Positions 1 through 64,000 of a stretch of DNA of 64,000 nucleotides are shown piece by piece. Within the stretch, counting starts at the first letter, position 1, and every line of letters starts with the position of its first letter. A program made the position numbers and the translations under genes. The notes beneath the pieces are model-generated. The model was not told the origin of the DNA. It did no database searches and saw nothing but the letters and a program-made list of their open reading frames with translations. The stretch lies in the NCBI GenBank assembly GCA_964464495.1, contig CAYXGI010000009.1, positions 42,498 through 106,497 on the forward strand, in the 5' to 3' direction. The stretch comes from an uncultured Phycisphaerales bacterium (GTDB taxonomy: Bacteria > Planctomycetota > B15-G4 > CAYZWU01).

Positions 1-403
1 GCAGGATGCGCGTGCGGTCCGCGATTTCGCGCAGGATCGCACGGCAGTTCGGGTTGCGAGGATCGTAGGTCCCTTGCGGAGAGTAGAAGTAGACGGGCAG
101 CACGAGTTCGCTCGCACCGCAGAGGCAGTAACCGCCGTCCGTGAGATGGGCGATGTACGCCCAGGTCGAACCGTCTTTTTCATAGGATTCGAGCAAGGCG
201 ACAGCCGTGTCGATCCTGGGGTCGGGTGTGTATGTCTGCACCCACGTTTCCACCGCTGCCCGGATAATGTCGGGGGCGAGCAGTTCCTCGTGGTTTGCGC
301 CGTTCTCGGCCCTCGCCGTCTGAAAGCCGCTTCCGGCGGAGCCGATGATGATGATCAAGAGTCCGATGATGAGATATGGTTTCGAGATTTGTTTCCAGTA
401 CAT
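1..403 (-). CDS. hypothetical exported/membrane protein (N-terminus in window, C-terminus beyond window start)
   Basis: Minus-strand ATG at 403..401 with an AAGGGGG Shine-Dalgarno about 8 nt upstream. Translation MYWKQISKPYLIIGLLIIIIGSAGSGFQTARAENG... has an N-terminal hydrophobic segment and reads open to position 1. It is absent from the ORF track because it runs off the window edge. It sits 14 bp downstream of the FG-GAP gene stop on the same strand. Confidence 0.4.
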   Translation of the reverse strand, partial: MYWKQISKPYLIIGLLIIIIGSAGSGFQTARAENGANHEELLAPDIIRAAVETWVQTYTPDPRIDTAVALLESYEKDGSTWAYIAHLTDGGYCLCGASELVLPVYFYSPQGTYDPRNPNCRAILREIADRTRIL

Positions 404-418
404 TGCGAACCCCCTTTC

Positions 419-2443
419 TTACTGCAAAGCGACGAGTACGAGGACCAGACCCTTGCCCTTTTTCAGGGAAGTCATGGCCTTGCCGATGATGGCTCCCTGG
501 CTCCGTACATGGTCGAGAACCTTCATGGCGTATCCAGGAACATCGGAGCTGGTCAGGAGGTCGCCCGGTTCGACAGCGCCTTGGGAGGCGTCCACCCAGC
601 AGTAGACGCGGCCGGTGAGGGCCACGGGAGTTTCACCGTCCGCCTTGGAGTTGTCCTGCCCCATCAGCAAACCCGTGTCGATGCCGCCTGCGCCGCTGAT
701 GATGCCTGCCACCGTGCGGTCATAGGCACTGGTGCTGACAACCAGGTTTCCGGGATGCTCCGGATCGATGCAGACCACCATGCCTGGCGCGGGCGATGGC
801 TCATTGCGGGCGCCGCGAATGTCGAAACACTCCGACAGGTCGGATCCGCCCCGGATCTCGAGGACGTCGGTGCTGCAGCCGCCCGAGAACCAGCCTCCCC
901 ATCCGTCAGGAGACTCGACTGTGCCCATCACGCCGTAGGTGACGCCCGTGGGGGAGGCGGCGTGCCCCCAGACGGCTCGACCCTGGTCGGACTCGACCTT
1001 TCCATAGACGCCGCGCGTGTAACCCGTGGTGGAGGTGGCGTAACCGATGACGCCGCGTCCCTTCTCATGGTCGGCCTCGCCGTAAACACCGTAGGAGTAC
1101 GTGGAGCTGCCCGTTGCCTCGCCTCTCAGACCGATGCCGGGACCTCTTCCCAGGACACCACAGCCGTCAGGCGATTCGGTTTTTCCGTAAACGCCCCTCA
1201 CGTCACCCGTTGTTCTCGAGGCATACCCCCTCACACCCGCACCCAACAAGCCGGCATTTTCTCCATAGACACCGTAAGAGGTCAGCGAGGGGAATCCGAG
1301 TGCCTGGCCAATAACGCCGTAACGCCTTGCTTCGCCATAGACTCCCGAATCCGAGCCCGGGTTTTTACACATCATCACGGGATCGCTCGAATCACAGGTC
1401 AACGAGAGGGGAAGCTGGAGGTCGGCCGCAACGATGGTGCCGTCCACGATGTCGTTCTGCGTGGTGGTGTCGTCGCCGCCTTCCACCTCGGGAACATCGA
1501 TTCCCACTGAACCGGGCGAATTATCGTTGATGTAGACCGAGTCGTAGACGAGCGCCGGAGGCTGGTACGGGTCGGCTCCAACAGGCCCGTTCGCGTTGTA
1601 GTCCAGCTGTCTGCCGAAGGAGAATCGGCCCGGCTTGGATAGATCGGGCGTGGGCGTGTTGTTTCCGTTCATTGCGCCGTCCAGATCGAGACCCTCGAGC
1701 CGGACGCTGTCGAAGCCTTGACCGCTTCGGTTGCGAAAGATCCTGTCTCCTCCGGGAGTCTGCACGAGGAGATCGTCGAAACCATCGCCGTCATAGTCTT
1801 CGAGATGAGCCTGAGTACTCAACAGTTCCGCGGGAAGTCCCAGGGTTTCGGTCACGTCCGTGAAACGCAGGTCGCCGTCGTTGCGGTAGAGGACGAATCC
1901 TTTTTCGAGATAGAGAAAGAGATCGTCCCGGCCGTCGCCGTTGTAGTCTCCAAAGAAACCCGCTCCTCCCTGACCGGCGCCGTTGGGAAAAGCAATGGCG
2001 GTGACATCCTTGAAACCGCCACTGCCGCGATTCTGATAGACGAGGTTGCCTTTGTGGTGGAGAACGAAGAGATCCTTGAGACCGTCACCATCGCAGTCAC
2101 CCCAGAGATGGCGGAGGGGCGGAACGGTGGCTGGTCGCTCCGGCACCGGAACGGCTGCTCGCTGATCGACGCCGATGTCGGGCTGGGAAAGGTTAAGTGA
2201 ATTTCGGGGGAGAATGGGTTCCCGGTCCCGGGTGCGATCCTCCGAGGGTGTCTCTTCTCCTGAGGAGAGTGCCTGAGCAGAGACCGCGCCGCCCAATAGA
2301 AGAAGCGCAAAAAGAAGCACGGTGAGCCATTTCGATTTCTTCATGAGATTTCCTCCTGTAATGAAATGACACAAAAAGAATTGATCCAAGGATGAAACAA
2401 TCCGGCCCATGACACGCGGCATGGGATTCGTCCTCTTTGTCAA
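419..2443 (-). CDS. secreted FG-GAP/VCBS-repeat protein with tandem Gly/Tyr-rich 'YGVYG' repeats and a distinct C-terminal domain
   Basis: 674 aa with signal peptide MKKSKWLTVLLFALLLLGGAVSAQA. Several DxDGDGxxDL calcium-binding FG-GAP-like motifs are present. Later there are repeated YGVYGE/GVYGK units. The C-terminal ~120 aa carry SDLSECFDI...GIISGAGG...GAIIGKAM. The overlapping + strand ORF 74..1510 is judged antisense artefact. Confidence 0.8.
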   Translation of the reverse strand: MTKRTNPMPRVMGRIVSSLDQFFLCHFITGGNLMKKSKWLTVLLFALLLLGGAVSAQALSSGEETPSEDRTRDREPILPRNSLNLSQPDIGVDQRAAVPVPERPATVPPLRHLWGDCDGDGLKDLFVLHHKGNLVYQNRGSGGFKDVTAIAFPNGAGQGGAGFFGDYNGDGRDDLFLYLEKGFVLYRNDGDLRFTDVTETLGLPAELLSTQAHLEDYDGDGFDDLLVQTPGGDRIFRNRSGQGFDSVRLEGLDLDGAMNGNNTPTPDLSKPGRFSFGRQLDYNANGPVGADPYQPPALVYDSVYINDNSPGSVGIDVPEVEGGDDTTTQNDIVDGTIVAADLQLPLSLTCDSSDPVMMCKNPGSDSGVYGEARRYGVIGQALGFPSLTSYGVYGENAGLLGAGVRGYASRTTGDVRGVYGKTESPDGCGVLGRGPGIGLRGEATGSSTYSYGVYGEADHEKGRGVIGYATSTTGYTRGVYGKVESDQGRAVWGHAASPTGVTYGVMGTVESPDGWGGWFSGGCSTDVLEIRGGSDLSECFDIRGARNEPSPAPGMVVCIDPEHPGNLVVSTSAYDRTVAGIISGAGGIDTGLLMGQDNSKADGETPVALTGRVYCWVDASQGAVEPGDLLTSSDVPGYAMKVLDHVRSQGAIIGKAMTSLKKGKGLVLVLVALQ

Positions 2444-2669
2444 AAAGTGTCGAATTCAATGGGGTGGGCGGAATCGGCATGGAAAAAGGGCAATGGATTT
2501 TGTCTTTTTCGGAGCGGGAGGACGGCCTGATATGTTCGATCCTTCAGGTCGGGCCTGTTGCCGAGTAGAGGAATTCTTTTCCAGTCTTCGAGATAATATG
2601 CGATATAATCAGATGATATGAAGTAGGGGGTGCTCGTTTCGGTCTTCTGAGAACAGGGCTGAAAAGAAT

Positions 2670-3227
2670 TTGACTCCCAACAAGGACGTCACGCGATTAC
2701 TCGCTGATCTGAACGCCGGCAAGGAGGGCGCCGCCGAAACTCTTCTGCCCCTCTTGTACGACGAATTGCGCTCTCTGGCCCGGTACTACATGCGCGGCGA
2801 GCGCAAGGGGCACACCCTTCAAACCACGGCGCTCGTTCACGAAGCCTATCTCCGGCTCTGCGGCACCGAGGACAGCGCCTGGGACAACCGCTCTCACTAC
2901 ATGCGCGTTGCGGCGCGCGCCATGCGCCACGTGCTCATCGACCATGCCCGCCAGAAGAAAACCGACAAGCGAGGCGGCAAGCGGCAGCGCGAGCCGCTTG
3001 ACATGGTCGACCATCTTTTGGGCGACGGTTCGGTCGATCTTCTGGCTCTCGACCACGCTCTCACCGACCTGGCCGAGATGGATCCGCGCCTGGCCCAGAT
3101 CGTGGAGCTCCGATTCTTCGGGGGATTGACCATCGAGGAGACGGCGCGCGTTCTCGATATCTCGCCCCGAACCGTGAAGTACGACTGGAAGTTGGCCAAG
3201 GCTTGGCTCAAGGAGGAGCTGGGTTAG
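2670..3227 (+). CDS. RNA polymerase ECF-type sigma-70 factor (TIGR02999-like subfamily)
   Basis: 185 aa with region 2 (LLPLLYDELRSLARYYM, HEAYLRL) and region 4 HTH (ELRFFGGLTIEETARVLDISPRTVKYDWKLAKAWL). A TATAAT-like sequence lies upstream near 2611. No anti-sigma gene follows. Confidence 0.85.
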   Translation: MTPNKDVTRLLADLNAGKEGAAETLLPLLYDELRSLARYYMRGERKGHTLQTTALVHEAYLRLCGTEDSAWDNRSHYMRVAARAMRHVLIDHARQKKTDKRGGKRQREPLDMVDHLLGDGSVDLLALDHALTDLAEMDPRLAQIVELRFFGGLTIEETARVLDISPRTVKYDWKLAKAWLKEELG

Positions 3228-4881
3228 CGGCCTTTTCTATCTCGTCGATGGTGACATCGTCGACGATCGTGGTGGCGCCGAGGCCCGTGGGAAGAACGAA
3301 GTGGAGGCGGCCCGACCTCTTCTTCTTGTCCAGATTCAGTGCATCGAGAAAGGCTTTCCAATCGACCGCAGGGGGAGTGATCGGCAAACCGCAGCGTTCG
3401 AGCGTGGCCGCAACGCGGCGCACGTAGTTCTCGTCGACCAGATCGCGATTGCGGGAGATCTTCGAGACGGCGACGAGACCGATCGAAACGGCCTGGCCAT
3501 GGGTGAGAGAGCCGTACTCGCCCAGCGTTTCGAAGGCGTGTCCCAGGGTGTGGCCCAGGTTCAGGACTCGCCGTTCGCCTTCTTCGAATGGATCGCGCTC
3601 CACGATCGATGCCTTGATCGCCGCGCACTCGAACACGCACCGTTCGAGAAAAGCGGTCCGCCGCAGCGAGTCTGTGCTCGTTTCCAGTTCCTTCTCTATG
3701 TAATGAAAGAGATCGGCCGAACCGAGGAGCGCTGTCTTGACCACCTCGGCCATTCCGTTGGAGATCTCCCCATCGTCGAGGGTGCGCAGGACGCAGGGAT
3801 CGCTCAGCACGAGGTGGGGCTGGTAGAAATTCCCAACGAGATTCTTGGCGCGCACGTGGTTGACGCCCACCTTGCCGCCGATGCTGGCGTCGACCTGGGC
3901 GAGCAGGGTTGTGGGGACCTGAACGAAGGTCATGCCGCGCATGTAGATCGACGCTGCAAAACCGCCAAGGTCGCCGGTGACGCCGCCGCCCATGGTGATC
4001 GCGATCGAATCGCGCGCCGCGCCGGAGCGGGCGAGGGCGTCGAGAATACGCCCGGCCTGATCAAAGGTCTTCTCCTTGTCCCCGTCGTGGATCGCTATTT
4101 CGGTCCAATCGATCGAGGCCGCGTCGAGAGAAGCCGCAACCTGCTCGATGTGGAGATCGCGCACGGTGGCCGGAATCATGACGAAAACCCGCGACCGCCG
4201 GCCGGACTCCCCGAGGACCGCTTCGATCTTTTCGTCCAGCCGCGAGAGGAGACCCCGTCCGATCATGATCGTGCTCTCCGATCGGTCCGTCCCCATCGAA
4301 CCCAGGGGAACGCCGAGCGTGATCGTCCGGTCCGGAATGGGAATTTCCGCCGCGATCCGGCATGCCGCTCCCCGCGGACTGAGCCGTGTCGTGTCGACGC
4401 GCGAGGGGATCTCCGAATAAGCCTGCTCGCGTTCTGCGAGAATCATCCTGATGCGGTCGGCGAGGCCGTGGTTGCCGCCGGGGGATGTCTCATCGCCTGT
4501 CAGGAGCGGCCGCGACCTGTCATCGCCCACCCGCTGCATGATCGCGTCGACCGATGCTTCGAGCAGAAAGACCCGGCCCTTGGTGGAGAGAGCCTCGAGA
4601 TTGCGGGGATCGACAAGCGCTCCGCCGCCGGTGGCCACAACGAGGTCTGTCTGGTCGGCCAGGGAGCGACAGAGCTCCTTTTCGCAGCGGCGAAAGTGGG
4701 CCTCGCCCTTCGTGGCGAAGATGTCCGACACGCTCAGACCCTCGCGCTCCTCGATGAGCTGGTCCATGTCGACGAAGGCGACGCCGAGCATCTCGGCCAG
4801 GGCGCGGCCCGCGGCGGTCTTGCCCGTGCCCATGAATCCCGTGATCACCGTGAGAGGTATCGGCTCTGTTCTGCCTGTCAC
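3208..4881 (-). CDS. bifunctional shikimate kinase / 3-dehydroquinate synthase (AroK-AroB fusion)
   Basis: 557 aa. The N-terminus has Walker A GFMGTGKTAAGRALA, typical of shikimate kinase. The C-terminal ~360 aa match DHQ synthase (GGGVTGDLGGFAASIYMRGMTFVQVPTTLLAQVDASIGGKVGVN). Confidence 0.9.
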   Translation of the reverse strand: MTGRTEPIPLTVITGFMGTGKTAAGRALAEMLGVAFVDMDQLIEEREGLSVSDIFATKGEAHFRRCEKELCRSLADQTDLVVATGGGALVDPRNLEALSTKGRVFLLEASVDAIMQRVGDDRSRPLLTGDETSPGGNHGLADRIRMILAEREQAYSEIPSRVDTTRLSPRGAACRIAAEIPIPDRTITLGVPLGSMGTDRSESTIMIGRGLLSRLDEKIEAVLGESGRRSRVFVMIPATVRDLHIEQVAASLDAASIDWTEIAIHDGDKEKTFDQAGRILDALARSGAARDSIAITMGGGVTGDLGGFAASIYMRGMTFVQVPTTLLAQVDASIGGKVGVNHVRAKNLVGNFYQPHLVLSDPCVLRTLDDGEISNGMAEVVKTALLGSADLFHYIEKELETSTDSLRRTAFLERCVFECAAIKASIVERDPFEEGERRVLNLGHTLGHAFETLGEYGSLTHGQAVSIGLVAVSKISRNRDLVDENYVRRVAATLERCGLPITPPAVDWKAFLDALNLDKKKRSGRLHFVLPTGLGATTIVDDVTIDEIEKAANPAPP

Positions 4882-4902
4882 TAATATTGCTCCGAAGTGG
4901 CG

Positions 4903-6174
4903 TCAGCTAACGAGTCGGTCGAGGTCGCGGAGAAACTCCGGATAGGAAATGTCGACCGCATCGGCATCCTCGATTGTTGTGGCGCCCTCGGCGACGAGCC
5001 CGGCCACGGCCATGGCCATGGCGATGCGATGGTCTCCGAAAGACTCGACGGTCGCACCGCGGAGCGCGCACGGTCCCTTGATTATAAAACCGTCATCGAG
5101 CTCTTCAACCACTGCGCCGAGTCGTGCGAGATTGTCCACCATGCAGCGGATCCTGTCCGATTCCTTGTGGCGGAGCTCCCCGGCGCCACGCACCACGGTT
5201 GTGCCTCGCGCCTGCGTGGCGGTCACGGCGAGCAGAGGCAGCTCGTCGATCAGCGACGGGATGATCGCGCCGTCGATTACCACCCCCTCGAGGGAGCTCG
5301 AGCGGACAATGATGTCGGCTGTCGGCTCACCGGCCGAGGTGGTGTTGTTCTCCATGGCGATCCGGGCGCCCATTCCCTGCAGCACGCGGAGCGCGCCGGT
5401 GCGCGTGGGATTGATCCCCGTGGAGTTCACGCGTACCTCGGAACCGGGACAGATCGCCGCTGCCGCCATGAAGAATGCCGCCGACGAGATATCGCCCGGC
5501 ACGCCCACGGTGACCGCGCCGAGGGGCGATTGACCCGTTACCGTGATCGTGTTGGCCTGCCGCGACAGGGACGCGCCCATGGCGCCGAGCATGAGTTCCG
5601 TGTGGTCGCGGGTGGGGGCCTTTTCGACAATGGTCGTTTCGCCCGTGGCGTTGAGGCCGGCGAGGAGCACGGCGCTCTTGACCTGCGCGCTCGCCATGGG
5701 CGGATGGTAGACGATTCCGTCGAGGCCGGTCGCCCTGATCCGCATGGGGAGGCATCCGTCGGACGCGGTCGTGACCTCGGCGCCCATGAGACGAAGCGGC
5801 TCTGCGATCCGTTCCATGGGGCGGCGTCTGAGTGACGCATCACCGTCGATGGTGCAGTCGATGCCGAGCCCGGCCACGAGGCCGGCGAGGAGCCGCGCCG
5901 TGGTTCCTGAATTTCCCGCGTCGATTGTGGCGCTGCTCTTCCAGCGTCCGGGGGAGACCCTGATCTTGTCGCCCGGCATCTCTTCCACGGCACAACCGAG
6001 AGAGCGCAGGCACGATGCCGTGCTCGCCACATCGTCCGCGAGGGGCAGCCCGTGCACGATCTGCTCTCCCCGCGCGACGGAGCCGAGGATGAGGGCGCGG
6101 TGGGCGATCGATTTGTCGCCCGGCACCCGGACCGTGCCGTTGATCTTGCCTGCCCTGGTCACGCGTCTGTTCAT
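4903..6174 (-). CDS. aroA: 3-phosphoshikimate 1-carboxyvinyltransferase (EPSP synthase)
   Basis: 423 aa. N-terminus GTVRVPGDKSIAHRALILGSVA and overall EPSP synthase architecture. Confidence 0.9.
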   Translation of the reverse strand: MNRRVTRAGKINGTVRVPGDKSIAHRALILGSVARGEQIVHGLPLADDVASTASCLRSLGCAVEEMPGDKIRVSPGRWKSSATIDAGNSGTTARLLAGLVAGLGIDCTIDGDASLRRRPMERIAEPLRLMGAEVTTASDGCLPMRIRATGLDGIVYHPPMASAQVKSAVLLAGLNATGETTIVEKAPTRDHTELMLGAMGASLSRQANTITVTGQSPLGAVTVGVPGDISSAAFFMAAAAICPGSEVRVNSTGINPTRTGALRVLQGMGARIAMENNTTSAGEPTADIIVRSSSLEGVVIDGAIIPSLIDELPLLAVTATQARGTTVVRGAGELRHKESDRIRCMVDNLARLGAVVEELDDGFIIKGPCALRGATVESFGDHRIAMAMAVAGLVAEGATTIEDADAVDISYPEFLRDLDRLVS

Positions 6175-6187
6175 GTTCTCCAGCCTC

Positions 6188-7213
6188 TCAACTCACGGCC
6201 GCCATGCGGCGTCCGACAGCGGCCGCAATGGGGCGCAGCTCGTCCATCATCGCCTCGAACTCGTCGAAGTGGAGGCTCTGGTCCCCGTCGCAGAGCGCGG
6301 TCTCGGGCGAAGGGTGCACCTCGACGATGACCCCGTCGGCGCCCGCGGCAACGGCCGCCCTCGACACGGCCGCGATGATGTCGCGCCGGCCCGTGGCGTG
6401 GCTCGGATCGACGATCACCGGAAGGTGGCTGCACTGCTTGATCACTGGCACGGCGCAGATGTCGAGGGTGTTGCGCGTCGCCTTCTCGAAGGTCCTGATG
6501 CCGCGCTCGCAGAACATGACCTGGCTGTTGCCGTTGGCGAGGATGTACTCGGCCGCGAGGAGGAGTTCCTCCACCGTGCACATCATGCCCCTTTTCAGCA
6601 GAACCGGTTTCTTGACCCGGCCCACGGCCTCGAGAAGGGAATAGTTCTGCATGTTGCGCGCCCCGACCTGAAGGATGTCGGCGTAGCGGCAGACGAGGGG
6701 AACGAGATCCGGCGCCATCACCTCGGTCACGATGGGCAGGCCGGTCTCGGCCTTGGCGGCAAGCAGGATCTTGAGTCCTTCCTCGCCCATGCCCTGGAAA
6801 CTGTAGGGCGATGTGCGCGGCTTGAACGCGCCGCCACGCAAGATACGGCCGCCCGCGGCGCGCACCGCCCGGGCGGCCGATTTGAGCTGCTCCGACGATT
6901 CGACCGAACAGGGACCGGCCATGACGACGAACTCGTCGCCGCCGATCGAGACGCCGTTGACCTTGATCACCGTGTTTTCCGGCTTGTACTCACGGTTGAC
7001 GAGCTTGAACGACTTGGAGACGGGCGTCATCTGAGCCACGCCCGGCATGGTGCCGATCTGATCGAGAGTCTTCGATCGCGTCGCGCCGATCACGCCGATG
7101 ATGGTCTCGCGCGCGCCGTGCGACGGCCGGGCTTTCAGGCCCGCGGCTTCGATGGCGCGGATGACTCCGCTGATTTCGGCGACCGATGCAGTCTGGTTCA
7201 TCACGATGATCAT
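6188..7213 (-). CDS. 3-deoxy-7-phosphoheptulonate (DAHP) synthase, class I-beta, with N-terminal regulatory domain
   Basis: 341 aa. The catalytic core ([24 protein letters not shown]...[11 protein letters not shown]) is preceded by a ~75 aa N-terminal domain like the ferredoxin-like regulatory domain of Thermotoga/Bacillus-type DAHPS. The start overlaps the trpA stop. Confidence 0.9.
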
Positions 7214-8061
7214 CTTTGTCGACTCCTCTTCGGCGGATTGATCGCCTCTTGTACAGTGTGCAGGAACTCTTCCACTTTTTCCACAGCCGCCTCCGGCGAG
7301 GGCGCCGCGTCGATGATCCTGATCAGGGCGCTCCCGATGATCACTCCGTCGACGCGCGCCGTGGCGCGCACGGCGTGTTCGGGTGTGGCAATCCCGAAAC
7401 CGGCGTAGAGCGGGAGGCGCGCCAGGGAACGGACCCTGTCGACGAATGCGTCGAAGACGCCGGTATCAGCCGCGCTCGATCCCGTCACTCCGGTGAGGGC
7501 CACGAGGTAGAGAAATCCCTCGGCATCGCTACTGATCGCCGCCAGCCTCTCCGGGCTCGATGTGAGCGCCACGAGGTCGACGAGGGTGATCGACTCTCTT
7601 GCGAGTGCCCGGCGCGGTCCGTCCGATTCTTCGATGGGGAGGTCGGGAATGATCACGCCCTTGACGCCCGACTCGGCCGCTGTGCGCGCAAAGCGTTCGA
7701 TCCCCATGCGCATGATCGGATTCAGGTAGCCCATGGCGCAGATGGAGACGGCCGATTTCGTCGACGCCGATACCGACTGCGTCGACACCGACTCCGTCGA
7801 CGCTTGCCGTGTCAGGGCGAGCGCCCGGGAAAGGGTCATTCCCCGCGCCAGAGCCGCCTCGGACGAAGCCTGGATCACCGGCCCGTCGGCAATCGGGTCG
7901 GAGAAGGGGATGCCGATTTCGACGACGCGGCACCCGGCCCTGACCGCGGCGGCCACGAGGGCGAGGAATGTCTCCTCGTCGGGGTAACCGGCAGTGAAAA
8001 AGGGAACGAGTGCTTTTAGTCCCGAGGTGCGCATCCTGTCCGTGGTGTCTGAGAGGTTCAT
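7210..8061 (-). CDS. trpA: tryptophan synthase alpha subunit
   Basis: The ORF track gives a 544 aa ORF with a low-complexity Arg/Gly-rich N-terminal extension that I reject. The TrpA-homologous part starts [28 protein letters not shown] at ATG 8061..8059. This ATG overlaps the trpB TGA (ATGA overlap). Confidence 0.85.
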
Positions 8062-9245
8062 TGTTTCAGGCGCTCCTCCACGCTTTCGACGTCCTTGTCT
8101 CCCCGGCCGGAGAGATTGATGACGATCAGGTCGGCGACGGTGTCCGCGCGGGCGAGCAGCTTGACCGTATGGGCCAGCGCGTGACTCGACTCGAGAGCGG
8201 GCAGGATCCCCTCGATCCGCGTGAGAAGACCGAACGCATCGAGAGCCTCTGCATCGGTCACCCGCGAGTAGGTCACGCGGTTCGAGTCCTTGAGGAAACT
8301 GTGCTCCGGTCCCACGCCGGGGTAGTCGAGACCGGCCGCGATCGAGTGAGCGGGCAGGACCTGTCCGTCGTCGTCCTGCATCAGGTAGCTGAACGAGCCG
8401 TGAAGGACGCCCGGTTCGCCCTCGCAGAGCGCGGCCGCGTGGCCGTCGGCCGAGCCGCCCGCCTCGACGCCGTGCAGCGCCACGGCCTCGTCGCCGACGA
8501 AAGCGACGAAGATGCCGAGCGCGTTCGACCCGCCGCCCACGCAGGCGATCACATGGGACGGGAGGCGCCCTTCGATCTCGAGAATCTGGCGCCGCGCTTC
8601 GAGACCGATCACTTTCTGAAAATCGCGCACCACCGTGGGGTAGGGGTGGGGGCCGACCGTCGATCCGATGATGTAGTGGGTGCTCTCCACCCGGGTCACC
8701 CAGTCGCGGATCGTCTCGTTGGTGGCGTCCTTGAGGGTTTGCGTGCCGCTCGTCACGGGAACCACCGCCGCGCCGAGGAGCTCCATGCGGCGCACGTTGG
8801 GATTTTGCCGCGCCATGTCGACGGCGCCCATGTAGATGGTGCACTCCATGCCGAAGAGCGCCGCCACCGTGGCCGTGGCCACGCCGTGCTGGCCGGCGCC
8901 GGTCTCGGCCACGATGCGCGTCTTGCTCATGCGGCGCGCGAGCAGGACCTGGCCGAGGCAGTTGTTGATCTTGTGGGCGCCCGTGTGATTGAGGTCCTCG
9001 CGCTTGAGATAGATCCTGGCCTTGTTGCCGCAGTGGGCGCTGAGGTTGGCCGCATGGTAGAGCGGTGTGGGCCGGCCCGAGTAGTTCTCGAGGAGGCTCT
9101 GCAATTCGGCCGTGAAAGCCGCGTCATTGACGGCGTCCTTGTAGGCGGCGTCGAACTGTTCGAGGCACGCCATCAGGGTTTCGGGCACGTACTGGCCGCC
9201 GTAGGGCCCGAATCGGCCCGGCGATCTTCGTTCACTCGTCGCCAT
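8058..9245 (-). CDS. trpB: tryptophan synthase beta subunit
   Basis: PLP-enzyme signature: [22 protein letters not shown]...HTGAHKINN. The start is chosen at the internal Met (ATG 9245..9243), not the ORF-track start at 9323, on homology extent. Confidence 0.9.
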
Positions 9246-9867
9246 TCTTGACCTCCGCGATGAAGCGTTTGACGGCCGCAGTATCCTTGACGCCCGGCTC
9301 CTTTTCCACGCCGCGGCAGACATCGACGCCGAAGGGCCGGACTTTTCTTACTGCCTCCCTCACATTCGTGGGATCGAGGCCTCCGGCGAGGAAGAGTTCG
9401 TATCCCCTGCGACTGGCCTCGGCCGCCTCGCTCCAGAGTGCGTCGATCGCTTTCATCCGAACCGGCTCGGTCTTGTCGAGATCGAGGAGAAAGTGGGCCG
9501 GCGCGATCTGCGCCGCGGGATCCTTCCTGTCGAGAAGGCGGCCCTGGGCGAGGGCCTTGACGAGCGGCAGCCCGGTGCGGGCGTGGAGCTCGGTGCAATA
9601 GGAGGCTGATTCGCTGCCGTGGAGCTGGATCATGTCGAGACCGGCGACTTGCGCGGTACGGACGATTTCGTCGAGATCGGCATCCATGAACACACCCACG
9701 AGGCGCGCATCGGGCACGGCGCGGCGGATCGCGGCGGCTTCCTCGGACGTGATCCGCCTGGGACTGTCGGCGAAGATCACCCCGAGGAAATCAGCACCCA
9801 TGCCGTGGCAGAGGAGTGCGTCCTCGGGTGAGGTGATGCCGCAGATCTTGATCTTGACCGCGTTCAT
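9232..9867 (-). CDS. trpF: phosphoribosylanthranilate isomerase
   Basis: Homology begins [21 protein letters not shown] 9867..9865 overlaps the trpC stop (ATGA). The upstream Arg-rich extension in the ORF track is rejected. Confidence 0.85.
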
Positions 9868-10658
9868 GTCGCTCCCCCGAGCAACTCCCTCAGCTTCATG
9901 GCGGGATCGCTCGATTGCAGAAGAGACCCGCCGATGAGGAACGCATCCGCGCCGAGTGCGCCGAGCTCGGCGATCTGGGCCGCATCGTCGATGCCGCTCT
10001 CGACGACGCGCACCACGTCGGCCGGAATCAGGGGAAGGAGGCCGCGCGTCGTATCGAGCGACACCTCGAGTGTGGCGAGGTTGCGGTTGTTGATTCCGAC
10101 GATGTCGGCGCCCGCGTCGAGCGCCTTGTGCAGGTCTTCCCTGTCGTGGCATTCGACGAGGGCCGCCATGCCGAGCGCCCTGATGCGTTGGAGCAGAGAC
10201 TGCAGCTCCCGCGCGCCGAGCAGCCGCGCGATGAGAAGCAAGGCGTCGGCGCCCGCGGCGCGTGCCTCTACAGCCTGGTAGGAGTCGATGACGAACTCCT
10301 TGACCAGCACGGGAAGGGCCGAGATGCAGCGCACCATGTCGACGTCGGCGAGGGACGTTCCGAAGTTCTGCGTGTCGGTCACGATCGAGATCGCTGCCGC
10401 TCCCTCGGCGTCATAGACGGCAGCGAGTTTCTCGGGCGCGCCTCCCTGCCGGAATGCGGACACGCTGGGAGATTTTTTCTTGATCTCGGCGATGATCTTG
10501 CCGCCGCCGCTGATCGCGGCCTTGAAATCACGTGGCGACTCCGACGGGAGCCGCTTCTCGAGCTCCGCTTCGGGCAGATTCCGTTTCTTGCGGGAGAGCT
10601 CCGCTTTCTTTTCCAGAACCACTCCGTCGAGAAAGTCGCCGCTAGGATGCGAGCTCAT
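9864..10658 (-). CDS. trpC: indole-3-glycerol phosphate synthase
   Basis: MSSHPSGDFLDGVVLEKKAEL...IAEIKKKSPS...LLIARLL motifs. ATG 10658..10656; 17-bp overlap with trpD. Confidence 0.85.
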   Translation of the reverse strand: MSSHPSGDFLDGVVLEKKAELSRKKRNLPEAELEKRLPSESPRDFKAAISGGGKIIAEIKKKSPSVSAFRQGGAPEKLAAVYDAEGAAAISIVTDTQNFGTSLADVDMVRCISALPVLVKEFVIDSYQAVEARAAGADALLLIARLLGARELQSLLQRIRALGMAALVECHDREDLHKALDAGADIVGINNRNLATLEVSLDTTRGLLPLIPADVVRVVESGIDDAAQIAELGALGADAFLIGGSLLQSSDPAMKLRELLGGAT

Positions 10659-11661
10659 GAGAGACCTCCCTGAGCGACTGGAGCAGTTTTTTTGCCGCAC
10701 CCGAGTCGATCGCTTCCCGTGCGAGCGCGACCCCTTCGACCGGATCGGGCGCGCGGTCGGCGAGAGCGGCGGCGAATCCGGCGTTGAGCAGGACGGCGTC
10801 GCATCGCGGTCCGCCCTTCCCGTCAACAATGTCGTTGATGTGGCCGGCGTTCTCCTCGGGCGATGCGCCGCTGATCGCCTCGATCGGCGCGCGTTCGAGG
10901 CCCGCCTCCTCGGGGGCGAAGGTGAAGGTGCGCACCCGGCCGTTCTCGAGGGCGCTCACCCTCGTCTCGCTGCTGATCGAGACCTCGTCGGTGCCGTCGA
11001 AGCCGTGGACGATGAATACTTTTTCCGAACCGAGTGTGCGGAGCACTTTGCAGAGGCGTTCGGTCAGATCGGGATGGAAGACACCGGTGAGCTGGCGCTC
11101 GACTCCGGCCGGATTGGTCAGGGGTCCGAGAATGTTGAACACGGTGCGCACGCCGAGTTCCTTGCGGACGGGCGCGGCGTGCTTCATCGCCGGATGCAGG
11201 CTGGGCGCGAAGAGAAAACCGATCCCCACGCGGTCGATCAGAGCGGCGACCTGTTCGGGCTGGAGGGCGATGTTGACGCCGAGCGCCTCGAGTACGTCGG
11301 CGCTGCCGCACTTGGACGAGACGGCGCGGTTGCCATGCTTGGCCACGGGAATCCCCAAGGCGGCGGTGACGAGCGCCGCGGCGGTCGACACGTTGAATGT
11401 GTGGCGCGCGTCGCCCCCCGTGCCGCAGGTGTCGATCATTCCTGTCCGTGCGGGCGTGATGCGGACTGCCTTCCGACGCATGGCGCTCGCGAAACCGGCG
11501 ATCTCGTCGACGGTCTCACCCTTCATGCGCAGCGCCGTGAGGATCGCCGCGATCCGGGTCTCGGACAGGGCGCCGTCCATGATCGATTCCATGAGAGCCA
11601 CGGCCTCGTCGAAGGAGAGGTCCTGTCCGTTGATAAGAGCTTCGATGGTCCGGCTGCTCAT
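10642..11661 (-). CDS. trpD: anthranilate phosphoribosyltransferase
   Basis: MSSRTIEALINGQDLS...GMIDTCGTGGDARHTFNVSTAAALV...HGNRAVSSKCGSADVLE. ATG 11661..11659 overlaps the trpG TGA (ATGA). Confidence 0.9.
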   Translation of the reverse strand: MSSRTIEALINGQDLSFDEAVALMESIMDGALSETRIAAILTALRMKGETVDEIAGFASAMRRKAVRITPARTGMIDTCGTGGDARHTFNVSTAAALVTAALGIPVAKHGNRAVSSKCGSADVLEALGVNIALQPEQVAALIDRVGIGFLFAPSLHPAMKHAAPVRKELGVRTVFNILGPLTNPAGVERQLTGVFHPDLTERLCKVLRTLGSEKVFIVHGFDGTDEVSISSETRVSALENGRVRTFTFAPEEAGLERAPIEAISGASPEENAGHINDIVDGKGGPRCDAVLLNAGFAAALADRAPDPVEGVALAREAIDSGAAKKLLQSLREVSHELAS

Positions 11662-12245
11662 GGCTGCTCCTCGTGCGGCCGGACGGTCTGGAGGTAGTTC
11701 GCCAGCAGGCCCTTCCCCTCGGGGGTCAGGATCGATTCGGGGTGGAACTGCACGCCCTCGATTCTCCGGTCGGCGAGGCGGACTCCCATGATCTCGCCTT
11801 CCGACGTGTACGCCGAAACCTGGAGCGCGTCGGGCAGGTTCTGCTCGTGCACGATGAGCGAGTGGTAGCGCGTGGCGCTGAAGGGATTGGACAGACTGTC
11901 GTAGATCGTCTTGCCGTCGTGATAGATGTTCGACACCTTGCCGTGCATGACGCGATCGGCGCGTTCGATCGTCCCGCCGTAGGCGGCCACGATGCACTGG
12001 TGGCCGAGGCAGACGCCGAGGATCGGTATGGCGCCCGCGAAGTGCTTGATCAGCTCGATCGAAACACCGGCGTCGGCCGGTGTGCCCGGTCCGGGGGAGA
12101 TGACGAGCGACTCGGGTTCGAGCGCCGCGGCTTCGTCGGCCGTGATCCGGTCGTTGCGGAAGACGCGGACCTTTTCGCCCAGCTCGCCCAGGGCCTGAAC
12201 AATGTTGAAGGTGAACGAGTCGTAGTTATCGATGAGGAGATGCAT
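11658..12245 (-). CDS. trpG: anthranilate synthase component II (glutamine amidotransferase)
   Basis: MHLLIDNYDSFTFNIVQ...GVCLGHQ...HPES class-I GATase signature. ATG 12245..12243. Sits 2 bp downstream of the trpE stop. Confidence 0.9.
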   Translation of the reverse strand: MHLLIDNYDSFTFNIVQALGELGEKVRVFRNDRITADEAAALEPESLVISPGPGTPADAGVSIELIKHFAGAIPILGVCLGHQCIVAAYGGTIERADRVMHGKVSNIYHDGKTIYDSLSNPFSATRYHSLIVHEQNLPDALQVSAYTSEGEIMGVRLADRRIEGVQFHPESILTPEGKGLLANYLQTVRPHEEQP

Positions 12246-12247
12246 GA

Positions 12248-13720
12248 TCAAAATCCTTCTTCTGCGATGGAGACGGCCTTGATGATCGCCCTGACCTTGT
12301 CGAGCGTTTCCTTGTACTCGAAGGCGGGGTCGGAGTCGGCCACGATCCCGGCCCCGGCCTGGGCATAATACCGCTTGCCTTTCATGAAGAGCGTGCGGAT
12401 CGTGATGCACATGTCCATGTCTCCCTGCCGGCCGAAGTAGCCCACGGCGCCTCCGTAAGGTCCGCGCTGCTCTTTTTCGAGATCGCCGATGATCTCCATG
12501 GCGCGGATCTTGGGAGCGCCCGTGAGCGTGCCGGCGGGGAAGACGGCGCGGAGCAGGTCGTACATGTCGAGGTCGTTTTGCAGTGAACCCGTGACCTGGG
12601 AGACGATGTGCATCACGTGCGAGTATCTCTCGATATGCATGAGAGATTCTGTTTTGACCGACCCGATCTCACACACGCGCCCGAGATCGTTGCGTCCGAG
12701 GTCGACGAGCATGACGTGCTCGGCGCACTCCTTCTCGTTGCTCAGGAGTTCCTCCTCGAGAGCGAGGTCCTCCGTGGGCGTGTTGCCCCTGGGACGAGTG
12801 CCCGCGATGGGGCAGAGGGTGACGCGCTGCTCGTCGAGCTTGACGAGCACCTCGGGCGAGGAGCCGATGATCTGGTAGTCGTCGAAGTCGATGAAGAACA
12901 TGTAAGGCGAGGGATTGAGAATCCGCAAGGCGCGATAGATCTGGAAGGGCGATGCGCCGGTCTCGCCCCTCAGGCATTGGGAGAGAACTATCTGGAAGGC
13001 GTCGCCGGCAAGGATGTGATCCTTGGCGCGCAGAACGTTGGCGGTGAATTCCTCTTCGGTCACGTTGGAAGCGGGTGACGCGAGCCGCTCGGCGGGCGCC
13101 CCGGTTCCCCCGTTCTGCAGGGGCGAGCGGAATGCGTCGAGAAGAAGATCGATCTGATTTTTCGCCACCGTGTAGGCCTCCTCCGGGTCCTGGTGGTCGG
13201 GCAGGACGAGAATCTCGATCTCGCTCTTCACGTGATCGAACACGGCGAGCGCCCCTGGAAAGAGAAAACGATAGTCGGGCAAGCCGAGCCCTTCGCCCCT
13301 GGAGAGTGGGATGTTCTCGAAGTAACGCACCATGTCGTAGGCGATGTATCCCACGGCGCCCGCGAAGGGACCGGGCAACCGGCCGCCGGCCAGATCCCCG
13401 GAATCGGCCAGTTCGTCGCGCACGGTTGCGAAGGGATCGGCAAGGTCGACCGGCTGTGCGGTGCTCGTCCCGTTCCTTCGAATGGTGACGGTCTCGTTCT
13501 GGAGGCTGATGTCGGCGTAGGGCGCGATCCCGATGAAGGAGTATCTCCCCACCTGGATCCCGCGCTCCACACTCTCGAGGAGAAAAGCCGCCCCCCGGTT
13601 CTTGAGCTTGAGATAAGCGGACACCGGCGTGTCGAGATCCGCGGGAATCGTCTTTCTCAGCGGCACGCGGCGCCCCTGGTCGGCTTTTTTCAGATAGTCG
13701 TCGAGAGATGGGGTCAACAT
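12248..13720 (-). CDS. trpE: anthranilate synthase component I
   Basis: MLTPSLDDYLKKADQGRRVPL... chorismate-binding enzyme over ~490 aa. The start is taken at the internal Met (ATG 13720..13718). The 48-codon upstream extension in the ORF track is the leader region. Confidence 0.9.
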   Translation of the reverse strand: MLTPSLDDYLKKADQGRRVPLRKTIPADLDTPVSAYLKLKNRGAAFLLESVERGIQVGRYSFIGIAPYADISLQNETVTIRRNGTSTAQPVDLADPFATVRDELADSGDLAGGRLPGPFAGAVGYIAYDMVRYFENIPLSRGEGLGLPDYRFLFPGALAVFDHVKSEIEILVLPDHQDPEEAYTVAKNQIDLLLDAFRSPLQNGGTGAPAERLASPASNVTEEEFTANVLRAKDHILAGDAFQIVLSQCLRGETGASPFQIYRALRILNPSPYMFFIDFDDYQIIGSSPEVLVKLDEQRVTLCPIAGTRPRGNTPTEDLALEEELLSNEKECAEHVMLVDLGRNDLGRVCEIGSVKTESLMHIERYSHVMHIVSQVTGSLQNDLDMYDLLRAVFPAGTLTGAPKIRAMEIIGDLEKEQRGPYGGAVGYFGRQGDMDMCITIRTLFMKGKRYYAQAGAGIVADSDPAFEYKETLDKVRAIIKAVSIAEEGF

Positions 13721-13861
13721 GGGCGATTCCTTCTTAATGTGGAGGCAAAGCGCGGGCCCGTCGATCGAGCGCAGCGCGGGGTTCTGCCGGCTGCGGGCCC
13801 ATCCTTTCCTTTTCGTCATTCTGCGAGCGAAATGCTCGTCAATCCGTGCAAAAAAGAGGCA

Positions 13862-13896
13862 CAAAAAAAAGACCCGCTGTCAGTCGGACAGCAGGT
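13862..13896 (-). terminator. intrinsic terminator hairpin + U8 in the trpE 5' leader (attenuator terminator)
   Basis: Minus-strand RNA reads GACCUGCUGUCCGACUGACAGCGGGUCUUUUUUUU. It lies ~30 nt after the leader-peptide stop and ~140 nt before the trpE ATG. Confidence 0.6.
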
Positions 13897-13928
13897 CGCG
13901 CGAATTCTGTTTATCTCGATCAACCGAT

Positions 13929-14039
13929 TCAGGTCAGATTTTCGGGAGCGGCTGTCCGTGGGGCAATGGCGTACCATCGCCACCAGCGCCAGCGGAGCGC
14001 CCGAGCAGAATGTAAAACCTCGTTCGGTTTCTGTCTCAT
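13929..14039 (-). CDS. trp operon leader peptide (36 aa, four Trp codons)
   Basis: Minus strand ATG 14039..14037 to TGA 13931..13929. Translation: MRQKPNEVLHSARALRWRWWRWYAIAPRTAAPENLT. There is an in-frame upstream TGA and no earlier ATG. Too short for the ORF track (<60 aa). Confidence 0.6.
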   Translation of the reverse strand: MRQKPNEVLHSARALRWRWWRWYAIAPRTAAPENLT

Positions 14040-14378
14040 GATGACTCGATCGTGACTGAAAAGACGGGGCTCGAAAAACGGTCAAATTGAATCAAAGAAA
14101 ATACATTAAATTGTGAAACTGTCAAGGGGAAAAAGAAAACGCGCTCCATGAGCCTGTCGGAATTGGAAATCGATCATGACTCCGGTTGAAAGGAACGAAG
14201 ACAAATGACTCTCGCAAAGCCGCCAGGGGCGCAAAGGAGGATAAGAGGTGGATTCAGGATTCAGAATCTTCTTGCGGCTGGCTGTACTGGCCGGTTCCCG
14301 ACCCGACAGTTTGCCGTGAAGCATTTTTCAATGAGCTGCTTGGCCTATAGCATCGATTTTCAAATTTTCTCTTTTTCT

Positions 14379-14424
14379 TTGACGTCCCGGAGGTGGGTGG
14401 CGTATAATTCCGAACGAACGTTCG
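14379..14424 (+). promoter_or_regulatory. sigma-70-like promoter (TTGACG-N18-TATAAT) with downstream 10-bp perfect palindrome CGAACGTTCG (putative TetR operator)
   Basis: TTGACG at 14379..14384 and TATAAT at 14403..14408. Palindrome at 14415..14424. All lie immediately upstream of the TetR gene. Confidence 0.5.
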
Positions 14425-14442
14425 ATAATATTATGACCTTTT

Positions 14443-15084
14443 TTGGGCAGAGCCATGATTCCGAAACCGACGCCCCGGAACAGACGCCCCGCAACGGACA
14501 AGAAATTTTCGCGGATTTTCACCGCGGCCGTAAAGGTCTTCTCGAAAACAGGTTTCGAGAAGGCATCGATCAGGATGGTGGCGGCGAAAGCCAAGGTCAG
14601 CCTGGCGGGGATCTACTATCACGTTCACTCGAAAGAGGAGCTTCTCTTTCTGATCCAGTACAAGGCGTTTCACACGATCCTCGAGAATCTCAAAACCACG
14701 CAGGGCGAGTTCGACGAATCCCGGCCTGTGGCGCGCCTTCACGCGATGATCAGGAATCACCTCGATTACTTTCTGAACAACATGGACGACTTGAGGATCT
14801 GCTCGCGCGAGCTCGATATTCTCACCGGCGTTTTCTACAAGAAGGTGGCCGAGGTGCGGCGCGAGTACTTCAAGATGACCCTCGATATGGTCAAGGACGT
14901 TTCCCGCGGGGACGGAAAGGACGCTGCCGTCGACCCGCGCACGGCAACGCTCTGTCTCTTCGGGATGTTGAATTGGGTCTACACCTGGTACGACCCTGGG
15001 AAAGACACTCCCGAAAGCCTGTCGGAACAACTGCTGCGGTTGTATCTTCATGGTGTCCACTCCGGGATCGAAGGGAGAACTTGA
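14443..15084 (+). CDS. TetR/AcrR family transcriptional regulator
   Basis: N-terminal HTH (FSRIFTAAVKVFSKTGFEKASIRMVAAKAKVSLAGIYYHVHSKEELL) plus an all-alpha C-terminal domain. An alternative start lies at M5 (14455). Confidence 0.85.
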   Translation: MGRAMIPKPTPRNRRPATDKKFSRIFTAAVKVFSKTGFEKASIRMVAAKAKVSLAGIYYHVHSKEELLFLIQYKAFHTILENLKTTQGEFDESRPVARLHAMIRNHLDYFLNNMDDLRICSRELDILTGVFYKKVAEVRREYFKMTLDMVKDVSRGDGKDAAVDPRTATLCLFGMLNWVYTWYDPGKDTPESLSEQLLRLYLHGVHSGIEGRT

Positions 15085-15229
15085 TCATCGAGAAATTCAG
15101 CGATCGGGTCGGAAACGATGACGACCTTGACGAACTCTTTTAACGGGCTGTAAACAGAGACAGGTCGATGCTAAAATGAGCCTTCCAGTTTTTGCATCAT
15201 GGACAGGCACACGAGATTGAAGGAGATAC

Positions 15230-16240
15230 TTGATGGCTTCAAAGGAGATTCCAGTCGCTGTCGTCGGCGCGGGTACGGTCGGCTCGATGTTGATCGGCCA
15301 TTTTCTGCGCGCGGGATACGAAGACGTGGCCATAGTCGACATTCCTGAACGCATCGATCAGATCAAGGAGAAGGGCATACGCATCTCCAAGCTGAGAAGC
15401 ATCGACGTCAGGCCGGGCAATCTTTTCGAATCGATCGCGGACCTCAAGGGCCTGCACATTCAGACTCTCTACGTGGCCACGAAATCGACCCACCTGGCCA
15501 TGGTGGCGCCCGAGATCCAGAAGATTCACGCCAACGGAATGAAGGTGATCAGCTTTCAGAACGGGATCGGCACGGAAAATTATCTGGCCCAGTTCGTCGA
15601 TCCGGCGTGCGTGGCGCGGGTGACCGTCAATTTCGCGGGCAATCAGGACGAGGATTCGGGCGATGTGTTCATGAGCTGGTTTCATCCGCCCAATTTCCTC
15701 GGCCCCTATTATGAACAGAATCTGGAGCCCTTCGTACGCATCGCCGAAACACTCACCGAGATCGGTCTCGACACGCGCGCCGTGACGCACAAGGAGATCA
15801 AGAGGCAGGTTTTCTTCAAGACGATTCTGAACGCGGCGCTCAACGCACTCTGCGCCACCACCGGTTTGACAATGTCCGCCGCGATGCGCATGAAGCACAC
15901 ACGCCACCTGGCGCGCGAGCTCCTGCGCGAAGGGCTCAGCGTTGCGGCCCACATGGGCCACTCCTACGGCGAGGATGCGCTTTCACAGTGCATGGATTAC
16001 CTCGACAAGGGCGGCGACCACTACCCGTCGATGTGGTCCGATCTCAAGAAGAACAGGCGCACCGAGATCGATTACATCAACGGCAAGATCGTCAAGATCG
16101 CGCTCATGTTCACCGACCTGTCGGTGGAACTCAACAGGTTCTTCTGTACCATGGTCATGACCGAGGAGATCAAGGCCGGTTCACGCCGCGAGGAGGAGAT
16201 TCCCGACTATCTCGGCTGCGCCATCCGCCATTGCGGTTGA
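15230..16240 (+). CDS. 2-dehydropantoate 2-reductase (ketopantoate reductase, ApbA/PanE family)-like oxidoreductase
   Basis: Rossmann motif VAVVGAGTVGS at the N-terminus and a C-terminal ApbA_C-like region (RTEIDYINGKIV). Confidence 0.75.
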   Translation: MMASKEIPVAVVGAGTVGSMLIGHFLRAGYEDVAIVDIPERIDQIKEKGIRISKLRSIDVRPGNLFESIADLKGLHIQTLYVATKSTHLAMVAPEIQKIHANGMKVISFQNGIGTENYLAQFVDPACVARVTVNFAGNQDEDSGDVFMSWFHPPNFLGPYYEQNLEPFVRIAETLTEIGLDTRAVTHKEIKRQVFFKTILNAALNALCATTGLTMSAAMRMKHTRHLARELLREGLSVAAHMGHSYGEDALSQCMDYLDKGGDHYPSMWSDLKKNRRTEIDYINGKIVKIALMFTDLSVELNRFFCTMVMTEEIKAGSRREEEIPDYLGCAIRHCG

Positions 16241-16280
16241 TCGAAGCACGCAGTCGATCACAAAAAGATGATAAAAAAAA

Positions 16281-16323
16281 CCGGAAACAGCCGCGCCGTG
16301 AAGCGGGCTGTTTCCGGTTTTTT
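16281..16323. terminator. bidirectional intrinsic terminator
   Basis: A8 run, CCGGAAACAGCC...GGCUGUUUCCGG 12-bp perfect stem, then T6. Sits between convergent genes 15230..16240 (+) and 16342..18021 (-). Confidence 0.7.
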
Positions 16324-16341
16324 GATTGCCGGAGTCTCTGA

Positions 16342-18021
16342 TCAGGGTAGTACGGTCACGGTCACGTAGCTCTTGCTGGCCTCTTTTGTGACCCATCCAG
16401 GCGATCCGAAGAGGACCTGGATATGGTTGGTTAAACCGACGAGACCGGACCAGTTGGGCAGATTGACCGTATCGTAGGTCACGCCCGAACCCGGCATGAC
16501 GCTCACGTACATCTGATGGTAGGGGAAAGTGAGATCGAGATAGACAACGCCTGCGGGATAGGACACGCCCTCGGGTACGTCGGCCGCGCAGCGATAGGGG
16601 ATGTAGTTCCAACCCGGTGTGCCGTGGATCTCGAGCACGAAGCTCTGGCCCACGTTCGGCTTGCCGCGCACGATCACATCCTCATCGCCGAGATCGTAGC
16701 AGTAGACGTCGCCGCCATTGCCTGAGATGTTTGCGTGAATCGCCTTCCCGCCCGACACGGTGACCTGCCCGTCGAGGGCGATGTCCACGGCATAAGCCGA
16801 ACCGCGCATGTCGATGCTGCCCACGGGATTGTCGTCGCCCTTTTCGAGAATGTAGACTTCGTGGTTCGCGTTCAACTGGTCGCCCCAGCGGGCGAGCGCA
16901 AAGTACATGCCGTCATGGCTGATCGCCGCGGAGGAACAGACATCCTGGTAGTTTCCGTTGCTGCTCCACGTGGCGTGGGACTCGATGACTCCTCCTCCGG
17001 CCACGTCCATGATGTAGCCCTCGCATTTACCGGAGTACGGAGAGTACTGGGTGACACCAAATCCGAGTGTGGTGCCGTCGTCGGAGAAGTCCATCTCGTC
17101 GGCGTAATTGCCTGAACCTGTGCTGTAGTAAATCGTGTTCACGTAGGTGGAGCCGTTCCACTCGTAGATCTTGACGTTTCCGAATCCGCCGAAAGCGAAC
17201 TTTTCGCCGTTCCCCGAGAGGCAGTGTCCGTCGAAGGATCCGTCCGTCGAGGTGGTAAAGATGATCTGGTTCGATGCGATATCGAAGATGTGTACCGTTG
17301 TGCCGCCGTGGAAATAGAGGGTGGAACCGTCGGCAGACAGGTCGAATCCCCGCAATCCGGTGAGCGCGACTGAGAAACTGTTCGTCACGTTTCCATTTGC
17401 CGGATCGAGGAAGTAGAGGTCTGTCATGTTCGTGTTGTTGTTGGACACGGCCACGGCCACGACCGTGCCGTCCCTGTCCGTGGCGACCTTGGAGCCGGAG
17501 TTGATGGTCGTACCATAGTTCCACGTCCAGAGCGGCGTGCTCGATGAGGAATCGTAGGCGTGGACCCAGGGAATCCGGTTGTAGCTGTCGGGAGATTTTA
17601 CCTGGTACATAGCCACATGGAAGTCACTGTTCGACGCGGACGAACACATGTAGCTTCCGTCTGTGTCGTAGATCGAGGTGTCGGTCCAGATCGGAACAGG
17701 AGGATCGTCGTCGAAGGCGGAGAAGAGTTCAACACGTTCGTTGTTGAGGTAGCAGATCGCGCAGACCTGCGTACCGCGGTTCCCGATCGACACGTTGCTG
17801 GCGATCCAGAAGAGTCCGTTGTCGGGATAGTTCCAGAGCAACCCCGGCGTTGTGTTTCTCGTGACGGTACCCGTTGAGTCGATGCTGTGAGCGCCAAATT
17901 CGGTGACTTCCTCCACACCGGCGGGTGTCACCTTGGTGTACGTCCTGATCGCGCTGTCCTGTGCGAGCAGAAACGTGGGAACAATACAAAAGGCCAGGAT
18001 CCACAGAGCTGCTTTCTTCAT
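16342..18021 (-). CDS. secreted beta-propeller-like repeat protein, function unknown
   Basis: Signal peptide MKKAALWILAFCIVPTFLLAQDSA at an internal Met (ATG 18021). Ser/Thr/Gly/Asp-rich repeats run throughout. The ORF-track start at 18093 was trimmed. Confidence 0.65.
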   Translation of the reverse strand: MKKAALWILAFCIVPTFLLAQDSAIRTYTKVTPAGVEEVTEFGAHSIDSTGTVTRNTTPGLLWNYPDNGLFWIASNVSIGNRGTQVCAICYLNNERVELFSAFDDDPPVPIWTDTSIYDTDGSYMCSSASNSDFHVAMYQVKSPDSYNRIPWVHAYDSSSSTPLWTWNYGTTINSGSKVATDRDGTVVAVAVSNNNTNMTDLYFLDPANGNVTNSFSVALTGLRGFDLSADGSTLYFHGGTTVHIFDIASNQIIFTTSTDGSFDGHCLSGNGEKFAFGGFGNVKIYEWNGSTYVNTIYYSTGSGNYADEMDFSDDGTTLGFGVTQYSPYSGKCEGYIMDVAGGGVIESHATWSSNGNYQDVCSSAAISHDGMYFALARWGDQLNANHEVYILEKGDDNPVGSIDMRGSAYAVDIALDGQVTVSGGKAIHANISGNGGDVYCYDLGDEDVIVRGKPNVGQSFVLEIHGTPGWNYIPYRCAADVPEGVSYPAGVVYLDLTFPYHQMYVSVMPGSGVTYDTVNLPNWSGLVGLTNHIQVLFGSPGWVTKEASKSYVTVTVLP

Positions 18022-18274
18022 GTCAACCTCTCCTAAAAAAAGGAACACGAATTTCCTCCTCATCGTCGGAAGGCGGGAAAAGATCTGAATCATGTTTTTC
18101 GGGTGCTCGATACCAGTGCGGTTCAGTGTTCAGGCTTTCCGCTGAATCGCGCCACTGTGCCAGTCCTTCTATTGGATTAGATTAAACTATTTGAATCGGA
18201 AAGTAAACACCCAACCATAGTGGGTGAAAGGGCCAGGTGCCCCGAAAGAGTTAGACTAGGCAAGTAATGAAAAT

Positions 18275-18303
18275 AGCCGGCGAGGTCTGTCCCCGCCGGC
18301 TTT
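18275..18303 (-). terminator. intrinsic terminator (GCCGGCGG-loop-CCGCCGGC + U-rich), ~270 nt downstream of the 18576 gene stop
   Basis: Minus-strand RNA reads AAAAGCCGGCGGGGACAGACCUCGCCGGCUAUUUUCAUU. The + strand reading also has A-run / stem / UUUU, so it could be bidirectional. Confidence 0.5.
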
Positions 18304-18575
18304 TGTCGACTCTCCGACCTCTCGATGTAACGCTCCTCAGGGCAACACAGACCCTCTATATTCTGTTATGCCCTCCAGCCTGACAAAGATAACCACTTCG
18401 TCTTACCTGAGGAGCGTTGCAGTTTTGTCTGCCTGGCGCGGCCATGCGTATAGAGGAAGGCCTCCATCGTCACAGGCGCCGGCCGGTTCAAAGAATCGAG
18501 AATCCGAAAAGTTGATAATATAATAATATATATTGATATATAAGTAAAGTGAATTCTCGACTCGATCAGAGAATT

Positions 18576-21071
18576 TTAGAATCGCAGCTCCAGTCCGGTT
18601 ACGCCTTCCGGGGGAACGTCGATGGCGCTTGCTCCAATCCGGCCTGAAGGAAATTCCACGGCGCACCTGTAGGTTCCCGGTTCGAGAAAGGCTTCGAATC
18701 CGCCGTCCCGATCGGTCATCAAGCTTCGAATCGTCCATTCGACATTGATGAAGCGGAGCAGGGCCAGGCCGGCTGGTTTGTCGAGGTCTCCGAAAAAGGC
18801 TTTCCCGCTCACCCTCACGCCCTGAGTCAACACAAGATCGAGAACGGCGGCCTCGTCACCCTCGAGTAATTCGAGTCCGCAAAGACGAGACGAACCAAAT
18901 CGAAGATCCCACGCAATGAGGTCATACCTGCCCTGGACGAGCCCACGGAAATGAAAGCATCCCGCTCCGTCAGTGACCGTCTCGGAAGTGAAACCCGCTC
19001 TGGGATTCTGCGAGGTGCCCGCGGCGCGCAGCGCCGTATCGACGAGGGTGACGCGAATATTTTTCAGTGGAGACCGGTTCGGATCGGCGAGCACACGTCC
19101 TTTCAATTCGATGGTCTTCCCGTAGACAAAGACGAGGTCCTCGAGATGTTCGCCTTCTTCGATACAGAACTGGCCGACGATTTTTTCGGGGAGAGACTCC
19201 TGGAGAGACCGTCCGCCGACTTCCACGACGTAATTGCCGGGGAGGAGGTTCTTGATCGAAAAAGTACGGTTGTCCGCGTGACAAGACCTGGACGCCCGCT
19301 GGTCGTCATCGCCTTGTCGCACCATGCGGACGCGGGGGATTGCGCCGGGTGGAATGTCTTCGATCCTTCCAGACACTGCCGCGGCGCGGTACGCCCTGAA
19401 TTCGATCCCGTCCGTGTCGGGAAGGACCATTCGTGGAAGGTCGTCGATCCGTTCTACAGTTCTCCGGCGGTCGGGGTCCCTCGCCCTGACCATGTGGCGC
19501 GCTCCATCCCAGAGCCCGGAGACACGAAAACAACCGTCCCCTGCAGATCGTGTGTTGAAGGGGGTGATCGACTGCCCCTGGGGCAAGGGCCAGGGAGTGA
19601 ACTCCACAACGATTCCCGGAACGGGCCTGCCTTCGAGATCGGCGATCCGACCGGTCGCGCAGAGTGCGCCTTTCTCGATAACGAACAGCTTGTCAGCGGC
19701 CTCGCCCGTTTTCACGGTGAACCAATCGGAGAGACGATTGCCGTAACCCTGCTTGTAAGCCCTCAGGCGGAATTCTCCTGCATCGAGCCGGTCGAAAGCA
19801 AAAGCGCCTGTTCTGTCGGTTTTCTGTACGGAGAGGCATTTGGGTTTTGCTTGCGAAGATCCGCCGAAAGAGAAGATTCCTTTTTTCTGACGCCCATGGA
19901 GGTTGATCAGAGCGCCTTGGACCGGCGCGTCGGTCTCATCAATGACCGTGCCCGTGATCATCGCACCGGCAGTGGCGCGGAGTACGATCCCGCTCAGAGC
20001 CTCTCCGATGTCGAGAACAATGGGCGCACTCTCCACACGACTGTGGCCGGGTACGATTGCCGCAATCGTGAGTTCGATGCCTGGGGGCACTGCCGGAATT
20101 TTGAAGTAACCCTCGCTGTCGGTCCGTGTCGAGCACTCCGCGAAAACTTCCATTCCGTCGAGAAGGACTCTCTTCCCGAGATCCTGAAAGAAACGGAAGG
20201 ATTTCGTTGCCTGAGACTCGCCGTGATAGGCCAAGACCGGCACTTCGGCAGCGCCGCCACCCCGCCCATCGAGAACTCGTCCTGAAACACTCAGGCCCGG
20301 TTCGAGGTAGAGCGTGGTTTCGAATCGATCCTCGCCGAGAGGCGTGAACAGGATCTCCGGTGCGTTGTTGAGCGAAAAGTAGAGGCTCTTTCCCCAGCGC
20401 AGGTTGCTTCTCTCCGGAGAGCGGCCGGCAGGAAGTCCGCTGAGACGAAATCGACCCTCCTCCGTTGACTCAGCTTTTCGATCGGCTCCGGTCACAGGAT
20501 CGTGGTACCTCAGCCGTACCCCCGCAATGGGGCGCTGCGTTGAGAGACCGATGACCTTTCCTTCGAGCGAAACTCCGGGTTCGAGAAGTATGAGAATCTC
20601 CCGCTCTCTTTCATCGAGAGTCAGCTTCGCGCTTGCGCGGCCGTCAGCATATCCTTCCCCCAGAGCGCGCACCTCGTAGGAGCCCGCCGGGAGCGATGCG
20701 AACAAGACCTTGCCGCTCTTGTCGGTCGTCGATTCGAGAGTTTCGCTCACCCCCAGAAGGATCACGCGGACCTCGTCCAGAGGTCTGCCTGAAGGCCCTT
20801 CTCGGATGAGCACCCACAGGGAATTGCCGGTCGCCCCTGTCGCGCCAGGCAGCCCGATACGCTCCCGTCCGCGGACAGCCTCGTCTGGCTCCTCGTCGAG
20901 CAATGGGGCGGAATCCGCCTCGCACGCATCGCGTGCGCCCGAAGCGGATTCCAGAGATTTGTCGATCGATGACCCTATGTCCGGATTATCCCGGAAGAGA
21001 ACCCACCAGCCGGCAATCAGAATCAATGCGGCCAGTACTGCTCCAAGAAGGATCGCACACCATCTTTTCAT
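18576..21071 (-). CDS. membrane-anchored protein with multiple carboxypeptidase-regulatory-like (CarboxypepD_reg / transthyretin-like) domains
   Basis: 831 aa. N-terminal TM segment AILLGAVLAALILIAGWWVLF. Repeated ~80 aa units of the form G.V.D..G.P..GA.V....T..DG.F....L..G.Y.L (e.g. VRVILLGVSETLESTTDKSGKVLFASLPAGSYEVRALGEGYA). Confidence 0.8.
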   Translation of the reverse strand: MKRWCAILLGAVLAALILIAGWWVLFRDNPDIGSSIDKSLESASGARDACEADSAPLLDEEPDEAVRGRERIGLPGATGATGNSLWVLIREGPSGRPLDEVRVILLGVSETLESTTDKSGKVLFASLPAGSYEVRALGEGYADGRASAKLTLDEREREILILLEPGVSLEGKVIGLSTQRPIAGVRLRYHDPVTGADRKAESTEEGRFRLSGLPAGRSPERSNLRWGKSLYFSLNNAPEILFTPLGEDRFETTLYLEPGLSVSGRVLDGRGGGAAEVPVLAYHGESQATKSFRFFQDLGKRVLLDGMEVFAECSTRTDSEGYFKIPAVPPGIELTIAAIVPGHSRVESAPIVLDIGEALSGIVLRATAGAMITGTVIDETDAPVQGALINLHGRQKKGIFSFGGSSQAKPKCLSVQKTDRTGAFAFDRLDAGEFRLRAYKQGYGNRLSDWFTVKTGEAADKLFVIEKGALCATGRIADLEGRPVPGIVVEFTPWPLPQGQSITPFNTRSAGDGCFRVSGLWDGARHMVRARDPDRRRTVERIDDLPRMVLPDTDGIEFRAYRAAAVSGRIEDIPPGAIPRVRMVRQGDDDQRASRSCHADNRTFSIKNLLPGNYVVEVGGRSLQESLPEKIVGQFCIEEGEHLEDLVFVYGKTIELKGRVLADPNRSPLKNIRVTLVDTALRAAGTSQNPRAGFTSETVTDGAGCFHFRGLVQGRYDLIAWDLRFGSSRLCGLELLEGDEAAVLDLVLTQGVRVSGKAFFGDLDKPAGLALLRFINVEWTIRSLMTDRDGGFEAFLEPGTYRCAVEFPSGRIGASAIDVPPEGVTGLELRF

Positions 21072-21603
21072 AGTAATTCCTCAGTCCAACGCGGTGCGGC
21101 TCGATCGATGCGAGCCGACCCAACCAGAGAAGAATGGGAGAAGCCTTTTGCCTCTCCGGTTCGTATCTTTGCACGAACCATTTAAGGGAGAAGAAATTCA
21201 GAACTCCCTTCCAGAAGGTGGAAGGCTTGGTGATCCCCGTGGACGGTCCTGTTTCTCCATTGATGATTACCGACACAACATACTCCGTACCGGGATCGTC
21301 ACCGCCTGTCCCGGGATATCCCACCTCGTCGCCCGAGTCCTCGCCGGGCCAGTTCCCGTCGCCGTCCGTATCGTTTGGCGGATCACCATTGGGCGGTTCC
21401 TGGTTCCACTCGGGCATCTGGGTCACGATCACCTCGATCGGTACGTTGGCCGGTGCGCCCGTAATGTGAATGTTGAGGACCTGTGGATTCCCTAACCAGC
21501 GATGATGGATTACCACACCATCGGCCTGAGCCATGGCTGCCGTGCCGGCCAGAAAAACGACCGCCAGCGCGCAAAGACAGACAAGATATTTTGTAGCATT
21601 CAT
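20986..21603 (-). CDS. small secreted Asp/Gly/Pro-rich protein (hypothetical)
   Basis: Signal peptide MNATKYLVCLCALAVVFLAGTAAMAQA. Acidic DTDGDGNWPGEDSGDE tract. The 3' end overlaps the start of the 18576..21071 gene by ~85 bp, so the true stop/extent is uncertain. Confidence 0.4.
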   Translation of the reverse strand: MNATKYLVCLCALAVVFLAGTAAMAQADGVVIHHRWLGNPQVLNIHITGAPANVPIEVIVTQMPEWNQEPPNGDPPNDTDGDGNWPGEDSGDEVGYPGTGGDDPGTEYVVSVIINGETGPSTGITKPSTFWKGVLNFFSLKWFVQRYEPERQKASPILLWLGRLASIEPHRVGLRNYYEKMVCDPSWSSTGRIDSDCRLVGSLPG

Positions 21604-22097
21604 TTCCCTTCCTCCCAAAAAAATAAAATAAGAACGCGATCCCGAACAACCGGTCCGGATGCAATTGGGGACGGAACCGTCAGGAGATGGTTACGGAAAG
21701 AAAAATATGCTCACACCGACGACGAAAACCAACGGGAAGGGATGACTGGGGGGCTGTCGGACTTATGAATGGGAAGAGTTTACTCTCGCAAAGGCGCCGA
21801 GGTCGCCAAGAATACTTCAATGTGAATTTGGGGTTTTGGATATACCTGCCGTCGGTGCTGTTTTTGATCGGGCGTCCGTTAGGAGGGCTTGCCAAAGGCA
21901 ATGCCGAATGGGGGTCGGTCCGCCTGGCGTACATTGTGAAAAGGCTGTGTCGTCCGAAGATGGGGTGACCACAGAGAAGGGTGAAACGAAATCGAAGGAG
22001 TCTATCAGACTCGAGATTCGACTGTAAGGCCCGCGCGGTCGGAGGTGGTGCCACCTCCGACCTGAGACCTTCCTTTTCGGATGGCCAAGACAGATTC

Positions 22098-23129
22098 TTA
22101 GAGACTGCGGGTGCTCATGGTGAGCGCCATGAGGGCCTTGGCCGTGTGGAGGCGGTTCTCGGCCTCGTCGTAGATGAGCGACGCGGGGCTGTCGACAACG
22201 TCGTCGTCCACCTCGCGTCCCCGATCGACCGGCATGGAGTGCATCAACCGCGCATCGTCTGCGGCGAGACCGATCGTCTTCGCCGTGCAGCGCCAGTCCC
22301 TGTACTTTGCGAGATTGGCAGCCATGACCCTGCGCTGCTCGTCGTTGTCCTTGTAGATGTTGAAAGAGGCGAAGCCGCCCCAGTTCTTGGGGATCACCAC
22401 CCGAGCGCCCTCGGAAGCCGCGTCCATGTCGTTCACGAAGGTGAGCGACCCGTCATTCTCCGCGGCATGATCCTGCGCCTTGCGCGTGACCTCGGCCGAG
22501 AGGGGGAATTCCTCGGGAGCGGCCACGGTGATGTTCATTCCGTAGCGGGCGAAGAGCGATATCTGCGTGTGGGGAACGGAGAGCGGTTTGGGAGGCGTCG
22601 CGGCATAGGCCCAGGAGATCGTGACCTCGAGTCCCCTCAGGCTTTCGCCGAAGGTCTCCTGCAAGGTCATCAGGTCAGCCACGCCCTGCATGGGGTGGTA
22701 GAGATCGCTCTGCAGGTTGAAGACCGGAATCGACGCACACCGGGCAAGTTCCTCCAGGTAGCTGTGGCCCATGCCGTAGAAATAGTTCCGGCAGGCAATG
22801 GCGTGCCCCATGCGCGAGAGAACCTCGGCCGTGTCCTTGGCGTTCTCGCCGTGAAAGAGCTGGATCATCTCCGGTGCGAGATCGTGGGCGTGGCCGCCGA
22901 GCTGAGTGATTCCGGCGCTGATCGAGGAGCGCGTGCGCGTCGACTGCTCGAAGAAGATGTTGAAGATGCTCTTGTCCTGGAGGAAGCGGTGGGGGATTCC
23001 CGAGTGAAACATCTTCTTGAGATTCTTGGCCGTCTTCAGAAGAGTGTCGAGCTCCTCGCGCGTCCAGTCCTCGCAGGAGATGAAATCTTTTCCTTTGAGC
23101 TGCTGTTCTGCCATGACTTCTATCCTCAC
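22098..23129 (-). CDS. aspartate/ornithine carbamoyltransferase family protein (atypical; substrate unassigned)
   Basis: STRTR carbamoyl-phosphate binding motif (FNIFFEQSTRTRSS). A C-terminal HSMP motif replaces the canonical HCLP of ornithine carbamoyltransferase. 343 aa. An alternative start lies at 23114. Confidence 0.75.
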   Translation of the reverse strand: MRIEVMAEQQLKGKDFISCEDWTREELDTLLKTAKNLKKMFHSGIPHRFLQDKSIFNIFFEQSTRTRSSISAGITQLGGHAHDLAPEMIQLFHGENAKDTAEVLSRMGHAIACRNYFYGMGHSYLEELARCASIPVFNLQSDLYHPMQGVADLMTLQETFGESLRGLEVTISWAYAATPPKPLSVPHTQISLFARYGMNITVAAPEEFPLSAEVTRKAQDHAAENDGSLTFVNDMDAASEGARVVIPKNWGGFASFNIYKDNDEQRRVMAANLAKYRDWRCTAKTIGLAADDARLMHSMPVDRGREVDDDVVDSPASLIYDEAENRLHTAKALMALTMSTRSL

Positions 23130-23243
23130 TCAAAAATCGTCAGCCCATTCACAGACCATATCATGAGGAATGAAACAGGGCGAGCGCAAGCTAGAATCGT
23201 GCTGTTGGAAGATGTTTGGTAGGTAGGGGTGGTGCGCCGGTGT

Positions 23244-23801
23244 CTAGTTAAGACAGTCCGATTTCCAGCAGCTTCCCTCTCCGAGGTAGTAACTGAGGCG
23301 CGACGCACCGTCATGCCTCACGCGGCCCGAAAAGCGTATTCCGTCGTCAAGATCAGCATCGATGCATTCTAAAGCACCCTTGGGAAAGGCGCCCTCGACC
23401 TCGAGGTAAACCTCATTGCCTGAAACGAAGTCGAAGTCGAACACCGCGCAGCTGCCGCGCTCGTAATTGTAGGTTCCGCCCCAGGGACAGGCCGCGGGCC
23501 ACGCATCGAGATAGGGCCCTTTCCAGGCAGTGCAGAAGTCGACGGGGACAGCTTGATTCGACCGAAGGCCAGGATCGACGCCCGCGGCGACATCGTCGGG
23601 AAAGACTTCGAGATCAGCGCTCGCCGCCTTGACGGCGGTCCTGATCGCGGTCAGATCCTCTTCGATCGTGCGGATCTTGGTGTTCATCACGTACATGCTG
23701 ATGGGGGGGGCGACGATCGCGCTCAAGATCGCGATGCACGAAAGGACGACAATCAGTTCGATCGCCGAGAAACCTCTCTTGCTCGTGTCATCTCTGTTCA
23801 T
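23244..23801 (-). CDS. prepilin-type N-terminal cleavage/methylation domain protein (GspG-like pseudopilin paralog)
   Basis: Leader MNRDDTSKRG then FSAIELIVVLSCIAILSAIVAP (class III signal peptide: G|F...E+5 hydrophobic helix). 185 aa. Confidence 0.8.
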   Translation of the reverse strand: MNRDDTSKRGFSAIELIVVLSCIAILSAIVAPPISMYVMNTKIRTIEEDLTAIRTAVKAASADLEVFPDDVAAGVDPGLRSNQAVPVDFCTAWKGPYLDAWPAACPWGGTYNYERGSCAVFDFDFVSGNEVYLEVEGAFPKGALECIDADLDDGIRFSGRVRHDGASRLSYYLGEGSCWKSDCLN

Positions 23802-23942
23802 TTTTTTCCCTCCGGGAGACGGAGTTCTTTCGAGAACGATTGATTTTGTCTCGACGTTTCATTTATCGGAAATGTGCCGTATGAAACTTGACCCGAAGAT
23901 GGGCGAAAGAGAGGCCGCTTTAAGGCGTTTATTCTTAGGTGG

Positions 23943-24839
23943 TTATAGAACCAAGGATTGCAGCGCCTCAGTCAGGTTCTCCTCGCGGAAGTCGAATCCG
24001 GAACGCCGCAGTGCTGCCGGTTCGACGCGAGCGCCGGCCAAAAGGAGTTCGTCCGCCATCTGGCCGAGGAGAAGGCGTACGATCGGCGCGGGCATCGGCA
24101 AGAAGGTCGGCCGCTTGAGAACCGCACCGAGTGTTCTGGTGAATTCCCTGTTCGTGACCGGTCGGGGCGCCACAGCGTTGAGCGGACCGGCGAGGCTGTC
24201 TGTTTCGATGCAGTGGACACAGGCGCTCAGGAGGTCGTCGAGAACGATCCAGCTCATGTACTGATGACCCTTTCCGAGTCTGCCGCCGAGGCCGAGCCGG
24301 AAGGGGAGCAACATCCTCGACAGAGCGCCCCCCGAGCGGCTCAACACGACGCCGATGCGGAAATTCACCGTTCGGATGCCTGCCTGGCGCGCTGGTTCGG
24401 TAGCCTTCTCCCACTCCTGGCAGAGGTCTGCGAGGAATCCGCTCCCCGCGGTGCTTGACTCGTGTAGGAGCTCATTGCCCCTGTTTCCGTAGTAGCCGAT
24501 GGCCGAGGCGGAGACGAATACCCGCGGAGGGGGATCGAGCGCGGCCAGAGACTTGGAGAGAAGTCTCGTGCCGTCGATGCGGCTGCGCCTGATGCGCGTC
24601 CTGCGCGCGGTGGTCCATCTTCCCGAGGCGATGTTTTCGCCCGCGAGGTGGACGACCGCGTCAAGCCGCCCGCAGGGCGAGAGGTCGATCTCTCCTTCCG
24701 ACGGGGACCAGAACGCCTCGCGCCCGGGAGCCCGAGGCGGATCTCGAACGAGTCGGACGACCTCGTTGCGCGCTTTCTCGAGGCGGTCGACGAGCGCCGA
24801 CCCGATCAATCCGTGAGAACCGGTGACAAGGATCTTCAT
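23943..24839 (-). CDS. TIGR01777/YfcH-like NAD-dependent epimerase/dehydratase family protein
   Basis: MKILVTGSHGLIGSALV Rossmann N-terminus and a C-terminal DUF1731-like region. Start at the internal Met (ATG 24839). Confidence 0.8.
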   Translation of the reverse strand: MKILVTGSHGLIGSALVDRLEKARNEVVRLVRDPPRAPGREAFWSPSEGEIDLSPCGRLDAVVHLAGENIASGRWTTARRTRIRRSRIDGTRLLSKSLAALDPPPRVFVSASAIGYYGNRGNELLHESSTAGSGFLADLCQEWEKATEPARQAGIRTVNFRIGVVLSRSGGALSRMLLPFRLGLGGRLGKGHQYMSWIVLDDLLSACVHCIETDSLAGPLNAVAPRPVTNREFTRTLGAVLKRPTFLPMPAPIVRLLLGQMADELLLAGARVEPAALRRSGFDFREENLTEALQSLVL

Positions 24840-24934
24840 TGGCACTCTCCCGCGCTGGGCCGAAAAGGACCGATGAATCTTAGAATAGACTGCATCGGAC
24901 TGCAACCGGTCGCGGAGTCAGAGCAGGCCGGAAC

Positions 24935-24985
24935 AAAAAAAGCCATCTCCTTCCGTACGAGGAAAGAGATGGCCTGATTTGTTTA
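24935..24985 (-). terminator. intrinsic terminator downstream of pseudopilin gene 25017..25556
   Basis: Minus-strand RNA reads GGCCAUCUCUUUCCUCGUACGGAAGGAGAUGGC then UUUUUUU. The + strand has an A7 run, so it may act in both directions. Confidence 0.6.
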
Positions 24986-25016
24986 GGTGGGACGTCGAGA
25001 TGGTCCGCGAAGGAAA

Positions 25017-25556
25017 CTACCAGCGCGGGCCTTCGCCGCAATAATAGTACAGGGTCGTCGAATTGTTGTGCCTGATCATTCCGGCGTTCCGTTTGCCGTC
25101 GTCGAGTTCCCTGTCGACGCGTTCCAGGATGGCACGAGTGAAGCTGTTCCTGGCAATCATGTAGACCTCGTTGCCGGCTGTTCCATCGAGATTGAACGCG
25201 GTATAAGCTCCATACTGATAGTCATAGGTTCCGCCCCAGGGGTGGCTGGTCGGCCATCTTTCCATGTAGGGGCCTTCCCATTTGGTCGCGTAAGCGGCCG
25301 GGATTCCCGTTTTGGTCATGAACTTGGGATCGACGTTGTTTGCCACTTCCCTCGGAAAGACGCCGAGATCGGAGTACAATGCCGTGACCGCCGTCTTGAA
25401 TGATTTGAGCTCGTTTTCAAGACGGCTGATCTTCGATTTCTCCACCAGCTTGGTGACCTGGGGCGCAACGATGGCCGCCAGAATCGACAAGACCGAGACC
25501 ACGATGACCAGCTCGATGAGAGAGAAACCTTTCACACTTTTACCATTCCGTGCCAT
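25017..25556 (-). CDS. prepilin-type N-terminal cleavage/methylation domain protein (GspG-like pseudopilin paralog)
   Basis: Leader MARNGKSVKG then FSLIELVIVVSVLSILAAIVAP. The C-terminal region is paralogous to 23244..23801 (WxGPY...PWGGTYxY...GNEVY). Start at ATG 25556 gives a 10-aa leader like its paralog. Confidence 0.8.
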   Translation of the reverse strand: MARNGKSVKGFSLIELVIVVSVLSILAAIVAPQVTKLVEKSKISRLENELKSFKTAVTALYSDLGVFPREVANNVDPKFMTKTGIPAAYATKWEGPYMERWPTSHPWGGTYDYQYGAYTAFNLDGTAGNEVYMIARNSFTRAILERVDRELDDGKRNAGMIRHNNSTTLYYYCGEGPRW

Positions 25557-25768
25557 TAACCATTCCTCCATAGAATCGAAAAGAGACATAGGTGAGCACC
25601 CAGGTTTTTCGTTCGATATTCCTCTCTTTCGATCGAATCATGAAAGTACTTGAATGAAATATTTGATCGTTCCCTTTCGTGGGTCCGTGAAATCGAGACT
25701 GTGGCAAAGTTTTATTTTGTAAGGTATTAACCTTATTCTTCCGCGCGTGAAATGTTCCGGGTTAAGGG

Positions 25769-27172
25769 TCAGGGAAATATCTTTCCAGGGTTCAGGATCC
25801 CCTCGGGATCGAAGGCCGCACGCACTCTGCGCATCACATCGACCTGGGGAGGATCGAGAGCCGCGGCGAGGTGCTCTTTTCGCGTGGCGCCGATTCCGTG
25901 TTCGCCCGAGATCATCCCACCGAGCGAGAGAGCGAGCGCGTAGATGTCCTGATCGACGAGGGGGACGATCGAGCCCCAGGCCTCATCGTCGAGGCTTTCC
26001 TTGAGCACGTTGACATGTACGTTGCCATCGCCGGCGTGTCCGTAGCTGATGATGCGGACAGCGTGCTTCTCGGCGATATTCCTGACGCCGGCGAGCAGAA
26101 CGGGGATCTCGGAGCGGGGGACGACCACGTCCTCCATGTGAATGACGGGGCTCTGGTTCCGCACTGCGTCGAGCAGCTGGCGGCGCGCCGACCAGAGCCT
26201 TTCGCGCGTGGGCCTGTCCTGGGCGACGAGAAGATCGACGGCGCCCTTCGTCAGGCAGATGGCGCCCACCCTTTCCGCGTCGGCTTCGACCTGGTCGCGC
26301 TCGTTTCCGTCGAGCTGGATCAGCAGATGGGCCGCCGCCCCGCTGAAGGGGAGCTTTTTGTCGAGCAGCTTCTCGCAGGCCTCGATGCTGTCCCTTTCCA
26401 TGAACTCGATCGTCGTTGGAACGAGTCGGCTCCTGATGATTTCGGCCACCGTTTCGGCGGCGGTCCCGATGTCGCTGAAAGGAACGAGGAGATCAACGCG
26501 CGCCGCGGGGAGCGGCAGGAGGCGAAGAATGATGCGTGTCACCACGGCGAGCGTTCCCTCTGACCCGACGAGGAGCTGGACCAGGTTGTAGCCGGTGACA
26601 TTCTTGACCAGCTTGCCGCCGGCCGAGACGATGTCGCCCGTGGGGAGCACCGCCTCGAGGCCGCACACATAATCGGACGTCACACCGTACTTGACCGCCC
26701 TTGGACCGCCCGAATTCTCGGCGATGTTGCCGCCGATCGAGCAGGAATCGAGGCTCGCCGGGTCGGGGGGATAGAAGAGCCCCTCGGCTTCGACGGCGCG
26801 GTGCAGGTCGCCGGTGATGACACCCGGTTCGACGACAGCCATCAGATTGTGTGTGTCGATCTCCAGAATGCGGTTCATCTTTTCGAGGGAGAGAACGATG
26901 CCGCCCGCGAGGGGCACGGCGCCACCGCTCAGCCCCGTTCCGGCGCCCCGCGGTGTGACCGGTATCTTCTCCCTGCAGGCGAGTTGCATGATGCGTGCGA
27001 TCTGCTGCGCGGTGGACGGTTTGACCACCGCCTCGGGAAAGGCGGAGAGGCCAACCACCTCGTCGTGTGAATAGGGCTCGCGGTCCTCTTCGGAAACCAG
27101 GACATTCGCTCTGCCCACGATCTGCTTCAACTCATCCAGATCGCGGTCATCGATTTTTTTGTACATCACCAT
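25769..27172 (-). CDS. FAD-binding oxidoreductase (GlcD / D-lactate dehydrogenase-like, FAD-linked oxidase family)
   Basis: 467 aa with FAD-binding PCMH domain (VVKPSTAQQIARIMQLACREKIPVTPRGAGTGLSGGAVP) and a C-terminal FAD-oxidase_C region. Confidence 0.85.
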   Translation of the reverse strand: MVMYKKIDDRDLDELKQIVGRANVLVSEEDREPYSHDEVVGLSAFPEAVVKPSTAQQIARIMQLACREKIPVTPRGAGTGLSGGAVPLAGGIVLSLEKMNRILEIDTHNLMAVVEPGVITGDLHRAVEAEGLFYPPDPASLDSCSIGGNIAENSGGPRAVKYGVTSDYVCGLEAVLPTGDIVSAGGKLVKNVTGYNLVQLLVGSEGTLAVVTRIILRLLPLPAARVDLLVPFSDIGTAAETVAEIIRSRLVPTTIEFMERDSIEACEKLLDKKLPFSGAAAHLLIQLDGNERDQVEADAERVGAICLTKGAVDLLVAQDRPTRERLWSARRQLLDAVRNQSPVIHMEDVVVPRSEIPVLLAGVRNIAEKHAVRIISYGHAGDGNVHVNVLKESLDDEAWGSIVPLVDQDIYALALSLGGMISGEHGIGATRKEHLAAALDPPQVDVMRRVRAAFDPEGILNPGKIFP

Positions 27173-28485
27173 TTCCCGGTTGAGGTTAAGATCGGGCTGA
27201 ACGAGGTGAACGCGCGCCTGAGCGGGAAGGACTCGCGATTGGCGGCCACCACGAGGGAGCGCCGTTTTCGGAAGAAATCGACGACGGCGGCCATCTTGGC
27301 GTCCTCGGGCAGGGCGGCTCCCTGTTCGGCGATCTCACGGGCGATATCCTCGGGAGGGCGCGGATCTGCAGGTACGCTTCGGCCGTAGGGCTCGTTATTG
27401 TCCTTCATGGCGACCTCGACCCGCTCCTGCCAGTAGAAGCGAAAGGAGTGCGCCATGAGTCCCGCCATGTCGGGCAGGATGGCGCTGTCGAGAGCCGGAT
27501 TCATCCGGAAGCAGAAGAGCCACTCCAGTGATTCGCGATCGCGCAGCTCCCTGTCGAGAGCGGGGAGCGTGTCCGTGTCATCGACGACGAGGAGTTCGCC
27601 TGTTCCCCTCCTGTCCTCGAATGGGCGTACCGGCCTGTCGAGAATTCTTCCCGCTGCGAGAGCGAGCGGATAGCCGTCGCCACCGAGAGTGAGAATCGCT
27701 TCGGGGATGATTCCCATCCCGTGGACGAAGGTCTTGAGGAGCCGGAGCATGGCGCCGACCGCTGCGGCATTCATGACAAGCGACTGAAAGCGCCCATGGC
27801 TCCCCTCGGCGCGCGATTCGGCGAGGAGCACTCCGCCGTGCTGGATGAAATGCCACATTCGCGCGCCCGCAGGTTGGTTGTCGCCGTCGAGACTGCGCAG
27901 CCTGGAGGCCATCAGTTCGAGCGCCTCGAGACTGTCTTCCCGATCGCGGCTCGTGAGCTCGTCGCGCAAAAGGCCGATCCGCTCCTCGGCATTGTCGAGG
28001 CGCCCGAGCAGGAGGAGGCATTCGATCTGGAGCAGCTCGGCTGCGGCGGCGCGCTCGGGATTCAGGTTCTCTGTCGCCCTGGTGAGCTGGTCGATCGCAG
28101 CGGTGTAGGAGCGGGTCAGAAAAAGGCTGTATCCCAGTTCGTAGCGGACATCGTCGCTGTTCGGGCTTAGCTCGAGGCATTTTTCGAGCAAGGAGACGCT
28201 CACATCGGGGCGGCCCATGCCGATCAGGTGATAGCCGAGCGCGTAGAGATGTTTGGGGTTTTCGATCGACCGGTTGAGAGCCTCGAAAAGAGTGCTGCCT
28301 GTTGAGTCGCCGAGCAGCTCGGCCGCCTTGGCCGCCGCCGCGAGCGATTCTCCATGCTGGGGATCTTGCTTCAATGCCTCGAGCAGGTGGGAAAAACCCC
28401 TGCGCAGGTCGCCCTTGGCCGTGGAATCCTGCGCTTTCCGGAAGGAGGCTTCGGCAGAACCGTTCTTTTTCGCGATCATCTCCAA
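27166..28485 (-). CDS. TPR-repeat protein, function unknown
   Basis: N-terminal half has repeated helical hairpins with TPR-like spacing (AAAKAAELLGD, LYALGYHLIGMGRPDVSVSLLEKCLELSPN, RYELGYSLFL...). Overlaps the GlcD start by 7 bp. Confidence 0.6.
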   Translation of the reverse strand: MEMIAKKNGSAEASFRKAQDSTAKGDLRRGFSHLLEALKQDPQHGESLAAAAKAAELLGDSTGSTLFEALNRSIENPKHLYALGYHLIGMGRPDVSVSLLEKCLELSPNSDDVRYELGYSLFLTRSYTAAIDQLTRATENLNPERAAAAELLQIECLLLLGRLDNAEERIGLLRDELTSRDREDSLEALELMASRLRSLDGDNQPAGARMWHFIQHGGVLLAESRAEGSHGRFQSLVMNAAAVGAMLRLLKTFVHGMGIIPEAILTLGGDGYPLALAAGRILDRPVRPFEDRRGTGELLVVDDTDTLPALDRELRDRESLEWLFCFRMNPALDSAILPDMAGLMAHSFRFYWQERVEVAMKDNNEPYGRSVPADPRPPEDIAREIAEQGAALPEDAKMAAVVDFFRKRRSLVVAANRESFPLRRAFTSFSPILTSTGKW

Positions 28486-28764
28486 TCCTCAACGAGGCCA
28501 GCCGGCGATTGCGGCACGGCACGGTGCGGGCCGTCGGCCGACAGGGCTAAAACCATGATCGTTCCGCATCATACAGACACGTTCTCAGAGATACAACCGA
28601 TCGGGACGAAATGGCCCCGATCGATGCATTGGATCGAGATGGCGGTTGACCTCGGCTCTCCGGGACCATAGACTCAAGCTCTAGCGGGTCAGATCAAGAC
28701 ATTCCAGGCTGCTCGGAAGGAGCGGCGCATTTCGTTTGTGGAGCACTGCAGGGGTGGCGGCGCA

Positions 28765-29733
28765 ATGAGAGTCATCGCATTGATCAACCAGAAGGGGGGC
28801 GTGGGCAAGACGACCACGACTGTCAACCTCGGCGCGGGGCTGGCGCGACAGGGCAAAAAGGTGCTCGCCATCGACATCGATCCCCAGGCCAACCTGAGCC
28901 TTCATCTCAATATCAATGTATTCGAGTCGGGAAAGTCGGTCTACGATCTGCTCGTGGGACGCTGTCCGCTGAAAGACGTGGCCAGGGAGACGGAGATTCC
29001 CAATCTCCAGGTCGTCCCTTCGAGCATCGATCTGTGCAGCGCTGAGCTGGAACTGGTCAATACGGTGGGGCGCGAAGTTCTCCTCCGTGACGCGCTGTAC
29101 CAGTTCATCGATTCGCTCGACGAGCCCCTCGACTACGTGCTCATCGACTGTCCTCCTTCGCTCGGGCTCCTCTCGCTCAATGCTCTGGCCGCGGCCCAGG
29201 AGGTCTTCGTCCCGATCCAGGCCGAGTTTTTCGCCCTCCAGGGAATGGGAAAACTCATGGAAGTCGTCGAGCTCGTTCGGAACCGGCTCAACCCGGTGCT
29301 CAAGGTGACGGGGATCGTGGTCTGCATGTTCCGCGCTCAGACGAATCTCGCCCGCGAGGTGCTGAGCGAGGTTCGGGCCTTCTTCGGTGACGTCGTGTTC
29401 GAGACACGGATCAGGCAGAACATCAATCTCGCCGAGGCGCCGAGCCACGGGAAGTCGATTTTCGACTACGCCATTCATTCCAATGGTGCGCAGGACTATC
29501 TCGCCTTGACCGACGAGATACTCGCGCAGGAATCGGGAAGGACGCGGGAAAAAACTGCCGCGGAATCGGAGAAGTCTACTGAGAGCGTTGCGCCGGTCGA
29601 GGAAAGTTCCCCAGAGAAAAATCCCGACGATCCCGGCACGGCCGATATCATCGGCAGGAATCACGACGTGGGCGCGCGCCGATTCGCCGTGGAAATTGAA
29701 GAAAAGGAGAGAGCGCTCGAAGACGGGGCTTGA
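28765..29733 (+). CDS. ParA/MinD-family P-loop ATPase with low-complexity acidic C-terminal extension
   Basis: MRVIALINQKGGVGKTTTTVNLGAGLA deviant Walker A. A ~70 aa Glu/Ser/Pro-rich C-terminal tail follows. No parB-like gene is adjacent. 4-bp overlap with lpxK. Confidence 0.85.
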   Translation: MRVIALINQKGGVGKTTTTVNLGAGLARQGKKVLAIDIDPQANLSLHLNINVFESGKSVYDLLVGRCPLKDVARETEIPNLQVVPSSIDLCSAELELVNTVGREVLLRDALYQFIDSLDEPLDYVLIDCPPSLGLLSLNALAAAQEVFVPIQAEFFALQGMGKLMEVVELVRNRLNPVLKVTGIVVCMFRAQTNLAREVLSEVRAFFGDVVFETRIRQNINLAEAPSHGKSIFDYAIHSNGAQDYLALTDEILAQESGRTREKTAAESEKSTESVAPVEESSPEKNPDDPGTADIIGRNHDVGARRFAVEIEEKERALEDGA

Positions 29734-30806
29734 ACATTCAGATCATGGGGAGGGATGAACTCTTAAAGTCGATCGTCTCCGGGCAGAAACGCGGATTGAC
29801 AGGATCTCTCACCTATTCTTTTCTCTACCTCCTTTCTCTCCCATATAACATTTTAATCCGTTTGAGAAACCTCCTCTATGATTGCGGTCTGCTCAAGGTT
29901 CGCCGCGCCGCGGCAAAGGTCGTCAGCGTGGGAAACCTCACCGTGGGCGGGACCGGGAAGACACCGCTCGTGGCTTACCTCGTCGAACAGGCGATCGAAG
30001 GCGGCCTCCGCCCGGCGGTGATCGCTCGCGGCTACAAGGGTGCGTTGCATGGGGGCGAGTGGCTCAACGACGAGGGACTCCTGCTGAAGGAGAGATTCCC
30101 CGGGCTCATCGTGATTCAGAATCCCGACCGGATCGCGGCGGCTCGCAGAGCGGTCGACGAGATGGGTGCCGATTTTATCATTCTCGATGATGCCTTCCAG
30201 CACAGGCGCATCGGTCGCGATGTGGATCTGCTGACTGTCGACGCGCGTGTGCCCTTTGGCAACGGGAGAGTTCTGCCCGCGGGGATTCTTCGGGAACCGA
30301 TTTCCGGGATCAAGAGGGCGGACGTCATTGTGCTCACTCGATGTGCCGGGCTCGGCCAAGGGAGAATCGACGAGGTCAAGGAGCAGCTTGTCAGTTTCGC
30401 CGGGGAGATTCCCGTCTTTTTGACCGATCATGCTCCCCGGCGGCTCCGCCGTCTCGACGGCAGCGAGGAGAGGCCCGTCGACTCTCTCGACGGTAAGAGA
30501 CTTTTCATCTGCAGCGGAATCGCTCTGCCTGAAGCTCTCAGAATGACCGTGGAATCTCTGGGAGGAACGATTTGCGGCGAGCGGATCTTCGCCGACCACT
30601 ATCGATACGAGGAGAGCGATCTCGATCGAATCCTCGACGAGGCGCGCGAGGCCGACGCCGATGCGATCGTGACCACGGAGAAGGACGCGGTGAAGCTGCA
30701 AGATTTCGATCAGGCCGGCGACATCCTGGTTCTTGGAATAACGATCCGCTTTCGTGACAACGAAGAAGGATTCAAACAGCTTCTGTTCGATTCACTCCCG
30801 GACTGA
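29730..30806 (+). CDS. lpxK: tetraacyldisaccharide 4'-kinase
   Basis: P-loop VSVGNLTVGGTGKTP and LpxK-family length (358 aa). N-terminal membrane-associated helix. Confidence 0.85.
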   Translation: MNIQIMGRDELLKSIVSGQKRGLTGSLTYSFLYLLSLPYNILIRLRNLLYDCGLLKVRRAAAKVVSVGNLTVGGTGKTPLVAYLVEQAIEGGLRPAVIARGYKGALHGGEWLNDEGLLLKERFPGLIVIQNPDRIAAARRAVDEMGADFIILDDAFQHRRIGRDVDLLTVDARVPFGNGRVLPAGILREPISGIKRADVIVLTRCAGLGQGRIDEVKEQLVSFAGEIPVFLTDHAPRRLRRLDGSEERPVDSLDGKRLFICSGIALPEALRMTVESLGGTICGERIFADHYRYEESDLDRILDEAREADADAIVTTEKDAVKLQDFDQAGDILVLGITIRFRDNEEGFKQLLFDSLPD

Positions 30807-32393
30807 TCATTCCTCCCAGTCGCCGCCCGATTCGAAACGAGCGGCGAATTTCTCACCGAGAAGACCCCTTTGCTTGTCCCCGTCGCCGACCATGGTGCGT
30901 GCGGCTTTCTTGAGCGAATCCTCGGCAGCCTGTCTGTTGCTGGAGCCGAATCCCTTGGATTCCTGCCCCTTGCCGATTGCAAAGGGAATAGTCTTAGAGG
31001 TTTCGAGTTCGAGCGCGTCGAGCGATACGCGGGTCTTGAAGCAGATCCCCAGTGCGGTGGTGCTGGAGTAGTCCGACTCGGCCGTACCAACGATGACGTA
31101 GTCGTACTTACCGCCGAAGAGCTTCGCCAGCGCTTTCATGGACATGCCGGCCACCTGCTTCACCGATTTTCCGGCCAGATCGGGAGAGGTGACCTGAAAT
31201 CCGAGATCGTTGAGGGAGACCTTGATCGCTTCGCCAACAATCGAATTCGGATTTTCTTTGCCTTGGACCGTCTCGTGAATGACCACTGCGATCCGTGTGG
31301 TCTCCATCGTCGGCATGAGATAGGTGACCGTACAACTCGGCGGGACCGCGTCGGAGCGCTTTTCGATTGCGGCGAAATCGAGCTCCACCTTGACGGCGTT
31401 GGCGTGCGAACCGGTGGCGGCGATTTCCTTGAGGCTGAAGGCGAAGAGTCCCTTCTCGTTCGTCGTTTCCGCGCGTGGGATGACCGTGGCGCTGTCGCGG
31501 ATTTTTTCCGGAAGGCGCACGGTCATGGGGAAGCCGGCAAGAGGCTTGCCGCTCGGGCCGGTCACCTTGACCACGATCTGTTCCTTCACGTTGCCCGAGA
31601 GATTGGCGACCTGCTCGTTGCCGGAGAGGACCTTCAATTGAATCGCCGATGCCTGGCGATCGTGGTCCTGAACCACGTTGTTCCAGAGGCCGCCGAGGTC
31701 GAGCGCGTCGAAACGGCCCTTTTGTTTCTTATCCGTGCCGACTGCGAGGGCCTTGGCGTGGCTGGAGAGAGCCACGGCCGCTGCGCGGCGCGCATGAACA
31801 ACGCTCTTCAGGGCATTGGTGAAATCTTTGCTCCCCAATGCGGTTCGCGAGGATTCGAGATAGCCGAGCGCTTCTTTCTTCTTGTCAGTGGCTTGATTGC
31901 AGAGCCTCTCCGAGAGCGCCAGCCGGTTCATGACGAGAAAGGCGTATGCAGTCCCGCTCTCCGGATCGTACCACTCCTCCACCTTTGTGGCGCCGGCGAG
32001 CAGTTCCGACGTCTCCATGCGCGTGTTGATCGCCACATCCTCGAAGGAATCGATCGAATCGTTGTACACGATCTGCCGCTGGATCGAGTCGAACTGGCTT
32101 TCCACGCGGGCCATGATCTGTTCCGAGATCTGAGTCAGGGCGTTCACTCTCGCAAGATCGAAGGCGTCCGTTTCAGTATGTTCGGGCTGGGAGACCCCTC
32201 GTGCGCGAATGAAATTCCCCACGGGATACCCCTTGACGTCGCCCGTCCTGATCCAGTCCGGACCGTTGGAGACGGTGGGGACCGTGTTGTTTTCGGGAGC
32301 CGTCCCATTCGGCGTCGTGACGCACGAGACACTGAGTATGACGGGCATTGCGAGAAAGACGAGGAGGGCCAGTTTCTTGACGCTCGATTTCAT
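30807..32393 (-). CDS. lipoprotein, function unknown
   Basis: Signal peptide with lipobox-like LSVSC (MKSSVKKLALLVFLAMPVILSVSC). 528 aa. The C-terminal region (DYVIVGTAESDYSSTTALGICFKTRVSLD) resembles LpoB/CsgG/TolB-N-like small beta domains. Antisense ORF 30870..32720 rejected. Confidence 0.55.
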   Translation of the reverse strand: MKSSVKKLALLVFLAMPVILSVSCVTTPNGTAPENNTVPTVSNGPDWIRTGDVKGYPVGNFIRARGVSQPEHTETDAFDLARVNALTQISEQIMARVESQFDSIQRQIVYNDSIDSFEDVAINTRMETSELLAGATKVEEWYDPESGTAYAFLVMNRLALSERLCNQATDKKKEALGYLESSRTALGSKDFTNALKSVVHARRAAAVALSSHAKALAVGTDKKQKGRFDALDLGGLWNNVVQDHDRQASAIQLKVLSGNEQVANLSGNVKEQIVVKVTGPSGKPLAGFPMTVRLPEKIRDSATVIPRAETTNEKGLFAFSLKEIAATGSHANAVKVELDFAAIEKRSDAVPPSCTVTYLMPTMETTRIAVVIHETVQGKENPNSIVGEAIKVSLNDLGFQVTSPDLAGKSVKQVAGMSMKALAKLFGGKYDYVIVGTAESDYSSTTALGICFKTRVSLDALELETSKTIPFAIGKGQESKGFGSSNRQAAEDSLKKAARTMVGDGDKQRGLLGEKFAARFESGGDWEE

Positions 32394-32444
32394 TATTTGT
32401 CTCCGTTGCCGGCAGAAGTCGGGAGAGGACGCATCCAGCGCCGC

Positions 32445-33296
32445 TCAGAAAATGTACTCTTTGCCCTGTTCGAGCAGGGCGACGTTTTCGAGGCCGAGAG
32501 CCTCGATCTCGTTGCTAATAGTTGTAAGGTATTCAGGTTTCAAGTGAGTGACGAAAACCTTCACGTTGCCGAGGGTTTTCTCGATTTCATGGCCGAAAGC
32601 GGTCGTCGAAAGATGTTTGGATATCTTCGCGATCTTCGCTTGATCGGCCGGAAAGGAGGCCTCGAGAAAAGTGGCCTTGAGATTCTTGACCTGGTCGAGG
32701 ATTTGAGCGAGACCTTCTAGAGAAGATGTGTCGCTGCAGATTGCGACAGTGGAGTCCGGATCCCGAATCAGGTAGCCGTAGCATTCCACGGAATGGTCCA
32801 TCGGGAAAGGGACGATCTCGATGTTTCCGATCGCCACGTTCTCACCGGCCGCGAGCACGGTCATTTCGAGAATATCCGTGTGCGCGTTGGAAAACTTCGA
32901 GAAATCGGGCCAGAGGTAGTCGTTGAAGAGATGGTCCTTCAAACAACGGATCGTGTCCTCGGGACCGAGAACCTTCACAGGCTTCGAGATGAGGGAAAAG
33001 ACATTGTCCAGAAGAAACGGCAGACAAGCGAGATGATCGATGTGGGAGTGGCTGACAAAAACATGACTGATCCGCGCTTGCTCTTCGATGGGAAGGACAT
33101 GAGCCAGCGCCCCCGCGTCTATTGCGATCCGATCGTCGATCAGGTACGACGTGGTCCACATCCCCGGCGCGTAGCCTCCGTAACATCCCAGTACTCGAAT
33201 TCTCAAGAAACCCCCTTTTCTATGAAGGTTTGTTGATGTCGACTGCCCATCCCTGTCGCTCGGGATCCTATCAGGGAACTCGGGGCTGGTCAACAT
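32445..33296 (-). CDS. MBL-fold metallo-hydrolase (class II cyclic-nucleotide phosphodiesterase-like)
   Basis: HxHxDH motif (VSHSHIDHLACLPF) and further His/Asp ligands (PMDHS, VTHLKPEY). The actual start may be an internal or non-ATG codon near 33200; the ORF-track start is used. Confidence 0.65.
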   Translation of the reverse strand: MLTSPEFPDRIPSDRDGQSTSTNLHRKGGFLRIRVLGCYGGYAPGMWTTSYLIDDRIAIDAGALAHVLPIEEQARISHVFVSHSHIDHLACLPFLLDNVFSLISKPVKVLGPEDTIRCLKDHLFNDYLWPDFSKFSNAHTDILEMTVLAAGENVAIGNIEIVPFPMDHSVECYGYLIRDPDSTVAICSDTSSLEGLAQILDQVKNLKATFLEASFPADQAKIAKISKHLSTTAFGHEIEKTLGNVKVFVTHLKPEYLTTISNEIEALGLENVALLEQGKEYIF

Positions 33297-33399
33297 GTTG
33301 CGTTTGTTAACTCTTTTTGCCTCAATAGGGGACGTGAATCAAAGAGATTTCCTGACTCGCGGGCGGGACGACTCTTACAACGACTGAGCAGTCTGCTTT

Positions 33400-35001
33400 T
33401 TGGAGTGGTGCATGATGGGATTTTTCCTGGCAACTGCGACCGACTGGGTCGGCTGGATCGCGGTTCTGGTCGCTGTCTATTTCATGGTAATTCTGATCAA
33501 GCAATCGCTCCGGCGCACGAAAGATCTGAGGTCGGTCCTGATCGTTGCCGCCCTCGTTCTCCTTCCCGCCGTGCTCCTGGCGTTTCTCTATTACGATGGG
33601 AATGTTCTCGGAGTCTTCGATCCTGATCTCGACGCGCAGAAGGCCGATCAGTGGTGGATCTTCGAGATCGAGAGGACCAATGGTGAAGATGAGGGCGCCG
33701 AGGCGATCACCGTGACGGTCAATCTTCTTGCGGCGTTGATCATCATCGCCACCCTGTACATTGTCATGACTGTCCTGATCTCCATCGCGTCGACGATGTA
33801 CTTCAATAGAAAAAAGACGGAGTGGCTCGCGATCCACAAGGCGCTGATCAAGTGGCCGATCGTAATCGTTGGGTGTCTCGTCTGTTTGAAAATCCAGATT
33901 GGGGCTATTCTCCTCGGCACGAGTGTCATCGTGATCGGCCTCGGACTTGTGTTGAAGGAGATGCTCGAAAACCTTTTTACGGGTATGGCGCTCGAGATGG
34001 AGGGCACCCTCAATCAGGGGGACTGGATCCAGGTCGGCAACAGCGATCAGGTGGGGCGCGTCTACGAAAAGAGCTGGCGCGTGACCAAGGTTCATACTCT
34101 CAACGACGAGTCGATCACCATCCCCAACAGGCTCCTGGGCACTGAAAAGATTCTGAATTACAACAAACCCGCCGGTCCACATGCCCGCAACCTTTACGTG
34201 GGCACCTCCTACAACGATCCGCCGGTCAAGGTCAAGGAGATCTTGAGGACGATTCTTATCCGCGAACCCGAAGTTCTCAACGACCCCCAGCCTCTCGTTC
34301 GTACCATCGAGTACGGAGATTTCGCCATCAACTTCGAGATGAAATTCTGGATCAGGAGTTATGCCAGGCGGAATTTCATCGAAGACAAGATCATGACCCA
34401 GATCTGGTATGCGTTCAAGTATTACGGTGTGCAGATCCCCTTCCCGATCCGGACTTTGCACATGAAGAAGATGGGGCACCTCGACGCGGAGAGCGACGCG
34501 ATCACCGACGAGGTGAAAGAAAAGCTCGATTTCCTGAGAGGCCTGCCCTACTTCAGCGGCCTCGTGCAGAAGGATCTCGAGTACATGGCTCTCAATTCCT
34601 TCAGGCGCAACTATGACGTGGGCGAACGCGTGGTCCACAAGAACGAGATCGGCGACGCCCTATACGTCGTGATGAGCGGCTGGTGCGATGCGTTGCTTCC
34701 CGACGGCCGCCGGCCGCGCATCGAAGCAGGGCAGTACTTCGGCGAGATGGGTCTCCTCGGGGCGAGTCCCCGAACCGTCGATGTGGCGGCGGGCGAAGAG
34801 GGGGCGCTCGTCATGAGAATCGACAAGCATTGCATGTCGGTTCTCTTCAGGAGCTATCCCGAACTCCTCGATCACTTCCGCGAAATTCGCGATGCCAGAA
34901 GAAAAGAACTCCCTGCCGAAGACAGGGAGGAGGCTGTGCGCAGAGTGGGACTGGTTCGGAAACTCTGCCTGGGGATGAAGGATTTCTTCAGGCCCTGGTA
35001 A
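33400..35001 (+). CDS. MscS-family mechanosensitive channel fused to C-terminal cyclic nucleotide-binding domain
   Basis: Multiple N-terminal TM helices. MscS beta-domain signature GDWIQVGNSDQVGRVYEKSWRVTKVHTLNDESITIPNRLL. C-terminal cNMP-binding domain (GERVVHKNEIGDALYVVMSGW...QYFGEMGLLGASPRTVDVAA). Confidence 0.8.
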   Translation: MEWCMMGFFLATATDWVGWIAVLVAVYFMVILIKQSLRRTKDLRSVLIVAALVLLPAVLLAFLYYDGNVLGVFDPDLDAQKADQWWIFEIERTNGEDEGAEAITVTVNLLAALIIIATLYIVMTVLISIASTMYFNRKKTEWLAIHKALIKWPIVIVGCLVCLKIQIGAILLGTSVIVIGLGLVLKEMLENLFTGMALEMEGTLNQGDWIQVGNSDQVGRVYEKSWRVTKVHTLNDESITIPNRLLGTEKILNYNKPAGPHARNLYVGTSYNDPPVKVKEILRTILIREPEVLNDPQPLVRTIEYGDFAINFEMKFWIRSYARRNFIEDKIMTQIWYAFKYYGVQIPFPIRTLHMKKMGHLDAESDAITDEVKEKLDFLRGLPYFSGLVQKDLEYMALNSFRRNYDVGERVVHKNEIGDALYVVMSGWCDALLPDGRRPRIEAGQYFGEMGLLGASPRTVDVAAGEEGALVMRIDKHCMSVLFRSYPELLDHFREIRDARRKELPAEDREEAVRRVGLVRKLCLGMKDFFRPW

Positions 35002-35015
35002 GGCCGATCCGACTA

Positions 35016-36209
35016 TTACTGGCCCGTGTATTTTTGGAACCGCTCGACGTTGAGTTGCCCCCTGTTCTTGAGTCCCAGTTTCACCATGTCCATTTTCATG
35101 GTGGTGATTCTCTGAGATGGAGTCGGGTGGGACGACATGCACTTGCCGAGGGTCTTCGAATCCCCGAAGACATCCCTGAACCGTTCCAGAAGAGTGATCG
35201 CCGCCTGAGGGTTGTAGCCGGCGCGGGCGAGGTAGACGAGAGATGCGCGGTCTGCCTCGTTCTCCATGACCTGGTTGTAGGGGTTTTGCGTGTAGGCGTA
35301 GAATTCATCGCCGATCGCAGTGAGCTCCTCGACCAGTTTCTTGAAGTCCTCGGCCTGCTCGGGGAGCTGTTCGTCCAACTCGGCGAGAGCGTCCTTCATC
35401 ATGTAGCGGTACTTGGCCTTGTTGAGCGATTGGACAGCGTGGCGCTCGGAGACGTGACCCAGCTCGTGGGCGAGGATCGCGGCGAGCTCGGCTTCGTTTT
35501 TACAGAAATCGATCGCGCCGCGGGTGATGAACAGGAAGCCGCCCGGGACGGAAAAGGCGTTCACTTCATCGGAGTCGAGAATGACGAAGTAATAGGTGAG
35601 GGTGTTGCGGGGGCTGACCTGGGCGAGCGTTGTACCCACGAAGGAGACGTACTCCCAGAGTTTCGGATCGTTCCACTCGGGCGTCTCGTGGAGGATGCGG
35701 GCGGAAACACCCTTGCCGAGCTCGATCTCGTCGGCGTCGGAAAAGGATGATGTCAGGTCACCGCTTATGGCGTCGCGTCCGGCCTTGCGGTTTTTGAGGT
35801 CCTCGAGGTCATCGATGACCGCCTGGTCTTCTTCCAACGCGGCCGGCAGGCGGGAGAGAGCGGTTTCCTTGTCGCCCGCGATGACCGCCTTCCGTCTCGC
35901 CTCGGCAGCCTCCTCTGCAGAGGGTTCGTCCTTTTCGGCAGGCTCTTCGGCTCTGGCCGGCTCTTCGGCAACGGCCACGACCTCTTCGGGAGGTGCCTCT
36001 TCGGTCACGGGTTCCTCATACCCCTCTTCGTACTGCGGTCGCACCCTGTCGACGGTCCGTGTGACTCGCGATTGCGACGAGGTGGACGCAAAGGAGGGCT
36101 TCTTGGCAAGCGGCGCTGTCTGGCCGGTCTGTTTCTCGGTGGTGGCGCACGAGAGACTGCTGAGAAGGAGGATGGTACAGACGACGAGGCTGATGAGTTT
36201 CCGCATCAT
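35016..36209 (-). CDS. M48-family zinc metalloprotease lipoprotein (BepA/LoiP-like)
   Basis: Lipobox LLLSSLSC. HEXXH zinc motif AILAHELGHVSERH. Acidic/Ala-rich linker region. Confidence 0.8.
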   Translation of the reverse strand: MMRKLISLVVCTILLLSSLSCATTEKQTGQTAPLAKKPSFASTSSQSRVTRTVDRVRPQYEEGYEEPVTEEAPPEEVVAVAEEPARAEEPAEKDEPSAEEAAEARRKAVIAGDKETALSRLPAALEEDQAVIDDLEDLKNRKAGRDAISGDLTSSFSDADEIELGKGVSARILHETPEWNDPKLWEYVSFVGTTLAQVSPRNTLTYYFVILDSDEVNAFSVPGGFLFITRGAIDFCKNEAELAAILAHELGHVSERHAVQSLNKAKYRYMMKDALAELDEQLPEQAEDFKKLVEELTAIGDEFYAYTQNPYNQVMENEADRASLVYLARAGYNPQAAITLLERFRDVFGDSKTLGKCMSSHPTPSQRITTMKMDMVKLGLKNRGQLNVERFQKYTGQ

Positions 36210-36673
36210 TATTTCAAGCCTCCATTGCGAATGAAGCTTTCGAATCGGTTGAAATTCAACCGGCGGTCCATGACACTCTTTACTTTGGTCGTGTCAGTCC
36301 CGTTCTTGTTCGCGTAGAGATCGCCTGAAAAACCTTTGGCAACGAGACCGGACGTGGCCGGAGTGGCTGCAACGGGAAGTTTCAGATCTCCTGCAGGAGC
36401 GGCATCGGTCTTGATTTCACAGAAGACCCACCCCTTCTTGTCGAGGGATTCGACCTCGACCTGCTTCCACGATCCCCTCTCCCTGAGAATGGTGAGGATC
36501 TCGCCCTCCTTGATCTCCGCCAGGGGTTTGAAAGCCTTGTTCCAGCGGGGGAAGAGCTTGAGACCGTCCTTGCCGACTTTCAACGAGGACTTGTCCTGGA
36601 GCGACATGGAGAGGGCGGTTGCGGCGAGAAGAAGAAAGACGATGAGAAAAAAGAATTTAGAGCGATCAAGCAT
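36209..36673 (-). CDS. membrane-anchored SH3b-domain protein
   Basis: Start at ATG 36673 (GGAG RBS 8 nt upstream) gives MLDRSKFFFLIVFLLLAATALS as TM/signal, followed by an SH3-like beta domain (KEGEILTILRERGSWKQVEV...GWVF). Its stop overlaps the M48 gene start by 1 nt. Confidence 0.6.
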   Translation of the reverse strand: MLDRSKFFFLIVFLLLAATALSMSLQDKSSLKVGKDGLKLFPRWNKAFKPLAEIKEGEILTILRERGSWKQVEVESLDKKGWVFCEIKTDAAPAGDLKLPVAATPATSGLVAKGFSGDLYANKNGTDTTKVKSVMDRRLNFNRFESFIRNGGLK

Positions 36674-36729
36674 TGTGAGACTCCAGATTTTACGATCCCA
36701 CATGAGTTCCTGTAAAAGAGACCCGACTT

Positions 36730-39066
36730 CTATTTGCTTTCAATCCTGAAAACTCCGCCCCAGTCTTGAGCAGGCGGAGATTTGGCGAACTGCGAGCAGC
36801 GGTCGAGAAAGACAAGTGAAGGCCGGTCTCCGGTTTTCTTGCTGATTTTATCAAAGAGATCGGCCGCTTCCCTGAAGCGGCTTTCTCCGTAGAGCGACCG
36901 CGCTCTTTCAAAATCTATCAGGAGCTCTTTGTCAAGAGGATTTGTTTCCTCTGCTCTGGAGAGCACCTGGTAAATCCCGATGGGGGGGGCTTCTTCGACC
37001 AGGCCCGGAACCCTGATCTTGTCGACGAAACGTGACTGGATCGCATCGCCCGCCATGGTGTATGTGCTGTCACCGATCAGGATCAGCGTGCCGTAAACCT
37101 TGTTGACTCCCTCGAGGCGTGAGGCGAAGTTCACCGACGATCCGATCGCGGTGTAACTGAACCTGTCGAGCGAGCCCACGCACCCCACCGTGGCTTCTCC
37201 CGAATAGAGACCGATTCGTGTGACGAGGGCCGGATCGCCCGCCTCGACAGCGTTGGAGTTGAATACGTCGAGGCGGCGTTGGCATTCGAGAGCTGCCTGG
37301 CAAGCGGCTCGTGCATGGTTCTCGATCGGCAAGGGAGCACCGAAAATGGCGACCACCGCATCGCCGATGTACTTGTCGAGAGTCCCTCCGCAATCGGTGA
37401 TCGCGTGGGTCATCTCGGTGAGGTAGGCGTTGAGGTGGTCGGTGAGCCGTTCGGGATTCTCACGCATCTCGGGTGTGTTCGAGATGCTCGTGAAGCCCTG
37501 GATGTCCGAGAAAAAGACGGTGATGTCCCTCTTTTCGCCTCTCGTGAAGAGGGCATCGGGATTACTGATGAGATGCTGCACCACGGCGGGCGGCGCAAAG
37601 TGCTTGAACATGCGGGAGATCTCCCGACTCCGCCGCCCTTCGGTGAAGTAGTTGTAGGTTGTCCCGCTCGAATAGGCCAGCGCGATGCCGAAGAGAGGGG
37701 CGATCGTGTCGAGCCAGAATCCCGCTCCCAGAAAAAGCCACGCCGCGGCCGCCATATAGACGAGCGCGATGCCCAGAATCGAGACGAGCTTGAGCATGTT
37801 GAGCCTGACGAGAAAGGTGATCAGGGCGGCTGTCGCGGCGAGACACGCCGCCAGGATCGCGCGTGCCAACAGACCGAGGCGGGCGATCGCCTCACCTCTG
37901 AGAACACTCTCTGTTAGGGCCGCGTGCACCTTGACGCCGGGATAATTCTCGGAAATGGGTGTCGCCTTGAGGTCGTAGAGTCCGGGCGCGTTTGCGCCGA
38001 GAAAGACGATCTTGTCCTTGAAGAGCCCAGGTTCGAGATAGGAACTCTCATCGATCTCGTCGGCCGGCATCCCCTGATCTTTGAGCATGGAACAGAACAC
38101 GCGTCCAGCCGGGTAAATCTTGAAATACCCCGCTTCGAGGCTGGTGATATCTCTCTCGTCATTGTCTCGCCACTTGACGAGAACATCTCCGCTCGGCGTC
38201 AGAGGCAGCACGAGCCTCTCTTCTTCGGATTTCCGGTCGAGAAGGAGACTGCTCCCTTCGACTGCGAGCTCCCAGCTTTCAGCCCCGTCCGTCGATTCGA
38301 TCGAGGCCAGGGCCGCCGCAAGGCCGAGGGACGGATAGTGATGCCCGCCAAAGGAGACGAAGGGCCGGACCCGTCTGATCACCGAGTCCGAATCGGGTTG
38401 CGCGCAGACCGCGCCGAGACGAAGAAACTCTTCGGCCCCGTTGAATTCCTGGAGAATACCGGTGTAGGGCAGGAACACCTCCTGGTAGGGGCCGTCCTCG
38501 GTGCGGCCGAAGGGAAGGTCCGATTCTTCAGCGCCGCTGACCGTGATCGCACTCGTCGCGAGGCATGCCTTCTGGAGGGGTGTGAACTCGGGCAGGTCGG
38601 GGCTCGGATTCTCGTAGGCGGCGAAATTGATCGTGTGAATGACGAAGGGATTTCCCTCTTCGTTCTGGAAACAGGTCCCGGCTCCGAGCGCGCTGTCGCC
38701 ATCGAGCGCATCCTGGGAATAAGGATTCGAGAACTCGAAGTCGAAGGCGAGGGCCCGCGCACCCTCGTTGGCCATGTACTGAATGATCATGTCGTAGACG
38801 AGCCGGTTCCAGGGCCAGTTGAAGATGTAGGCTCTCTCGTCCTTGTCCTTGTACTTGAGATAGTAGTCCCGTCCCCAGTCGAGAGTCGACTTGTCGATCA
38901 TGATGATGCTGACGATGTCGCTCTGCGTCTCGTCTTCCGTTCCCGCCCGGGCGAGAAGGTCGTATACGTCGTGCTCCCAGCGTTCGAAAAAGTTGACCTC
39001 GACGAGCAGAATCAACAGGAGAGCCAACAGACCCGTGAAAAGCAGAATCGCCGTGCGTCGTTTCAT
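36730..39066 (-). CDS. CHASE2 sensor domain-containing class III adenylate/guanylate cyclase
   Basis: 778 aa. N-terminal TM plus large periplasmic CHASE2-like region, then TM helices. Cyclase homology domain (FSDIQGFTSISN...DKYIGDAVVAIFGAPL...RIGLYSGEATVG). Confidence 0.85.
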   Translation of the reverse strand: MKRRTAILLFTGLLALLLILLVEVNFFERWEHDVYDLLARAGTEDETQSDIVSIIMIDKSTLDWGRDYYLKYKDKDERAYIFNWPWNRLVYDMIIQYMANEGARALAFDFEFSNPYSQDALDGDSALGAGTCFQNEEGNPFVIHTINFAAYENPSPDLPEFTPLQKACLATSAITVSGAEESDLPFGRTEDGPYQEVFLPYTGILQEFNGAEEFLRLGAVCAQPDSDSVIRRVRPFVSFGGHHYPSLGLAAALASIESTDGAESWELAVEGSSLLLDRKSEEERLVLPLTPSGDVLVKWRDNDERDITSLEAGYFKIYPAGRVFCSMLKDQGMPADEIDESSYLEPGLFKDKIVFLGANAPGLYDLKATPISENYPGVKVHAALTESVLRGEAIARLGLLARAILAACLAATAALITFLVRLNMLKLVSILGIALVYMAAAAWLFLGAGFWLDTIAPLFGIALAYSSGTTYNYFTEGRRSREISRMFKHFAPPAVVQHLISNPDALFTRGEKRDITVFFSDIQGFTSISNTPEMRENPERLTDHLNAYLTEMTHAITDCGGTLDKYIGDAVVAIFGAPLPIENHARAACQAALECQRRLDVFNSNAVEAGDPALVTRIGLYSGEATVGCVGSLDRFSYTAIGSSVNFASRLEGVNKVYGTLILIGDSTYTMAGDAIQSRFVDKIRVPGLVEEAPPIGIYQVLSRAEETNPLDKELLIDFERARSLYGESRFREAADLFDKISKKTGDRPSLVFLDRCSQFAKSPPAQDWGGVFRIESK

Positions 39067-39089
39067 AGTGAATTCAAAGCCCCCCCTGG

Positions 39090-41105
39090 TCAGTGTGCGC
39101 AGATGTCAAGGACGAGCAGGGCATAGGAGGTGGCCAGAACCGGATTTCCCTCGAACCACCGCGGCGACCTCTCATTGATCCACGACCCGTCGATTCGCTG
39201 GATGCTCAGGATTTTCTGAGCCAGCTCCTTTTTCCACGGGTGGGGCGTTCCGCGCGAGTCGGTGATGATCTCGCGTCCAAAGGCGTCGAGAGCCCTCGCC
39301 ATGGTCAGGTAATAATAGAACAAGCCCTGCTGTCCGGCGTCGGGGTTTTTCGTCTGCTCGAACCCCGGATTCTCCTCGAGAGTATAATGGTTTTCGACCC
39401 ACGTTACTGCAGCTTTGACCCGTTTGTCCTTTCGATCGAGTCCAGTGAAGATCAACGATTTCAAAAGGGCGTAGGTCATCGAGCCGTAGGATCGTGCCAC
39501 GAAAACACCCTTGTCCACCTCGCTGACGCCTGCCTTGGAGTCACCTGGATAGTAGATTCCGCCTCCGTCCGTACCAGCCACGACTTTTCGCCCATCACTC
39601 AGGATGACCTCGGTGGGATTGGTCTCGGCCTGGTTCTGGCACTTCCTGATGAAATTCAGGGCTTTCTGAAAAGCCTCGTGATCTTTGTCGAGACCGGCAG
39701 CCCGTAGCGCGTCGAGCGCCATCTGCGTGTTGGAGAGGTCGGGCCGCTCATCGCCGCCATAACCCAGCCCGCCGTAAAAGGGATCTTCTTCCATCGAATA
39801 CCCTTCGTCCTCGTCGGCCTGGACAGCGACGAGAAAGGCGCGTGCCTTCTCGATCGTTTCGGAGTAAGCCGGATCGCGCGAGTCGACGAAAGCCATGAGC
39901 GCCACTGATGTGACGTACGTCTTCAGACCGGTGAGAAAGATGCTCCCGTCGTCTTTGCGAAGAGAATCGAGATAATGGAGCCCTTGATCGACGTAAGACG
40001 GTGAAGAGCGTTCGAGGAGGCGCGCACTCCTGATCGCTGCCGAAAGGGCCATTCCGGTGATCCCAGGGTCGTCGTATCCGTCGAAACCGAACTTGCCTGA
40101 TTTCTGGTTTCCGTCGAGAAAATCCAGTCCTTTTGCCACGGCATCATTCAGCCCAAGCGGTGTTGCCACGATGTCGGGCAGGGGGGGGGCTTCGTCAGGG
40201 GGCGCAGCCTGACGCTCCGCCTTCTGAGCACTCTCAGCACATAGGGACATGGCGGCCGCGATCAGGGCGGACTCCGCGAGGTGGTTCTTCATCGGTTGAT
40301 CGTCAAGATCGGCGATGCGGGAGATTGCGATCCCCGCCATGCGGTCTGCCCAGAGCAGCGGCGGGGTTCCACTGTTTTCGAGTTCGAGAAAGAGTTCGCA
40401 AGCGGCCAGGATGGCAATGGGAGAGAGTTCGGGAGCGTCCGCTTGGCGGATATTTCTCTCTAATTTTTCCCGCCATTCGGTCACGAAGCCGGCTGCTATT
40501 TCCCGACCGCTCATCAGGCGACAAACGCTCTTGTAGAGTTGCGCCCGCGGACCCTCACCGCACCGGGATTCGGCAGTGGCCAGAATGGAGGCTCTCTCGT
40601 GTGCGAAAGCGAGGCACAGCGCAAAGCAGGTTTCCGGGTCGATCGGGCTGTCGGTCTGCTCGATCTGCTTGACCAGGAATTCAGTCGCTCCAGATATGGA
40701 GTCAGCGTATCCAACTCCGTTGACCCTCGAGAGAGCAGCCACGACGAGCGCCGTCGAACGCACGATGTCGCCATGTTCGGCTGGTTTAAAGGAGCCGTCC
40801 GCGCGTTGTGTCGCAATCAGGCCCTCGGCCGCCTTCCGTACGAAGGGGCCGTCCCTGTCAGTGTATTTCCGAGGAGACGTGGCCATGGTGAAAAGCACCA
40901 TCGATGTCACATCCGGTTGCAGGGACTGACGTCCGTAGGTGCCGTCCTGATTCTGACAGGTGCGAAGATCGCGGATCGTGGCGTCGACCATGTCCTTGAG
41001 ATCTTGACCTTGAGCCGGAGAACTCAAGCTGAGTGCGATCAGCAAGCAACCCAGAATCGAAAGAGCCGAAAAGAGTCTGATCTTCCGCTGTTTTTGAACT
41101 CTCAT
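39090..41105 (-). CDS. secreted prenyltransferase/squalene-oxidase-repeat (alpha/alpha-toroid) protein
   Basis: Start at the internal Met (ATG 41105) gives signal peptide MRVQKQRKIRLFSALSILGCLLIALSLSSPAQG. Repeated QxxDGSF/GxW-type motifs are typical of terpenoid-cyclase/protein-prenyltransferase toroid repeats (QNQDGTYG, QRADGSFK, RKDDGSIF, QRIDGSW). Confidence 0.65.
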   Translation of the reverse strand: MRVQKQRKIRLFSALSILGCLLIALSLSSPAQGQDLKDMVDATIRDLRTCQNQDGTYGRQSLQPDVTSMVLFTMATSPRKYTDRDGPFVRKAAEGLIATQRADGSFKPAEHGDIVRSTALVVAALSRVNGVGYADSISGATEFLVKQIEQTDSPIDPETCFALCLAFAHERASILATAESRCGEGPRAQLYKSVCRLMSGREIAAGFVTEWREKLERNIRQADAPELSPIAILAACELFLELENSGTPPLLWADRMAGIAISRIADLDDQPMKNHLAESALIAAAMSLCAESAQKAERQAAPPDEAPPLPDIVATPLGLNDAVAKGLDFLDGNQKSGKFGFDGYDDPGITGMALSAAIRSARLLERSSPSYVDQGLHYLDSLRKDDGSIFLTGLKTYVTSVALMAFVDSRDPAYSETIEKARAFLVAVQADEDEGYSMEEDPFYGGLGYGGDERPDLSNTQMALDALRAAGLDKDHEAFQKALNFIRKCQNQAETNPTEVILSDGRKVVAGTDGGGIYYPGDSKAGVSEVDKGVFVARSYGSMTYALLKSLIFTGLDRKDKRVKAAVTWVENHYTLEENPGFEQTKNPDAGQQGLFYYYLTMARALDAFGREIITDSRGTPHPWKKELAQKILSIQRIDGSWINERSPRWFEGNPVLATSYALLVLDICAH

Positions 41106-41492
41106 TGTGATCTCAATCCTTTTTTTGACGTCACGGGACAAAGAGCTATTGTGGCACAACGAATAGAATTCACGAAGGTTCTTTGCATATTGGCCTGACC
41201 TCACGCTTTCCATCTCTTTGGGGGGGGCGCGGCGTGAAGATTGACTGCTCGGAATGCCTGGTAAAATAGCGACGATCTGTACGCGGCGCACGGTGTGTGG
41301 GTCAATTCTGCACTCTGTTCGGACCGTTGTGATTACAGTTACCCTCTGACTCATCGTTGAACAACCGGTACTCTGGGCGAAAAATCTCCAGAGTCGAGCG
41401 CGGAGTGGCAAATTTTACTTAACCTCTATAATTTGAGGATATTATGAAAATTATTCCACGGAACCGGCCAATGGCACAGTGAAGTCCGAATA

Positions 41493-41512
41493 CCATGAAC
41501 AAATGTTCATGG
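41493..41512. promoter_or_regulatory. 20-bp perfect palindrome CCATGAACAAATGTTCATGG (GAAC-N4-GTTC core; Cheo/LexA-box-like operator)
   Basis: Seen directly in the AT-rich intergenic region between divergent genes 39090..41105 (-) and 41860..43512 (+). A TGATACAAT extended -10-like element lies at ~41666. Confidence 0.4.
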
Positions 41513-41859
41513 TCTCTGAAATCCTTTCAGCGATCGCGGAAGTGGTGTGAGAATTCTGATCAATGAGTCCATTATTTTAATCATCATAATGTATTTAAAT
41601 TAAACTGGATAGAAGTCTTTGATAGATTTTCTCTTTCGGACGCACTAATCGTTTTTTATTTGATACAATGACACTGACGCCGTTGTAATCAGTGTTGAAA
41701 GCGATGTTGCTTGATTCTGCAAAATCTCGTCACCACTGATAATGTGTGGATTATTCTGGAGAATTTTGCCGGAAAAATTAGAATTTGAAACCATTCTTCG
41801 AGGGTTTTCTATGCCAGGGAGGCACGAGTCGATACTTGCCCTCTTGAAGCGAGGATAGT

Positions 41860-43512
41860 ATGCCAGCAAAAAAGACGAGCCCCATGCTCAAGAAGATCTG
41901 TTCTCTCCTCAAAAGTGAGAACACGGAATTCCAATGCGCAGCGTCGATGGTGCTGGGTGAATTGGGCTCGAAGGATTCGCTCATAATCAAATCACTGGGC
42001 GAAGTTTTGAACAACGGGGAAGACAAGGTCCTCAAAGGGTTGATTCTCGATGCCTTTGCCAAGATCAAATCCAAGGAATCGCTGAAATACCTTCTGCCTT
42101 TTCTTTTCAACAAATCCTTTCAGGAGAGTGAATTCGGGAACAAGGCGATCGCCATCGCGTCCTCTCTCAGCAACGACAGCGCCAGAGAACTCAAATCCCT
42201 CTTGAAGAAAGCCAACGCTGAGAAGAGGAAGGTAATCAACTCGATCTTCATCAAAATGAAAAGTGTGGAGGGCCTCAAAGTCGTTCTTGATTCGCTCTTT
42301 GACGACGACGAGACGGTGATCGCCGATATCTGCAGGCTGATGAAGCACGAAATGAAGCTTCTCAATGGCAAGGAGCGAAAATCCTTTAGTTCACGTGTTG
42401 AAAAATTCCTGATCACTCCAAAAACACGCAAAAATTTGAACGCTACTGCCGCGGCGATCAAGATTCTCGGCTACATCGGTGACTCTAACGCGTTGAACAC
42501 GCTGATGATGTTCACTGTCCTCCAGAATCACCCGACGATCCGGAGCTACGCGCTAACTTCTTTGAGAGAAATCCCTTTTCACGACAAGGTCAAGAACGAC
42601 GTCATCCGCAAGCTGGTTTCCTTCTTGAACGAAAAGGAATTCAACGCCATCGTCAGCCCAACCCTCGACATTCTTTCGCGAGCTCCGATTCATTCGAGCC
42701 TGAGCGACATCATCATCAATCTCCTCGGGAGCGACCACGATGCAGTGAGACGATTCGCGCTCAGGAAGATGAGAGAATTCAACACGGTAAAGGTCGTCAA
42801 GATCCTCATCGAAAAACTTTCAGATCAGGACCCGCGCATTCGGGACCTCGCTGCCGAATCTCTTTGCTGGCTCGATTCCGCTCGCAACGTTCTTCTCGAT
42901 AACCTCTTGAAAGAAAAAGATCTGGAAAGGTCGAGACTTCTCTCGAGGATTCTCCGGCCCCATTCGACCAAGTTCAGAAAAGACCAAGTCAACAAGATCG
43001 GCGATGTTCTCAAGGGGCATCTCAAAACGGAGAGCCCTCTCCAGGAGCCACTGATTCTCCTTCTGAAAACACGCTCCCCTGACTATCTCCACGATATCCT
43101 TCTGAGCCGTGCGGTCGAGTTTAAGAAGAGGAAAAAATTCGAGAGTGCCGTGAAGGTCCTCGATCTCTTAAAGAAGAACGAACACCTTACCGTCGAGGGG
43201 CAGTATCTCATGGGTGTCTGCCTCCTCAGGCTGTCCAAAAAAAGCATCATCAGGGTGCATCGCGATTCTGATGAATGCCTCAATATCTTTCAGAGATTGA
43301 TAAAGAACGACTCCTTCCCCCTCTCCCAGAAGCTGCGGAGCGACTCGTCTCTCGATCAGGCCGATCTCTTCTACGTGGGATACCACTTTTCCGAGAAAAT
43401 GCAGACCGAGCGTATATTGGGCGGAGAATTGCTCAGATATCTCGCGAAGAAGAAGTCCAAGGCCAAGGTCTGTGTCGCGTCCCGCGACAAGATCCTTGAG
43501 GAAGGTCTCTGA
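41860..43512 (+). CDS. HEAT/PBS-lyase-like repeat protein, lysine-rich, on a low-GC segment
   Basis: 550 aa all-alpha protein with repeated ~30-40 aa helix-turn-helix units (LGELGSKDSLIIKSLGEVL, LGYIGDSNALNTLMMF, LREIPFHDKV, RFALRKMREFNTVKVVKILIEKLSDQDPRIRDLAAESL). GC is ~47% (counted on the first ~150 nt) against ~65% in flanks. GGGAGG RBS upstream. Confidence 0.7.
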   Translation: MPAKKTSPMLKKICSLLKSENTEFQCAASMVLGELGSKDSLIIKSLGEVLNNGEDKVLKGLILDAFAKIKSKESLKYLLPFLFNKSFQESEFGNKAIAIASSLSNDSARELKSLLKKANAEKRKVINSIFIKMKSVEGLKVVLDSLFDDDETVIADICRLMKHEMKLLNGKERKSFSSRVEKFLITPKTRKNLNATAAAIKILGYIGDSNALNTLMMFTVLQNHPTIRSYALTSLREIPFHDKVKNDVIRKLVSFLNEKEFNAIVSPTLDILSRAPIHSSLSDIIINLLGSDHDAVRRFALRKMREFNTVKVVKILIEKLSDQDPRIRDLAAESLCWLDSARNVLLDNLLKEKDLERSRLLSRILRPHSTKFRKDQVNKIGDVLKGHLKTESPLQEPLILLLKTRSPDYLHDILLSRAVEFKKRKKFESAVKVLDLLKKNEHLTVEGQYLMGVCLLRLSKKSIIRVHRDSDECLNIFQRLIKNDSFPLSQKLRSDSSLDQADLFYVGYHFSEKMQTERILGGELLRYLAKKKSKAKVCVASRDKILEEGL

Positions 43513-43823
43513 GCGAACGAGCTCCCATACATTAGTTGATCCCACTCTTCTCATTCCCCGATCCAGGCCCTCCGTGGTCTGAGATCCCACTGTTTTCGCA
43601 CTTTCCGCCGGACCACGTCACGCTCGTCGGGAATCTCATGCCCGACAGCAGTCCATGCCCGAAGTCGATGATTTACGCGGACTAAAGACTTGCGCGCATT
43701 CTGGCGATGATTAGGTGGATAAGAAACCTGGGAGTATTCCGTTCCGACGGGGCGCTTTCCGTTCCGACGGGACGTACTCCCTTTGGACAGTGTCGAAATT
43801 ACCGATACGCTTGGAACCAAGCT

Positions 43824-45113
43824 ATGCGCCTACTAGAAGCGGACAGAAGTCTCGAACTGCTCGAAGAGAACCGAAAGAGACTCGACGAAGTCACCTTCGA
43901 ACTTCTGAACACCTATGAACACCTCGCCGCGATCTATGAACTGGCGGCACGTTTGTCAAATACACGGTCGATCAGCGACGCGGCCCGGCTGACACTCTCC
44001 TCTGCCGTGAACGTGTCCGAATCGACAGGCGGCGTAATCATCATTCCGCGCCACGGCGTGATGGAGACCATTGCGGGTCTCTATTCGACCAAAGAGATCG
44101 AAGACTATGCCCAACTGAAAGCCAAGCAGCACCTCAACGAGTGCCGGTACGAGGACAAGGTGCAGCAAAGGATCTCAGCGCACGACGGACGCTTTCTGTC
44201 GAGTACTCTCTACATACCCCTCGCCGTCGGTGGAAGACGGGACGGCATTCTGTTCCTCTTTTCCACGAAACAGAAATCCTACTCGAGCGTGGACGTGAAG
44301 ATCACGCGCGTCCTCGCCGGCCAGGCAGCACTCGCTGTCAAGAACCTCGTCATGCTCGATGAACTCGAGGAGAAGAACGCGCGCCTGTCCGAGGCTCTGA
44401 GAGACCTCGGGACCGTCCAGAACGAGCTCATCCGATCGGAGCGCTTCTCGGCCCTCGGTGAGATGTCGAGCATGATCGTTCACGACATCAAGAATCCGAT
44501 GAGCGGGCTTCAGGGTTACGCCCAACTGCTTTATGCCACTGCAGAGTCCGTCCTTCCCGACCAGGTGCGGGAGTACTCCGGCCTGATCATCCAGGAAATG
44601 AGGAGGCTCTCCGGCCTGACCGAGGAAATACTGGATTTTTCGCGGGGAGTGGACAGCAAACTCAACCTCAGAAAAATGGAACCGCGCGACGTGGTCAACA
44701 CAGCCTGGCCCCTGCTCAAATCGGACCTCGAAAGCCACGGCATGACGATGGTCAGGGGAAATCTCGAAACCCAAAAAAAGGTCAGAGTCGATTCCGACAA
44801 GATGGAGCGTGTTCTGATCAATCTTGCTGTGAACGCACGGCAAGCCATGGGATCGGGCGGCTGTCTGACTGTTTCGATTCACGAGACCGACAAGTGGGTG
44901 GAGATTTCCTTCAAGGATACAGGCACGGGAATCCCTGAGGACCGTGTCAATGAGATCTTCGATCCCTTTGTGACGCGAAAGCGGGGGCAGAGTCTCGGCA
45001 TCGGCCTGGCCATGTCCCGCTGGATCGTTCATTCTCACGAAGGGGATGTTCTACTCGCCGAAACCGGTACCGACGGCACCAGAATGGTGGTCAGGCTGCC
45101 GGCAGTGACATGA
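43824..45113 (+). CDS. cytoplasmic GAF-domain sensor histidine kinase
   Basis: Start at the internal Met (MRLLEADRSLELLE). GAF-like N-terminal region. HisKA H-box SALGEMSSMIVHDIKNPMSGL. HATPase_c motifs (NLAVNARQAM, DTGTGIP, GQSLGIGLAMS). No TM segment. Confidence 0.8.
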   Translation: MRLLEADRSLELLEENRKRLDEVTFELLNTYEHLAAIYELAARLSNTRSISDAARLTLSSAVNVSESTGGVIIIPRHGVMETIAGLYSTKEIEDYAQLKAKQHLNECRYEDKVQQRISAHDGRFLSSTLYIPLAVGGRRDGILFLFSTKQKSYSSVDVKITRVLAGQAALAVKNLVMLDELEEKNARLSEALRDLGTVQNELIRSERFSALGEMSSMIVHDIKNPMSGLQGYAQLLYATAESVLPDQVREYSGLIIQEMRRLSGLTEEILDFSRGVDSKLNLRKMEPRDVVNTAWPLLKSDLESHGMTMVRGNLETQKKVRVDSDKMERVLINLAVNARQAMGSGGCLTVSIHETDKWVEISFKDTGTGIPEDRVNEIFDPFVTRKRGQSLGIGLAMSRWIVHSHEGDVLLAETGTDGTRMVVRLPAVT

Positions 45114-45125
45114 TGGTTGGAGAGA

Positions 45126-45667
45126 CGATGGGCAGGAGCGGATTCACTCTCATAGAATTGCTGATCGTGGTGATCATACTGGCCATTCTGGCCGGGATCG
45201 TCATTCCTCAGTTTAGAGCCAATATCGACGACGTGAAGATGGCGAGTGTCGAAACCAATGTGGAAGTGGTCCGCAAGGCGATCGAGATCTACCACACGGA
45301 CCATGGCGGGACCTTTCCGGGCCATCCTGACGGCGACACTTCGCTCAGCCCGACCGAAGGGGTTCTCATCAACCAGCTTCTTCTCAAAACCGACAAGCGC
45401 GGCGTCATCGATCCGGGCGGAACTTGTGGACCATACCTCAGAGCGCAAGCCGGATTTTTCCCCATCAATCCCTTCAACAAGAAAGCCGCAGTCGCGGTCT
45501 ACATGAGAAGCGGCGAGGTGCCGACCGTTGACAGTGAGTTCGGGTGGTACTACATCGCGTCAACGGGCGACTTCAATGGCGTAACCCCTGAATCCGCTGA
45601 GACTCCGGAGACACCGCCCGCCGACATGCCTCCTGGCCGCGGCCGGCGTCCAGAGGGCAGCCTCTGA
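45126..45667 (+). CDS. GspG-like major pseudopilin / type IV pilin (prepilin N-terminal methylation domain)
   Basis: MGRSG|FTLIELLIVVIILAILAGIVIPQF class III signal. GGAGAG RBS 4-5 nt upstream. An alternative start lies at 45110 (ATGA overlap with the kinase stop). Pro/Glu-rich C-terminal tail. Confidence 0.8.
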
Positions 45668-45860
45668 TCGTGTGATCGCGCAGCGTCAGGTGCGCGGCCG
45701 AGTTTCAGAATCCTTGTGGTCCCCACATGCTCGGCGTGATCGATCTTTTTTTTACTCTCGATTAAATTTCCCCAATCCCGGTGCCGATAAGCAACTAATG
45801 ATGAACATACTTTAATACGCCGACGATGGAGACAGTCTGTTCGGGATAAGGAGAAAGGAA

Positions 45861-46337
45861 ATGAATATGCATCGTAAGGAAGGTTTTACACTGGTTGAAC
45901 TCTTGATCGTGGTCATCATTCTCGGGATTCTGGCCGCAGTCGTGATTCCGCAGTTCGGAAGCGCGTCTCTGGAAGCCAAGGAATCAGCGCTGATGACCAA
46001 TCTCGCCGCTGTGCGCGGAGCGATCGACCTCTACCGGATCCAGCACCTGGAGGTGTTTCCAGGGGATCTGAGCGGCGTCGTGAGCTGGGCTAACTTCGAG
46101 ACGCAGATGACAGCGCAAACCGACGTCGATGGCGCCGCGGGCACAGACTATGGTCCGTATCTCAGAACCGGTATTCCGCGCAATCCGATCAACGGGTTCA
46201 ACACGGGCACCGAAGGTGCGATCCCCGGGGCTCCTGATGGACTCACGGGATGGTACTACGACCAGTCGACAGGCGAGCTCCGGGCGAATGCGGCCGGAAC
46301 CGGCCCTTCGACCGGGATCGACTATTTCGACATGTAA
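45861..46337 (+). CDS. GspG-like major pseudopilin / type IV pilin
   Basis: MNMHRKEG|FTLVELLIVVIILGILAAVVIPQF. AAGGAGA RBS. 158 aa. Confidence 0.8.
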   Translation: MNMHRKEGFTLVELLIVVIILGILAAVVIPQFGSASLEAKESALMTNLAAVRGAIDLYRIQHLEVFPGDLSGVVSWANFETQMTAQTDVDGAAGTDYGPYLRTGIPRNPINGFNTGTEGAIPGAPDGLTGWYYDQSTGELRANAAGTGPSTGIDYFDM

Positions 46338-46467
46338 GACAGTCATGGGACGGATGAAGCGAGGGTGAGGTGGGACGGCTCCTCGAGGCGAGATGCTCTC
46401 GGGGAGCTGTTTCATGCCGCCAACAACACTGACCGGGAAGGGGGCGAACGTCGGGGAGACGTGAGCG

Positions 46468-47010
46468 ATGGGAAATACCGGATCGAAAAGCAGGCCGGCA
46501 ACTCATAATGCCGGACAGACACTCACGGGGAAGAACCGAAACGGTTTCACACTCGTTGAAGTCATGATTGCCGTGGTGGTCGTCGGTATCGGCGTCGCCG
46601 CATCGCTTTTCGGCATGGGAACCAGCGTGATCAACGCAGACGCCGGCCGCGACGTGCTCGTCGCGGGGATCCTCTCCGACTACATCTGGCAGTATTCAGA
46701 AGAGCTCGAATTCTGGGATCCTCAAGAGAACGAGAATTTCGGGATCGAGACGGACGAAAACGGTTTCGACGACTACGACGACATCGACGATCTTCACGGA
46801 CAGGTCATATCCCCACCCGTGGGCGCAGACGGTGAAATTCTGACATCATTCCCGAACTGGACTCAAGAGATCACCGTTGCCGGACTCGATCCGGTCTCTT
46901 TCCTGGCGCTCGTCAATCCAGGGGTCACTCCTGTCCGCAGAGTGCGGGTCACCATCCTGAAAGCCGACAGGGAGGTGGAGAGTTACGAGTGGATCGTGAC
47001 GAGACTGTGA
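46468..47010 (+). CDS. minor pseudopilin (GspI-like)
   Basis: GFTLVEVMIAVVVVGIGVAASLF prepilin helix, preceded by an unusually long N-terminal leader in the ORF-track model; the true start may be later. 180 aa. Acidic mid-region. Confidence 0.65.
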   Translation: MGNTGSKSRPATHNAGQTLTGKNRNGFTLVEVMIAVVVVGIGVAASLFGMGTSVINADAGRDVLVAGILSDYIWQYSEELEFWDPQENENFGIETDENGFDDYDDIDDLHGQVISPPVGADGEILTSFPNWTQEITVAGLDPVSFLALVNPGVTPVRRVRVTILKADREVESYEWIVTRL

Positions 47011-47017
47011 GGCGATT

Positions 47018-48145
47018 ATGAAAAGAGCATGTGAAAAAGACAGATCTTTCCTTCAGAGGGGAACGATTCTGGTCCCCTGCCTGTTCATGCTCACTCTCAT
47101 CTCCATGATCACTCTCGGAATCCTTAACGTGGGCGGTGTGGGAGCGAACATCTCAGCGGCGCTGGCCCAGAAATCCCAGGCGGAACTCGTCGCCACATCG
47201 GGCCTCGAGATCGGTTACCGAAGGCTGTGCGAGGATCTCAACTATTCGGGCGAGTCCTGCTTGCCGCTTTCGATCCCCGCGTCGTCTGTCGAGATCTCGG
47301 TTCTGCCGCTGGCCAACAACGAGTACGAGATCACTTCGCTGGGGCGGGCGCGCGATGCAGAGCGGCTGCTCAGGACCAAGGTCCAGGGCAGGCAGTGGGT
47401 TTACAACTATCCTCTCTCCGTGGGCGGCGATCTGGGGCTCTGGGGATCGGCGAAAATCCTGGGCGATTGCTACGTGACCGGTGCCATCCGCGGTGGGAGC
47501 CCGGCTTTCATCGCCGGCGACCTCCACCTTCCCGGAGACAGGGATATCCAGTACGACGTGTACGGAAATCCCACGCGTGTCGATGGCTACGTCATTTCGG
47601 GAATCGAAGGAAACATTCACACCTATGCGCGGGCTCTCGATTTTCCCGGGATCTCGCTTGCGGCGCTGCGCGAACAGGCGATCGCCGCCGGCCAGCTCTA
47701 CTCGGGAGCTGTCTTCCTCGAGAATCAGGTCTTTGACGGTGTTGTCTACATCGAGAACACCTATCTGACTCCGGTTCTCTCGAACGTGGTGATCAACGGA
47801 ACCCTGGTCTGCGAAGACGTCTGGATCCTGAGCGTGGGCAACGGCTTCCTGAAGGTCCGCTGCAACGAGGGTGTTTGCGCCAATGTGGCGGTTATCGCCC
47901 CGGAGACCTGTTTTGCCGTCGGGGTCAACGCCGAGGTTGATCTCTACGGACTCAGCTTCTTCGGTGCGGGGCATTTCTTCGGCAAAGGGACTTTTACCGG
48001 CCCTCTCGTCATCTGGAACACCCTGGTGACCTACGGCGGATCGTCCCTCTGCTGTCAGTTTCCCGCGGTACTCAAGGACTTCATCTATTCCAACCTGATG
48101 TGGTCCGAACACAGTATCAAAGAGTTGGAGTTCGAGGTTCAGTGA
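47018..48145 (+). CDS. minor pilin-like protein (PilX/GspK-like N-terminus) with beta-helix-like C-terminal region
   Basis: N-terminus RSFLQRGTILVPCLFMLTLISMITLGILNV resembles the PilX_N/GspK hydrophobic segment. The C-terminal ~250 aa show ~20-25 aa periodic G/V/I-rich repeats (VISGIEGN, VFLENQVFDGVVYIENTY, VVINGTLVCEDVWILSVGNG) suggestive of a beta-solenoid. Confidence 0.6.
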   Translation: MKRACEKDRSFLQRGTILVPCLFMLTLISMITLGILNVGGVGANISAALAQKSQAELVATSGLEIGYRRLCEDLNYSGESCLPLSIPASSVEISVLPLANNEYEITSLGRARDAERLLRTKVQGRQWVYNYPLSVGGDLGLWGSAKILGDCYVTGAIRGGSPAFIAGDLHLPGDRDIQYDVYGNPTRVDGYVISGIEGNIHTYARALDFPGISLAALREQAIAAGQLYSGAVFLENQVFDGVVYIENTYLTPVLSNVVINGTLVCEDVWILSVGNGFLKVRCNEGVCANVAVIAPETCFAVGVNAEVDLYGLSFFGAGHFFGKGTFTGPLVIWNTLVTYGGSSLCCQFPAVLKDFIYSNLMWSEHSIKELEFEVQ

Positions 48146-48609
48146 AAACTAATCGCGACGCATTCACGCTGGTTGAGTTGATGGTGACGATTGTCATCCT
48201 TGCCGTTCTGGGAGGCATTGTGGTCACGGCGACAGTCGACACGGTGAGCACCAAGGCGGAAATCAACTCACGTGAAATCAAGAGTGCCATTCGCTATGCC
48301 AAGGTTTTCGCTCTTTCCCAGCGGTGCGCACACAGGATCATCTTCGATTCGGGCAGCAACGCGATCAGGGTCGAAGACGACGCCGGTAATGTCGCCTGGA
48401 ATCCGGTGACCTACTCGCCCTACGAGTGGACACTCGCCCACGGCACGATCGGGTCTGTCGATTTCGACGGCGGCAACTTTCTGGAATTCGGCACCTCGGG
48501 TGAGGGCGAGTCGGGCGGCAGCTTTGAAGTCGCCTACAACGGATTGACCCAGACCTTCACGGTCTCGCCGATCACGGGGCGTGTCGCCCTCGAGGAGGTG
48601 AGAAATTGA
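48142..48609 (+). CDS. minor pseudopilin (GspH/FimT-like)
   Basis: GTG start overlapping the previous stop (GTGA). DAFTLVELMVTIVILAVLGGIVV prepilin helix. ~155 aa. Confidence 0.7.
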   Translation: MKTNRDAFTLVELMVTIVILAVLGGIVVTATVDTVSTKAEINSREIKSAIRYAKVFALSQRCAHRIIFDSGSNAIRVEDDAGNVAWNPVTYSPYEWTLAHGTIGSVDFDGGNFLEFGTSGEGESGGSFEVAYNGLTQTFTVSPITGRVALEEVRN

Positions 48610-49706
48610 AGTGCAACAGCCTGGCAAGCCAATCTGGTTTCACTCTGATCGAGATCCTTCTCGTCGCCGCGATCGGCGGAGTCCTGCTCACGGCCCTGAC
48701 CATTTCGACGGGAGTCTTTCTCGACAACTACTCTGTAGCGCTCGATAGCCAGGATTTGACTCTCGCCCATCAGATCGCTCTCGATCGGGTTCTCGATTCG
48801 ATCACCGAGGCCGAGGAGATCGAAGTGGAGTCTTCCAATTCGATCCGGCTCACCTTTCCCGATGGGAACAGCGATCGGTATTTCTGGTCGGGCAACGCGG
48901 GCGAATGCCTCAAACTCGAACGGAACGGCGGCGATGCCCATCCCTTTGTCGACGGCGTGGTGAGTCTCGACTTCACGGGCAATATCGCTTCTGCCTACAA
49001 CGAGGTGATTCAGGTGGAGACCGAGAATCTTCTGAGTTTCGATGACTTCAGCGGCTACGCGTTCGGCTGGGAAAACCATGCCATCGAGCCGTCGAGCCTG
49101 CATGGATTCACCTTTTACATCACCTGGAACGAGAGGGTGGAGGAGATCGCGCTGACGCAGCTCGATCTGAGGCTCGCCAAGCTGCCCGCGCAGCAGGGAG
49201 ATCTCAAGATTTCGCTTCTCGAAGGGATCACCGAAAAAGTACCCCGCATGAACGGGGACGCCATCGCGAGCTGCGTGATATCCAACGCCGACATTGCCGC
49301 GGCCTACTGGGATGGACATGACTGGGTGATCGGATCGACGACGTTTGTCTTGACAGAAGATTTCGTCATCCAGCCCAACAGGTACTACTGCCTCCTCTGC
49401 GAACCCGCGGGCGGGGTCGAAGCGGCCACGATGGCCGTGGCGTGCATCACGAGCAATTACGGCCCTGTCAACGGCAGCGTTTACATCGGCTCGGTCGACG
49501 GGGGGGCCACATGGGATCCTCCCCTGACCTGGGGTGAATACAGGCAAAAGGATGTCCCTTTCCAGCTGACGGGAGACGTTCAGTTTTACGAACGGATCCC
49601 TGAGCAGTATGTCAAGTCTGTCGACGTGACGCTCGGGATCGAACTTGGCGGGAAGGAAGAATACGGCTCGGGAAGAGCCCAAGTGCGAGGAGGTGGTGAG
49701 AGGTGA
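48606..49706 (+). CDS. large minor pseudopilin (GspJ-like, 366 aa)
   Basis: MKCNSLASQSG|FTLIEILLVAAIGGVLLTALT class III signal. Long C-terminal globular region. 4-bp overlap with both neighbours. Confidence 0.65.
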   Translation: MKCNSLASQSGFTLIEILLVAAIGGVLLTALTISTGVFLDNYSVALDSQDLTLAHQIALDRVLDSITEAEEIEVESSNSIRLTFPDGNSDRYFWSGNAGECLKLERNGGDAHPFVDGVVSLDFTGNIASAYNEVIQVETENLLSFDDFSGYAFGWENHAIEPSSLHGFTFYITWNERVEEIALTQLDLRLAKLPAQQGDLKISLLEGITEKVPRMNGDAIASCVISNADIAAAYWDGHDWVIGSTTFVLTEDFVIQPNRYYCLLCEPAGGVEAATMAVACITSNYGPVNGSVYIGSVDGGATWDPPLTWGEYRQKDVPFQLTGDVQFYERIPEQYVKSVDVTLGIELGGKEEYGSGRAQVRGGGER

Positions 49707-51397
49707 AAAAGCTTTTTTCTCTGAATGTGTCGACCCTGTCTCCGATCAGCGTGAGAGTCGGTCGAAAATCGGTTTACCTGCTCCAGGCGAGATTTCACCA
49801 GGGGGCGATCGCGGCGCTCAATTCGGAGTCGGTGACGATCGAAGAATCGGACAGCGACCGGGACCGCGCCGTGGCGAAGTCGATCGCCTACTGCCTGAGC
49901 AAGGGTGAGTTCAAGGGCCGAAAGGCAGTACTGATCCTGAGCAATGAAGAGGTCCTGATCGAGCACCAACGTGTTCCCGTCGGCCCGGACGAGGGGGCAG
50001 GTAGTGATATCGAAGCACGATTGCTCGAGGAACTGCGTCTGAGCAACACCTGCGACATGGACAATTCTTTCACGCGCTACCTGCCGCTGGGCGAGGTCTA
50101 CGAGAGACACGAGCGCAAGGAGGAGTTGCTTCTCATGGTGGTCGGGACCGAGGTCATCGATCGCTATATCAAGGTGTTCAAGAGCGCCCATCTGACCCTC
50201 CACCGTATCGCAGTGGAACCCTTCGCTTTGCAAAGCGCGGCGCTCCGGTTCTGTCCCGTTGAATGGATGGGCGAGAATCCGACGGGGATGATCAACATCG
50301 GCGAGACCAAGATCGATATTCTCATTCTCCACAAGGGCCAGGTGGCGTTTGTCCGTTCCCTGCCGCTTGGAGTGGAGAAATTCACCGCTTCGATCGCCCG
50401 TCGCATGAGCATAGACGAGGAAGGAATGGCCAGAATCGTCCATGCCATGGGAAACGGCGGTAGCGTGAACGAGACCGTTGAGAAGGCGGTCAAGGCCGCC
50501 GTGCGCCCCGACATGGAACTCGTCGCTTCCGAGATAATCACCTGCTTCAGGTATTTTTCAGCGAACCACAACCGCGAACCGGTCGACCGGCTGATCGTCG
50601 TGGGAAGCGGCGCCGCACAGCTGGCGGGAAAGAATTTTCTCCGCGATCGGCTCGATGTGCCGGTTCTCTTCTGGAGAGACGATCTTCCCGTCGCCGGCGA
50701 CGGCAACCCCCTGTCGGGCAACCGGCTCGACGACGAGTACGTTTCTCTCGCGGGGCTCGCCGCAGACGAGTTCGCGGGGGTGAAACAGGATGTCGATTTT
50801 CTTCCCGAGGAAGTCGAGACGCGCCGTCTTCGCAAAAAGGTCAACAGGCTGAGAACGGTCTACCTGCTTTTGACTCTCTGTCTCATCGCAATGTTCTACT
50901 CCAAGGCCTCACAGCGGCTCACCCGGCTCAATAGCCTCAATGACATGTTCGTGAGCAGGAGCAACCTGCTCCAGATGAATACCAAGGCGGTCGATCAGCT
51001 CAAGACGCTCTCTTCCAATTTCGTCGATCGAGAGTCGCAGCTCTCCATGACGGTCTGCCCAGTGCTCCCGTCGCGCGTCCTGGCCGAGATCGTTTGTGTC
51101 GCCGGACCGGGAATCAGCCTTGGCATGATGTCGGCCGACTTTTCCTACGACACGCGCCACGAGGCTTATGGAAAGAAGGGCAAAAAAACACGCCAGGTCA
51201 CCGACCATGCCAATCCGCGTCTCTTCTTGACTGTAGTGGGAAAGGCCGCTTCCGCCGACGAGGTGTCGCTCTTCGTGGAACGGCTCAAGAAGACGGGCGC
51301 CTTTTCGTCGATCCGTGACGAGGGCTCGTGGGACGTCCTGCGGAACAACTCCGACCAGAAGCAGTTCACTATCAAGCTCACCGTGGGAGAAGGATAG
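49703..51397 (+). CDS. PilM-PilN fusion / GspL-like inner-membrane assembly protein
   Basis: N-terminal ~380 aa actin-like ATPase fold typical of PilM (NIGETKIDILILHKGQVAFVRSLPLGVEKFT...LIVVGSGA). A single TM (LRTVYLLLTLCLIAMFY) and a ~160 aa periplasmic domain follow. Confidence 0.75.
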   Translation: MKKLFSLNVSTLSPISVRVGRKSVYLLQARFHQGAIAALNSESVTIEESDSDRDRAVAKSIAYCLSKGEFKGRKAVLILSNEEVLIEHQRVPVGPDEGAGSDIEARLLEELRLSNTCDMDNSFTRYLPLGEVYERHERKEELLLMVVGTEVIDRYIKVFKSAHLTLHRIAVEPFALQSAALRFCPVEWMGENPTGMINIGETKIDILILHKGQVAFVRSLPLGVEKFTASIARRMSIDEEGMARIVHAMGNGGSVNETVEKAVKAAVRPDMELVASEIITCFRYFSANHNREPVDRLIVVGSGAAQLAGKNFLRDRLDVPVLFWRDDLPVAGDGNPLSGNRLDDEYVSLAGLAADEFAGVKQDVDFLPEEVETRRLRKKVNRLRTVYLLLTLCLIAMFYSKASQRLTRLNSLNDMFVSRSNLLQMNTKAVDQLKTLSSNFVDRESQLSMTVCPVLPSRVLAEIVCVAGPGISLGMMSADFSYDTRHEAYGKKGKKTRQVTDHANPRLFLTVVGKAASADEVSLFVERLKKTGAFSSIRDEGSWDVLRNNSDQKQFTIKLTVGEG

Positions 51398-51402
51398 GAG
51401 AG

Positions 51403-51936
51403 ATGAAGAAAAAAGAACTGATGTTGGTGATAGGGGTGGCGATCGGAATCGTTCTCTGCTTCTACCTCATAGTCTACAAGCCCTCGTCGAGCGAGATCGA
51501 CAAGATCAAGTCCGGCATGCACCAGTATCAGGGCATCGGGCTCCGTGAGAAGGTCATGAAGCAGACCCATTTCAAGAAGAAGGAAGAGGTGGAGGAATTG
51601 ACGACGCGAGTCGACTGCCTCGCCGAAAGGCTTCTCAGTCCCGAAGACGAGGATGTCTTCATGAAGGAGCTCAGACGAATCGTCGCCGCCGCGGAGGTCC
51701 ACGGCGATTCGGTCAAGCGCAACGGAGTGGTTCGCAAGGGCGAGCAGACCTTCCTCACCTTCGGCGTCCGGCTCAAGGGGAGTTTCGAAAAAGTATACGC
51801 CTTCCTGCGCGCCGTTGAAGACCTGGACAAGAACGTCTGGTTCGACAAACTCAAGCTGACCCGCGCCGAGGGAACGAGCGGAATCGTTTCGCTCGATCTG
51901 AGTCTCAGTGTGCCGCAGTTGAAAGAATTGGAGTGA
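51403..51936 (+). CDS. PilO/GspM-like bitopic assembly protein
   Basis: ATG 51403 with AGGAG RBS. Single N-terminal TM (LMLVIGVAIGIVLCFYLIVY), coiled-coil region, C-terminal ferredoxin-like region. Position after PilM/N is conserved in type IV pilus / T2SS operons. Confidence 0.6.
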   Translation: MKKKELMLVIGVAIGIVLCFYLIVYKPSSSEIDKIKSGMHQYQGIGLREKVMKQTHFKKKEEVEELTTRVDCLAERLLSPEDEDVFMKELRRIVAAAEVHGDSVKRNGVVRKGEQTFLTFGVRLKGSFEKVYAFLRAVEDLDKNVWFDKLKLTRAEGTSGIVSLDLSLSVPQLKELE

Positions 51937-52514
51937 GTCCCGTGGGATTGAAGGTAGATAATCTCAAAAACACGCTCAAAAAGGAACAGAAGAAGGTCGC
52001 CTTTTTGGTCGCGCTCGCAGCGGTTTTTCTCTACGTCTGGATCCCTCTCATGAAGGGATCCGATCCGGTTCCGAATCCAGCGGCGGCCAACCTCAATCCA
52101 AAAGCCACGGCGAAAAGCCGGACAGGCAAGGCGGGGCGCGAAGCAACTCCGCCCGTGACGGAGAAAGAACGAAAAGTCACCTATCCCGCATTCCTGAAAA
52201 AACCCCTTCCGGCAGTGATGCTGCCAAGAAATCCATTCCTCTCGTTGGCCGACGAAACCCCACCCGAACCGGAACCTGTCGCAGTGGAAGAGACCAACAC
52301 CGAGGAAGAGGCCCTCAAGGCGACTGAAAAGGCGCGGGCCGAGAAGATGGTCATCACATCGACAATGCTCTCCGGTCGCAACCCGTCGTGCGTGGTCGAC
52401 GGACTCGTTCTGGTTAAGGGATCCGAATATAACGGTTTCAAGGTCAAGAAGATAAGCGAGTTCGGCGTCGTCTTCGTGGGTGAATACGGCGCGTATCAGG
52501 TCACGATACGTTAA
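51933..52514 (+). CDS. PilP/GspC-like periplasmic assembly protein
   Basis: N-terminal TM (VAFLVALAAVFLYVWIPLM), Pro/Glu-rich linker, C-terminal small beta domain (GLVLVKGSEYNGFKVKKISEFGVVF). Immediately precedes the secretin. Confidence 0.5.
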   Translation: MSPVGLKVDNLKNTLKKEQKKVAFLVALAAVFLYVWIPLMKGSDPVPNPAAANLNPKATAKSRTGKAGREATPPVTEKERKVTYPAFLKKPLPAVMLPRNPFLSLADETPPEPEPVAVEETNTEEEALKATEKARAEKMVITSTMLSGRNPSCVVDGLVLVKGSEYNGFKVKKISEFGVVFVGEYGAYQVTIR

Positions 52515-52591
52515 GTCTAAAGTATTCGACGTGGAAAGACGATTACTTGTTTAACTCAAGAGTGTTAACCACTTGTTATGGGGTGGATTCC

Positions 52592-54316
52592 ATGTGCAGC
52601 AAAAAGTGCATTGTTTTCTGGTCGACTCTGGCAGCGCTTGTTATCTGGTCGTCGACGCTTTGCGCTCAAGATGAGCCTCCCGTGGAAGAACCGGTGATCG
52701 AGGCCACGATCCTCGAATTGGAAGTCGATGATGAAGAGATCGAGATGGGCGAGGGGATCTTCCTCAACGCCCCCTCGGCCGATATCCGCGCTCTGCTACA
52801 GCAGATTTCCCAGTCGGAGCGGATCAACATCGTTGCCGCCGGTGATGTGGAAGGCAGCGTGTCGGTCAACCTCTACGGCGCGACAGTCGACCAGGCCCTC
52901 GAGGCGATCCTCTCTCCGCAGGGTTACGGCTACGTGCGCAAGGGCAACTTCATCTACGTCATGAAATTGGACGAGCTCGGCGCGTTCGGTGTGAGCCAGG
53001 GACGCCTCGAAACAAAGATCTATATCCTCAACTACCTCTCCATCGACGACGCGAAGGAACTGCTCCCCCTTTATCTCTCCGACGATGGAGAGATGAAGCT
53101 CTGTAAGGAGTCGGAAGCGGGTATTCCCACGGGCGACACCGAAACCGGGGGCGAGTCGAACGCGTCCAACAATCTCATCGTGATCAAGGATTTTCCCGAC
53201 GTCCACCGCAACCTCGCCGAGGCGCTCATGGTTCTCGACGCTCCTCCGAGGCAGGTCTTGGTCGAAGCCACGATCGTCGAGGTCACTCTCGACGACACGA
53301 ACCGTCTCGGTGTGAATTTCACCGCCCTCGGCGGAGTTGATTTCGCCGATCTGGACCCCTCCACCACGTCGGACCTCAGGGGTATCACGCCCGGCGATGC
53401 CGGGGCAGGATCGATCGACGCAGGATTCAACGCTTTCGGGACGCGCGGTTTCTTATCGCCCCAATCCGATCAGGGATTCTCCTTCGGAATCCTGAAGAGC
53501 GATCTCGCTATTTTCCTCGATGCTCTGGAGAGCGTGACCGACACGAACGTCCTGGCCAATCCCAAGATCCTCGCGTTGAACCGACAGCGGGCGGAGTTCA
53601 TCAGTGGCGGCCGGTTGGGATATTTCGGCAGCGAGACCTTGAGCGACGGCGGATTTTCCCAGCAGGAGGTCGAATTCCTCGACGTGGGAACGCAACTCAG
53701 GTTTCGCGCTTTCATCGGCGCCGACGACTTCGTCAGGATGGAGATTCATCCCGAGCGGTCGGACGGCGTGGTCGATTCCGTCACCGGCCTGCCCTCTGAG
53801 ACCACCTCCGAGGTGACGACCAACATTCTCGTCAGGAACGGCGACACCGTGGTCATCGGCGGCATGATCGAGGAGAGAGACACGTCGACCGTCTCCCAGG
53901 TTCCGCTCCTCGGATCGATCCCGATCATCGGATGGCTCTTCAAGAAGGAAGAAACGTCCACCCGTCGCGTGGAGATCATCATTATGATCACCCCCAAGAT
54001 CATCGATCCCTATTCCCAGGACGACGAGGCCGAGGAGATGCTCGCCGGGTTCAAGGAACGCAAGAAGGCGTTCCGCCACGGATTCAAATTTTACACGCGC
54101 ACGGTGAGAGCCGAGTGCCACAGGGAGAGAGCGCGCCACGCCATCGAGGACGGCAAGTACGGGCACGCCGGTTTTCATCTCGGCTGGGCGCTGAGTCTCG
54201 ATCCCAATGTTTCCGAAGCCCACGAGCTCAAAGCGCAGCTCGAGGCCCTCAATGCGGCAAGTGAACCGCAAGAGGATACGCTGGAAGAATATATCTGGAG
54301 CAGTGAAATCAAATGA
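52592..54316 (+). CDS. secretin (GspD/PilQ family)
   Basis: Signal peptide MCSKKCIVFWSTLAALVIWSSTLCA. N-domains, then the secretin core (VLANPKILALNRQRAEFISGG...TTNILVRNGDTVVIGGM...VPLLGSIPIIGWLFKKEETSTRRVEIIIMITPKII). The ORF-track start at 52547 is also possible. Confidence 0.85.
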   Translation: MCSKKCIVFWSTLAALVIWSSTLCAQDEPPVEEPVIEATILELEVDDEEIEMGEGIFLNAPSADIRALLQQISQSERINIVAAGDVEGSVSVNLYGATVDQALEAILSPQGYGYVRKGNFIYVMKLDELGAFGVSQGRLETKIYILNYLSIDDAKELLPLYLSDDGEMKLCKESEAGIPTGDTETGGESNASNNLIVIKDFPDVHRNLAEALMVLDAPPRQVLVEATIVEVTLDDTNRLGVNFTALGGVDFADLDPSTTSDLRGITPGDAGAGSIDAGFNAFGTRGFLSPQSDQGFSFGILKSDLAIFLDALESVTDTNVLANPKILALNRQRAEFISGGRLGYFGSETLSDGGFSQQEVEFLDVGTQLRFRAFIGADDFVRMEIHPERSDGVVDSVTGLPSETTSEVTTNILVRNGDTVVIGGMIEERDTSTVSQVPLLGSIPIIGWLFKKEETSTRRVEIIIMITPKIIDPYSQDDEAEEMLAGFKERKKAFRHGFKFYTRTVRAECHRERARHAIEDGKYGHAGFHLGWALSLDPNVSEAHELKAQLEALNAASEPQEDTLEEYIWSSEIK

Positions 54317-55446
54317 TACCCTTCAAGGAGAAGAATCGAGGCCGGAATCGGGCGCCCCTGTTCGCGGGCGCCCTTCTGCTGTTTCTGATCTCGGCCGCGG
54401 GATGCGTTTCGGTCGAATCCGATCCGAAGGGAGAACACGATTCGTCCTTCGACTACGCTCTCGTGAACTTTCATTACAAGATGGCCGAAAAATTCTGGAA
54501 CCAGGGCAAGGAGGATCTGGCGGTCAAGTATCTCCACAAAGCCGTGGTCGGCGATCCGACCGCCCTCGAACCGAGGCTTGGACTCATCGACATCCACGTG
54601 GCCAGAGGCAGCGTCGATGAGGCGCTGACGACGATCGACAGCTTTCCCGAGGAGATGAAGTACGATTCCGAAGTGCTCGATCGCCTCCTCTACATTCTCG
54701 AACTCAAAGGCGACGACGAGGCGGCCGCCCGTGTGATCGCCGAGGCTCAGGATCGCGAGGTCCCGACGGCGCGGTTCTTGAAGACGCGGGCCGAGGCACG
54801 CGTTTTTCGGAACGATTTTGCCACGGCCCTGAAATTCTACGAGCGGGCGCGCAGGGATTTCCCCCAGGACACCGCCCTGCTCGAAGCGATGTCGGCACTT
54901 TACGGCCTCATGGGACGGGAGGCGCAAAGAGCCGAGATCCTCGTCGATCTCATCGCTCTTCTTCCGGAGAGAACCGACTTTCCGATCGAGGCGGCGCGTG
55001 CCTTTGAAAAGGCCGGGCGCCCGAAGGAAGGAATCGTCCAGCTCGAGTCGCTGATTCTCGGCGAGGGCAGGATGGTCCGCGGCGACGTCTGCCAGGGGCT
55101 CGGGTATCTCTATATCCGCGAGGAGCGCTGGCAGCACGCCTGCGAGATCTATGAGCGGGCTCGCGTGCGGGGGGACGCCGTCCTGACCTTGGAGGAGAGG
55201 AAAAGTCTTGCCGAGACCTATCTCAGAAACGGTGAAAACGTCAAGGCCGCGGCCGAACTGCAGGACCTCGTGCTGCGGCAGCCGGAAGATCCCGTGACGC
55301 GCGCCGCGCTCGCTCTCGCCTACTGGCGCATGGGCCACGTTGAGCGCGCCGAGGAGATAGTCAAGGGCGCCGGTGCGGGAACGAAAGAGGGGACCGTTCT
55401 TGGCGCGGTGGAGAATAAGATAAGAGGAGGAAAGAGCGTTGACTAG
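54313..55446 (+). CDS. TPR-repeat lipoprotein (PilF/PilW-like candidate secretin pilotin)
   Basis: Lipobox LISAAGC. Multiple TPR-like hairpins (FWNQGKEDLAVKYLHKAVVGDP, ALKFYERARRDFPQD, YERARVRGDAVLTLEERK). 4-bp overlap with the secretin stop. Confidence 0.7.
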   Translation: MIPFKEKNRGRNRAPLFAGALLLFLISAAGCVSVESDPKGEHDSSFDYALVNFHYKMAEKFWNQGKEDLAVKYLHKAVVGDPTALEPRLGLIDIHVARGSVDEALTTIDSFPEEMKYDSEVLDRLLYILELKGDDEAAARVIAEAQDREVPTARFLKTRAEARVFRNDFATALKFYERARRDFPQDTALLEAMSALYGLMGREAQRAEILVDLIALLPERTDFPIEAARAFEKAGRPKEGIVQLESLILGEGRMVRGDVCQGLGYLYIREERWQHACEIYERARVRGDAVLTLEERKSLAETYLRNGENVKAAAELQDLVLRQPEDPVTRAALALAYWRMGHVERAEEIVKGAGAGTKEGTVLGAVENKIRGGKSVD

Positions 55447-56845
55447 CAGACAGGGAGTGATTCCGGCGGGCGCCTACTTTGTGGGTATAGCCATGGTTGC
55501 AGCCGGCACCGCGCTCTCCTTTCAGGCTTCGGGGACGGCCGGAATGCCGGTCGTGCTCGCCGCCGCGGGGGTTGCGCTTCTACTCGTGGCGATCCCCTTG
55601 TTCAACAGCCGTTTTCTCAAGCCGATCAGGAAACTCAAGTGTGAGGCCGAGCGCTTCGCCAGCGCCTGTCTCGACGGAGGCGCGCGCCGCGGCGAGACCA
55701 TCGCAGATGTGGCGCACAGCCTCGAAGCGATCCAGGCGGAGCTTTCCGAGAGCCGGCTGAAGACAAAGGAACTCGAGTCGACGGTCAACGTCTTCATGGC
55801 CGAGAAGCAGCAGACCGAGGCGATTCTCAAGTCTCTGCCGAGCCCCGTACTGGTGACCGACCGGTTCGAGGATCTGCTCCTCGCCAACGATGTGGCGGGC
55901 CGGCTTTTTGGATTCGATTCCATGGAAAGCCGCGGGAAGCCGCTGTCTGAAATCCTCGAATTCGATCTTCTCGTCAACCTCATTCGCGAGACATCGGCGA
56001 GCAAGCTCAAGGTGCCGCGACGCACCGTCGAGGTCAGCTACAAGACCGCTGACGGAGAGCTGGTCGAACTGCGGGCGTGTCTCTCGAGTATCATCGACCC
56101 TTCGGGCCAGATCCTCGGCGTGGTGACCATCATCCAGGACATCACCAAGGACAAGGAGATCGACAGGATGAAATCGGAGTTCGTGGCCAACGTGTCCCAC
56201 GAACTCAAGACACCACTTTCTTCGATACAGGCCTACGTGGAGATGCTCGTCGATGGGGAGGCACCGGACGAAGAAACGCGCCAGAGCTTCTACTCGATCG
56301 TCGACTCGGAAACCAAACGTCTCAGCTCGATGATCGAAAACCTCCTCAATCTCTCCAGGCTGGAAGCCGGCGTCATACAGCTCGAAAAGGACCGGGTCGC
56401 TCTGCACAAGGTGCTGGAGGAGGTGACACAGGTCATCACCCCTCACATGGAACGGAAGAGCCAGAAGCTGGAGACCGAAATTTCTCCCTATCTTGTTCCC
56501 GTGGCGGGCGACAAGGCCTACCTCTCGCGGGTCTTCACTAATCTGCTGTCCAATGCATGCAAGTACACTCCCGAGAAGGGAACAGTCAAGCTCAAGGCGC
56601 GCGTCGAGGGGGACATGGTCCGCGTCGACGTGATCGACACGGGCTATGGAATATCGGCGGAGGAGAAGAAGAAGATCTTCGACAGTTTCTATCGCGTCCA
56701 GGGCGCTGCCAGCAAAGCGCAGGGAACGGGTCTCGGGCTCGCCATCTCACGGAAGATCATCGAGATGCAGAACGGGACGATCAAGGTCGAGTCGGAAACC
56801 GGCAAGGGAAGTTGCTTCACCGTGTCCCTTCCGGCCGCCGAGTGA
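55439..56845 (+). CDS. membrane-bound PAS-domain sensor histidine kinase
   Basis: Two N-terminal TM helices. PAS-like region (LPSPVLVTDRFEDLLLANDVAGRLFGF). HisKA (FVANVSHELKTPLSSIQAY). HATPase_c (NLLSNACKYTP, DTGYGIS, GTGLGLAIS). Possible TTG/GTG/ATG starts between 55439 and 55493. Confidence 0.85.
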   Translation: MTSRQGVIPAGAYFVGIAMVAAGTALSFQASGTAGMPVVLAAAGVALLLVAIPLFNSRFLKPIRKLKCEAERFASACLDGGARRGETIADVAHSLEAIQAELSESRLKTKELESTVNVFMAEKQQTEAILKSLPSPVLVTDRFEDLLLANDVAGRLFGFDSMESRGKPLSEILEFDLLVNLIRETSASKLKVPRRTVEVSYKTADGELVELRACLSSIIDPSGQILGVVTIIQDITKDKEIDRMKSEFVANVSHELKTPLSSIQAYVEMLVDGEAPDEETRQSFYSIVDSETKRLSSMIENLLNLSRLEAGVIQLEKDRVALHKVLEEVTQVITPHMERKSQKLETEISPYLVPVAGDKAYLSRVFTNLLSNACKYTPEKGTVKLKARVEGDMVRVDVIDTGYGISAEEKKKIFDSFYRVQGAASKAQGTGLGLAISRKIIEMQNGTIKVESETGKGSCFTVSLPAAE

Positions 56846-56861
56846 GGCGAGGAGGCGCGAA

Positions 56862-57149
56862 TTGGGAGTGAAAACCGTTCTCATCGTCGATGACGAGTTC
56901 CACATCGTGAACGCGTTGGCCCTGAAATTTCGAAGCTCGAACTTCTTTGTGGTCACCGCCGGCAACGGCCGGGAAGCCCTGCAGAGAATCGGTGAATCGA
57001 AACCCGATCTCGTGATCACCGCACGGGAACAGGACTTCGACGAAGCATCCGGGGGGAAGGTGGACGTCGATGCTTTCGTGAGCAAACCCTTCAGTCCGCG
57101 AGCGATGGTGTCGCAGTCGAGGAAATTGATCGGAGCGCGCCATGAGTGA
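56862..57149 (+). CDS. single-domain response-regulator receiver protein (divergent)
   Basis: TTG/GTG start after the kinase stop. VKTVLIVDDEFHIVNALALKF...DLVITA...KPF receiver-domain hallmarks but an atypical acidic-pocket region. ~95 aa. No output domain. Confidence 0.55.
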   Translation: MGVKTVLIVDDEFHIVNALALKFRSSNFFVVTAGNGREALQRIGESKPDLVITAREQDFDEASGGKVDVDAFVSKPFSPRAMVSQSRKLIGARHE

Positions 57150-57492
57150 TCTGAGCAGCGTTACGAATCTCGAGAGCGTCGTCAAGGCCGAGATCATCGA
57201 GCTCGAGGAGGAATATCTCTCCAGGAACACTCAGGCCTTCACCGAGAGCGTGACCGACGCGATCGAGCGGGGACGCCGACTCATCGTGGTCGACTGCCAC
57301 AGGTGTAAAAGTGTCGACTCGGCGAGCCTCGAGAGTCTGCTGTGGGCGATCGAGGAGATCCAGGACAGGGGAGGCCTCATGAAGATCGCCTGCCTCAACG
57401 ACACGATGAAAAAGGTCTTCGAAATCACGCAGTTCGACAGGATTTTCGAAGTTTACGACGACGTGCTCTATGCCGTCAAAGCCTTTGCCTAG
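57142..57492 (+). CDS. STAS-domain protein (anti-sigma-factor antagonist, SpoIIAA-like)
   Basis: 116 aa. LIVVDCHRCKSVDSASLESLLWAIEEIQDRGGLMKIACLNDTMKKVFEITQFDRIFEVY matches STAS/anti-anti-sigma topology with a conserved Ser (SVDSAS). Confidence 0.7.
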   Translation: MSDLSSVTNLESVVKAEIIELEEEYLSRNTQAFTESVTDAIERGRRLIVVDCHRCKSVDSASLESLLWAIEEIQDRGGLMKIACLNDTMKKVFEITQFDRIFEVYDDVLYAVKAFA

Positions 57493-57508
57493 GAGGACGT
57501 ACCGAGGA

Positions 57509-59221
57509 ATGGAGACTGTCGCGCCGCATCAGACAAACCTTGGGGAAACGCTCGTCAGGAAAGGGATTCTCACTCCCGATCAGCTCGAGCTCGCTCTGGT
57601 CGAGAAGGAAAAAGTTCCCTTCGAGAAACTGGCCGAAACCCTGAAGAGGCTCGAACTCATCGAGGAGGAAGAGCTTCTCGCCGTCATGGCGGAGCAGAAC
57701 GGTATCCCCTATCTCAAGATCGAGAAGGGGCTCTACGATCCTGATGTTTTCGGCGTCCTTCCCAAGGAATTCATCGAGAGCAACCTCGTGCTGCCCCTCT
57801 TCAAGATCCGCGACACGCTGACCATGGCGGTCCCGGAGCCGCTCAATATCTTTCTCATGGACTCGCTGAAGAGGCTCTCGGGCCTCAACGTGAATATCGC
57901 GCTTGCCAGTCCCGAGGACCTGGCGCGGGCGATCCGGCAGATCGGCGACTGCAAGAAGGCCTTTCTCGTCGACGATATCATCGAGAACATTCGCGAGGAC
58001 GACATCAAGGTCGTGGAGCGCGAGGTCGACGACATCGACCAGATCGAGGCTGCGGCCGGGCTCTCACCCGTGGTGCGTCTCGTCAACTTCATCATCTACA
58101 AGGGGATCAACGAGGGCGCTTCCGACGTCCATATCGAACCGGACGAGGGGATGCTGCGCGTGCGTTACCGCGTGGACGGAATTCTCAGGGAAGGCATGAG
58201 GCCGCCCGTCCAGCTCCAGTCGGCGGTCGTTTCGAGAATCAAGATCATGTCCGACCTTGACATCGCCCAGCGCCGTATCCCCCAGGACGGCAGGATGCAG
58301 GTCATGATGAACAACCGGCTCATCGACCTGCGTATCTCGATCCTGCCGACCTTTCACGGCGAAAAGGTGGTCATCAGGATTCTCGACAAAGACTCGGCGC
58401 TCAAGGGACTGGACAAGCTCGGTTTCGGGATCGAGACGCTCGAGGAATTTTCGAAGCTGATCATCAAACCGAACGGCATCATCCTCGTGACCGGCCCCAC
58501 GGGAAGCGGCAAGACGACCACGCTCTACTCGAGCCTCCAGACGATCAACTCGGTCGACAAGAATATCAGCACCGTGGAAAATCCGATCGAATACAACCTC
58601 AAATTCGTGAACCAGGTTCAGATCAACGAAAAAGCGGGCCTCACCTTTGCCGGTTCGTTCCGCTCCCTTCTCCGGCAGGACCCGGACATCATTCTTGTCG
58701 GCGAGATCCGCGACAAGGAAACGGCCCAGATCGCTGTCCAGGCCGCCCTGACAGGCCACCTCGTTCTGTCGACCCTGCACACGAACGACAGTCTCGGCGT
58801 GGTGACGCGACTGATCAACATGGGCGTCGAGCCCTTTCTGATCTCGTCTTCCCTGTCGGCGGCGCTCGCCCAGAGGCTGGTGCGGAAGATCTGTCCCGCC
58901 TGCCGCGAACAGATTCCGGTCACGTCCATCGTCACCCGTCTTTTCAAGAAACACGATCTCGATGTGGAGACGGTTTACGAGGGCAGGGGCTGCTCCAAGT
59001 GCGGCCGAACAGGATACGCCGGCCGAGTCGGCGTCTACGAACTCCTGACCGTCGACGATGATCTGCGCGACCTCATCGTCACGTCCCCGGCGATCAGCGA
59101 GCTGCGGGACTACGCGCGGTCTCACAACTTGAAAAGTCTGCGCTACGATGCGCTTCGAAAAGTGCGCGAAGGTTTGACTACCGTCGATGAGGTTACCCGT
59201 ATCAGTGAGGATACGTTCTGA
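57509..59221 (+). CDS. type II secretion / type IV pilus assembly ATPase (GspE/PilB family)
   Basis: AGGAGG RBS, ATG 57509. N-terminal GSPII_E_N domain. Walker A GPTGSGKTTTLYS, Asp box, Walker B, His box. Tetracysteine motif CPACR...CSKCGRTGY. Confidence 0.9.
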   Translation: METVAPHQTNLGETLVRKGILTPDQLELALVEKEKVPFEKLAETLKRLELIEEEELLAVMAEQNGIPYLKIEKGLYDPDVFGVLPKEFIESNLVLPLFKIRDTLTMAVPEPLNIFLMDSLKRLSGLNVNIALASPEDLARAIRQIGDCKKAFLVDDIIENIREDDIKVVEREVDDIDQIEAAAGLSPVVRLVNFIIYKGINEGASDVHIEPDEGMLRVRYRVDGILREGMRPPVQLQSAVVSRIKIMSDLDIAQRRIPQDGRMQVMMNNRLIDLRISILPTFHGEKVVIRILDKDSALKGLDKLGFGIETLEEFSKLIIKPNGIILVTGPTGSGKTTTLYSSLQTINSVDKNISTVENPIEYNLKFVNQVQINEKAGLTFAGSFRSLLRQDPDIILVGEIRDKETAQIAVQAALTGHLVLSTLHTNDSLGVVTRLINMGVEPFLISSSLSAALAQRLVRKICPACREQIPVTSIVTRLFKKHDLDVETVYEGRGCSKCGRTGYAGRVGVYELLTVDDDLRDLIVTSPAISELRDYARSHNLKSLRYDALRKVREGLTTVDEVTRISEDTF

Positions 59222-60411
59222 TGAATATGCCTGACACAAACAACCAGAGTGGACTTGGATCTCAGCCGGCCAACGGCCTGGCAACGGATTCGAAATCCCA
59301 GGATCGGCTCTCGCCTCTCACTCCCAAGGTCGACGAGGCCGAGCAGCCCGTGAAGCCAAGTCTTTTCGAAAAGCGCAAGGTGAGCGACAAGGACGTGCTC
59401 TACCTGGTGGACCAGCTGGCCATCATGTTCGAGACGGGCCTCAACCTTCTTCTCGCTCTCGACTGCCTCGCGGTTCAAACCAAGAATCCGGCTTTGAGGC
59501 GTGTCGTGGTCGAGCTCCGGGACGCCATCAAGGAGGGCTCGTCCCTGGCCGACGCCATGTCCAATTTTCCAAAGGTATTCGGTCCGGTCTGCGTCAACAT
59601 GGTCCGCGCCGGTGAGGTGTCGGGCAACATGGACGAGATGCTTCGCCAACTGTCGGAGTATCTCGACAGGGAAATCGAGACACGCAGCCAGATCAAGTCG
59701 GCTCTCAGTTATCCCGTGATCATGCTCTGCATGGCGTTTCTGGTCATCGCCTTTCTGATCATTTACGTTTTTCCCAGGTTCTCGGTCTTCTTCGAGGGGC
59801 ACGAGGAACTTCTTCCGGGGCCGACGAGGATCTTTCTCTGGATCGGAATGACGTGTGAGGCCCACTGGAAATTCATTCTTCCCGGTGTGGTCGCCCTTGG
59901 CGTGGGTGTGTTCTTCGTTTTGAGAGAGCAAAGGGTCAAGGAGATGCTGGACAGGTTCTTCCTTGTCGTGCCCTTTCTCGGAGACCTGATCAGCAAATCG
60001 TCGCTTTCCAGGTCGTTCCACCTGCTCGCCGTGCTGCTTCACGGCGGCATCCCGATCCTGGAGGCGCTGAGGCTGTCCCAGGAAGTGGCCGGTAATGCGA
60101 TCTTTCGGAGGAGCTGGCAGAGGGTCTCCGAAGATCTTCGAAACGGCAAGGACTTCGCGACGCCGTTGAAGGAGAATCCCTACATCCCCATGTCCGAGGT
60201 TCAGATGCTGAGCCTGGGGGAGCGGTCGGGACACCTTTCGACGGTACTCACGAAACTGAGCAAGCACTACGAGAGAGAGATTACTAACGCGATCAGGAGC
60301 CTCATCAAATTCGTGGAGCCCGCTCTGATCATCTGTATGGGATTTCTCGTCGGCCTGATCGTGATGTCCCTGATCCTGCCGATCTTCGCCATCTCCAAAT
60401 GCCAGGGGTGA
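59221..60411 (+). CDS. type II secretion system F-family platform protein (GspF/PilC)
   Basis: 396 aa with two repeats of the T2SSF domain and three TM segments. ATGA overlap with the ATPase gene. Confidence 0.9.
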   Translation: MNMPDTNNQSGLGSQPANGLATDSKSQDRLSPLTPKVDEAEQPVKPSLFEKRKVSDKDVLYLVDQLAIMFETGLNLLLALDCLAVQTKNPALRRVVVELRDAIKEGSSLADAMSNFPKVFGPVCVNMVRAGEVSGNMDEMLRQLSEYLDREIETRSQIKSALSYPVIMLCMAFLVIAFLIIYVFPRFSVFFEGHEELLPGPTRIFLWIGMTCEAHWKFILPGVVALGVGVFFVLREQRVKEMLDRFFLVVPFLGDLISKSSLSRSFHLLAVLLHGGIPILEALRLSQEVAGNAIFRRSWQRVSEDLRNGKDFATPLKENPYIPMSEVQMLSLGERSGHLSTVLTKLSKHYEREITNAIRSLIKFVEPALIICMGFLVGLIVMSLILPIFAISKCQG

Positions 60412-60456
60412 GTCGAAGGGGACTTCGCGATCTCAGCGGCGCGGAGTGACAGGTGA

Positions 60457-62076
60457 TCAGGAGAGTGACTCGGGTCGTGGCATCAGACTGTTCAGGGTCT
60501 CGATAGCCACGGCTCGATCGCCGAGGAGAGCGCGCACCGCGTCAAGAGAGACCGTTCCTTCCACGAGCGCTCGAAAGAGCTTGAGTCCGATCTCGAATCC
60601 TTCCCGTTCTCTCCTGTGGGCAGCCGTGAATCTCTGACGGACAGGTAGACTCAAGGCGGGATGCAGCCTGGGTACCAGCGACTCGTGGGCGATGTACGGA
60701 TCGAGCAGCGCTGCTCCAAGGGCGCCCAGCGCGCGCCGGAGTAGAGCGTTACCTCGACGAAAAGATTCGCCTCTCTGAAGAGGCGCGCCTTCGAGCCGCG
60801 GCGGTCCCGACCCGTTGGTCGGCCCCAGCGCGGCGAGATGCAGCGCGGCCGTTCTCCCGAGATGGGCCGGGGTCACTTCTTTGATCCACGCCAGGTTGTA
60901 CTCCGGGACATAAAGGCATTCGGTGCGCTGCGCCTCTTCGAGCAGCGAGTGAATCGTGGCGGCGTTCATTCCGTCCCGCCGGAATCGTTCGATAAAACGG
61001 AAGTCATCGCCCCTGTAGATATGAAAATCTTCGAGTCCCTTGGTGCGGCAGTTGAAGAACCGCGCCAGTTCAGACACCACTCTGCCGAACAGCCCGGCCT
61101 CGTCGAAGGGGACTTCGCAATCGTCATCGTCGTCGAGACAGGGCGCGTCGGAGTCGGCCTGGCCGAAGTCGGAAGCCAGAAAGCTGGAGTGCTCTTTGTG
61201 GAACCAGTTCAGATCGCCCGCCGTCAAGGTGAGGGGAGAGACTTCGAGCAGACAGAAGCGTCCGGCACGATCCTTGAACGCGGCCGGCGTTCCCCTGTAC
61301 CCGTTAGAGAGAAAATCGAAGTAGAGAGACGGTACATTGCAGTGGATATGGATCGTGGGGCCGCTCACGCCCTTTTCGCGACAAGCGCCTTCGAGAGCGT
61401 CGGCCAGATGAGGCGGGGCGAGGTGTTTCTCGCCGACGAGGATCAAGGCGACGCTGTCGGCCGACCCGTTGTTCGCCCCGGCCTTGTCGAGCTCCCCGGC
61501 AATGACCGATGCGGCAAATTTGTCTCTCACTGTGAGCGTTGCAGTGGGAGAGCGTACATTGATCCCGAAGAGGCGCGTCCCGCTCCGTGCCGCACTCCGG
61601 AGAATGGGCCTGTAGAGAGACCAGTCGAAGCCGAAGGATGAATGATATCCCACGGCAGCGAGGAATTCCGTCTCGTCGATTGCGGCGTCGGTGAACGCAT
61701 CGATCTCCTTCTGAAAGCCATTGGGCAATGCTTCGAGAAAAACGAGCGTCCTGCGCCCGAGACGGTTGAGATTATCGAGCAGCCAGAGGACCGTGTTGGA
61801 CGAGTAGGGATTGGTATGGTAATCGCCCACGATGATGGCGCGCGCGTCCGTGGCATGGGCGAGGATTTCCATCGGCGACGCCGCTGACCATATTTTGGGG
61901 AGGGTCTCCTCGTAAGATCTGAGGTATGACTGGAAATCGTCACTCCCCTCTCGGCCCGACGGGAATGTTTCATCCACGATCGCACCGGCGAGATTTTGCT
62001 GCAGCCGGATCCAGTCCTTTTTGAAAGCCATCCCCTTTCCCCAAGAGATTCGAGTCGATTGATCCGTTGGAATCAT
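60457..62076 (-). CDS. hypothetical protein with N-terminal ChaN/Tiki/TraB-like domain
   Basis: 539 aa. The N-terminal half has a (V)IIVGDYHTNP...HxxxxxGxxL pattern reminiscent of the ChaN / erythromycin-esterase / Tiki superfamily. The C-terminal half has no recognisable family. Convergent with the GspF gene. Confidence 0.45.
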   Translation of the reverse strand: MIPTDQSTRISWGKGMAFKKDWIRLQQNLAGAIVDETFPSGREGSDDFQSYLRSYEETLPKIWSAASPMEILAHATDARAIIVGDYHTNPYSSNTVLWLLDNLNRLGRRTLVFLEALPNGFQKEIDAFTDAAIDETEFLAAVGYHSSFGFDWSLYRPILRSAARSGTRLFGINVRSPTATLTVRDKFAASVIAGELDKAGANNGSADSVALILVGEKHLAPPHLADALEGACREKGVSGPTIHIHCNVPSLYFDFLSNGYRGTPAAFKDRAGRFCLLEVSPLTLTAGDLNWFHKEHSSFLASDFGQADSDAPCLDDDDDCEVPFDEAGLFGRVVSELARFFNCRTKGLEDFHIYRGDDFRFIERFRRDGMNAATIHSLLEEAQRTECLYVPEYNLAWIKEVTPAHLGRTAALHLAALGPTNGSGPPRLEGAPLQRGESFRRGNALLRRALGALGAALLDPYIAHESLVPRLHPALSLPVRQRFTAAHRREREGFEIGLKLFRALVEGTVSLDAVRALLGDRAVAIETLNSLMPRPESLS

Positions 62077-62312
62077 CGACAGGACAGGGTGGGGAACATT
62101 AGGAAAAAAGCCGGTGAGAAAGCTATGTAATGTCTTTTCGAATAATTAATTACAGGTTTTTGTACCACGGGCGTGTTTTGGGGTCTGGACGTGGATGTTC
62201 CCTGCGACTCGGCAACCGCCCCTTTTTTACCTTGCCAATGAATCTGAGCGGGGTTTAATGTCTCCTTTTCTGAATCATTACATCGAAGCGTATAAACTAA
62301 TCAGGTGCCAAC

Positions 62313-63302
62313 ATGCCAAGTTCTTCGCAGGGAGATCCCTTTCAAGGGTGCCCAGAATTTGAGCGGCCCATCATCGAACTCGACCAGAAGATCAAGGATC
62401 TCGAGCGTCTCGGCGAATCGACGCAGACCGATTTTTCCCAGGAGGTCCGTTCCCTCAGAGGTCTTCGCGACAAGATGGTCCAGAAGATCTATATAAACCT
62501 CGATCCCTGGGACCGCGTCAAGCTGGCCAGGCACCCCATGCGGCCCATCACGTCCGATTACATCGACCTCATCTTCAACAACTTCATCGAGCTCTTCGGC
62601 GATCGGCTCTATTCCGACGACCGCGCGGTGGTGACCGGACTCGCCATGCTGGGCGACGAGAAAGTCATGCTCGTCGGACATCGCAAGGGAAAGACGACGG
62701 AGGACAGGATCGGCTGCAACTGGGGATGCGCCCATCCCGAAGGATATCGCAAGGCGCTTCTCAAGATGAAGACGGCCGAGAAATTCAACATCCCCGTGGT
62801 CACCCTGATCAACACACCGGGCGCGTACCCCGGCATCGGCGCCGAGGAGCGGGGACAGGCCGGCGCCATCGCCAAGAACATTCTCGAAATGTCGCGCCTC
62901 AAGGTTCCGATCGTGAGCATTGTGATCGGCGAAGGGGGATCGGGCGGCGCACTCGGGATCGGTGTTTGCGATCACCTGATCATGCTCGAGTATTCCTACT
63001 ATTCGGTGATCTCTCCCGAGGGCTGTGCGGCCATTCTCTGGAAAGACGGTTCCAAGGCTCCCGAAGCCGCGTCGGCGTTGAAACTCACATCCGAACATCT
63101 CAAGAAACTCAATCTCGTCGACGAGGTGATTCCCGAACCGCTGGGGGGGGCGCATCGCGATACCAACGCCATGGCGTTCGTCATGCGCGACCGCATTCTC
63201 AAAAAACTCAAAGCACTCAAGAAACTCGGCGTGGACGAACTTCTCGATCAGAGGTACAAAAAATATCGCTCCATTGGGAATCCGCCCACGCCGGAAGAAT
63301 GA
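62313..63302 (+). CDS. accA: acetyl-CoA carboxylase carboxyltransferase subunit alpha
   Basis: 329 aa. Matches AccA throughout (LDPWDRVKLARHPMRP, GHRKGKTTEDRIGCNWGCAHPEGYRKA, IGEGGSGGAL). Confidence 0.9.
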   Translation: MPSSSQGDPFQGCPEFERPIIELDQKIKDLERLGESTQTDFSQEVRSLRGLRDKMVQKIYINLDPWDRVKLARHPMRPITSDYIDLIFNNFIELFGDRLYSDDRAVVTGLAMLGDEKVMLVGHRKGKTTEDRIGCNWGCAHPEGYRKALLKMKTAEKFNIPVVTLINTPGAYPGIGAEERGQAGAIAKNILEMSRLKVPIVSIVIGEGGSGGALGIGVCDHLIMLEYSYYSVISPEGCAAILWKDGSKAPEAASALKLTSEHLKKLNLVDEVIPEPLGGAHRDTNAMAFVMRDRILKKLKALKKLGVDELLDQRYKKYRSIGNPPTPEE

Positions 63303-63339
63303 TCCTATCGCCCTTCCAATCAACAGATTGAGTCGATTC

Positions 63340-63378
63340 GTATCGCGGGCGTTCTCCTTCCGCCCGGCACGGTTTTTC
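63340..63378 (+). terminator. possible intrinsic terminator after accA
   Basis: GCGGGCG-uucuccuuc-CGCCCGG stem, followed after 4 nt by TTTTT. Weak U-tract. Confidence 0.3.
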
Positions 63379-63549
63379 TTGTATCAACATTGACCTCAAA
63401 CACTTGACGCAGCCCGGCGTAGATGGTGAAGAAGTACTTTTGAGCCAACGACTTCCTGTGATCACGCTTGGAGCACTAATTGTTGATGCCGGTTTGGGCT
63501 GGATTTGGCCGACAAGAAGGTTACAAGTGATTTCGGATCAGAGCAAGAG

Positions 63550-64000
63550 ATGAACGGTGTAGCTAATTCGGCCATGGTTGATTATCACGACGACGCAGAG
63601 ATCATTCGGCACTGCCAGCAAAACGATCAGAGGGCTTACACCGCTCTGGTGGAGAAATATCAGGATCGAGCCTTCTGGGTCGCCTACAACATGGTCGGCA
63701 ATGCGGAGGAAGCGAGGGATGTGATCCAGGAAGCTTTCGTCCGCGTCTTCAGAGCCATCCAGCGATTCGATTTCAACATGAGTTTCTACACTTGGCTCTA
63801 TCGCATCGTATCAAACCTGTCTATCGACCATCTTCGGAAGATGAAAAGACGACGGCCGGTGCGGCTTGACGACCTTGGCGACAAAGCCTCCGAATTCGTC
63901 GAACAGGTCTCCCCGTCGGCCAGGATCGAGGAGAGCGAAGTGAAACGCGAGGTGCACGCCGTTCTCGACAAACTGCCGCCTAACTACAAGAACGTGATCG
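63550..64000 (+). CDS. RNA polymerase ECF sigma factor (sigma-24/RpoE-like), 3'-partial at window end
   Basis: MNGVANSAMVDYHDDAEIIRHCQQNDQRAYTALVEKYQDRAFWVAYNMVGNAEEARDVIQEAFVRVFRAI...YTWLYRIVSNLSIDHLRK sigma-70 region 2. Runs off the window end. Confidence 0.8.
   Translation, partial: MNGVANSAMVDYHDDAEIIRHCQQNDQRAYTALVEKYQDRAFWVAYNMVGNAEEARDVIQEAFVRVFRAIQRFDFNMSFYTWLYRIVSNLSIDHLRKMKRRRPVRLDDLGDKASEFVEQVSPSARIEESEVKREVHAVLDKLPPNYKNVI

Follow-up and report, generated by a model that had tools for sequence, protein, structure and literature searches.

Type IV filament systems whose components give mixed profile matches are already recognized as a "generic" class (PMC6668835). Type IVa pilus (T4aP) systems carry sets of minor pilins homologous to GspH/I/J/K, with an example in Thermus (PMC5131608). 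MshEN domains bind c-di-GMP (PMC5013675), a preprint reports that response regulators interact with components of the pilus motor, PilB1 among them (bioRxiv 10.1101/2021.06.11.447907; cf. PMC11181946), and the STAS protein HmpV belongs to the hormogonium motility (hmp) system of Nostoc (PMC8256260).

We analyzed a 64,000-nucleotide stretch of DNA (the window) from the genome of an uncultured marine planctomycete (Phycisphaerales, Planctomycetota). Domain calls for the ORFs of the cluster come from Pfam or NCBIfam models (Table 1). On balance, and with some reservation, we read these genes as encoding one complete type IV filament machine, apart from its prepilin peptidase, of a family that is common in Planctomycetota.

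Table 1. Features of the filament cluster and two distant prepilin genes (positions in the window)
Feature	Position	Strand	Evidence or remarks
Whole cluster	43824-60411	+	17 co-directional ORFs, all present
HK1, cytoplasmic GAF-HisKA-HATPase histidine kinase	43824..45113	+	HisKA 54 bits, HATPase_c 75 bits
pilA1, prepilin G↓FTLIE, 185 aa	45110..45667	+	N_methyl 28.7 bits; Pro-rich C-terminal tail
AT-rich spacer, strong Shine-Dalgarno	45668..45860	+	Read from sequence
pilA2, prepilin, 158 aa, GspG-like fold	45861..46337	+	Short leader MNMHRKEG↓FTLVE
Minor pilin 1, G↓FTLVE, 180 aa, 26-residue leader	46468..47010	+	N_methyl 35.5 bits
375-aa prepilin-like protein, QRG↓TILVP, without Glu5	47018..48145	+	Weak GspK N-terminal match, E 0.007
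Minor pilin 2, A↓FTLVE, ~155 aa, GspH/ComGD-like	48142..48609	+	GTG start, 4-bp overlap
Minor pilin 3, G↓FTLIE, 366 aa	48606..49706	+	N_methyl 26.3 bits
PilM-PilN fusion (PilMN), 564 aa	49703..51397	+	PilM_2 46 bits (cutoff 27); PilN 15.8 bits (cutoff 22.8)
PilO/GspM-like bitopic protein, 177 aa	51403..51936	+	PilO 21.9 bits (cutoff 22), N-terminal TM
Bitopic PilP-position protein	51942..52514	+	N-terminal TM, Pro/Glu-rich linker with RNPF, small C-terminal beta domain
Secretin	52592..54316	+	Pfam Secretin 145 bits, STN 36 bits
TPR lipoprotein	54313..55446	+	TPR_14 and TPR_19 matches; lipobox-like AAGC in LISAAGC
HK2, membrane-anchored PAS-HisKA-HATPase kinase	55439..56845	+	PAS 49, HisKA 74, HATPase_c 102 bits; N-terminal TMs
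Receiver remnant, single-domain, 95 aa	56862..57149	+	Aligned to 124-135 aa orthologs
STAS-only protein, Asp-Ser motif	57142..57492	+	STAS 51 bits; directly upstream of ATPase
PilB-type ATPase, N-terminal MshEN	57509..59221	+	T2SSE 454 bits, MshEN 63 bits
PilC/GspF platform protein	59221..60411	+	T2SSF 208 bits, two repeats
Orphan GspG-type prepilin a	23244-23801	-	N_methyl + T2SSG
Orphan GspG-type prepilin b	25017-25589	-	N_methyl + T2SSG

The ORFs lie on one strand in the order given by the first-pass annotation. They are tightly packed, but the 4-bp overlaps that it took to predominate occur at only five junctions. Two other junctions overlap by 8 bp and one by 1 bp, five have gaps of 5–16 nt, and the larger gaps are found upstream of pilA2 (193 nt), downstream of pilA2 (130 nt), and upstream of the secretin gene (77 nt). 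We also confirmed that a prepilin peptidase and a retraction ATPase are missing from the window: tblastn found no second T2SSE-type ATPase and no PilT gene there, and none of the window's ORFs is a polytopic A24-like peptidase (the one further ORF with a polytopic product encodes an MscS channel).

Assembly components

The assembly genes had been described as T4aP-type, and the ATPase, the secretin, and the PilM part of the fusion protein (above the PilM_2 cutoff) bear this out. In the PDB, the ATPase matches PilB from M. xanthus and Geobacter over the full length (505–515 bits) and GspE over its C-terminal 390–410 amino acids only (420–422 bits); the PilB and GspE models give 602 and 597 bits, each under its own cutoff. 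In the MshEN domain, motif 1 fits the motif pattern in its relaxed form; motif 2 is degenerate. Cys-x-x-Cys pairs are visible in the ATPase sequence. The secretin comprises a signal peptide, N0/STN, one N domain, the secretin domain, and a tail of ~100 amino acids, which is the N0-N1-secretin architecture of PilQ but without AMIN domains. Its top PDB matches are PilQ of Neisseria and Pseudomonas. It spans the PilQ model end to end (208 bits), and its best stretch against the GspD model (214 bits) is limited to residues 204–487. The platform protein is the exception among the machine parts, as it scores slightly higher as GspF (291 bits) than as Myxococcus PilC (257 bits), with both under their cutoffs. 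Because the subtype-specific NCBIfam models all stay under cutoff, membership in the T4aP group is by best resemblance and not by a curated threshold.

The fusion protein runs from an actin-like PilM domain through a linker, VDFLPEE, and a TM helix to a PilN-type periplasmic domain. D-F-x-P (D365/F366/P368) is invariant, and the PilN-type FLP motif is retained. Its topology had been called GspL-like, and the likeness goes no further than topology: the GspL HMM does not match it, and pilM and pilN are separate genes in wider relatives (L010–L014, below). The fusion is specific to this lineage. Its nearest homologs outside its own clade are standalone PilM or PilM+PilN fusions, and other fused homologs exceed both the PilM_2 and the PilN cutoffs.

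The PilO identity of the 177-aa protein is borderline (T2SSM_b gives 19.7 bits, cutoff 21.7). The window's PilP-position protein has no Pfam or PDB match, and three of eight aligned position-equivalents, all from wider relatives, match Pfam T2SSB (best E 2e-5). Its position, its topology, and these transitive matches suggest that this 190-aa protein may connect to the secretin (the PilP/GspC role). By analogy with PilF/PilW/Tgl, the TPR lipoprotein (41 bits with the PilW model, whose cutoff is 154) may serve the secretin as a pilotin or an assembly factor, and its gene lies directly 3' of the secretin gene in the loci of the window's clade and in L012, L013, and L014.

Pilins

Five proteins of the cluster carry the prepilin N_methyl motif (G/A↓FTL[IV]E). 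PilA2 is likely the major filament subunit. PilA1 is its paralog (41% identical over the full length) and is 51–56% identical across distant orthologous loci. The spacer upstream of pilA2 is probably its promoter region; a block within it is partly conserved and common to four loci, and it contains no sigma-54 consensus and no Rfam element.

The family models do not support an earlier description of the cluster pilins as GspG-type. TIGR01710 (GspG) gives 50–53 bits against a cutoff of 88.85, over the N-terminal helix only, and Pfam T2SSG has no match in them. The two distant paralogs that had been noticed on the same contig do exist. They flank an epimerase gene, are 44% identical to each other, and, unlike the cluster pilins, score near or above the T2SSG cutoff (20.2 and 24.0 bits; cutoff 21). 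They align to PilA1 and PilA2 mostly at the N terminus, including a common GPY[LM] motif, and they are possibly further subunits of the filament.

A minor pilin set resembling GspH/I/J/K had been taken as a T2SS-like trait. This argument fails, since homologous sets occur in T4aP systems (PMC5131608) and HMM support here is confined to the GspH/ComGD-like protein, minor pilin 2 (ComGD E 2.7e-7, model positions 2–120 of 139; GspH E 2.9e-4). Pilins with a Pfam GspH match are also found in L010 and L011. The other labels (GspI-like, GspK/PilX-like, and GspJ-like, and also PilP-like) gained no confirmation from HMM or PDB sequence searches. Minor pilin 1 has weak N-terminal matches to PilV, GspH, and GspI only, and its match in a PDB profile search is confined to the helix. 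The 375-aa protein is a candidate GspK/PilX-type tip subunit: its N terminus is degenerate, with G-T-I-L-V residues that are invariant in four orthologs. It has no Pfam or PDB match, and its single-sequence AF2 model has a pLDDT of 36.5. In minor pilin 3, neither the PDB nor Pfam has a match for the big C-terminal module, in which SVDGGATWDPP resembles an Asp box and the RGGGE tail is conserved.

Related loci in Planctomycetota

For a wider comparison we used six distant planctomycete loci (L009–L014), whose ATPases are 51–55% identical to the window's. All six keep the receiver-STAS-ATPase-platform module. Four have the longer order kinase-receiver-HD-GYP-STAS-ATPase-platform, with HD-GYP, a c-di-GMP phosphodiesterase, encoded just before STAS; loss of the HD-GYP gene is specific to the window's lineage. 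Unfused pilM and pilN are present in five of the six (L010–L014), four of which also have pilO and the secretin gene. In L011–L014, the order pilM-pilN-pilO-x-secretin precedes the motor module, and L012–L014 have the TPR gene and the PAS kinase as well. L010 has pilM-pilN downstream of the motor module, and L009 has the motor module only. The layout, sensor genes included, is thus a trimmed version of one that recurs in Planctomycetota and is normal for the phylum. The locus had been presented as a mosaic unlike canonical layouts, but given this recurrence and the known systems with mixed matches (PMC6668835), it is not odd.

Nature of the machine

In the reading that we favor, a peptidase encoded elsewhere would cleave the prepilins, and the minor pilins would then start off a filament whose main subunit is PilA2. 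Subunits would be taken from the inner membrane and inserted by the ATPase and the platform, a motor that would be linked to the secretin through PilMN, the PilO-like protein, and the bitopic PilP-position protein. The filament would exit via the secretin as a surface fibre. We favor adhesion or substrate capture as its role.

The cluster could instead be a T2SS in function, with PilA1/PilA2 forming a short periplasmic endopilus that drives folded exoproteins through the secretin, PilM/N/O in the GspL/GspM roles, and the 190-aa protein as GspC/GspB. The fold of PilA2 is nearest to EpsG and PulG, it has no Cys and hence no Cys pair, and no other protein of the locus is as conserved (53–88% identical among the best 120 of 1515 homologs). 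A periplasmic (T2SS-like) endopilus would be expected to have a GspG-like fold, to lack a disulfide, and to show stronger conservation of its major subunit than of the ATPase, and these traits count against a surface fibre. The GPY[LM] motif that PilA1 and PilA2 have in common with the T2SSG-positive orphan prepilins, the GspL topology of the fusion, the platform's top score as GspF, the T2SSB matches of the relatives' PilP-position proteins, and the lack of a PilT gene in the window point the same way. We nevertheless consider secretion improbable, though it deserves serious weight, because the GspL, GspC, and GspM HMMs all fall short of threshold, the N terminus of the ATPase is of the PilB/MshE type and not a GspE N1 domain, and the secretin has the short N0-N1 of PilQ and not N0-N3. 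Also, pilM and pilN are separate in relatives, the cluster pilins fail the GspG HMMs, and minor pilins as large and modular as those of 366 and 375 aa suit a surface tip more than a piston.

A DNA-uptake (competence) pilus with short filaments, as in the T4aP systems of Thermus or Vibrio, is very unlikely, as ComEA, ComEC, and DprA are absent in or beside the cluster in all locus tables examined. Finally, the mixed best HMM matches (GspG/GspF/GspD versus PilB/PilM/PilQ) might suggest a recent chimera of gsp and pil operons, formed by recombination or horizontal transfer. We give this almost no credence: GC content is even along the cluster (0.56–0.61), at 42% PilMN identity the genes still stand in the same order, with HEAT and ChaN genes on the flanks, and distant Planctomycetota show the core order again. 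The mixed matches are also all below the family cutoffs. Such matches are expected if, as we assume, a deep-branching lineage is being scored with models of mostly proteobacterial make-up.

Regulatory genes

The kinase, receiver, and STAS genes are built into the locus, as the first-pass annotation proposed. They are embedded via overlaps or 16-nt gaps and are syntenic across the phylum, and therefore they are not independent insertions. To call them a partner-switching module was an overstatement, since the STAS protein stands alone: neither the cluster genes nor the gene tables of related loci include an RsbW-type kinase or a PP2C phosphatase. The DS motif of STAS is invariant across eight loci, and STAS and the ATPase are adjacent in all six of the distant loci examined. 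The supposed receiver-only response regulator does have a single receiver domain, but in this strain it is a remnant from which a 31-residue in-frame deletion has taken out the phospho-acceptor Asp and a conserved Thr. L001 and L002, which are independent assemblies, both have this same deletion, and the Asp/Thr/Lys residues are conserved in relatives.

The cluster encodes two histidine kinases and no DNA-binding output, and conserved gene order suggests that control would act on the motor, post-translationally rather than transcriptionally. The MshEN domains, the motor-interacting response regulators, and HmpV cited at the outset are precedents for such control. The ancestral path would likely have run from kinase to receiver, to the HD-GYP and STAS proteins, and on to the PilB N-domain. 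Because this lineage has neither the HD-GYP gene nor an intact MshEN motif 2, and the receiver of this strain has lost its Asp as well, the input path seems partly decayed or rewired. Judging from gene order, the receiver and STAS proteins may feed onto the ATPase, and STAS would be the remaining candidate modulator of the motor in this lineage. HK2 is syntenic in L012, L013, and L014, and a kinase without a PAS call occupies that spot in L009 and L011. HK1 has no TM segment, its GAF_2 score is 28.3 bits (cutoff 28.6), and the end of its gene overlaps pilA1 by 4 bp; a GAF kinase gene adjoins the pilin genes in L010 too.

A tightly packed cluster of filament genes

The first-pass annotation had given a gene order for a type IV filament system, and this order was confirmed: 17 co-directional genes lie on the plus strand between 43824 and 60411. 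Among their products, Pfam and NCBIfam identify two histidine kinases, one with a GAF and one with a PAS domain, as well as a receiver (REC), a STAS protein, and five proteins with prepilin motifs. PilM_2 matches a 564-aa protein (46 bits, cutoff 27) whose C-terminal region is PilN-like (PilMN). The secretin carries an N0/STN domain, a TPR protein has a lipobox-like sequence, the T2SSE ATPase has an MshEN domain, and the platform protein is of the T2SSF family. There is little space between the genes. Their junctions include five 4-bp, two 8-bp, and one 1-bp overlaps and five gaps of 5–16 nt; longer spacers precede pilA2 (193 nt), follow pilA2 (130 nt), and precede the secretin gene (77 nt).

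As the first-pass annotation had also stated, the window has no retraction ATPase and no prepilin peptidase: in the 64 kb, we found no second T2SSE-type ATPase and no polytopic peptidase candidate. There were no Rfam elements, including c-di-GMP riboswitches, in 43000–61000, and no sigma-54 consensus near the pilin genes. Promoter-like sites were no more frequent than expected by chance, and most terminator-like sites fell within genes, so these scans were uninformative. The PilMN protein is present in the assembly collection; for the ATPase protein with the longer ORF start (57470), no exact record was found there.

Features of the window discussed in the text, in order of position
Feature	Position	Strand	Description
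831-aa protein	18576-21071	-	six CarboxypepD_reg-like domains
Orphan prepilin	23244-23801	-
Orphan prepilin	25017-25589	-
Phosphodiesterase	32445-33296	-	class-II cAMP phosphodiesterase-like
Channel	33400-35001	+	MscS with cNMP-binding domain
Cyclase	36730-39066	-	CHASE2-adenylate/guanylate cyclase
HEAT-repeat protein	41860-43512		upstream flank
GAF kinase	from 43824	+
pilA1	45110-45667	+	prepilin
pilA2 upstream spacer	45668-45860
pilA2	45861-46337	+	prepilin
pilA2 downstream spacer	46338-46467		weak hairpin at 46395-46407
Minor pilin 1	from 46468	+
375-aa protein	47018-48145	+	candidate cap
Minor pilin 2	48142-48609	+	GspH/ComGD-like
366-aa pilin (minor pilin 3)	48606-49706	+	large C-terminal module
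PilMN	49703-51397	+	PilM-PilN fusion
PilO-like protein		+
190-aa protein	51942-52514	+	PilP position
Secretin		+
TPR protein		+
PAS kinase	from 55439	+
Receiver (REC)	56862-57149	+
STAS protein	from 57142	+
ATPase	from 57509	+
Platform protein	from 59221	+
ChaN/haem-binding-like protein	60457-62076	-	downstream flank

Most machine parts resemble those of type IVa pili

The assembly genes had been described as like those of a type IVa pilus (T4aP), and by best resemblance this held: the ATPase, the secretin, and PilMN are closest to PilB, PilQ, and PilM/PilN. All of the subtype-specific NCBIfam scores were under the curated cutoffs. The T4aP-type classification is thus a putative one, made by best resemblance rather than by curated cutoffs.

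The ATPase scored 601.8 bits as PilB (cutoff 675.65) and 597 bits as GspE, which is also under the cutoff. Among solved structures, it matched PilB from Myxococcus and Geobacter over its full length (residues 9–566 of the query; 505–515 bits) and GspE over the C-terminal 390–410 residues only (from residue 156–179 onward; 420–422 bits). Its N-terminus is PilB-like and lacks a GspE-type N1E domain. Similarly, the secretin spans the NCBIfam model of PilQ from end to end (208.2 bits versus a cutoff of 284.35), and its best matches in the PDB are PilQ of Neisseria and Pseudomonas, across N0-N1-secretin (residues 65–487). GspD aligns to it only from residue 151–204 onward, and the N0-N3 arrangement of GspD was not seen. 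Neither the PilB nor the PilQ match reaches the curated equivalog or subfamily score; both are the best full-length resemblances. No protein of the cluster matched an HMM for GspL or GspC, and the GspM-type matches were under their cutoffs (T2SSM_b, 19.7 bits versus 21.7; XpsM, E = 0.017).

PilMN carries both the PilM and the PilN of a T4aP in one protein; the PilN part scores 15.8 bits, under the cutoff of 22.8. Just before its transmembrane helix is an invariant D-F-x-P (within VDFLPEE), which we take to be the counterpart of PilN's INLLP-type N-terminal peptide, the one that binds PilM. A profile search across 1.84 billion representative proteins found a close clade of fused PilMN proteins with about nine clusters; outside this clade, the matches were mostly standalone PilM, with scattered PilM+PilN fusions. 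Six of the seven fusions that we tested exceed both Pfam cutoffs. Together, this spread and these scores indicate that the PilM-PilN fusion is a recurring minority form that is GspL-like in topology only. The fusion itself had been recognized in the first-pass annotation and stands, with PilM_2 above its cutoff; the likeness to GspL extends to topology and not to family. Identity with GspL was rejected because there is no GspL match and the relatives are of the PilM_2 and PilN types.

The PilO-like protein is borderline PilO/GspM-like (21.9 bits versus a PilO cutoff of 22). In the position of PilP, there is a 190-aa bitopic protein with an RNPF motif and a small C-terminal beta domain, which is a putative connector to the secretin. 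It had no HMM match and no match in the PDB, including with profiles of four and eight sequences; three of the eight aligned equivalents, all from wider relatives, match T2SSB in Pfam. The exception to the T4aP likeness is the platform protein: its score as GspF (291 bits) is slightly above that as Myxococcus PilC (257 bits), with both scores under the cutoffs.

Pilins

PilA1 and PilA2 are paralogs (41% identical) that match known pilins over the N-terminal helix only: Geobacter PilA-N is best, followed by GspG, MshA, and PilE. The first-pass annotation had called them "GspG-type", which seems to hold at the level of the fold and is supported by a shared GPYL motif, but does not hold for family membership. 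Against the GspG model TIGR01710, they score 50–53 bits (cutoff 88.85) over just the N-terminal 65–70 residues, and Pfam's T2SSG (PF08334) gives no match at E ≤ 0.1.

PilA2 looks like the major subunit, given its own AT-rich upstream spacer with a strong Shine-Dalgarno sequence, its conservation, and the size of its family. No other protein of the locus is as conserved (72–78% identity, versus 69–72% for the ATPase and 42% for PilMN), and its family has 1515 homologs, mostly of about 155 aa. The best 120 of these 1515 are 53–88% identical over nearly the full length, and those with a named source are from planctomycetes. PilA2 has no cysteine and PilA1 has one, which does not fit the variable, disulfide-bonded C-terminal region of a T4aP major pilin. 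In the spacers around pilA2, we found no Rfam family and no sigma-54 consensus; an upstream block (TAAAT...CCGrTGnCGATAA) is partly conserved in four loci, and a weak hairpin follows the gene.

A set of GspH/I/J/K-like minor pilins had been taken to look T2SS-like, where T2SS is the type II secretion system. Only the GspH-like call has HMM support: minor pilin 2 is GspH/ComGD-like, and Pfam's GspH matches pilins in two distant loci (L010 and L011). The GspI, GspJ, and GspK labels have none. In any case, such a set is no argument for a T2SS, because it is common to T4aP and T2SS, as in Thermus (PMC5131608). Minor pilin 2 has Ala rather than Gly at the -1 position of the predicted prepilin cleavage site (RDA/FTLVE).

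Two of the minor subunits are large. The 375-aa protein has a conserved G/TILV N-terminus without Glu5 and a weak match to the N-terminus of GspK, which fits a candidate GspK/PilX-type cap. None of its orthologs, all of which we scanned with Pfam, matched a family, and a single-sequence AlphaFold model has a pLDDT of 36.5. In L004/L007, the ortholog (7181–8350) is called as two genes (311 and 75 aa) and, when aligned, lacks about 80 C-terminal residues; either a frameshift or a true truncation could explain this. The 366-aa pilin has a large C-terminal module with an Asp-box-like sequence (SVDGGATWDPP) and a conserved C-terminal RGGGE, and we found no relatives of the module in Pfam or the PDB. 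For both of these large subunits, and likewise for minor pilins 1 and 2, PDB sequence and profile searches gave matches to the N-terminal helix or chance matches only.

The two further prepilin genes that had been reported about 20 kb away are present. Unlike the cluster's pilins, they reach or approach the Pfam threshold for T2SSG (20–24 bits). They are 44% identical to each other, and a gene for a NAD-dependent epimerase lies between them.

Sensory genes beside the motor

The TPR and PAS kinase genes overlap by 8 bp, the kinase is 16 nt from the receiver gene, the receiver and STAS genes overlap by 8 bp, and another 16 nt separates STAS from the ATPase gene. The REC-STAS-ATPase order holds across Planctomycetota (in six distant loci). 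By this packing and this phylum-wide order, the sensory genes are part of the filament system. There is no DNA-binding output among them; with no sigma-54 promoter consensus either, this points to control that would act on the motor, post-translationally.

The STAS protein (51 bits) has an Asp-Ser that is invariant in eight loci. Its Ser presumably aligns with that of the Asp-Ser in a reference sequence of SpoIIAA from B. subtilis, and by this alignment the protein has the phosphorylatable Ser of a STAS antagonist in partner switching. We found no RsbW-type kinase or PP2C phosphatase in Pfam scans of the cluster's genes (about 30 ORFs of the window were scanned) or in the gene tables of the related loci; HATPase_c_2 appears only as a sub-threshold match on PAS kinases. 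With the STAS protein in place but neither partner seen, the partner-switching module that the first-pass annotation described is not established.

A receiver-only response regulator had also been described. The REC gene is there, but an in-frame deletion of 31 residues (between DLVIT and A) has removed the phospho-acceptor Asp and the conserved Thr, so the window's copy lacks the site expected of a phosphorelay receiver. The deletion is found in two independent metagenome assemblies and is absent from a relative that is 86% identical and from all other loci. In relatives L004, L006, and L008–L012, the receivers are intact, with Asp, Thr, and Lys present.

The MshEN motif that binds c-di-GMP consists of two tandem 24-residue repeats of RLGxx(L/V/I)(L/V/I)xxG(L/V/I)(L/V/I)xxxxLxxxLxxQ (PMC5013675). 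In the ATPase, motif 1 (NLGETLVRKGILTPDQLELALVEK) matches a relaxed version of this pattern. Motif 2 (KLAETLKRLELIEEEELLAVMAEQ), compared by eye, misses three positions of the pattern, including both Gly. The window's domain scores 36.3 bits against NF053729 (cutoff 38), and the motifs of the relatives are nearer to the consensus.

The gene order recurs across Planctomycetota

The window's PilMN is identical to a protein on two ENA metagenome scaffolds (L001 and L002), and its nearest relatives in a species-level genome collection are from three uncultured Phycisphaerales genomes. Within the close clade, PilMN identity falls to 42%, yet all of the genes stay in the same order, among them both kinases, REC, STAS, and the two neighbors that encode HEAT-repeat and ChaN-like proteins. 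These two genes flank the cluster throughout the clade, a pattern that suggests a stable place in the chromosome and not a mobile island.

We chose six more distant loci (L009–L014) by ATPase homologs with 51–55% identity and read their gene neighborhoods. They come from Phycisphaerales, Planctomycetaceae, and one bin labelled Anaerolineaceae, among others. REC and STAS are upstream of the ATPase and platform genes in all six, and in four (L009, L012, L013, and L014), an HD-GYP gene lies between REC and STAS. These HD-GYP genes are of the HD_5 type, often with HDOD or GAF; the window's clade has none. L012–L014 have the order pilM, pilN, pilO, a gene for 198–318 aa without assignment, secretin, TPR, PAS kinase, REC, HD-GYP, STAS, ATPase, and platform, which is the order seen in the window, with pilM and pilN unfused. 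L011 has a similar order, without TPR and HD-GYP and with two unassigned genes after pilO. In L010, the motor module lies upstream of the pilin genes as well as of pilM and pilN, which are separate, and L009 has the motor module only.

From these gene orders, the machine in the window is a lineage-specific trim of a layout that is common in planctomycetes, with PilM and PilN fused, HD-GYP lost, and the receiver damaged. The view of the cluster as an odd mosaic was not borne out: the order recurs in distant loci, and mixed systems are already recognized as "generic" (PMC6668835). In that survey (Denise et al. 2019), 884 of 9,026 systems fit no specific model, and the class can include chimeric profile hits. 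For this window, the result is mostly careful annotation.

A surface fibre or an endopilus

Given the observed parts list, subtype resemblances, synteny, and receiver deletion, the system might work as follows. The minor pilins would prime a filament of PilA2, which the PilB-type ATPase and the platform protein would polymerise. PilMN, the PilO-like protein, and the bitopic connector would link this motor to the PilQ-type secretin, and the TPR lipoprotein may assist in assembling the secretin. Signals from the PAS and GAF kinases would pass to the receiver, then (in relatives) to HD-GYP and c-di-GMP, and then to STAS and the motor. We lean towards this working as a whole, with a surface fibre as its product, because most of the machine parts are T4aP-type and because two of the minor subunits are large and modular.

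A T2SS-like endopilus is the strongest alternative. The major subunit, which is GspG-like, disulfide-free, and very conserved, speaks for it; set against the T4aP-type machine parts, we consider it clearly the less probable reading, though one to take seriously. A competence pilus, a label that the T4aP of Thermus also bears, seems improbable. That the mixture is a recent horizontal chimera is more improbable still, as the even GC content and the deep synteny argue against it.

As for the control of the motor, c-di-GMP is suggested by the MshEN domain and by how often an HD-GYP gene is present. It is possible, though we consider it doubtful, that STAS and the receiver (with HD-GYP in most relatives) are a dedicated post-translational regulator of the PilB-type motor that is conserved across Planctomycetota. 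Such a module would bind the MshEN N-domain or PilM/PilC and so toggle filament assembly. In the incomplete set of papers that we searched, we did not find the conserved REC-(HD-GYP)-STAS-pilB-pilC order, and for a link of STAS or HD-GYP to PilB, or for planctomycete pilus genetics, we found analogies only.

Comparison with known systems

Among known systems, the T4aP machine of Myxococcus xanthus and Pseudomonas aeruginosa comes closest, and among known subunits, GspG. Shared with the T4aP are the PilB-type ATPase (full-length similarity, with an MshEN-type N-terminus), the PilM, PilN, and PilO-like alignment proteins, the PilQ-like N0-N1-secretin layout, a TPR lipoprotein (compare Tgl/PilF), and a minor pilin set. 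As in the window, pil clusters may include histidine kinase genes, such as pilS/pilR in Myxococcus. Unlike in the T4aP, PilM and PilN are one polypeptide; the PilP position is taken by a bitopic protein instead of a lipoprotein, without a match to the PilP HMM; the secretin has no AMIN domains; the major pilin is GspG-like, highly conserved, and free of disulfides; no PilT, PilR, or sigma-54 promoter was found in the window; and REC-only and STAS proteins take the place of a transcriptional regulator.

The T2SS (Gsp/Eps/Pul) shares the probable fold of the major subunit, the GspL-like topology of PilMN, a protein of the PilO/GspM superfamily, the GspF-like platform score, the lack of a nearby retraction ATPase, a GspH/ComGD-like minor pilin, and a GspK-like N-terminus without Glu5. 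It differs in that the window has no match above threshold to GspC, GspL, or GspM, an ATPase N-domain that is not GspE-type, a short secretin, pilins that fail both TIGR01710 and PF08334, and a TPR lipoprotein and two-component genes in the locus. The distinction between pilus and secretion system fails here, with highly conserved subunits of a probably GspG-like fold on machinery of the PilB/M/N/O/Q type.

There is a precedent for pseudopilin-like folds on T4aP machinery: the T4aP/competence pilus of Thermus thermophilus has a T4aP-type machine and minor pilins that are structurally closest to T2SS pseudopilins (PMC5131608). Thermus belongs to a different phylum. Its ATPase, PilF, has three MshEN/GSPII domains, and we know of no REC-STAS module in Thermus. 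The pilus-like cluster of Akkermansia (Amuc_1098-1102), also from the PVC superphylum, is only a remote relative, since the scores are far under the cutoffs: PilMN weakly matches the 608-position model of PilM-like Amuc_1101 (46 versus 650) and the secretin that of Amuc_1098 (62 versus 750).

For the motor regulators, there are partial precedents. The MshEN domain of the ATPase recalls c-di-GMP sensing by MshE/PilB (PMC5013675). In cyanobacteria, response regulators are reported to act on the pilus motor, including PilB1 (bioRxiv 10.1101/2021.06.11.447907; see also PMC11181946); in the window, a receiver is encoded with the motor. So is a STAS-only protein, and HmpU/V/W partner switching in Nostoc is a precedent for STAS proteins in pilus-dependent motility (PMC8256260). 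The window's relatives add an HD-GYP phosphodiesterase to this likeness. Unlike those systems, the window has no PATAN domain, and neither an RsbW-type kinase nor a PP2C phosphatase was seen. Its lineage has a degenerate MshEN motif 2, and the receiver is crippled in this strain.

Planctomycete fibres have been described (PMC5394234), and a 2025 review of Planctomycetota states that the players in fibre-mediated uptake of macromolecules are still unknown (PMC12673574). This cluster family is one candidate for the pilus-like fibres. The conserved REC-(HD-GYP)-STAS-pilB-pilC order leads to a testable hypothesis of a new way of controlling the assembly ATPase; if true, STAS, the receiver, and HD-GYP would be a motor-control module not yet described for any type IV filament system.

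Elsewhere in the window, the 831-aa protein looks like a large protein of the surface or adhesin type. A few kb upstream of the cluster (32445–39066) is a group of cyclic-nucleotide genes, for a phosphodiesterase, a channel, and a cyclase; in the contig with P0005, too, the cyclase lies upstream of the cluster.

Follow-up and report, generated by a model that had tools for sequence, protein, structure and literature searches.

The DNA analysed here, a 64 kb window from an uncultured marine Phycisphaerales bacterium, carries a filament operon of approximately 17 kb. The genes and features of this operon are:

43707..45113, forward strand: histidine kinase with GAF, HisKA and HATPase_c domains (Pfam), at the head of the filament operon
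45110..49706, forward strand: five N-methyl (prepilin-type) pilin/pseudopilin genes (Pfam N_methyl) and one 375-aa gene without a Pfam match
49703..52514, forward strand: assembly platform, consisting of a 564-aa PilM_2-domain protein, a PilO-like protein and a 193-aa protein without a Pfam match (Pfam)
52547..54316, forward strand: secretin with STN and Secretin domains (Pfam, 1.7e-42)
54313..55446, forward strand: TPR lipoprotein (Pfam TPR families; lipobox LISAAGC from the translation)
55439..56845, forward strand: PAS-HisKA-HATPase_c histidine kinase (Pfam)
56862..57149, forward strand: stand-alone receiver of 95 aa, a 31-codon deletion allele (alignments, Pfam)
57016..57021, forward strand: TCACCG, the surviving copy of a 6-bp direct repeat, at the junction of a 93-bp deletion (DNA alignments with L012-L014 and L176)
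57142..57492, forward strand: single-domain STAS protein of 116 aa (Pfam STAS, 1.1e-13)
57509..59221, forward strand: GspE/PilB-family assembly ATPase with an N-terminal MshEN domain (Pfam T2SSE 3.8e-136, MshEN 2.2e-17)
59221..60411, forward strand: GspF/PilC platform protein (Pfam T2SSF 3.4e-62), the final gene of the operon

By Pfam, the set for a type IV filament machine (T4P/T2SS class) is complete, with GspE/PilB, GspF/PilC, PilM/N/O-type proteins, a secretin and prepilin-type pilins; the 64 kb window showed neither PilT nor a prepilin peptidase. The ATPase gave 602 bits with the NCBIfam model for PilB and 597 bits with that for GspE, and the secretin matched both GspD and PilQ, but because all of these scores are below the cut-offs, PilB cannot be told from GspE, nor PilQ from GspD, by NCBIfam. 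The MshE c-di-GMP motif of the ATPase scored 36.3 bits (NCBIfam cut-off 38), and by eye the first MshEN motif begins with NLG rather than RLG while the second is degenerate. The TPR lipoprotein is a candidate PilF/PilW-type pilotin. The 3' end of the GAF kinase gene overlaps the first pilin gene (45110), and a GAF kinase likewise lies within the operon of the relative L093; the assembly-platform genes are also present in relatives.

The sequence-only reading had placed a module of kinase, receiver and STAS genes inside this operon, and the three genes are indeed co-directional, carry the corresponding Pfam domains and lie between the secretin and TPR lipoprotein on one side and the GspE/PilB ATPase and GspF on the other. 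The overlaps of 7-8 bp that it reported exist at the TPR/kinase boundary (8 bp with the TTG at 55439 taken as the start codon) and at the receiver/STAS boundary (ATGAGTGA, 8 bp), but the kinase and receiver genes are separated by a 16-nt gap, as are the STAS and ATPase genes. The receiver begins at a TTG (56862) with an AGGAGG ribosome-binding site at 56850, and the AGGAGG site of the ATPase gene overlaps the STAS stop codon. No terminator-like sites were found within the intergenic gaps of the filament operon.

The PAS kinase is membrane-anchored by two N-terminal hydrophobic segments joined by a short loop. Its H-box, SHELKTPL, was intact in the translation, and the HisKA (1.4e-20) and HATPase_c (2.3e-29) matches in Pfam give it the H-box His and full catalytic domain of a two-component kinase. 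Comparison with L011 gave a dN/dS of 0.086, indicating strong constraint.

As had been claimed, the receiver lacks an output domain, whether DNA-binding or enzymatic, and its Pfam Response_reg match covers only profile positions 1-48 of 111. What had been read as an atypical acidic pocket (DLVITAREQDFDEA) turned out, from alignments and from a full-length allele, to be the junction of a 31-codon in-frame deletion. Orthologous receivers are 123-135 aa long and canonical, with the DD, D, T and K residues all conserved, whereas the 95-aa receiver of this strain keeps D10, D11 and K75 and lacks the phospho-acceptor Asp (the CheY D57 equivalent), helix 3 and strand 4. All of the full-length orthologues, and allele P0131, have the phospho-acceptor Asp together with the DD, T/S and K residues. 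In DNA alignments with L012-L014 and L176, the missing segment is exactly 93 bp with TCACCG at its flanks. The full-length allele P0131 (L176), from another metagenome, is identical at 95 of 95 common residues, carries the missing 31 aa, and differs from the deletion allele at only one of 288 common nucleotides. An assembly artefact was considered and rejected, since the deletion allele was identical in sequence in six independent assemblies from different samples. A stretch of 93 bp between 6-bp TCACCG repeats has thus been lost from the receiver gene very recently, with the reading frame kept. As this took away helix 3, strand 4 and the phospho-acceptor Asp, the kinase cannot pass phosphate to the receiver of this strain; here the His-Asp link is broken, not unusual. 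The receiver remnant has the highest dN/dS in the operon (0.24 relative to L011, still below 1), a value that says nothing about decay, given that the divergence from L011 long predates the deletion. An AF2 model of the 95-aa receiver (mean pLDDT 69.2) had a pLDDT of approximately 80 in the N-terminal half, values below 50 at residues 57-68 and a weak C-terminus, which is compatible with a damaged fold, although AF2 is no judge of the stability of deletion mutants.

In a second lineage, L094, the receiver gene is wholly lost while the kinase and STAS genes are kept, so that receiver input has been lost twice independently. Because the kinase is retained in both of these lineages, a chain from kinase to receiver to STAS is not obligatory. 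One could imagine that, as SpoIIAA does with SpoIIAB, the STAS protein docks on its neighbour, in this case the GHKL catalytic domain of the histidine kinase, and alternates between kinase and ATPase with the receiver dispensable. The constraint on the kinase, its retention beside a dead or absent receiver, and the order in L094, where the kinase gene is followed directly by the STAS gene, would all fit such a switch. Yet the kinase is a standard HisKA/HATPase_c enzyme (102 bits for HATPase_c as opposed to 17.7 bits, below the cut-off, for HATPase_c_2), L093 has a receiver-STAS-GspE trio without an adjacent PAS kinase, and both receiver losses are perhaps too recent for the kinase to have decayed. 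We know of no precedent for a STAS protein docking on a HisKA/HATPase_c histidine kinase, and we regard this switch as very unlikely.

The STAS protein is closest to SpoIIAA, both in a PDB profile search (1th8_B, 1e-13) and by Foldseek, where SpoIIAA and TM1442 were the best matches; its NCBIfam ant_ant_sig score of 50.3 bits is just under the cut-off of 53.45. The conserved Ser motif described earlier, VDSAS, was borne out: its first Ser (S60, codon 57319-57321) aligns with Ser58, the residue phosphorylated in B. subtilis SpoIIAA, and occurs without exception in 16 of 16 relatives. From its sequence, then, this appears to be a single-domain STAS protein with a phosphorylatable residue at the start of helix 2. 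The gene is under purifying selection (dN/dS 0.11). An AF2 model built from 8 sequences (mean pLDDT 68.8) had a confident core, and the conserved C-terminal third was poorly modelled.

The STAS gene is located directly upstream of GspE in all 13 lineages found with the pairing. In eight of these (the window, L012, L013, L014, L092, L093, L095 and L177) the two genes overlap by 1 nt at one extreme and lie 59 nt apart at the other, and the same order is found in L094, L176, L096, L100 and L152. Among GspE relatives at 51-74% identity, all six sampled have an upstream STAS gene despite a differing gene order around the pair: in L093 the pair heads the operon, in L177 it is present and there is no TPR gene, and in L095, L096 and L100 an HD-GYP gene is directly upstream of STAS. 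Wherever the upstream region is known, the gene directly before STAS encodes a receiver or an HD-GYP protein, except in L094, where it is the kinase gene. A background set was obtained from a metagenome scan with a GspE alignment, in which the matches listed all had 40-51% identity and none came from the close clade; among these, only 3 of 76 evaluable GspE/PilB loci had an upstream STAS gene. A GspE gene was found in none of 77 loci of STAS relatives from other phyla. Judged from gene order, the adjacency of STAS and GspE, kept down to 51% GspE identity and rare in distant loci, is more than chance. The cassette of kinase, CheY-like receiver, STAS, GspE/PilB and GspF is found across Planctomycetota, including the cultured Natronomicrosphaera hydrolytica AB-hyl4. 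A search for literature on STAS or anti-sigma antagonist proteins with PilB, GspE, T2SS, T4P or Planctomycetes returned nothing relevant; the arrangement is conserved across the phylum, and no description of it was found in the literature searched.

It had been proposed that receiver and STAS pairs form the core of partner-switching circuits. That core consists of a STAS protein, an RsbW-type Ser kinase and a PP2C phosphatase, and in HsbR/SypE-type systems the kinase and phosphatase domains are fused to the receiver. The proposal does not hold for this locus: the receiver has neither kinase nor PP2C domains and its orthologues consist of the receiver domain only, neither the 64 kb window nor any one of 20 GspE-linked loci encodes an RsbW-type kinase (HATPase_c_2), and no PP2C (SpoIIE) phosphatase domain was found in either. 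The locus is not a canonical partner-switching module. A canonical circuit could still operate if its enzymes were encoded elsewhere: an RsbW-type kinase would phosphorylate Ser60, a PP2C phosphatase would remove the phosphate, and the STAS protein, as an anti-anti-sigma factor, would release a sigma factor, possibly for the filament genes. The best sequence and structure matches (SpoIIAA, TM1442 and RsbV) and the invariant Ser60 speak for it, as do the nearest STAS relatives in other phyla (Kiritimatiellota, Lentisphaerota and Chlorobiota), 59 of whose 77 loci encode a REC-PP2C-RsbW-like protein; those in Kiritimatiellales are HsbR/SypE-type modules next to a sugar transferase. We nevertheless think this circuit unlikely, given the absence of HATPase_c_2 and SpoIIE domains from the window and the GspE-linked loci, and a synteny of STAS with GspE rather than with a sigma factor.

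An ECF sigma gene is present, as had been noted, with a start at about 63505/63550. It is accompanied by zf-HC2 anti-sigma and protease partners of its own. AccA and a divergently transcribed gene stand between it and the cassette, and in the more distant relatives L092, L093, L095 and L177 it does not lie next to the cassette. RsbW-type anti-sigmas, to our knowledge, do not usually act on ECF sigmas. The sequence-only reading had offered gating of the filament or sigma-factor control as the role of the module. The first part stands in so far as a signalling module adjoins the filament ATPase gene and STAS travels with GspE; the second part is not supported, as the ECF sigma has its own partners and is not kept beside the cassette. 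Sigma-factor control of the locus is poorly supported, and a sigma-factor link was rejected as the primary reading because synteny tracks GspE and not the ECF sigma.

The constancy of the STAS-GspE pair, set against a receiver that is deleted, lost or split from STAS by another gene in various lineages, could also mean that the STAS protein stabilises the ATPase as a stoichiometric subunit, with no switching function, as in MlaB-MlaF, while the kinase and receiver regulate something else. MlaB chains (6xgz_B, 6zy3_B and 7ch7_E) are among the structural matches, but at an E of about 0.07 they are far weaker than the SpoIIAA matches. A purely constitutive cofactor is further made improbable by the signalling gene, receiver or HD-GYP, that directly precedes STAS (again except in L094), and by the start/stop overlaps of receiver and STAS genes, which suggest expression coupled to signalling proteins. 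Nor is it probable, to a slightly lesser degree still, that kinase, receiver and STAS form a unit merely co-transcribed with the ATPase gene and directed at an unrelated target such as transcription or c-di-GMP turnover. Regulatory genes often sit inside operons under their transcriptional control, and the cassettes of L095, L096 and L100 contain HD-GYP genes, both of which would suit such a passenger; against it, the receiver has no output domain, and STAS stays beside GspE in rearranged operons (L093, L095 and L177).

Gene adjacency is proof of co-expression, not of binding. That the STAS gene keeps company with GspE rather than with a sigma factor points towards a motor controlled post-translationally. 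The reading we find most likely, at about even odds, has the STAS protein as an accessory regulator that acts on the motor ATPase after translation and takes its input from two-component signalling, a link that has been cut in this strain. The STAS protein would bind the motor ATPase or its MshEN N-domain and so gate filament assembly, with input from the membrane PAS kinase and the stand-alone receiver and, in some relatives, from the HD-GYP c-di-GMP phosphodiesterase also present in the cassette. Ser60 would be a contact residue, or the phospho-site of a kinase encoded elsewhere; its invariance fits a classical phospho-switch whose enzymes may lie elsewhere. In this strain the STAS-ATPase pair would work without receiver input, or the kinase would signal by another route.

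Several known systems resemble this one in part. HsbR/HsbA of Pseudomonas and SypE/SypA of Vibrio fischeri also have a single-domain STAS protein with a conserved phosphorylatable Ser beside a receiver protein, two-component input and a position within a surface-structure locus, and their output is not necessarily a sigma factor; unlike HsbR and SypE, the receiver here is stand-alone and CheY-like, without a PP2C or RsbW-like domain, and the conserved neighbour is the GspE/PilB ATPase. SpoIIAA and RsbV share the fold and the aligned Ser, but the genes nearby include neither a cognate anti-sigma kinase or phosphatase nor a group-3 sigma factor. Pilus extension ATPases are under post-translational control by small cytoplasmic adaptors and by two-component and c-di-GMP signalling, and the FimX receiver domain also has no phospho-acceptor Asp (PMC11656802). 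The words STAS and "anti-sigma" are absent from the text of that review of PilB cofactors. The ATPase described here bears an MshEN domain and an HD-GYP gene lies in some cassettes, which recalls this kind of motor control, whereas the adaptor here would be a STAS protein and not a PilZ or EAL protein. In the Btr system a STAS protein is required post-transcriptionally for the function of a secretion machine (PMC8256260). The target of Btr is a T3SS and its complement of kinase and phosphatase is complete, while neither enzyme is found here and the machine is a type IV filament. As proposed here, the STAS protein would resemble MlaB in being a single-domain accessory subunit bound to an ATPase, although that of MlaF is an ABC ATPase and not a GspE/PilB hexamer, and the STAS structure is much nearer to SpoIIAA than to MlaB.

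Most of what is known about how T4P/T2SS motors are regulated comes from Proteobacteria (c-di-GMP/MshEN, PilZ-FimX, CpiA and phage peptides), and we know of nothing comparable in Planctomycetota. A broader proposal, which we consider possible and rather doubtful, is that single-domain STAS proteins are unrecognised direct cofactors of GspE/PilB in Planctomycetota and a few other lineages, a partner-switching antagonist having been repurposed and toggled by a phosphorylated CheY-like receiver and/or c-di-GMP instead of a dedicated Ser kinase and phosphatase. Since N. hydrolytica AB-hyl4 is cultured and carries the cassette, a STAS-motor link is testable. The apparently exotic active site that proved to be a young loss-of-function deletion is a caution, and the double loss of the receiver matters for deciding what in the module is essential. 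If the cofactor reading is true, oxygen-minimum-zone populations, in which deletion and full-length receiver alleles occur side by side, would offer a natural experiment on a motor uncoupled from its sensor. The known motor cofactors would gain a new type from a conserved STAS gene tied to the gene of a motor ATPase, and the link would give a non-sigma output to a very large and mostly uncharacterised family of STAS-only proteins.

The window belongs to a marine, uncultured member of the Phycisphaerales (Planctomycetota). The filament operon was annotated from Pfam matches, and near-identical contigs to the window are present in several JGI and ENA metagenome assemblies. From 43707 to 60411 every gene lies on the + strand and neighbouring genes overlap or are separated by short gaps; no terminator-like site was found within the intergenic gaps of this interval.

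Genes of the filament operon in order, with coordinates or position, strand and Pfam-based assignment
43707-45113, +, GAF-HisKA-HATPase_c histidine kinase, first gene of the operon, overlapping the first pilin gene
After the GAF kinase, +, five prepilin-type pilin genes and one gene without a Pfam match
After the pilin block, +, 564-aa PilM_2-domain protein, PilO-like protein and 193-aa protein
Between the 193-aa protein and the TPR lipoprotein, +, secretin
Between the secretin and the PAS kinase, +, TPR lipoprotein with lipobox LISAAGC (read from the translation)
Between the TPR lipoprotein and GspE/PilB, +, PAS histidine kinase (55439-56845), receiver (56862-57149) and STAS protein (57142-57492)
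Operon end, +, GspE/PilB ATPase with MshEN N-domain (57509-59221), then GspF/PilC (59221-60411)

The TPR lipoprotein is plausibly a PilF/PilW-type pilotin. The gene lacking a Pfam match encodes a 375-aa protein (47018-48145) found at the same position in relatives, which may be a large minor pilin or GspK-like component. The GAF kinase matches NCBIfam T2SS_HK (NF038348) weakly, at 77 versus 450 bits. Two isolated GspG-like pseudopilin genes (N_methyl and T2SSG; 23244-23801 and 25017-25589, - strand) lie far from the operon among metabolic genes.

The sequence-only reading was borne out in part, both in what it observed and in how it interpreted this. Pfam and translation confirmed it in placing genes for a PAS kinase, a receiver and a STAS protein between the secretin/TPR lipoprotein and the ATPase. 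The kinase has two N-terminal hydrophobic segments followed by PAS, HisKA (SHELKTPL) and HATPase_c domains. Overlaps of 7-8 bp had been described for the cluster, and reading of the start and AGGAGG sites upheld them at just two of four junctions. The receiver start is TTG 56862, with an AGGAGG site six bases before it; the STAS start lies within the receiver stop region (ATGAGTGA); and ATG 57509, the most likely start of the ATPase, follows an AGGAGG site overlapping the STAS stop codon.

What had been taken for an atypical acidic pocket in the receiver proved to be the site of a recent 93-bp in-frame deletion. Only the first 48 of 111 Pfam profile positions are matched by the window receiver. 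Its orthologues are 123-135 aa long in every related lineage and keep all the canonical residues (DD, the phospho-acceptor D, T and K); relatives also have intact kinases. Alignment with these orthologues and CheY showed that the window protein, at 95 aa, lacks a stretch of 31 residues that begins at the phospho-acceptor Asp (CheY D57) and takes in helix 3 and strand 4. In the DNA, exactly 93 bp are missing between two TCACCG copies, of which one survives at 57016-57021, a pattern typical of slippage between short direct repeats.

A protein search with the 95-aa query recovered a 126-aa receiver (P0131) that matches the query at each of the 95 shared residues (100% identity) and also has the absent DYQMPVMNGLDLVRTLRSDRATREIPIIMLT. 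Its contig (L176; 1220 bp, coverage 2.7) shows a single mismatch to the window in the 288 receiver nucleotides that both contain, versus 5.5-7% divergence in the kinase and STAS genes on either side, mainly at synonymous sites; given this near-identity in the receiver, the deletion is very young. Aligned over all 1220 bp with window positions 56449-57575, L176 is a mosaic, with 28 mismatches in the 3' end of the kinase gene (56452-56671), one in 56672-57159, which spans the whole receiver gene, and 32 from 57160 on. This pattern would reflect either sister populations (approximately 93-94% identical) having recombined in the receiver region or a chimeric assembly at that coverage. An assembly artefact as the source of the deleted allele itself was ruled out, as six independent assemblies have exactly the window sequence over 55439-57492. 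In P0130 (ENA contig of 1731 bp), a variant 95-aa form of the deleted allele, the hydrophobic first strand has the substitution I8S (VLIVDD to VLSVDD), a single observation that hints at relaxed constraint and may mark the onset of decay since the deletion. An AF2 model of the remnant, which was given little weight, was reasonable in the N-terminal half, below pLDDT 50 at the junction and weak at the C-terminus.

Judged from sequence, the window receiver is a recent loss-of-function deletion allele. Since its phospho-acceptor is absent, a His-Asp step to the local receiver is impossible in the window strain, and with the local receiver dead the PAS and GAF kinases are both orphans; no second receiver was found among the ORF calls searched against Pfam in the 64 kb window. 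In that case the motor would be cut off from the signal of the PAS kinase, unless this kinase uses another partner. At locus L094 (GspE 74% identical) the receiver gene is absent and 32 nt separate the kinase stop from the STAS start, so the receiver input has been damaged or lost twice, independently. The GspE N-terminus at this locus is split into ORFs of 63 and 511 aa (L094:5520-6260), by a frameshift or a sequencing error. A switch in which the STAS protein docks on the kinase is an unlikely rival reading, for which the receiver-free arrangement at L094 speaks. The FimX receiver also lacks a phospho-acceptor Asp, yet matters for function (PMC11656802), so a degenerate receiver is not automatically inert.

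The STAS protein is a single-domain, SpoIIAA/RsbV-like protein (Pfam 1.1e-13), with SpoIIAA and TM1442 as PDB profile matches (1e-13) and again top in Foldseek. The serine singled out earlier is the expected one: S60 aligns with SpoIIAA Ser58 and is invariant in 16/16 relatives, at identities down to 22%. A dN/dS of 0.11 against the relative L011 indicates purifying selection. A less likely rival reading makes the protein a constitutive MlaB-like structural cofactor.

Partner switching is defined by two enzymes, a Ser kinase of the RsbW/SpoIIAB type and a phosphatase of the PP2C type. Neither was found among the ORF calls searched against Pfam in the 64 kb window, so that of the proposed partner-switching membership the STAS serine stands, while locally encoded switching enzymes are missing and membership is locally unsupported. 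An RsbW-type or Hanks-type kinase encoded elsewhere in the genome may serve the STAS protein. The nearest STAS relative not linked to GspE, in Pontiella sulfatireligans F21 (L031:3577-6306), adjoins a REC-SpoIIE-HATPase_c_2 protein and a sugar transferase, a module of the HsbR/SypE type (HsbR/HsbA, SypE/SypA). Homologues of the PP2C-kinase portion of this protein occur in 59 of 77 non-GspE STAS loci (L015-L091) from Kiritimatiellota and related phyla, versus 0/20 GspE-linked loci and 0/80 background GspE loci. Such REC-PP2C-RsbW-like modules are apparently tied to polysaccharide synthesis, the sugar transferase having been checked in the P. sulfatireligans locus only. With the enzymes distributed in this way, the planctomycete cassette looks like a stripped receiver-coupled partner-switching module, minus its kinase and phosphatase and coupled to the ATPase of a filament machine.

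The nearby ECF sigma gene does not belong to the cassette, from which a divergent ChaN-like gene and AccA separate it. The sigma gene (Sigma70_ECF type) is followed by a 182-aa protein, a zf-HC2 anti-sigma in relatives, and then by two HtrA-like proteins, one a trypsin-PDZ protease and the other with a PDZ domain. From its gene content this locus (window 63487-64000 and L001:16364-19983) is a self-contained sigma/anti-sigma/protease module, conserved in the close clade only, and no ECF sigma gene lies beside the cassette in L092, L093, L095 or L177. These observations, together with the enzyme survey, speak against a further and less likely rival, a canonical sigma-directed partner switch with enzymes encoded in trans, which the SpoIIAA-type serine would favour. 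A second ECF sigma gene is located at 2670-3227.

GspE homologues were sampled at falling identity to map the STAS context. Synteny extends over the entire operon in the close clade, whose STAS proteins are 47-85% identical.

STAS-GspE loci outside the window, with GspE identity and gene order
L092, 64%, kinase, receiver, STAS, GspE, GspF
L093, 55%, receiver, STAS, GspE, GspF heading a differently ordered operon, GAF kinase further down
L095 (Natronomicrosphaera hydrolytica AB-hyl4, cultured type strain), 51%, kinase, receiver, HD-GYP, STAS, GspE, GspF
L177 ('Planctomycetaceae' MAG), 51%, secretin, kinase, receiver, STAS, GspE, GspF
L096 (metagenome), 51%, HD-GYP, STAS, GspE

The operon of L093 thus contains a GAF kinase, as does that of the window. 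The pairing is tight: in all GspE relatives of at least 51% identity with visible context, the end of the STAS gene falls anywhere from 1 nt within the ATPase gene to 59 nt ahead of it. At 40-51% identity, adjacency was seen in 3 of 76 evaluable GspE/PilB genes among the matches listed in a metagenome scan (L096, L100, L152), and there the sole STAS gene of the locus is the one beside GspE. No GspE gene was found near the closest STAS relatives of Kiritimatiellota, Lentisphaerota, Chlorobiota and Cloacimonadota (0/77 loci). What stays constant in the cassette is thus the order STAS-GspE, and the inputs (receiver, HD-GYP, PAS kinase, GAF kinase) vary. That the kinase, receiver and STAS genes are mere operon passengers is a less likely rival, against which this conserved order speaks; a functional link to the ATPase has good comparative support.

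An HD-GYP (HD_5) gene, a predicted c-di-GMP phosphodiesterase, lies directly upstream of STAS-GspE in L095 (5918-7576), L096 (1-1962) and L100 (2-613); that of N. hydrolytica, between receiver and STAS, carries the motif HHERWDGRGYP. The MshEN domain of the window GspE (57509-57700) scored 36.3 bits against a cut-off of 38 for the MshE-related c-di-GMP motif; its first motif begins NLG, not RLG, and its second looks degenerate. A separate cyclic-nucleotide signalling cluster occupies 32445-39066.

Genes of the cyclic-nucleotide cluster
32445-33296, -, metallo-beta-lactamase-fold/class-II cAMP phosphodiesterase-like gene
33400-35001, +, MscS-type channel with cNMP-binding domain
36730-39066, -, CHASE2-adenylate/guanylate cyclase

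As the most likely mechanism, we propose that the STAS protein would act directly on the ATPase as an accessory regulator, and that the kinase-receiver pair, and in some lineages HD-GYP/c-di-GMP, would modulate this action. A 2021 review of STAS-only proteins (PMC8256260) deals with sigma control, type III secretion in Bordetella and biofilm in Vibrio, and leaves pili, type II secretion and ATPases unmentioned; the text of a review of PilB cofactors (PMC11656802) has neither 'STAS' nor 'anti-sigma'. Within the searched library, full-text searches pairing STAS or anti-sigma antagonist with PilB, GspE, T2SS, T4P or Planctomycetes returned nothing relevant, which leaves the association of STAS with GspE apparently undescribed there. 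The cassette is a variant of two known kinds of regulation, that by STAS-only proteins and the control of type IV filament motors by cofactors.
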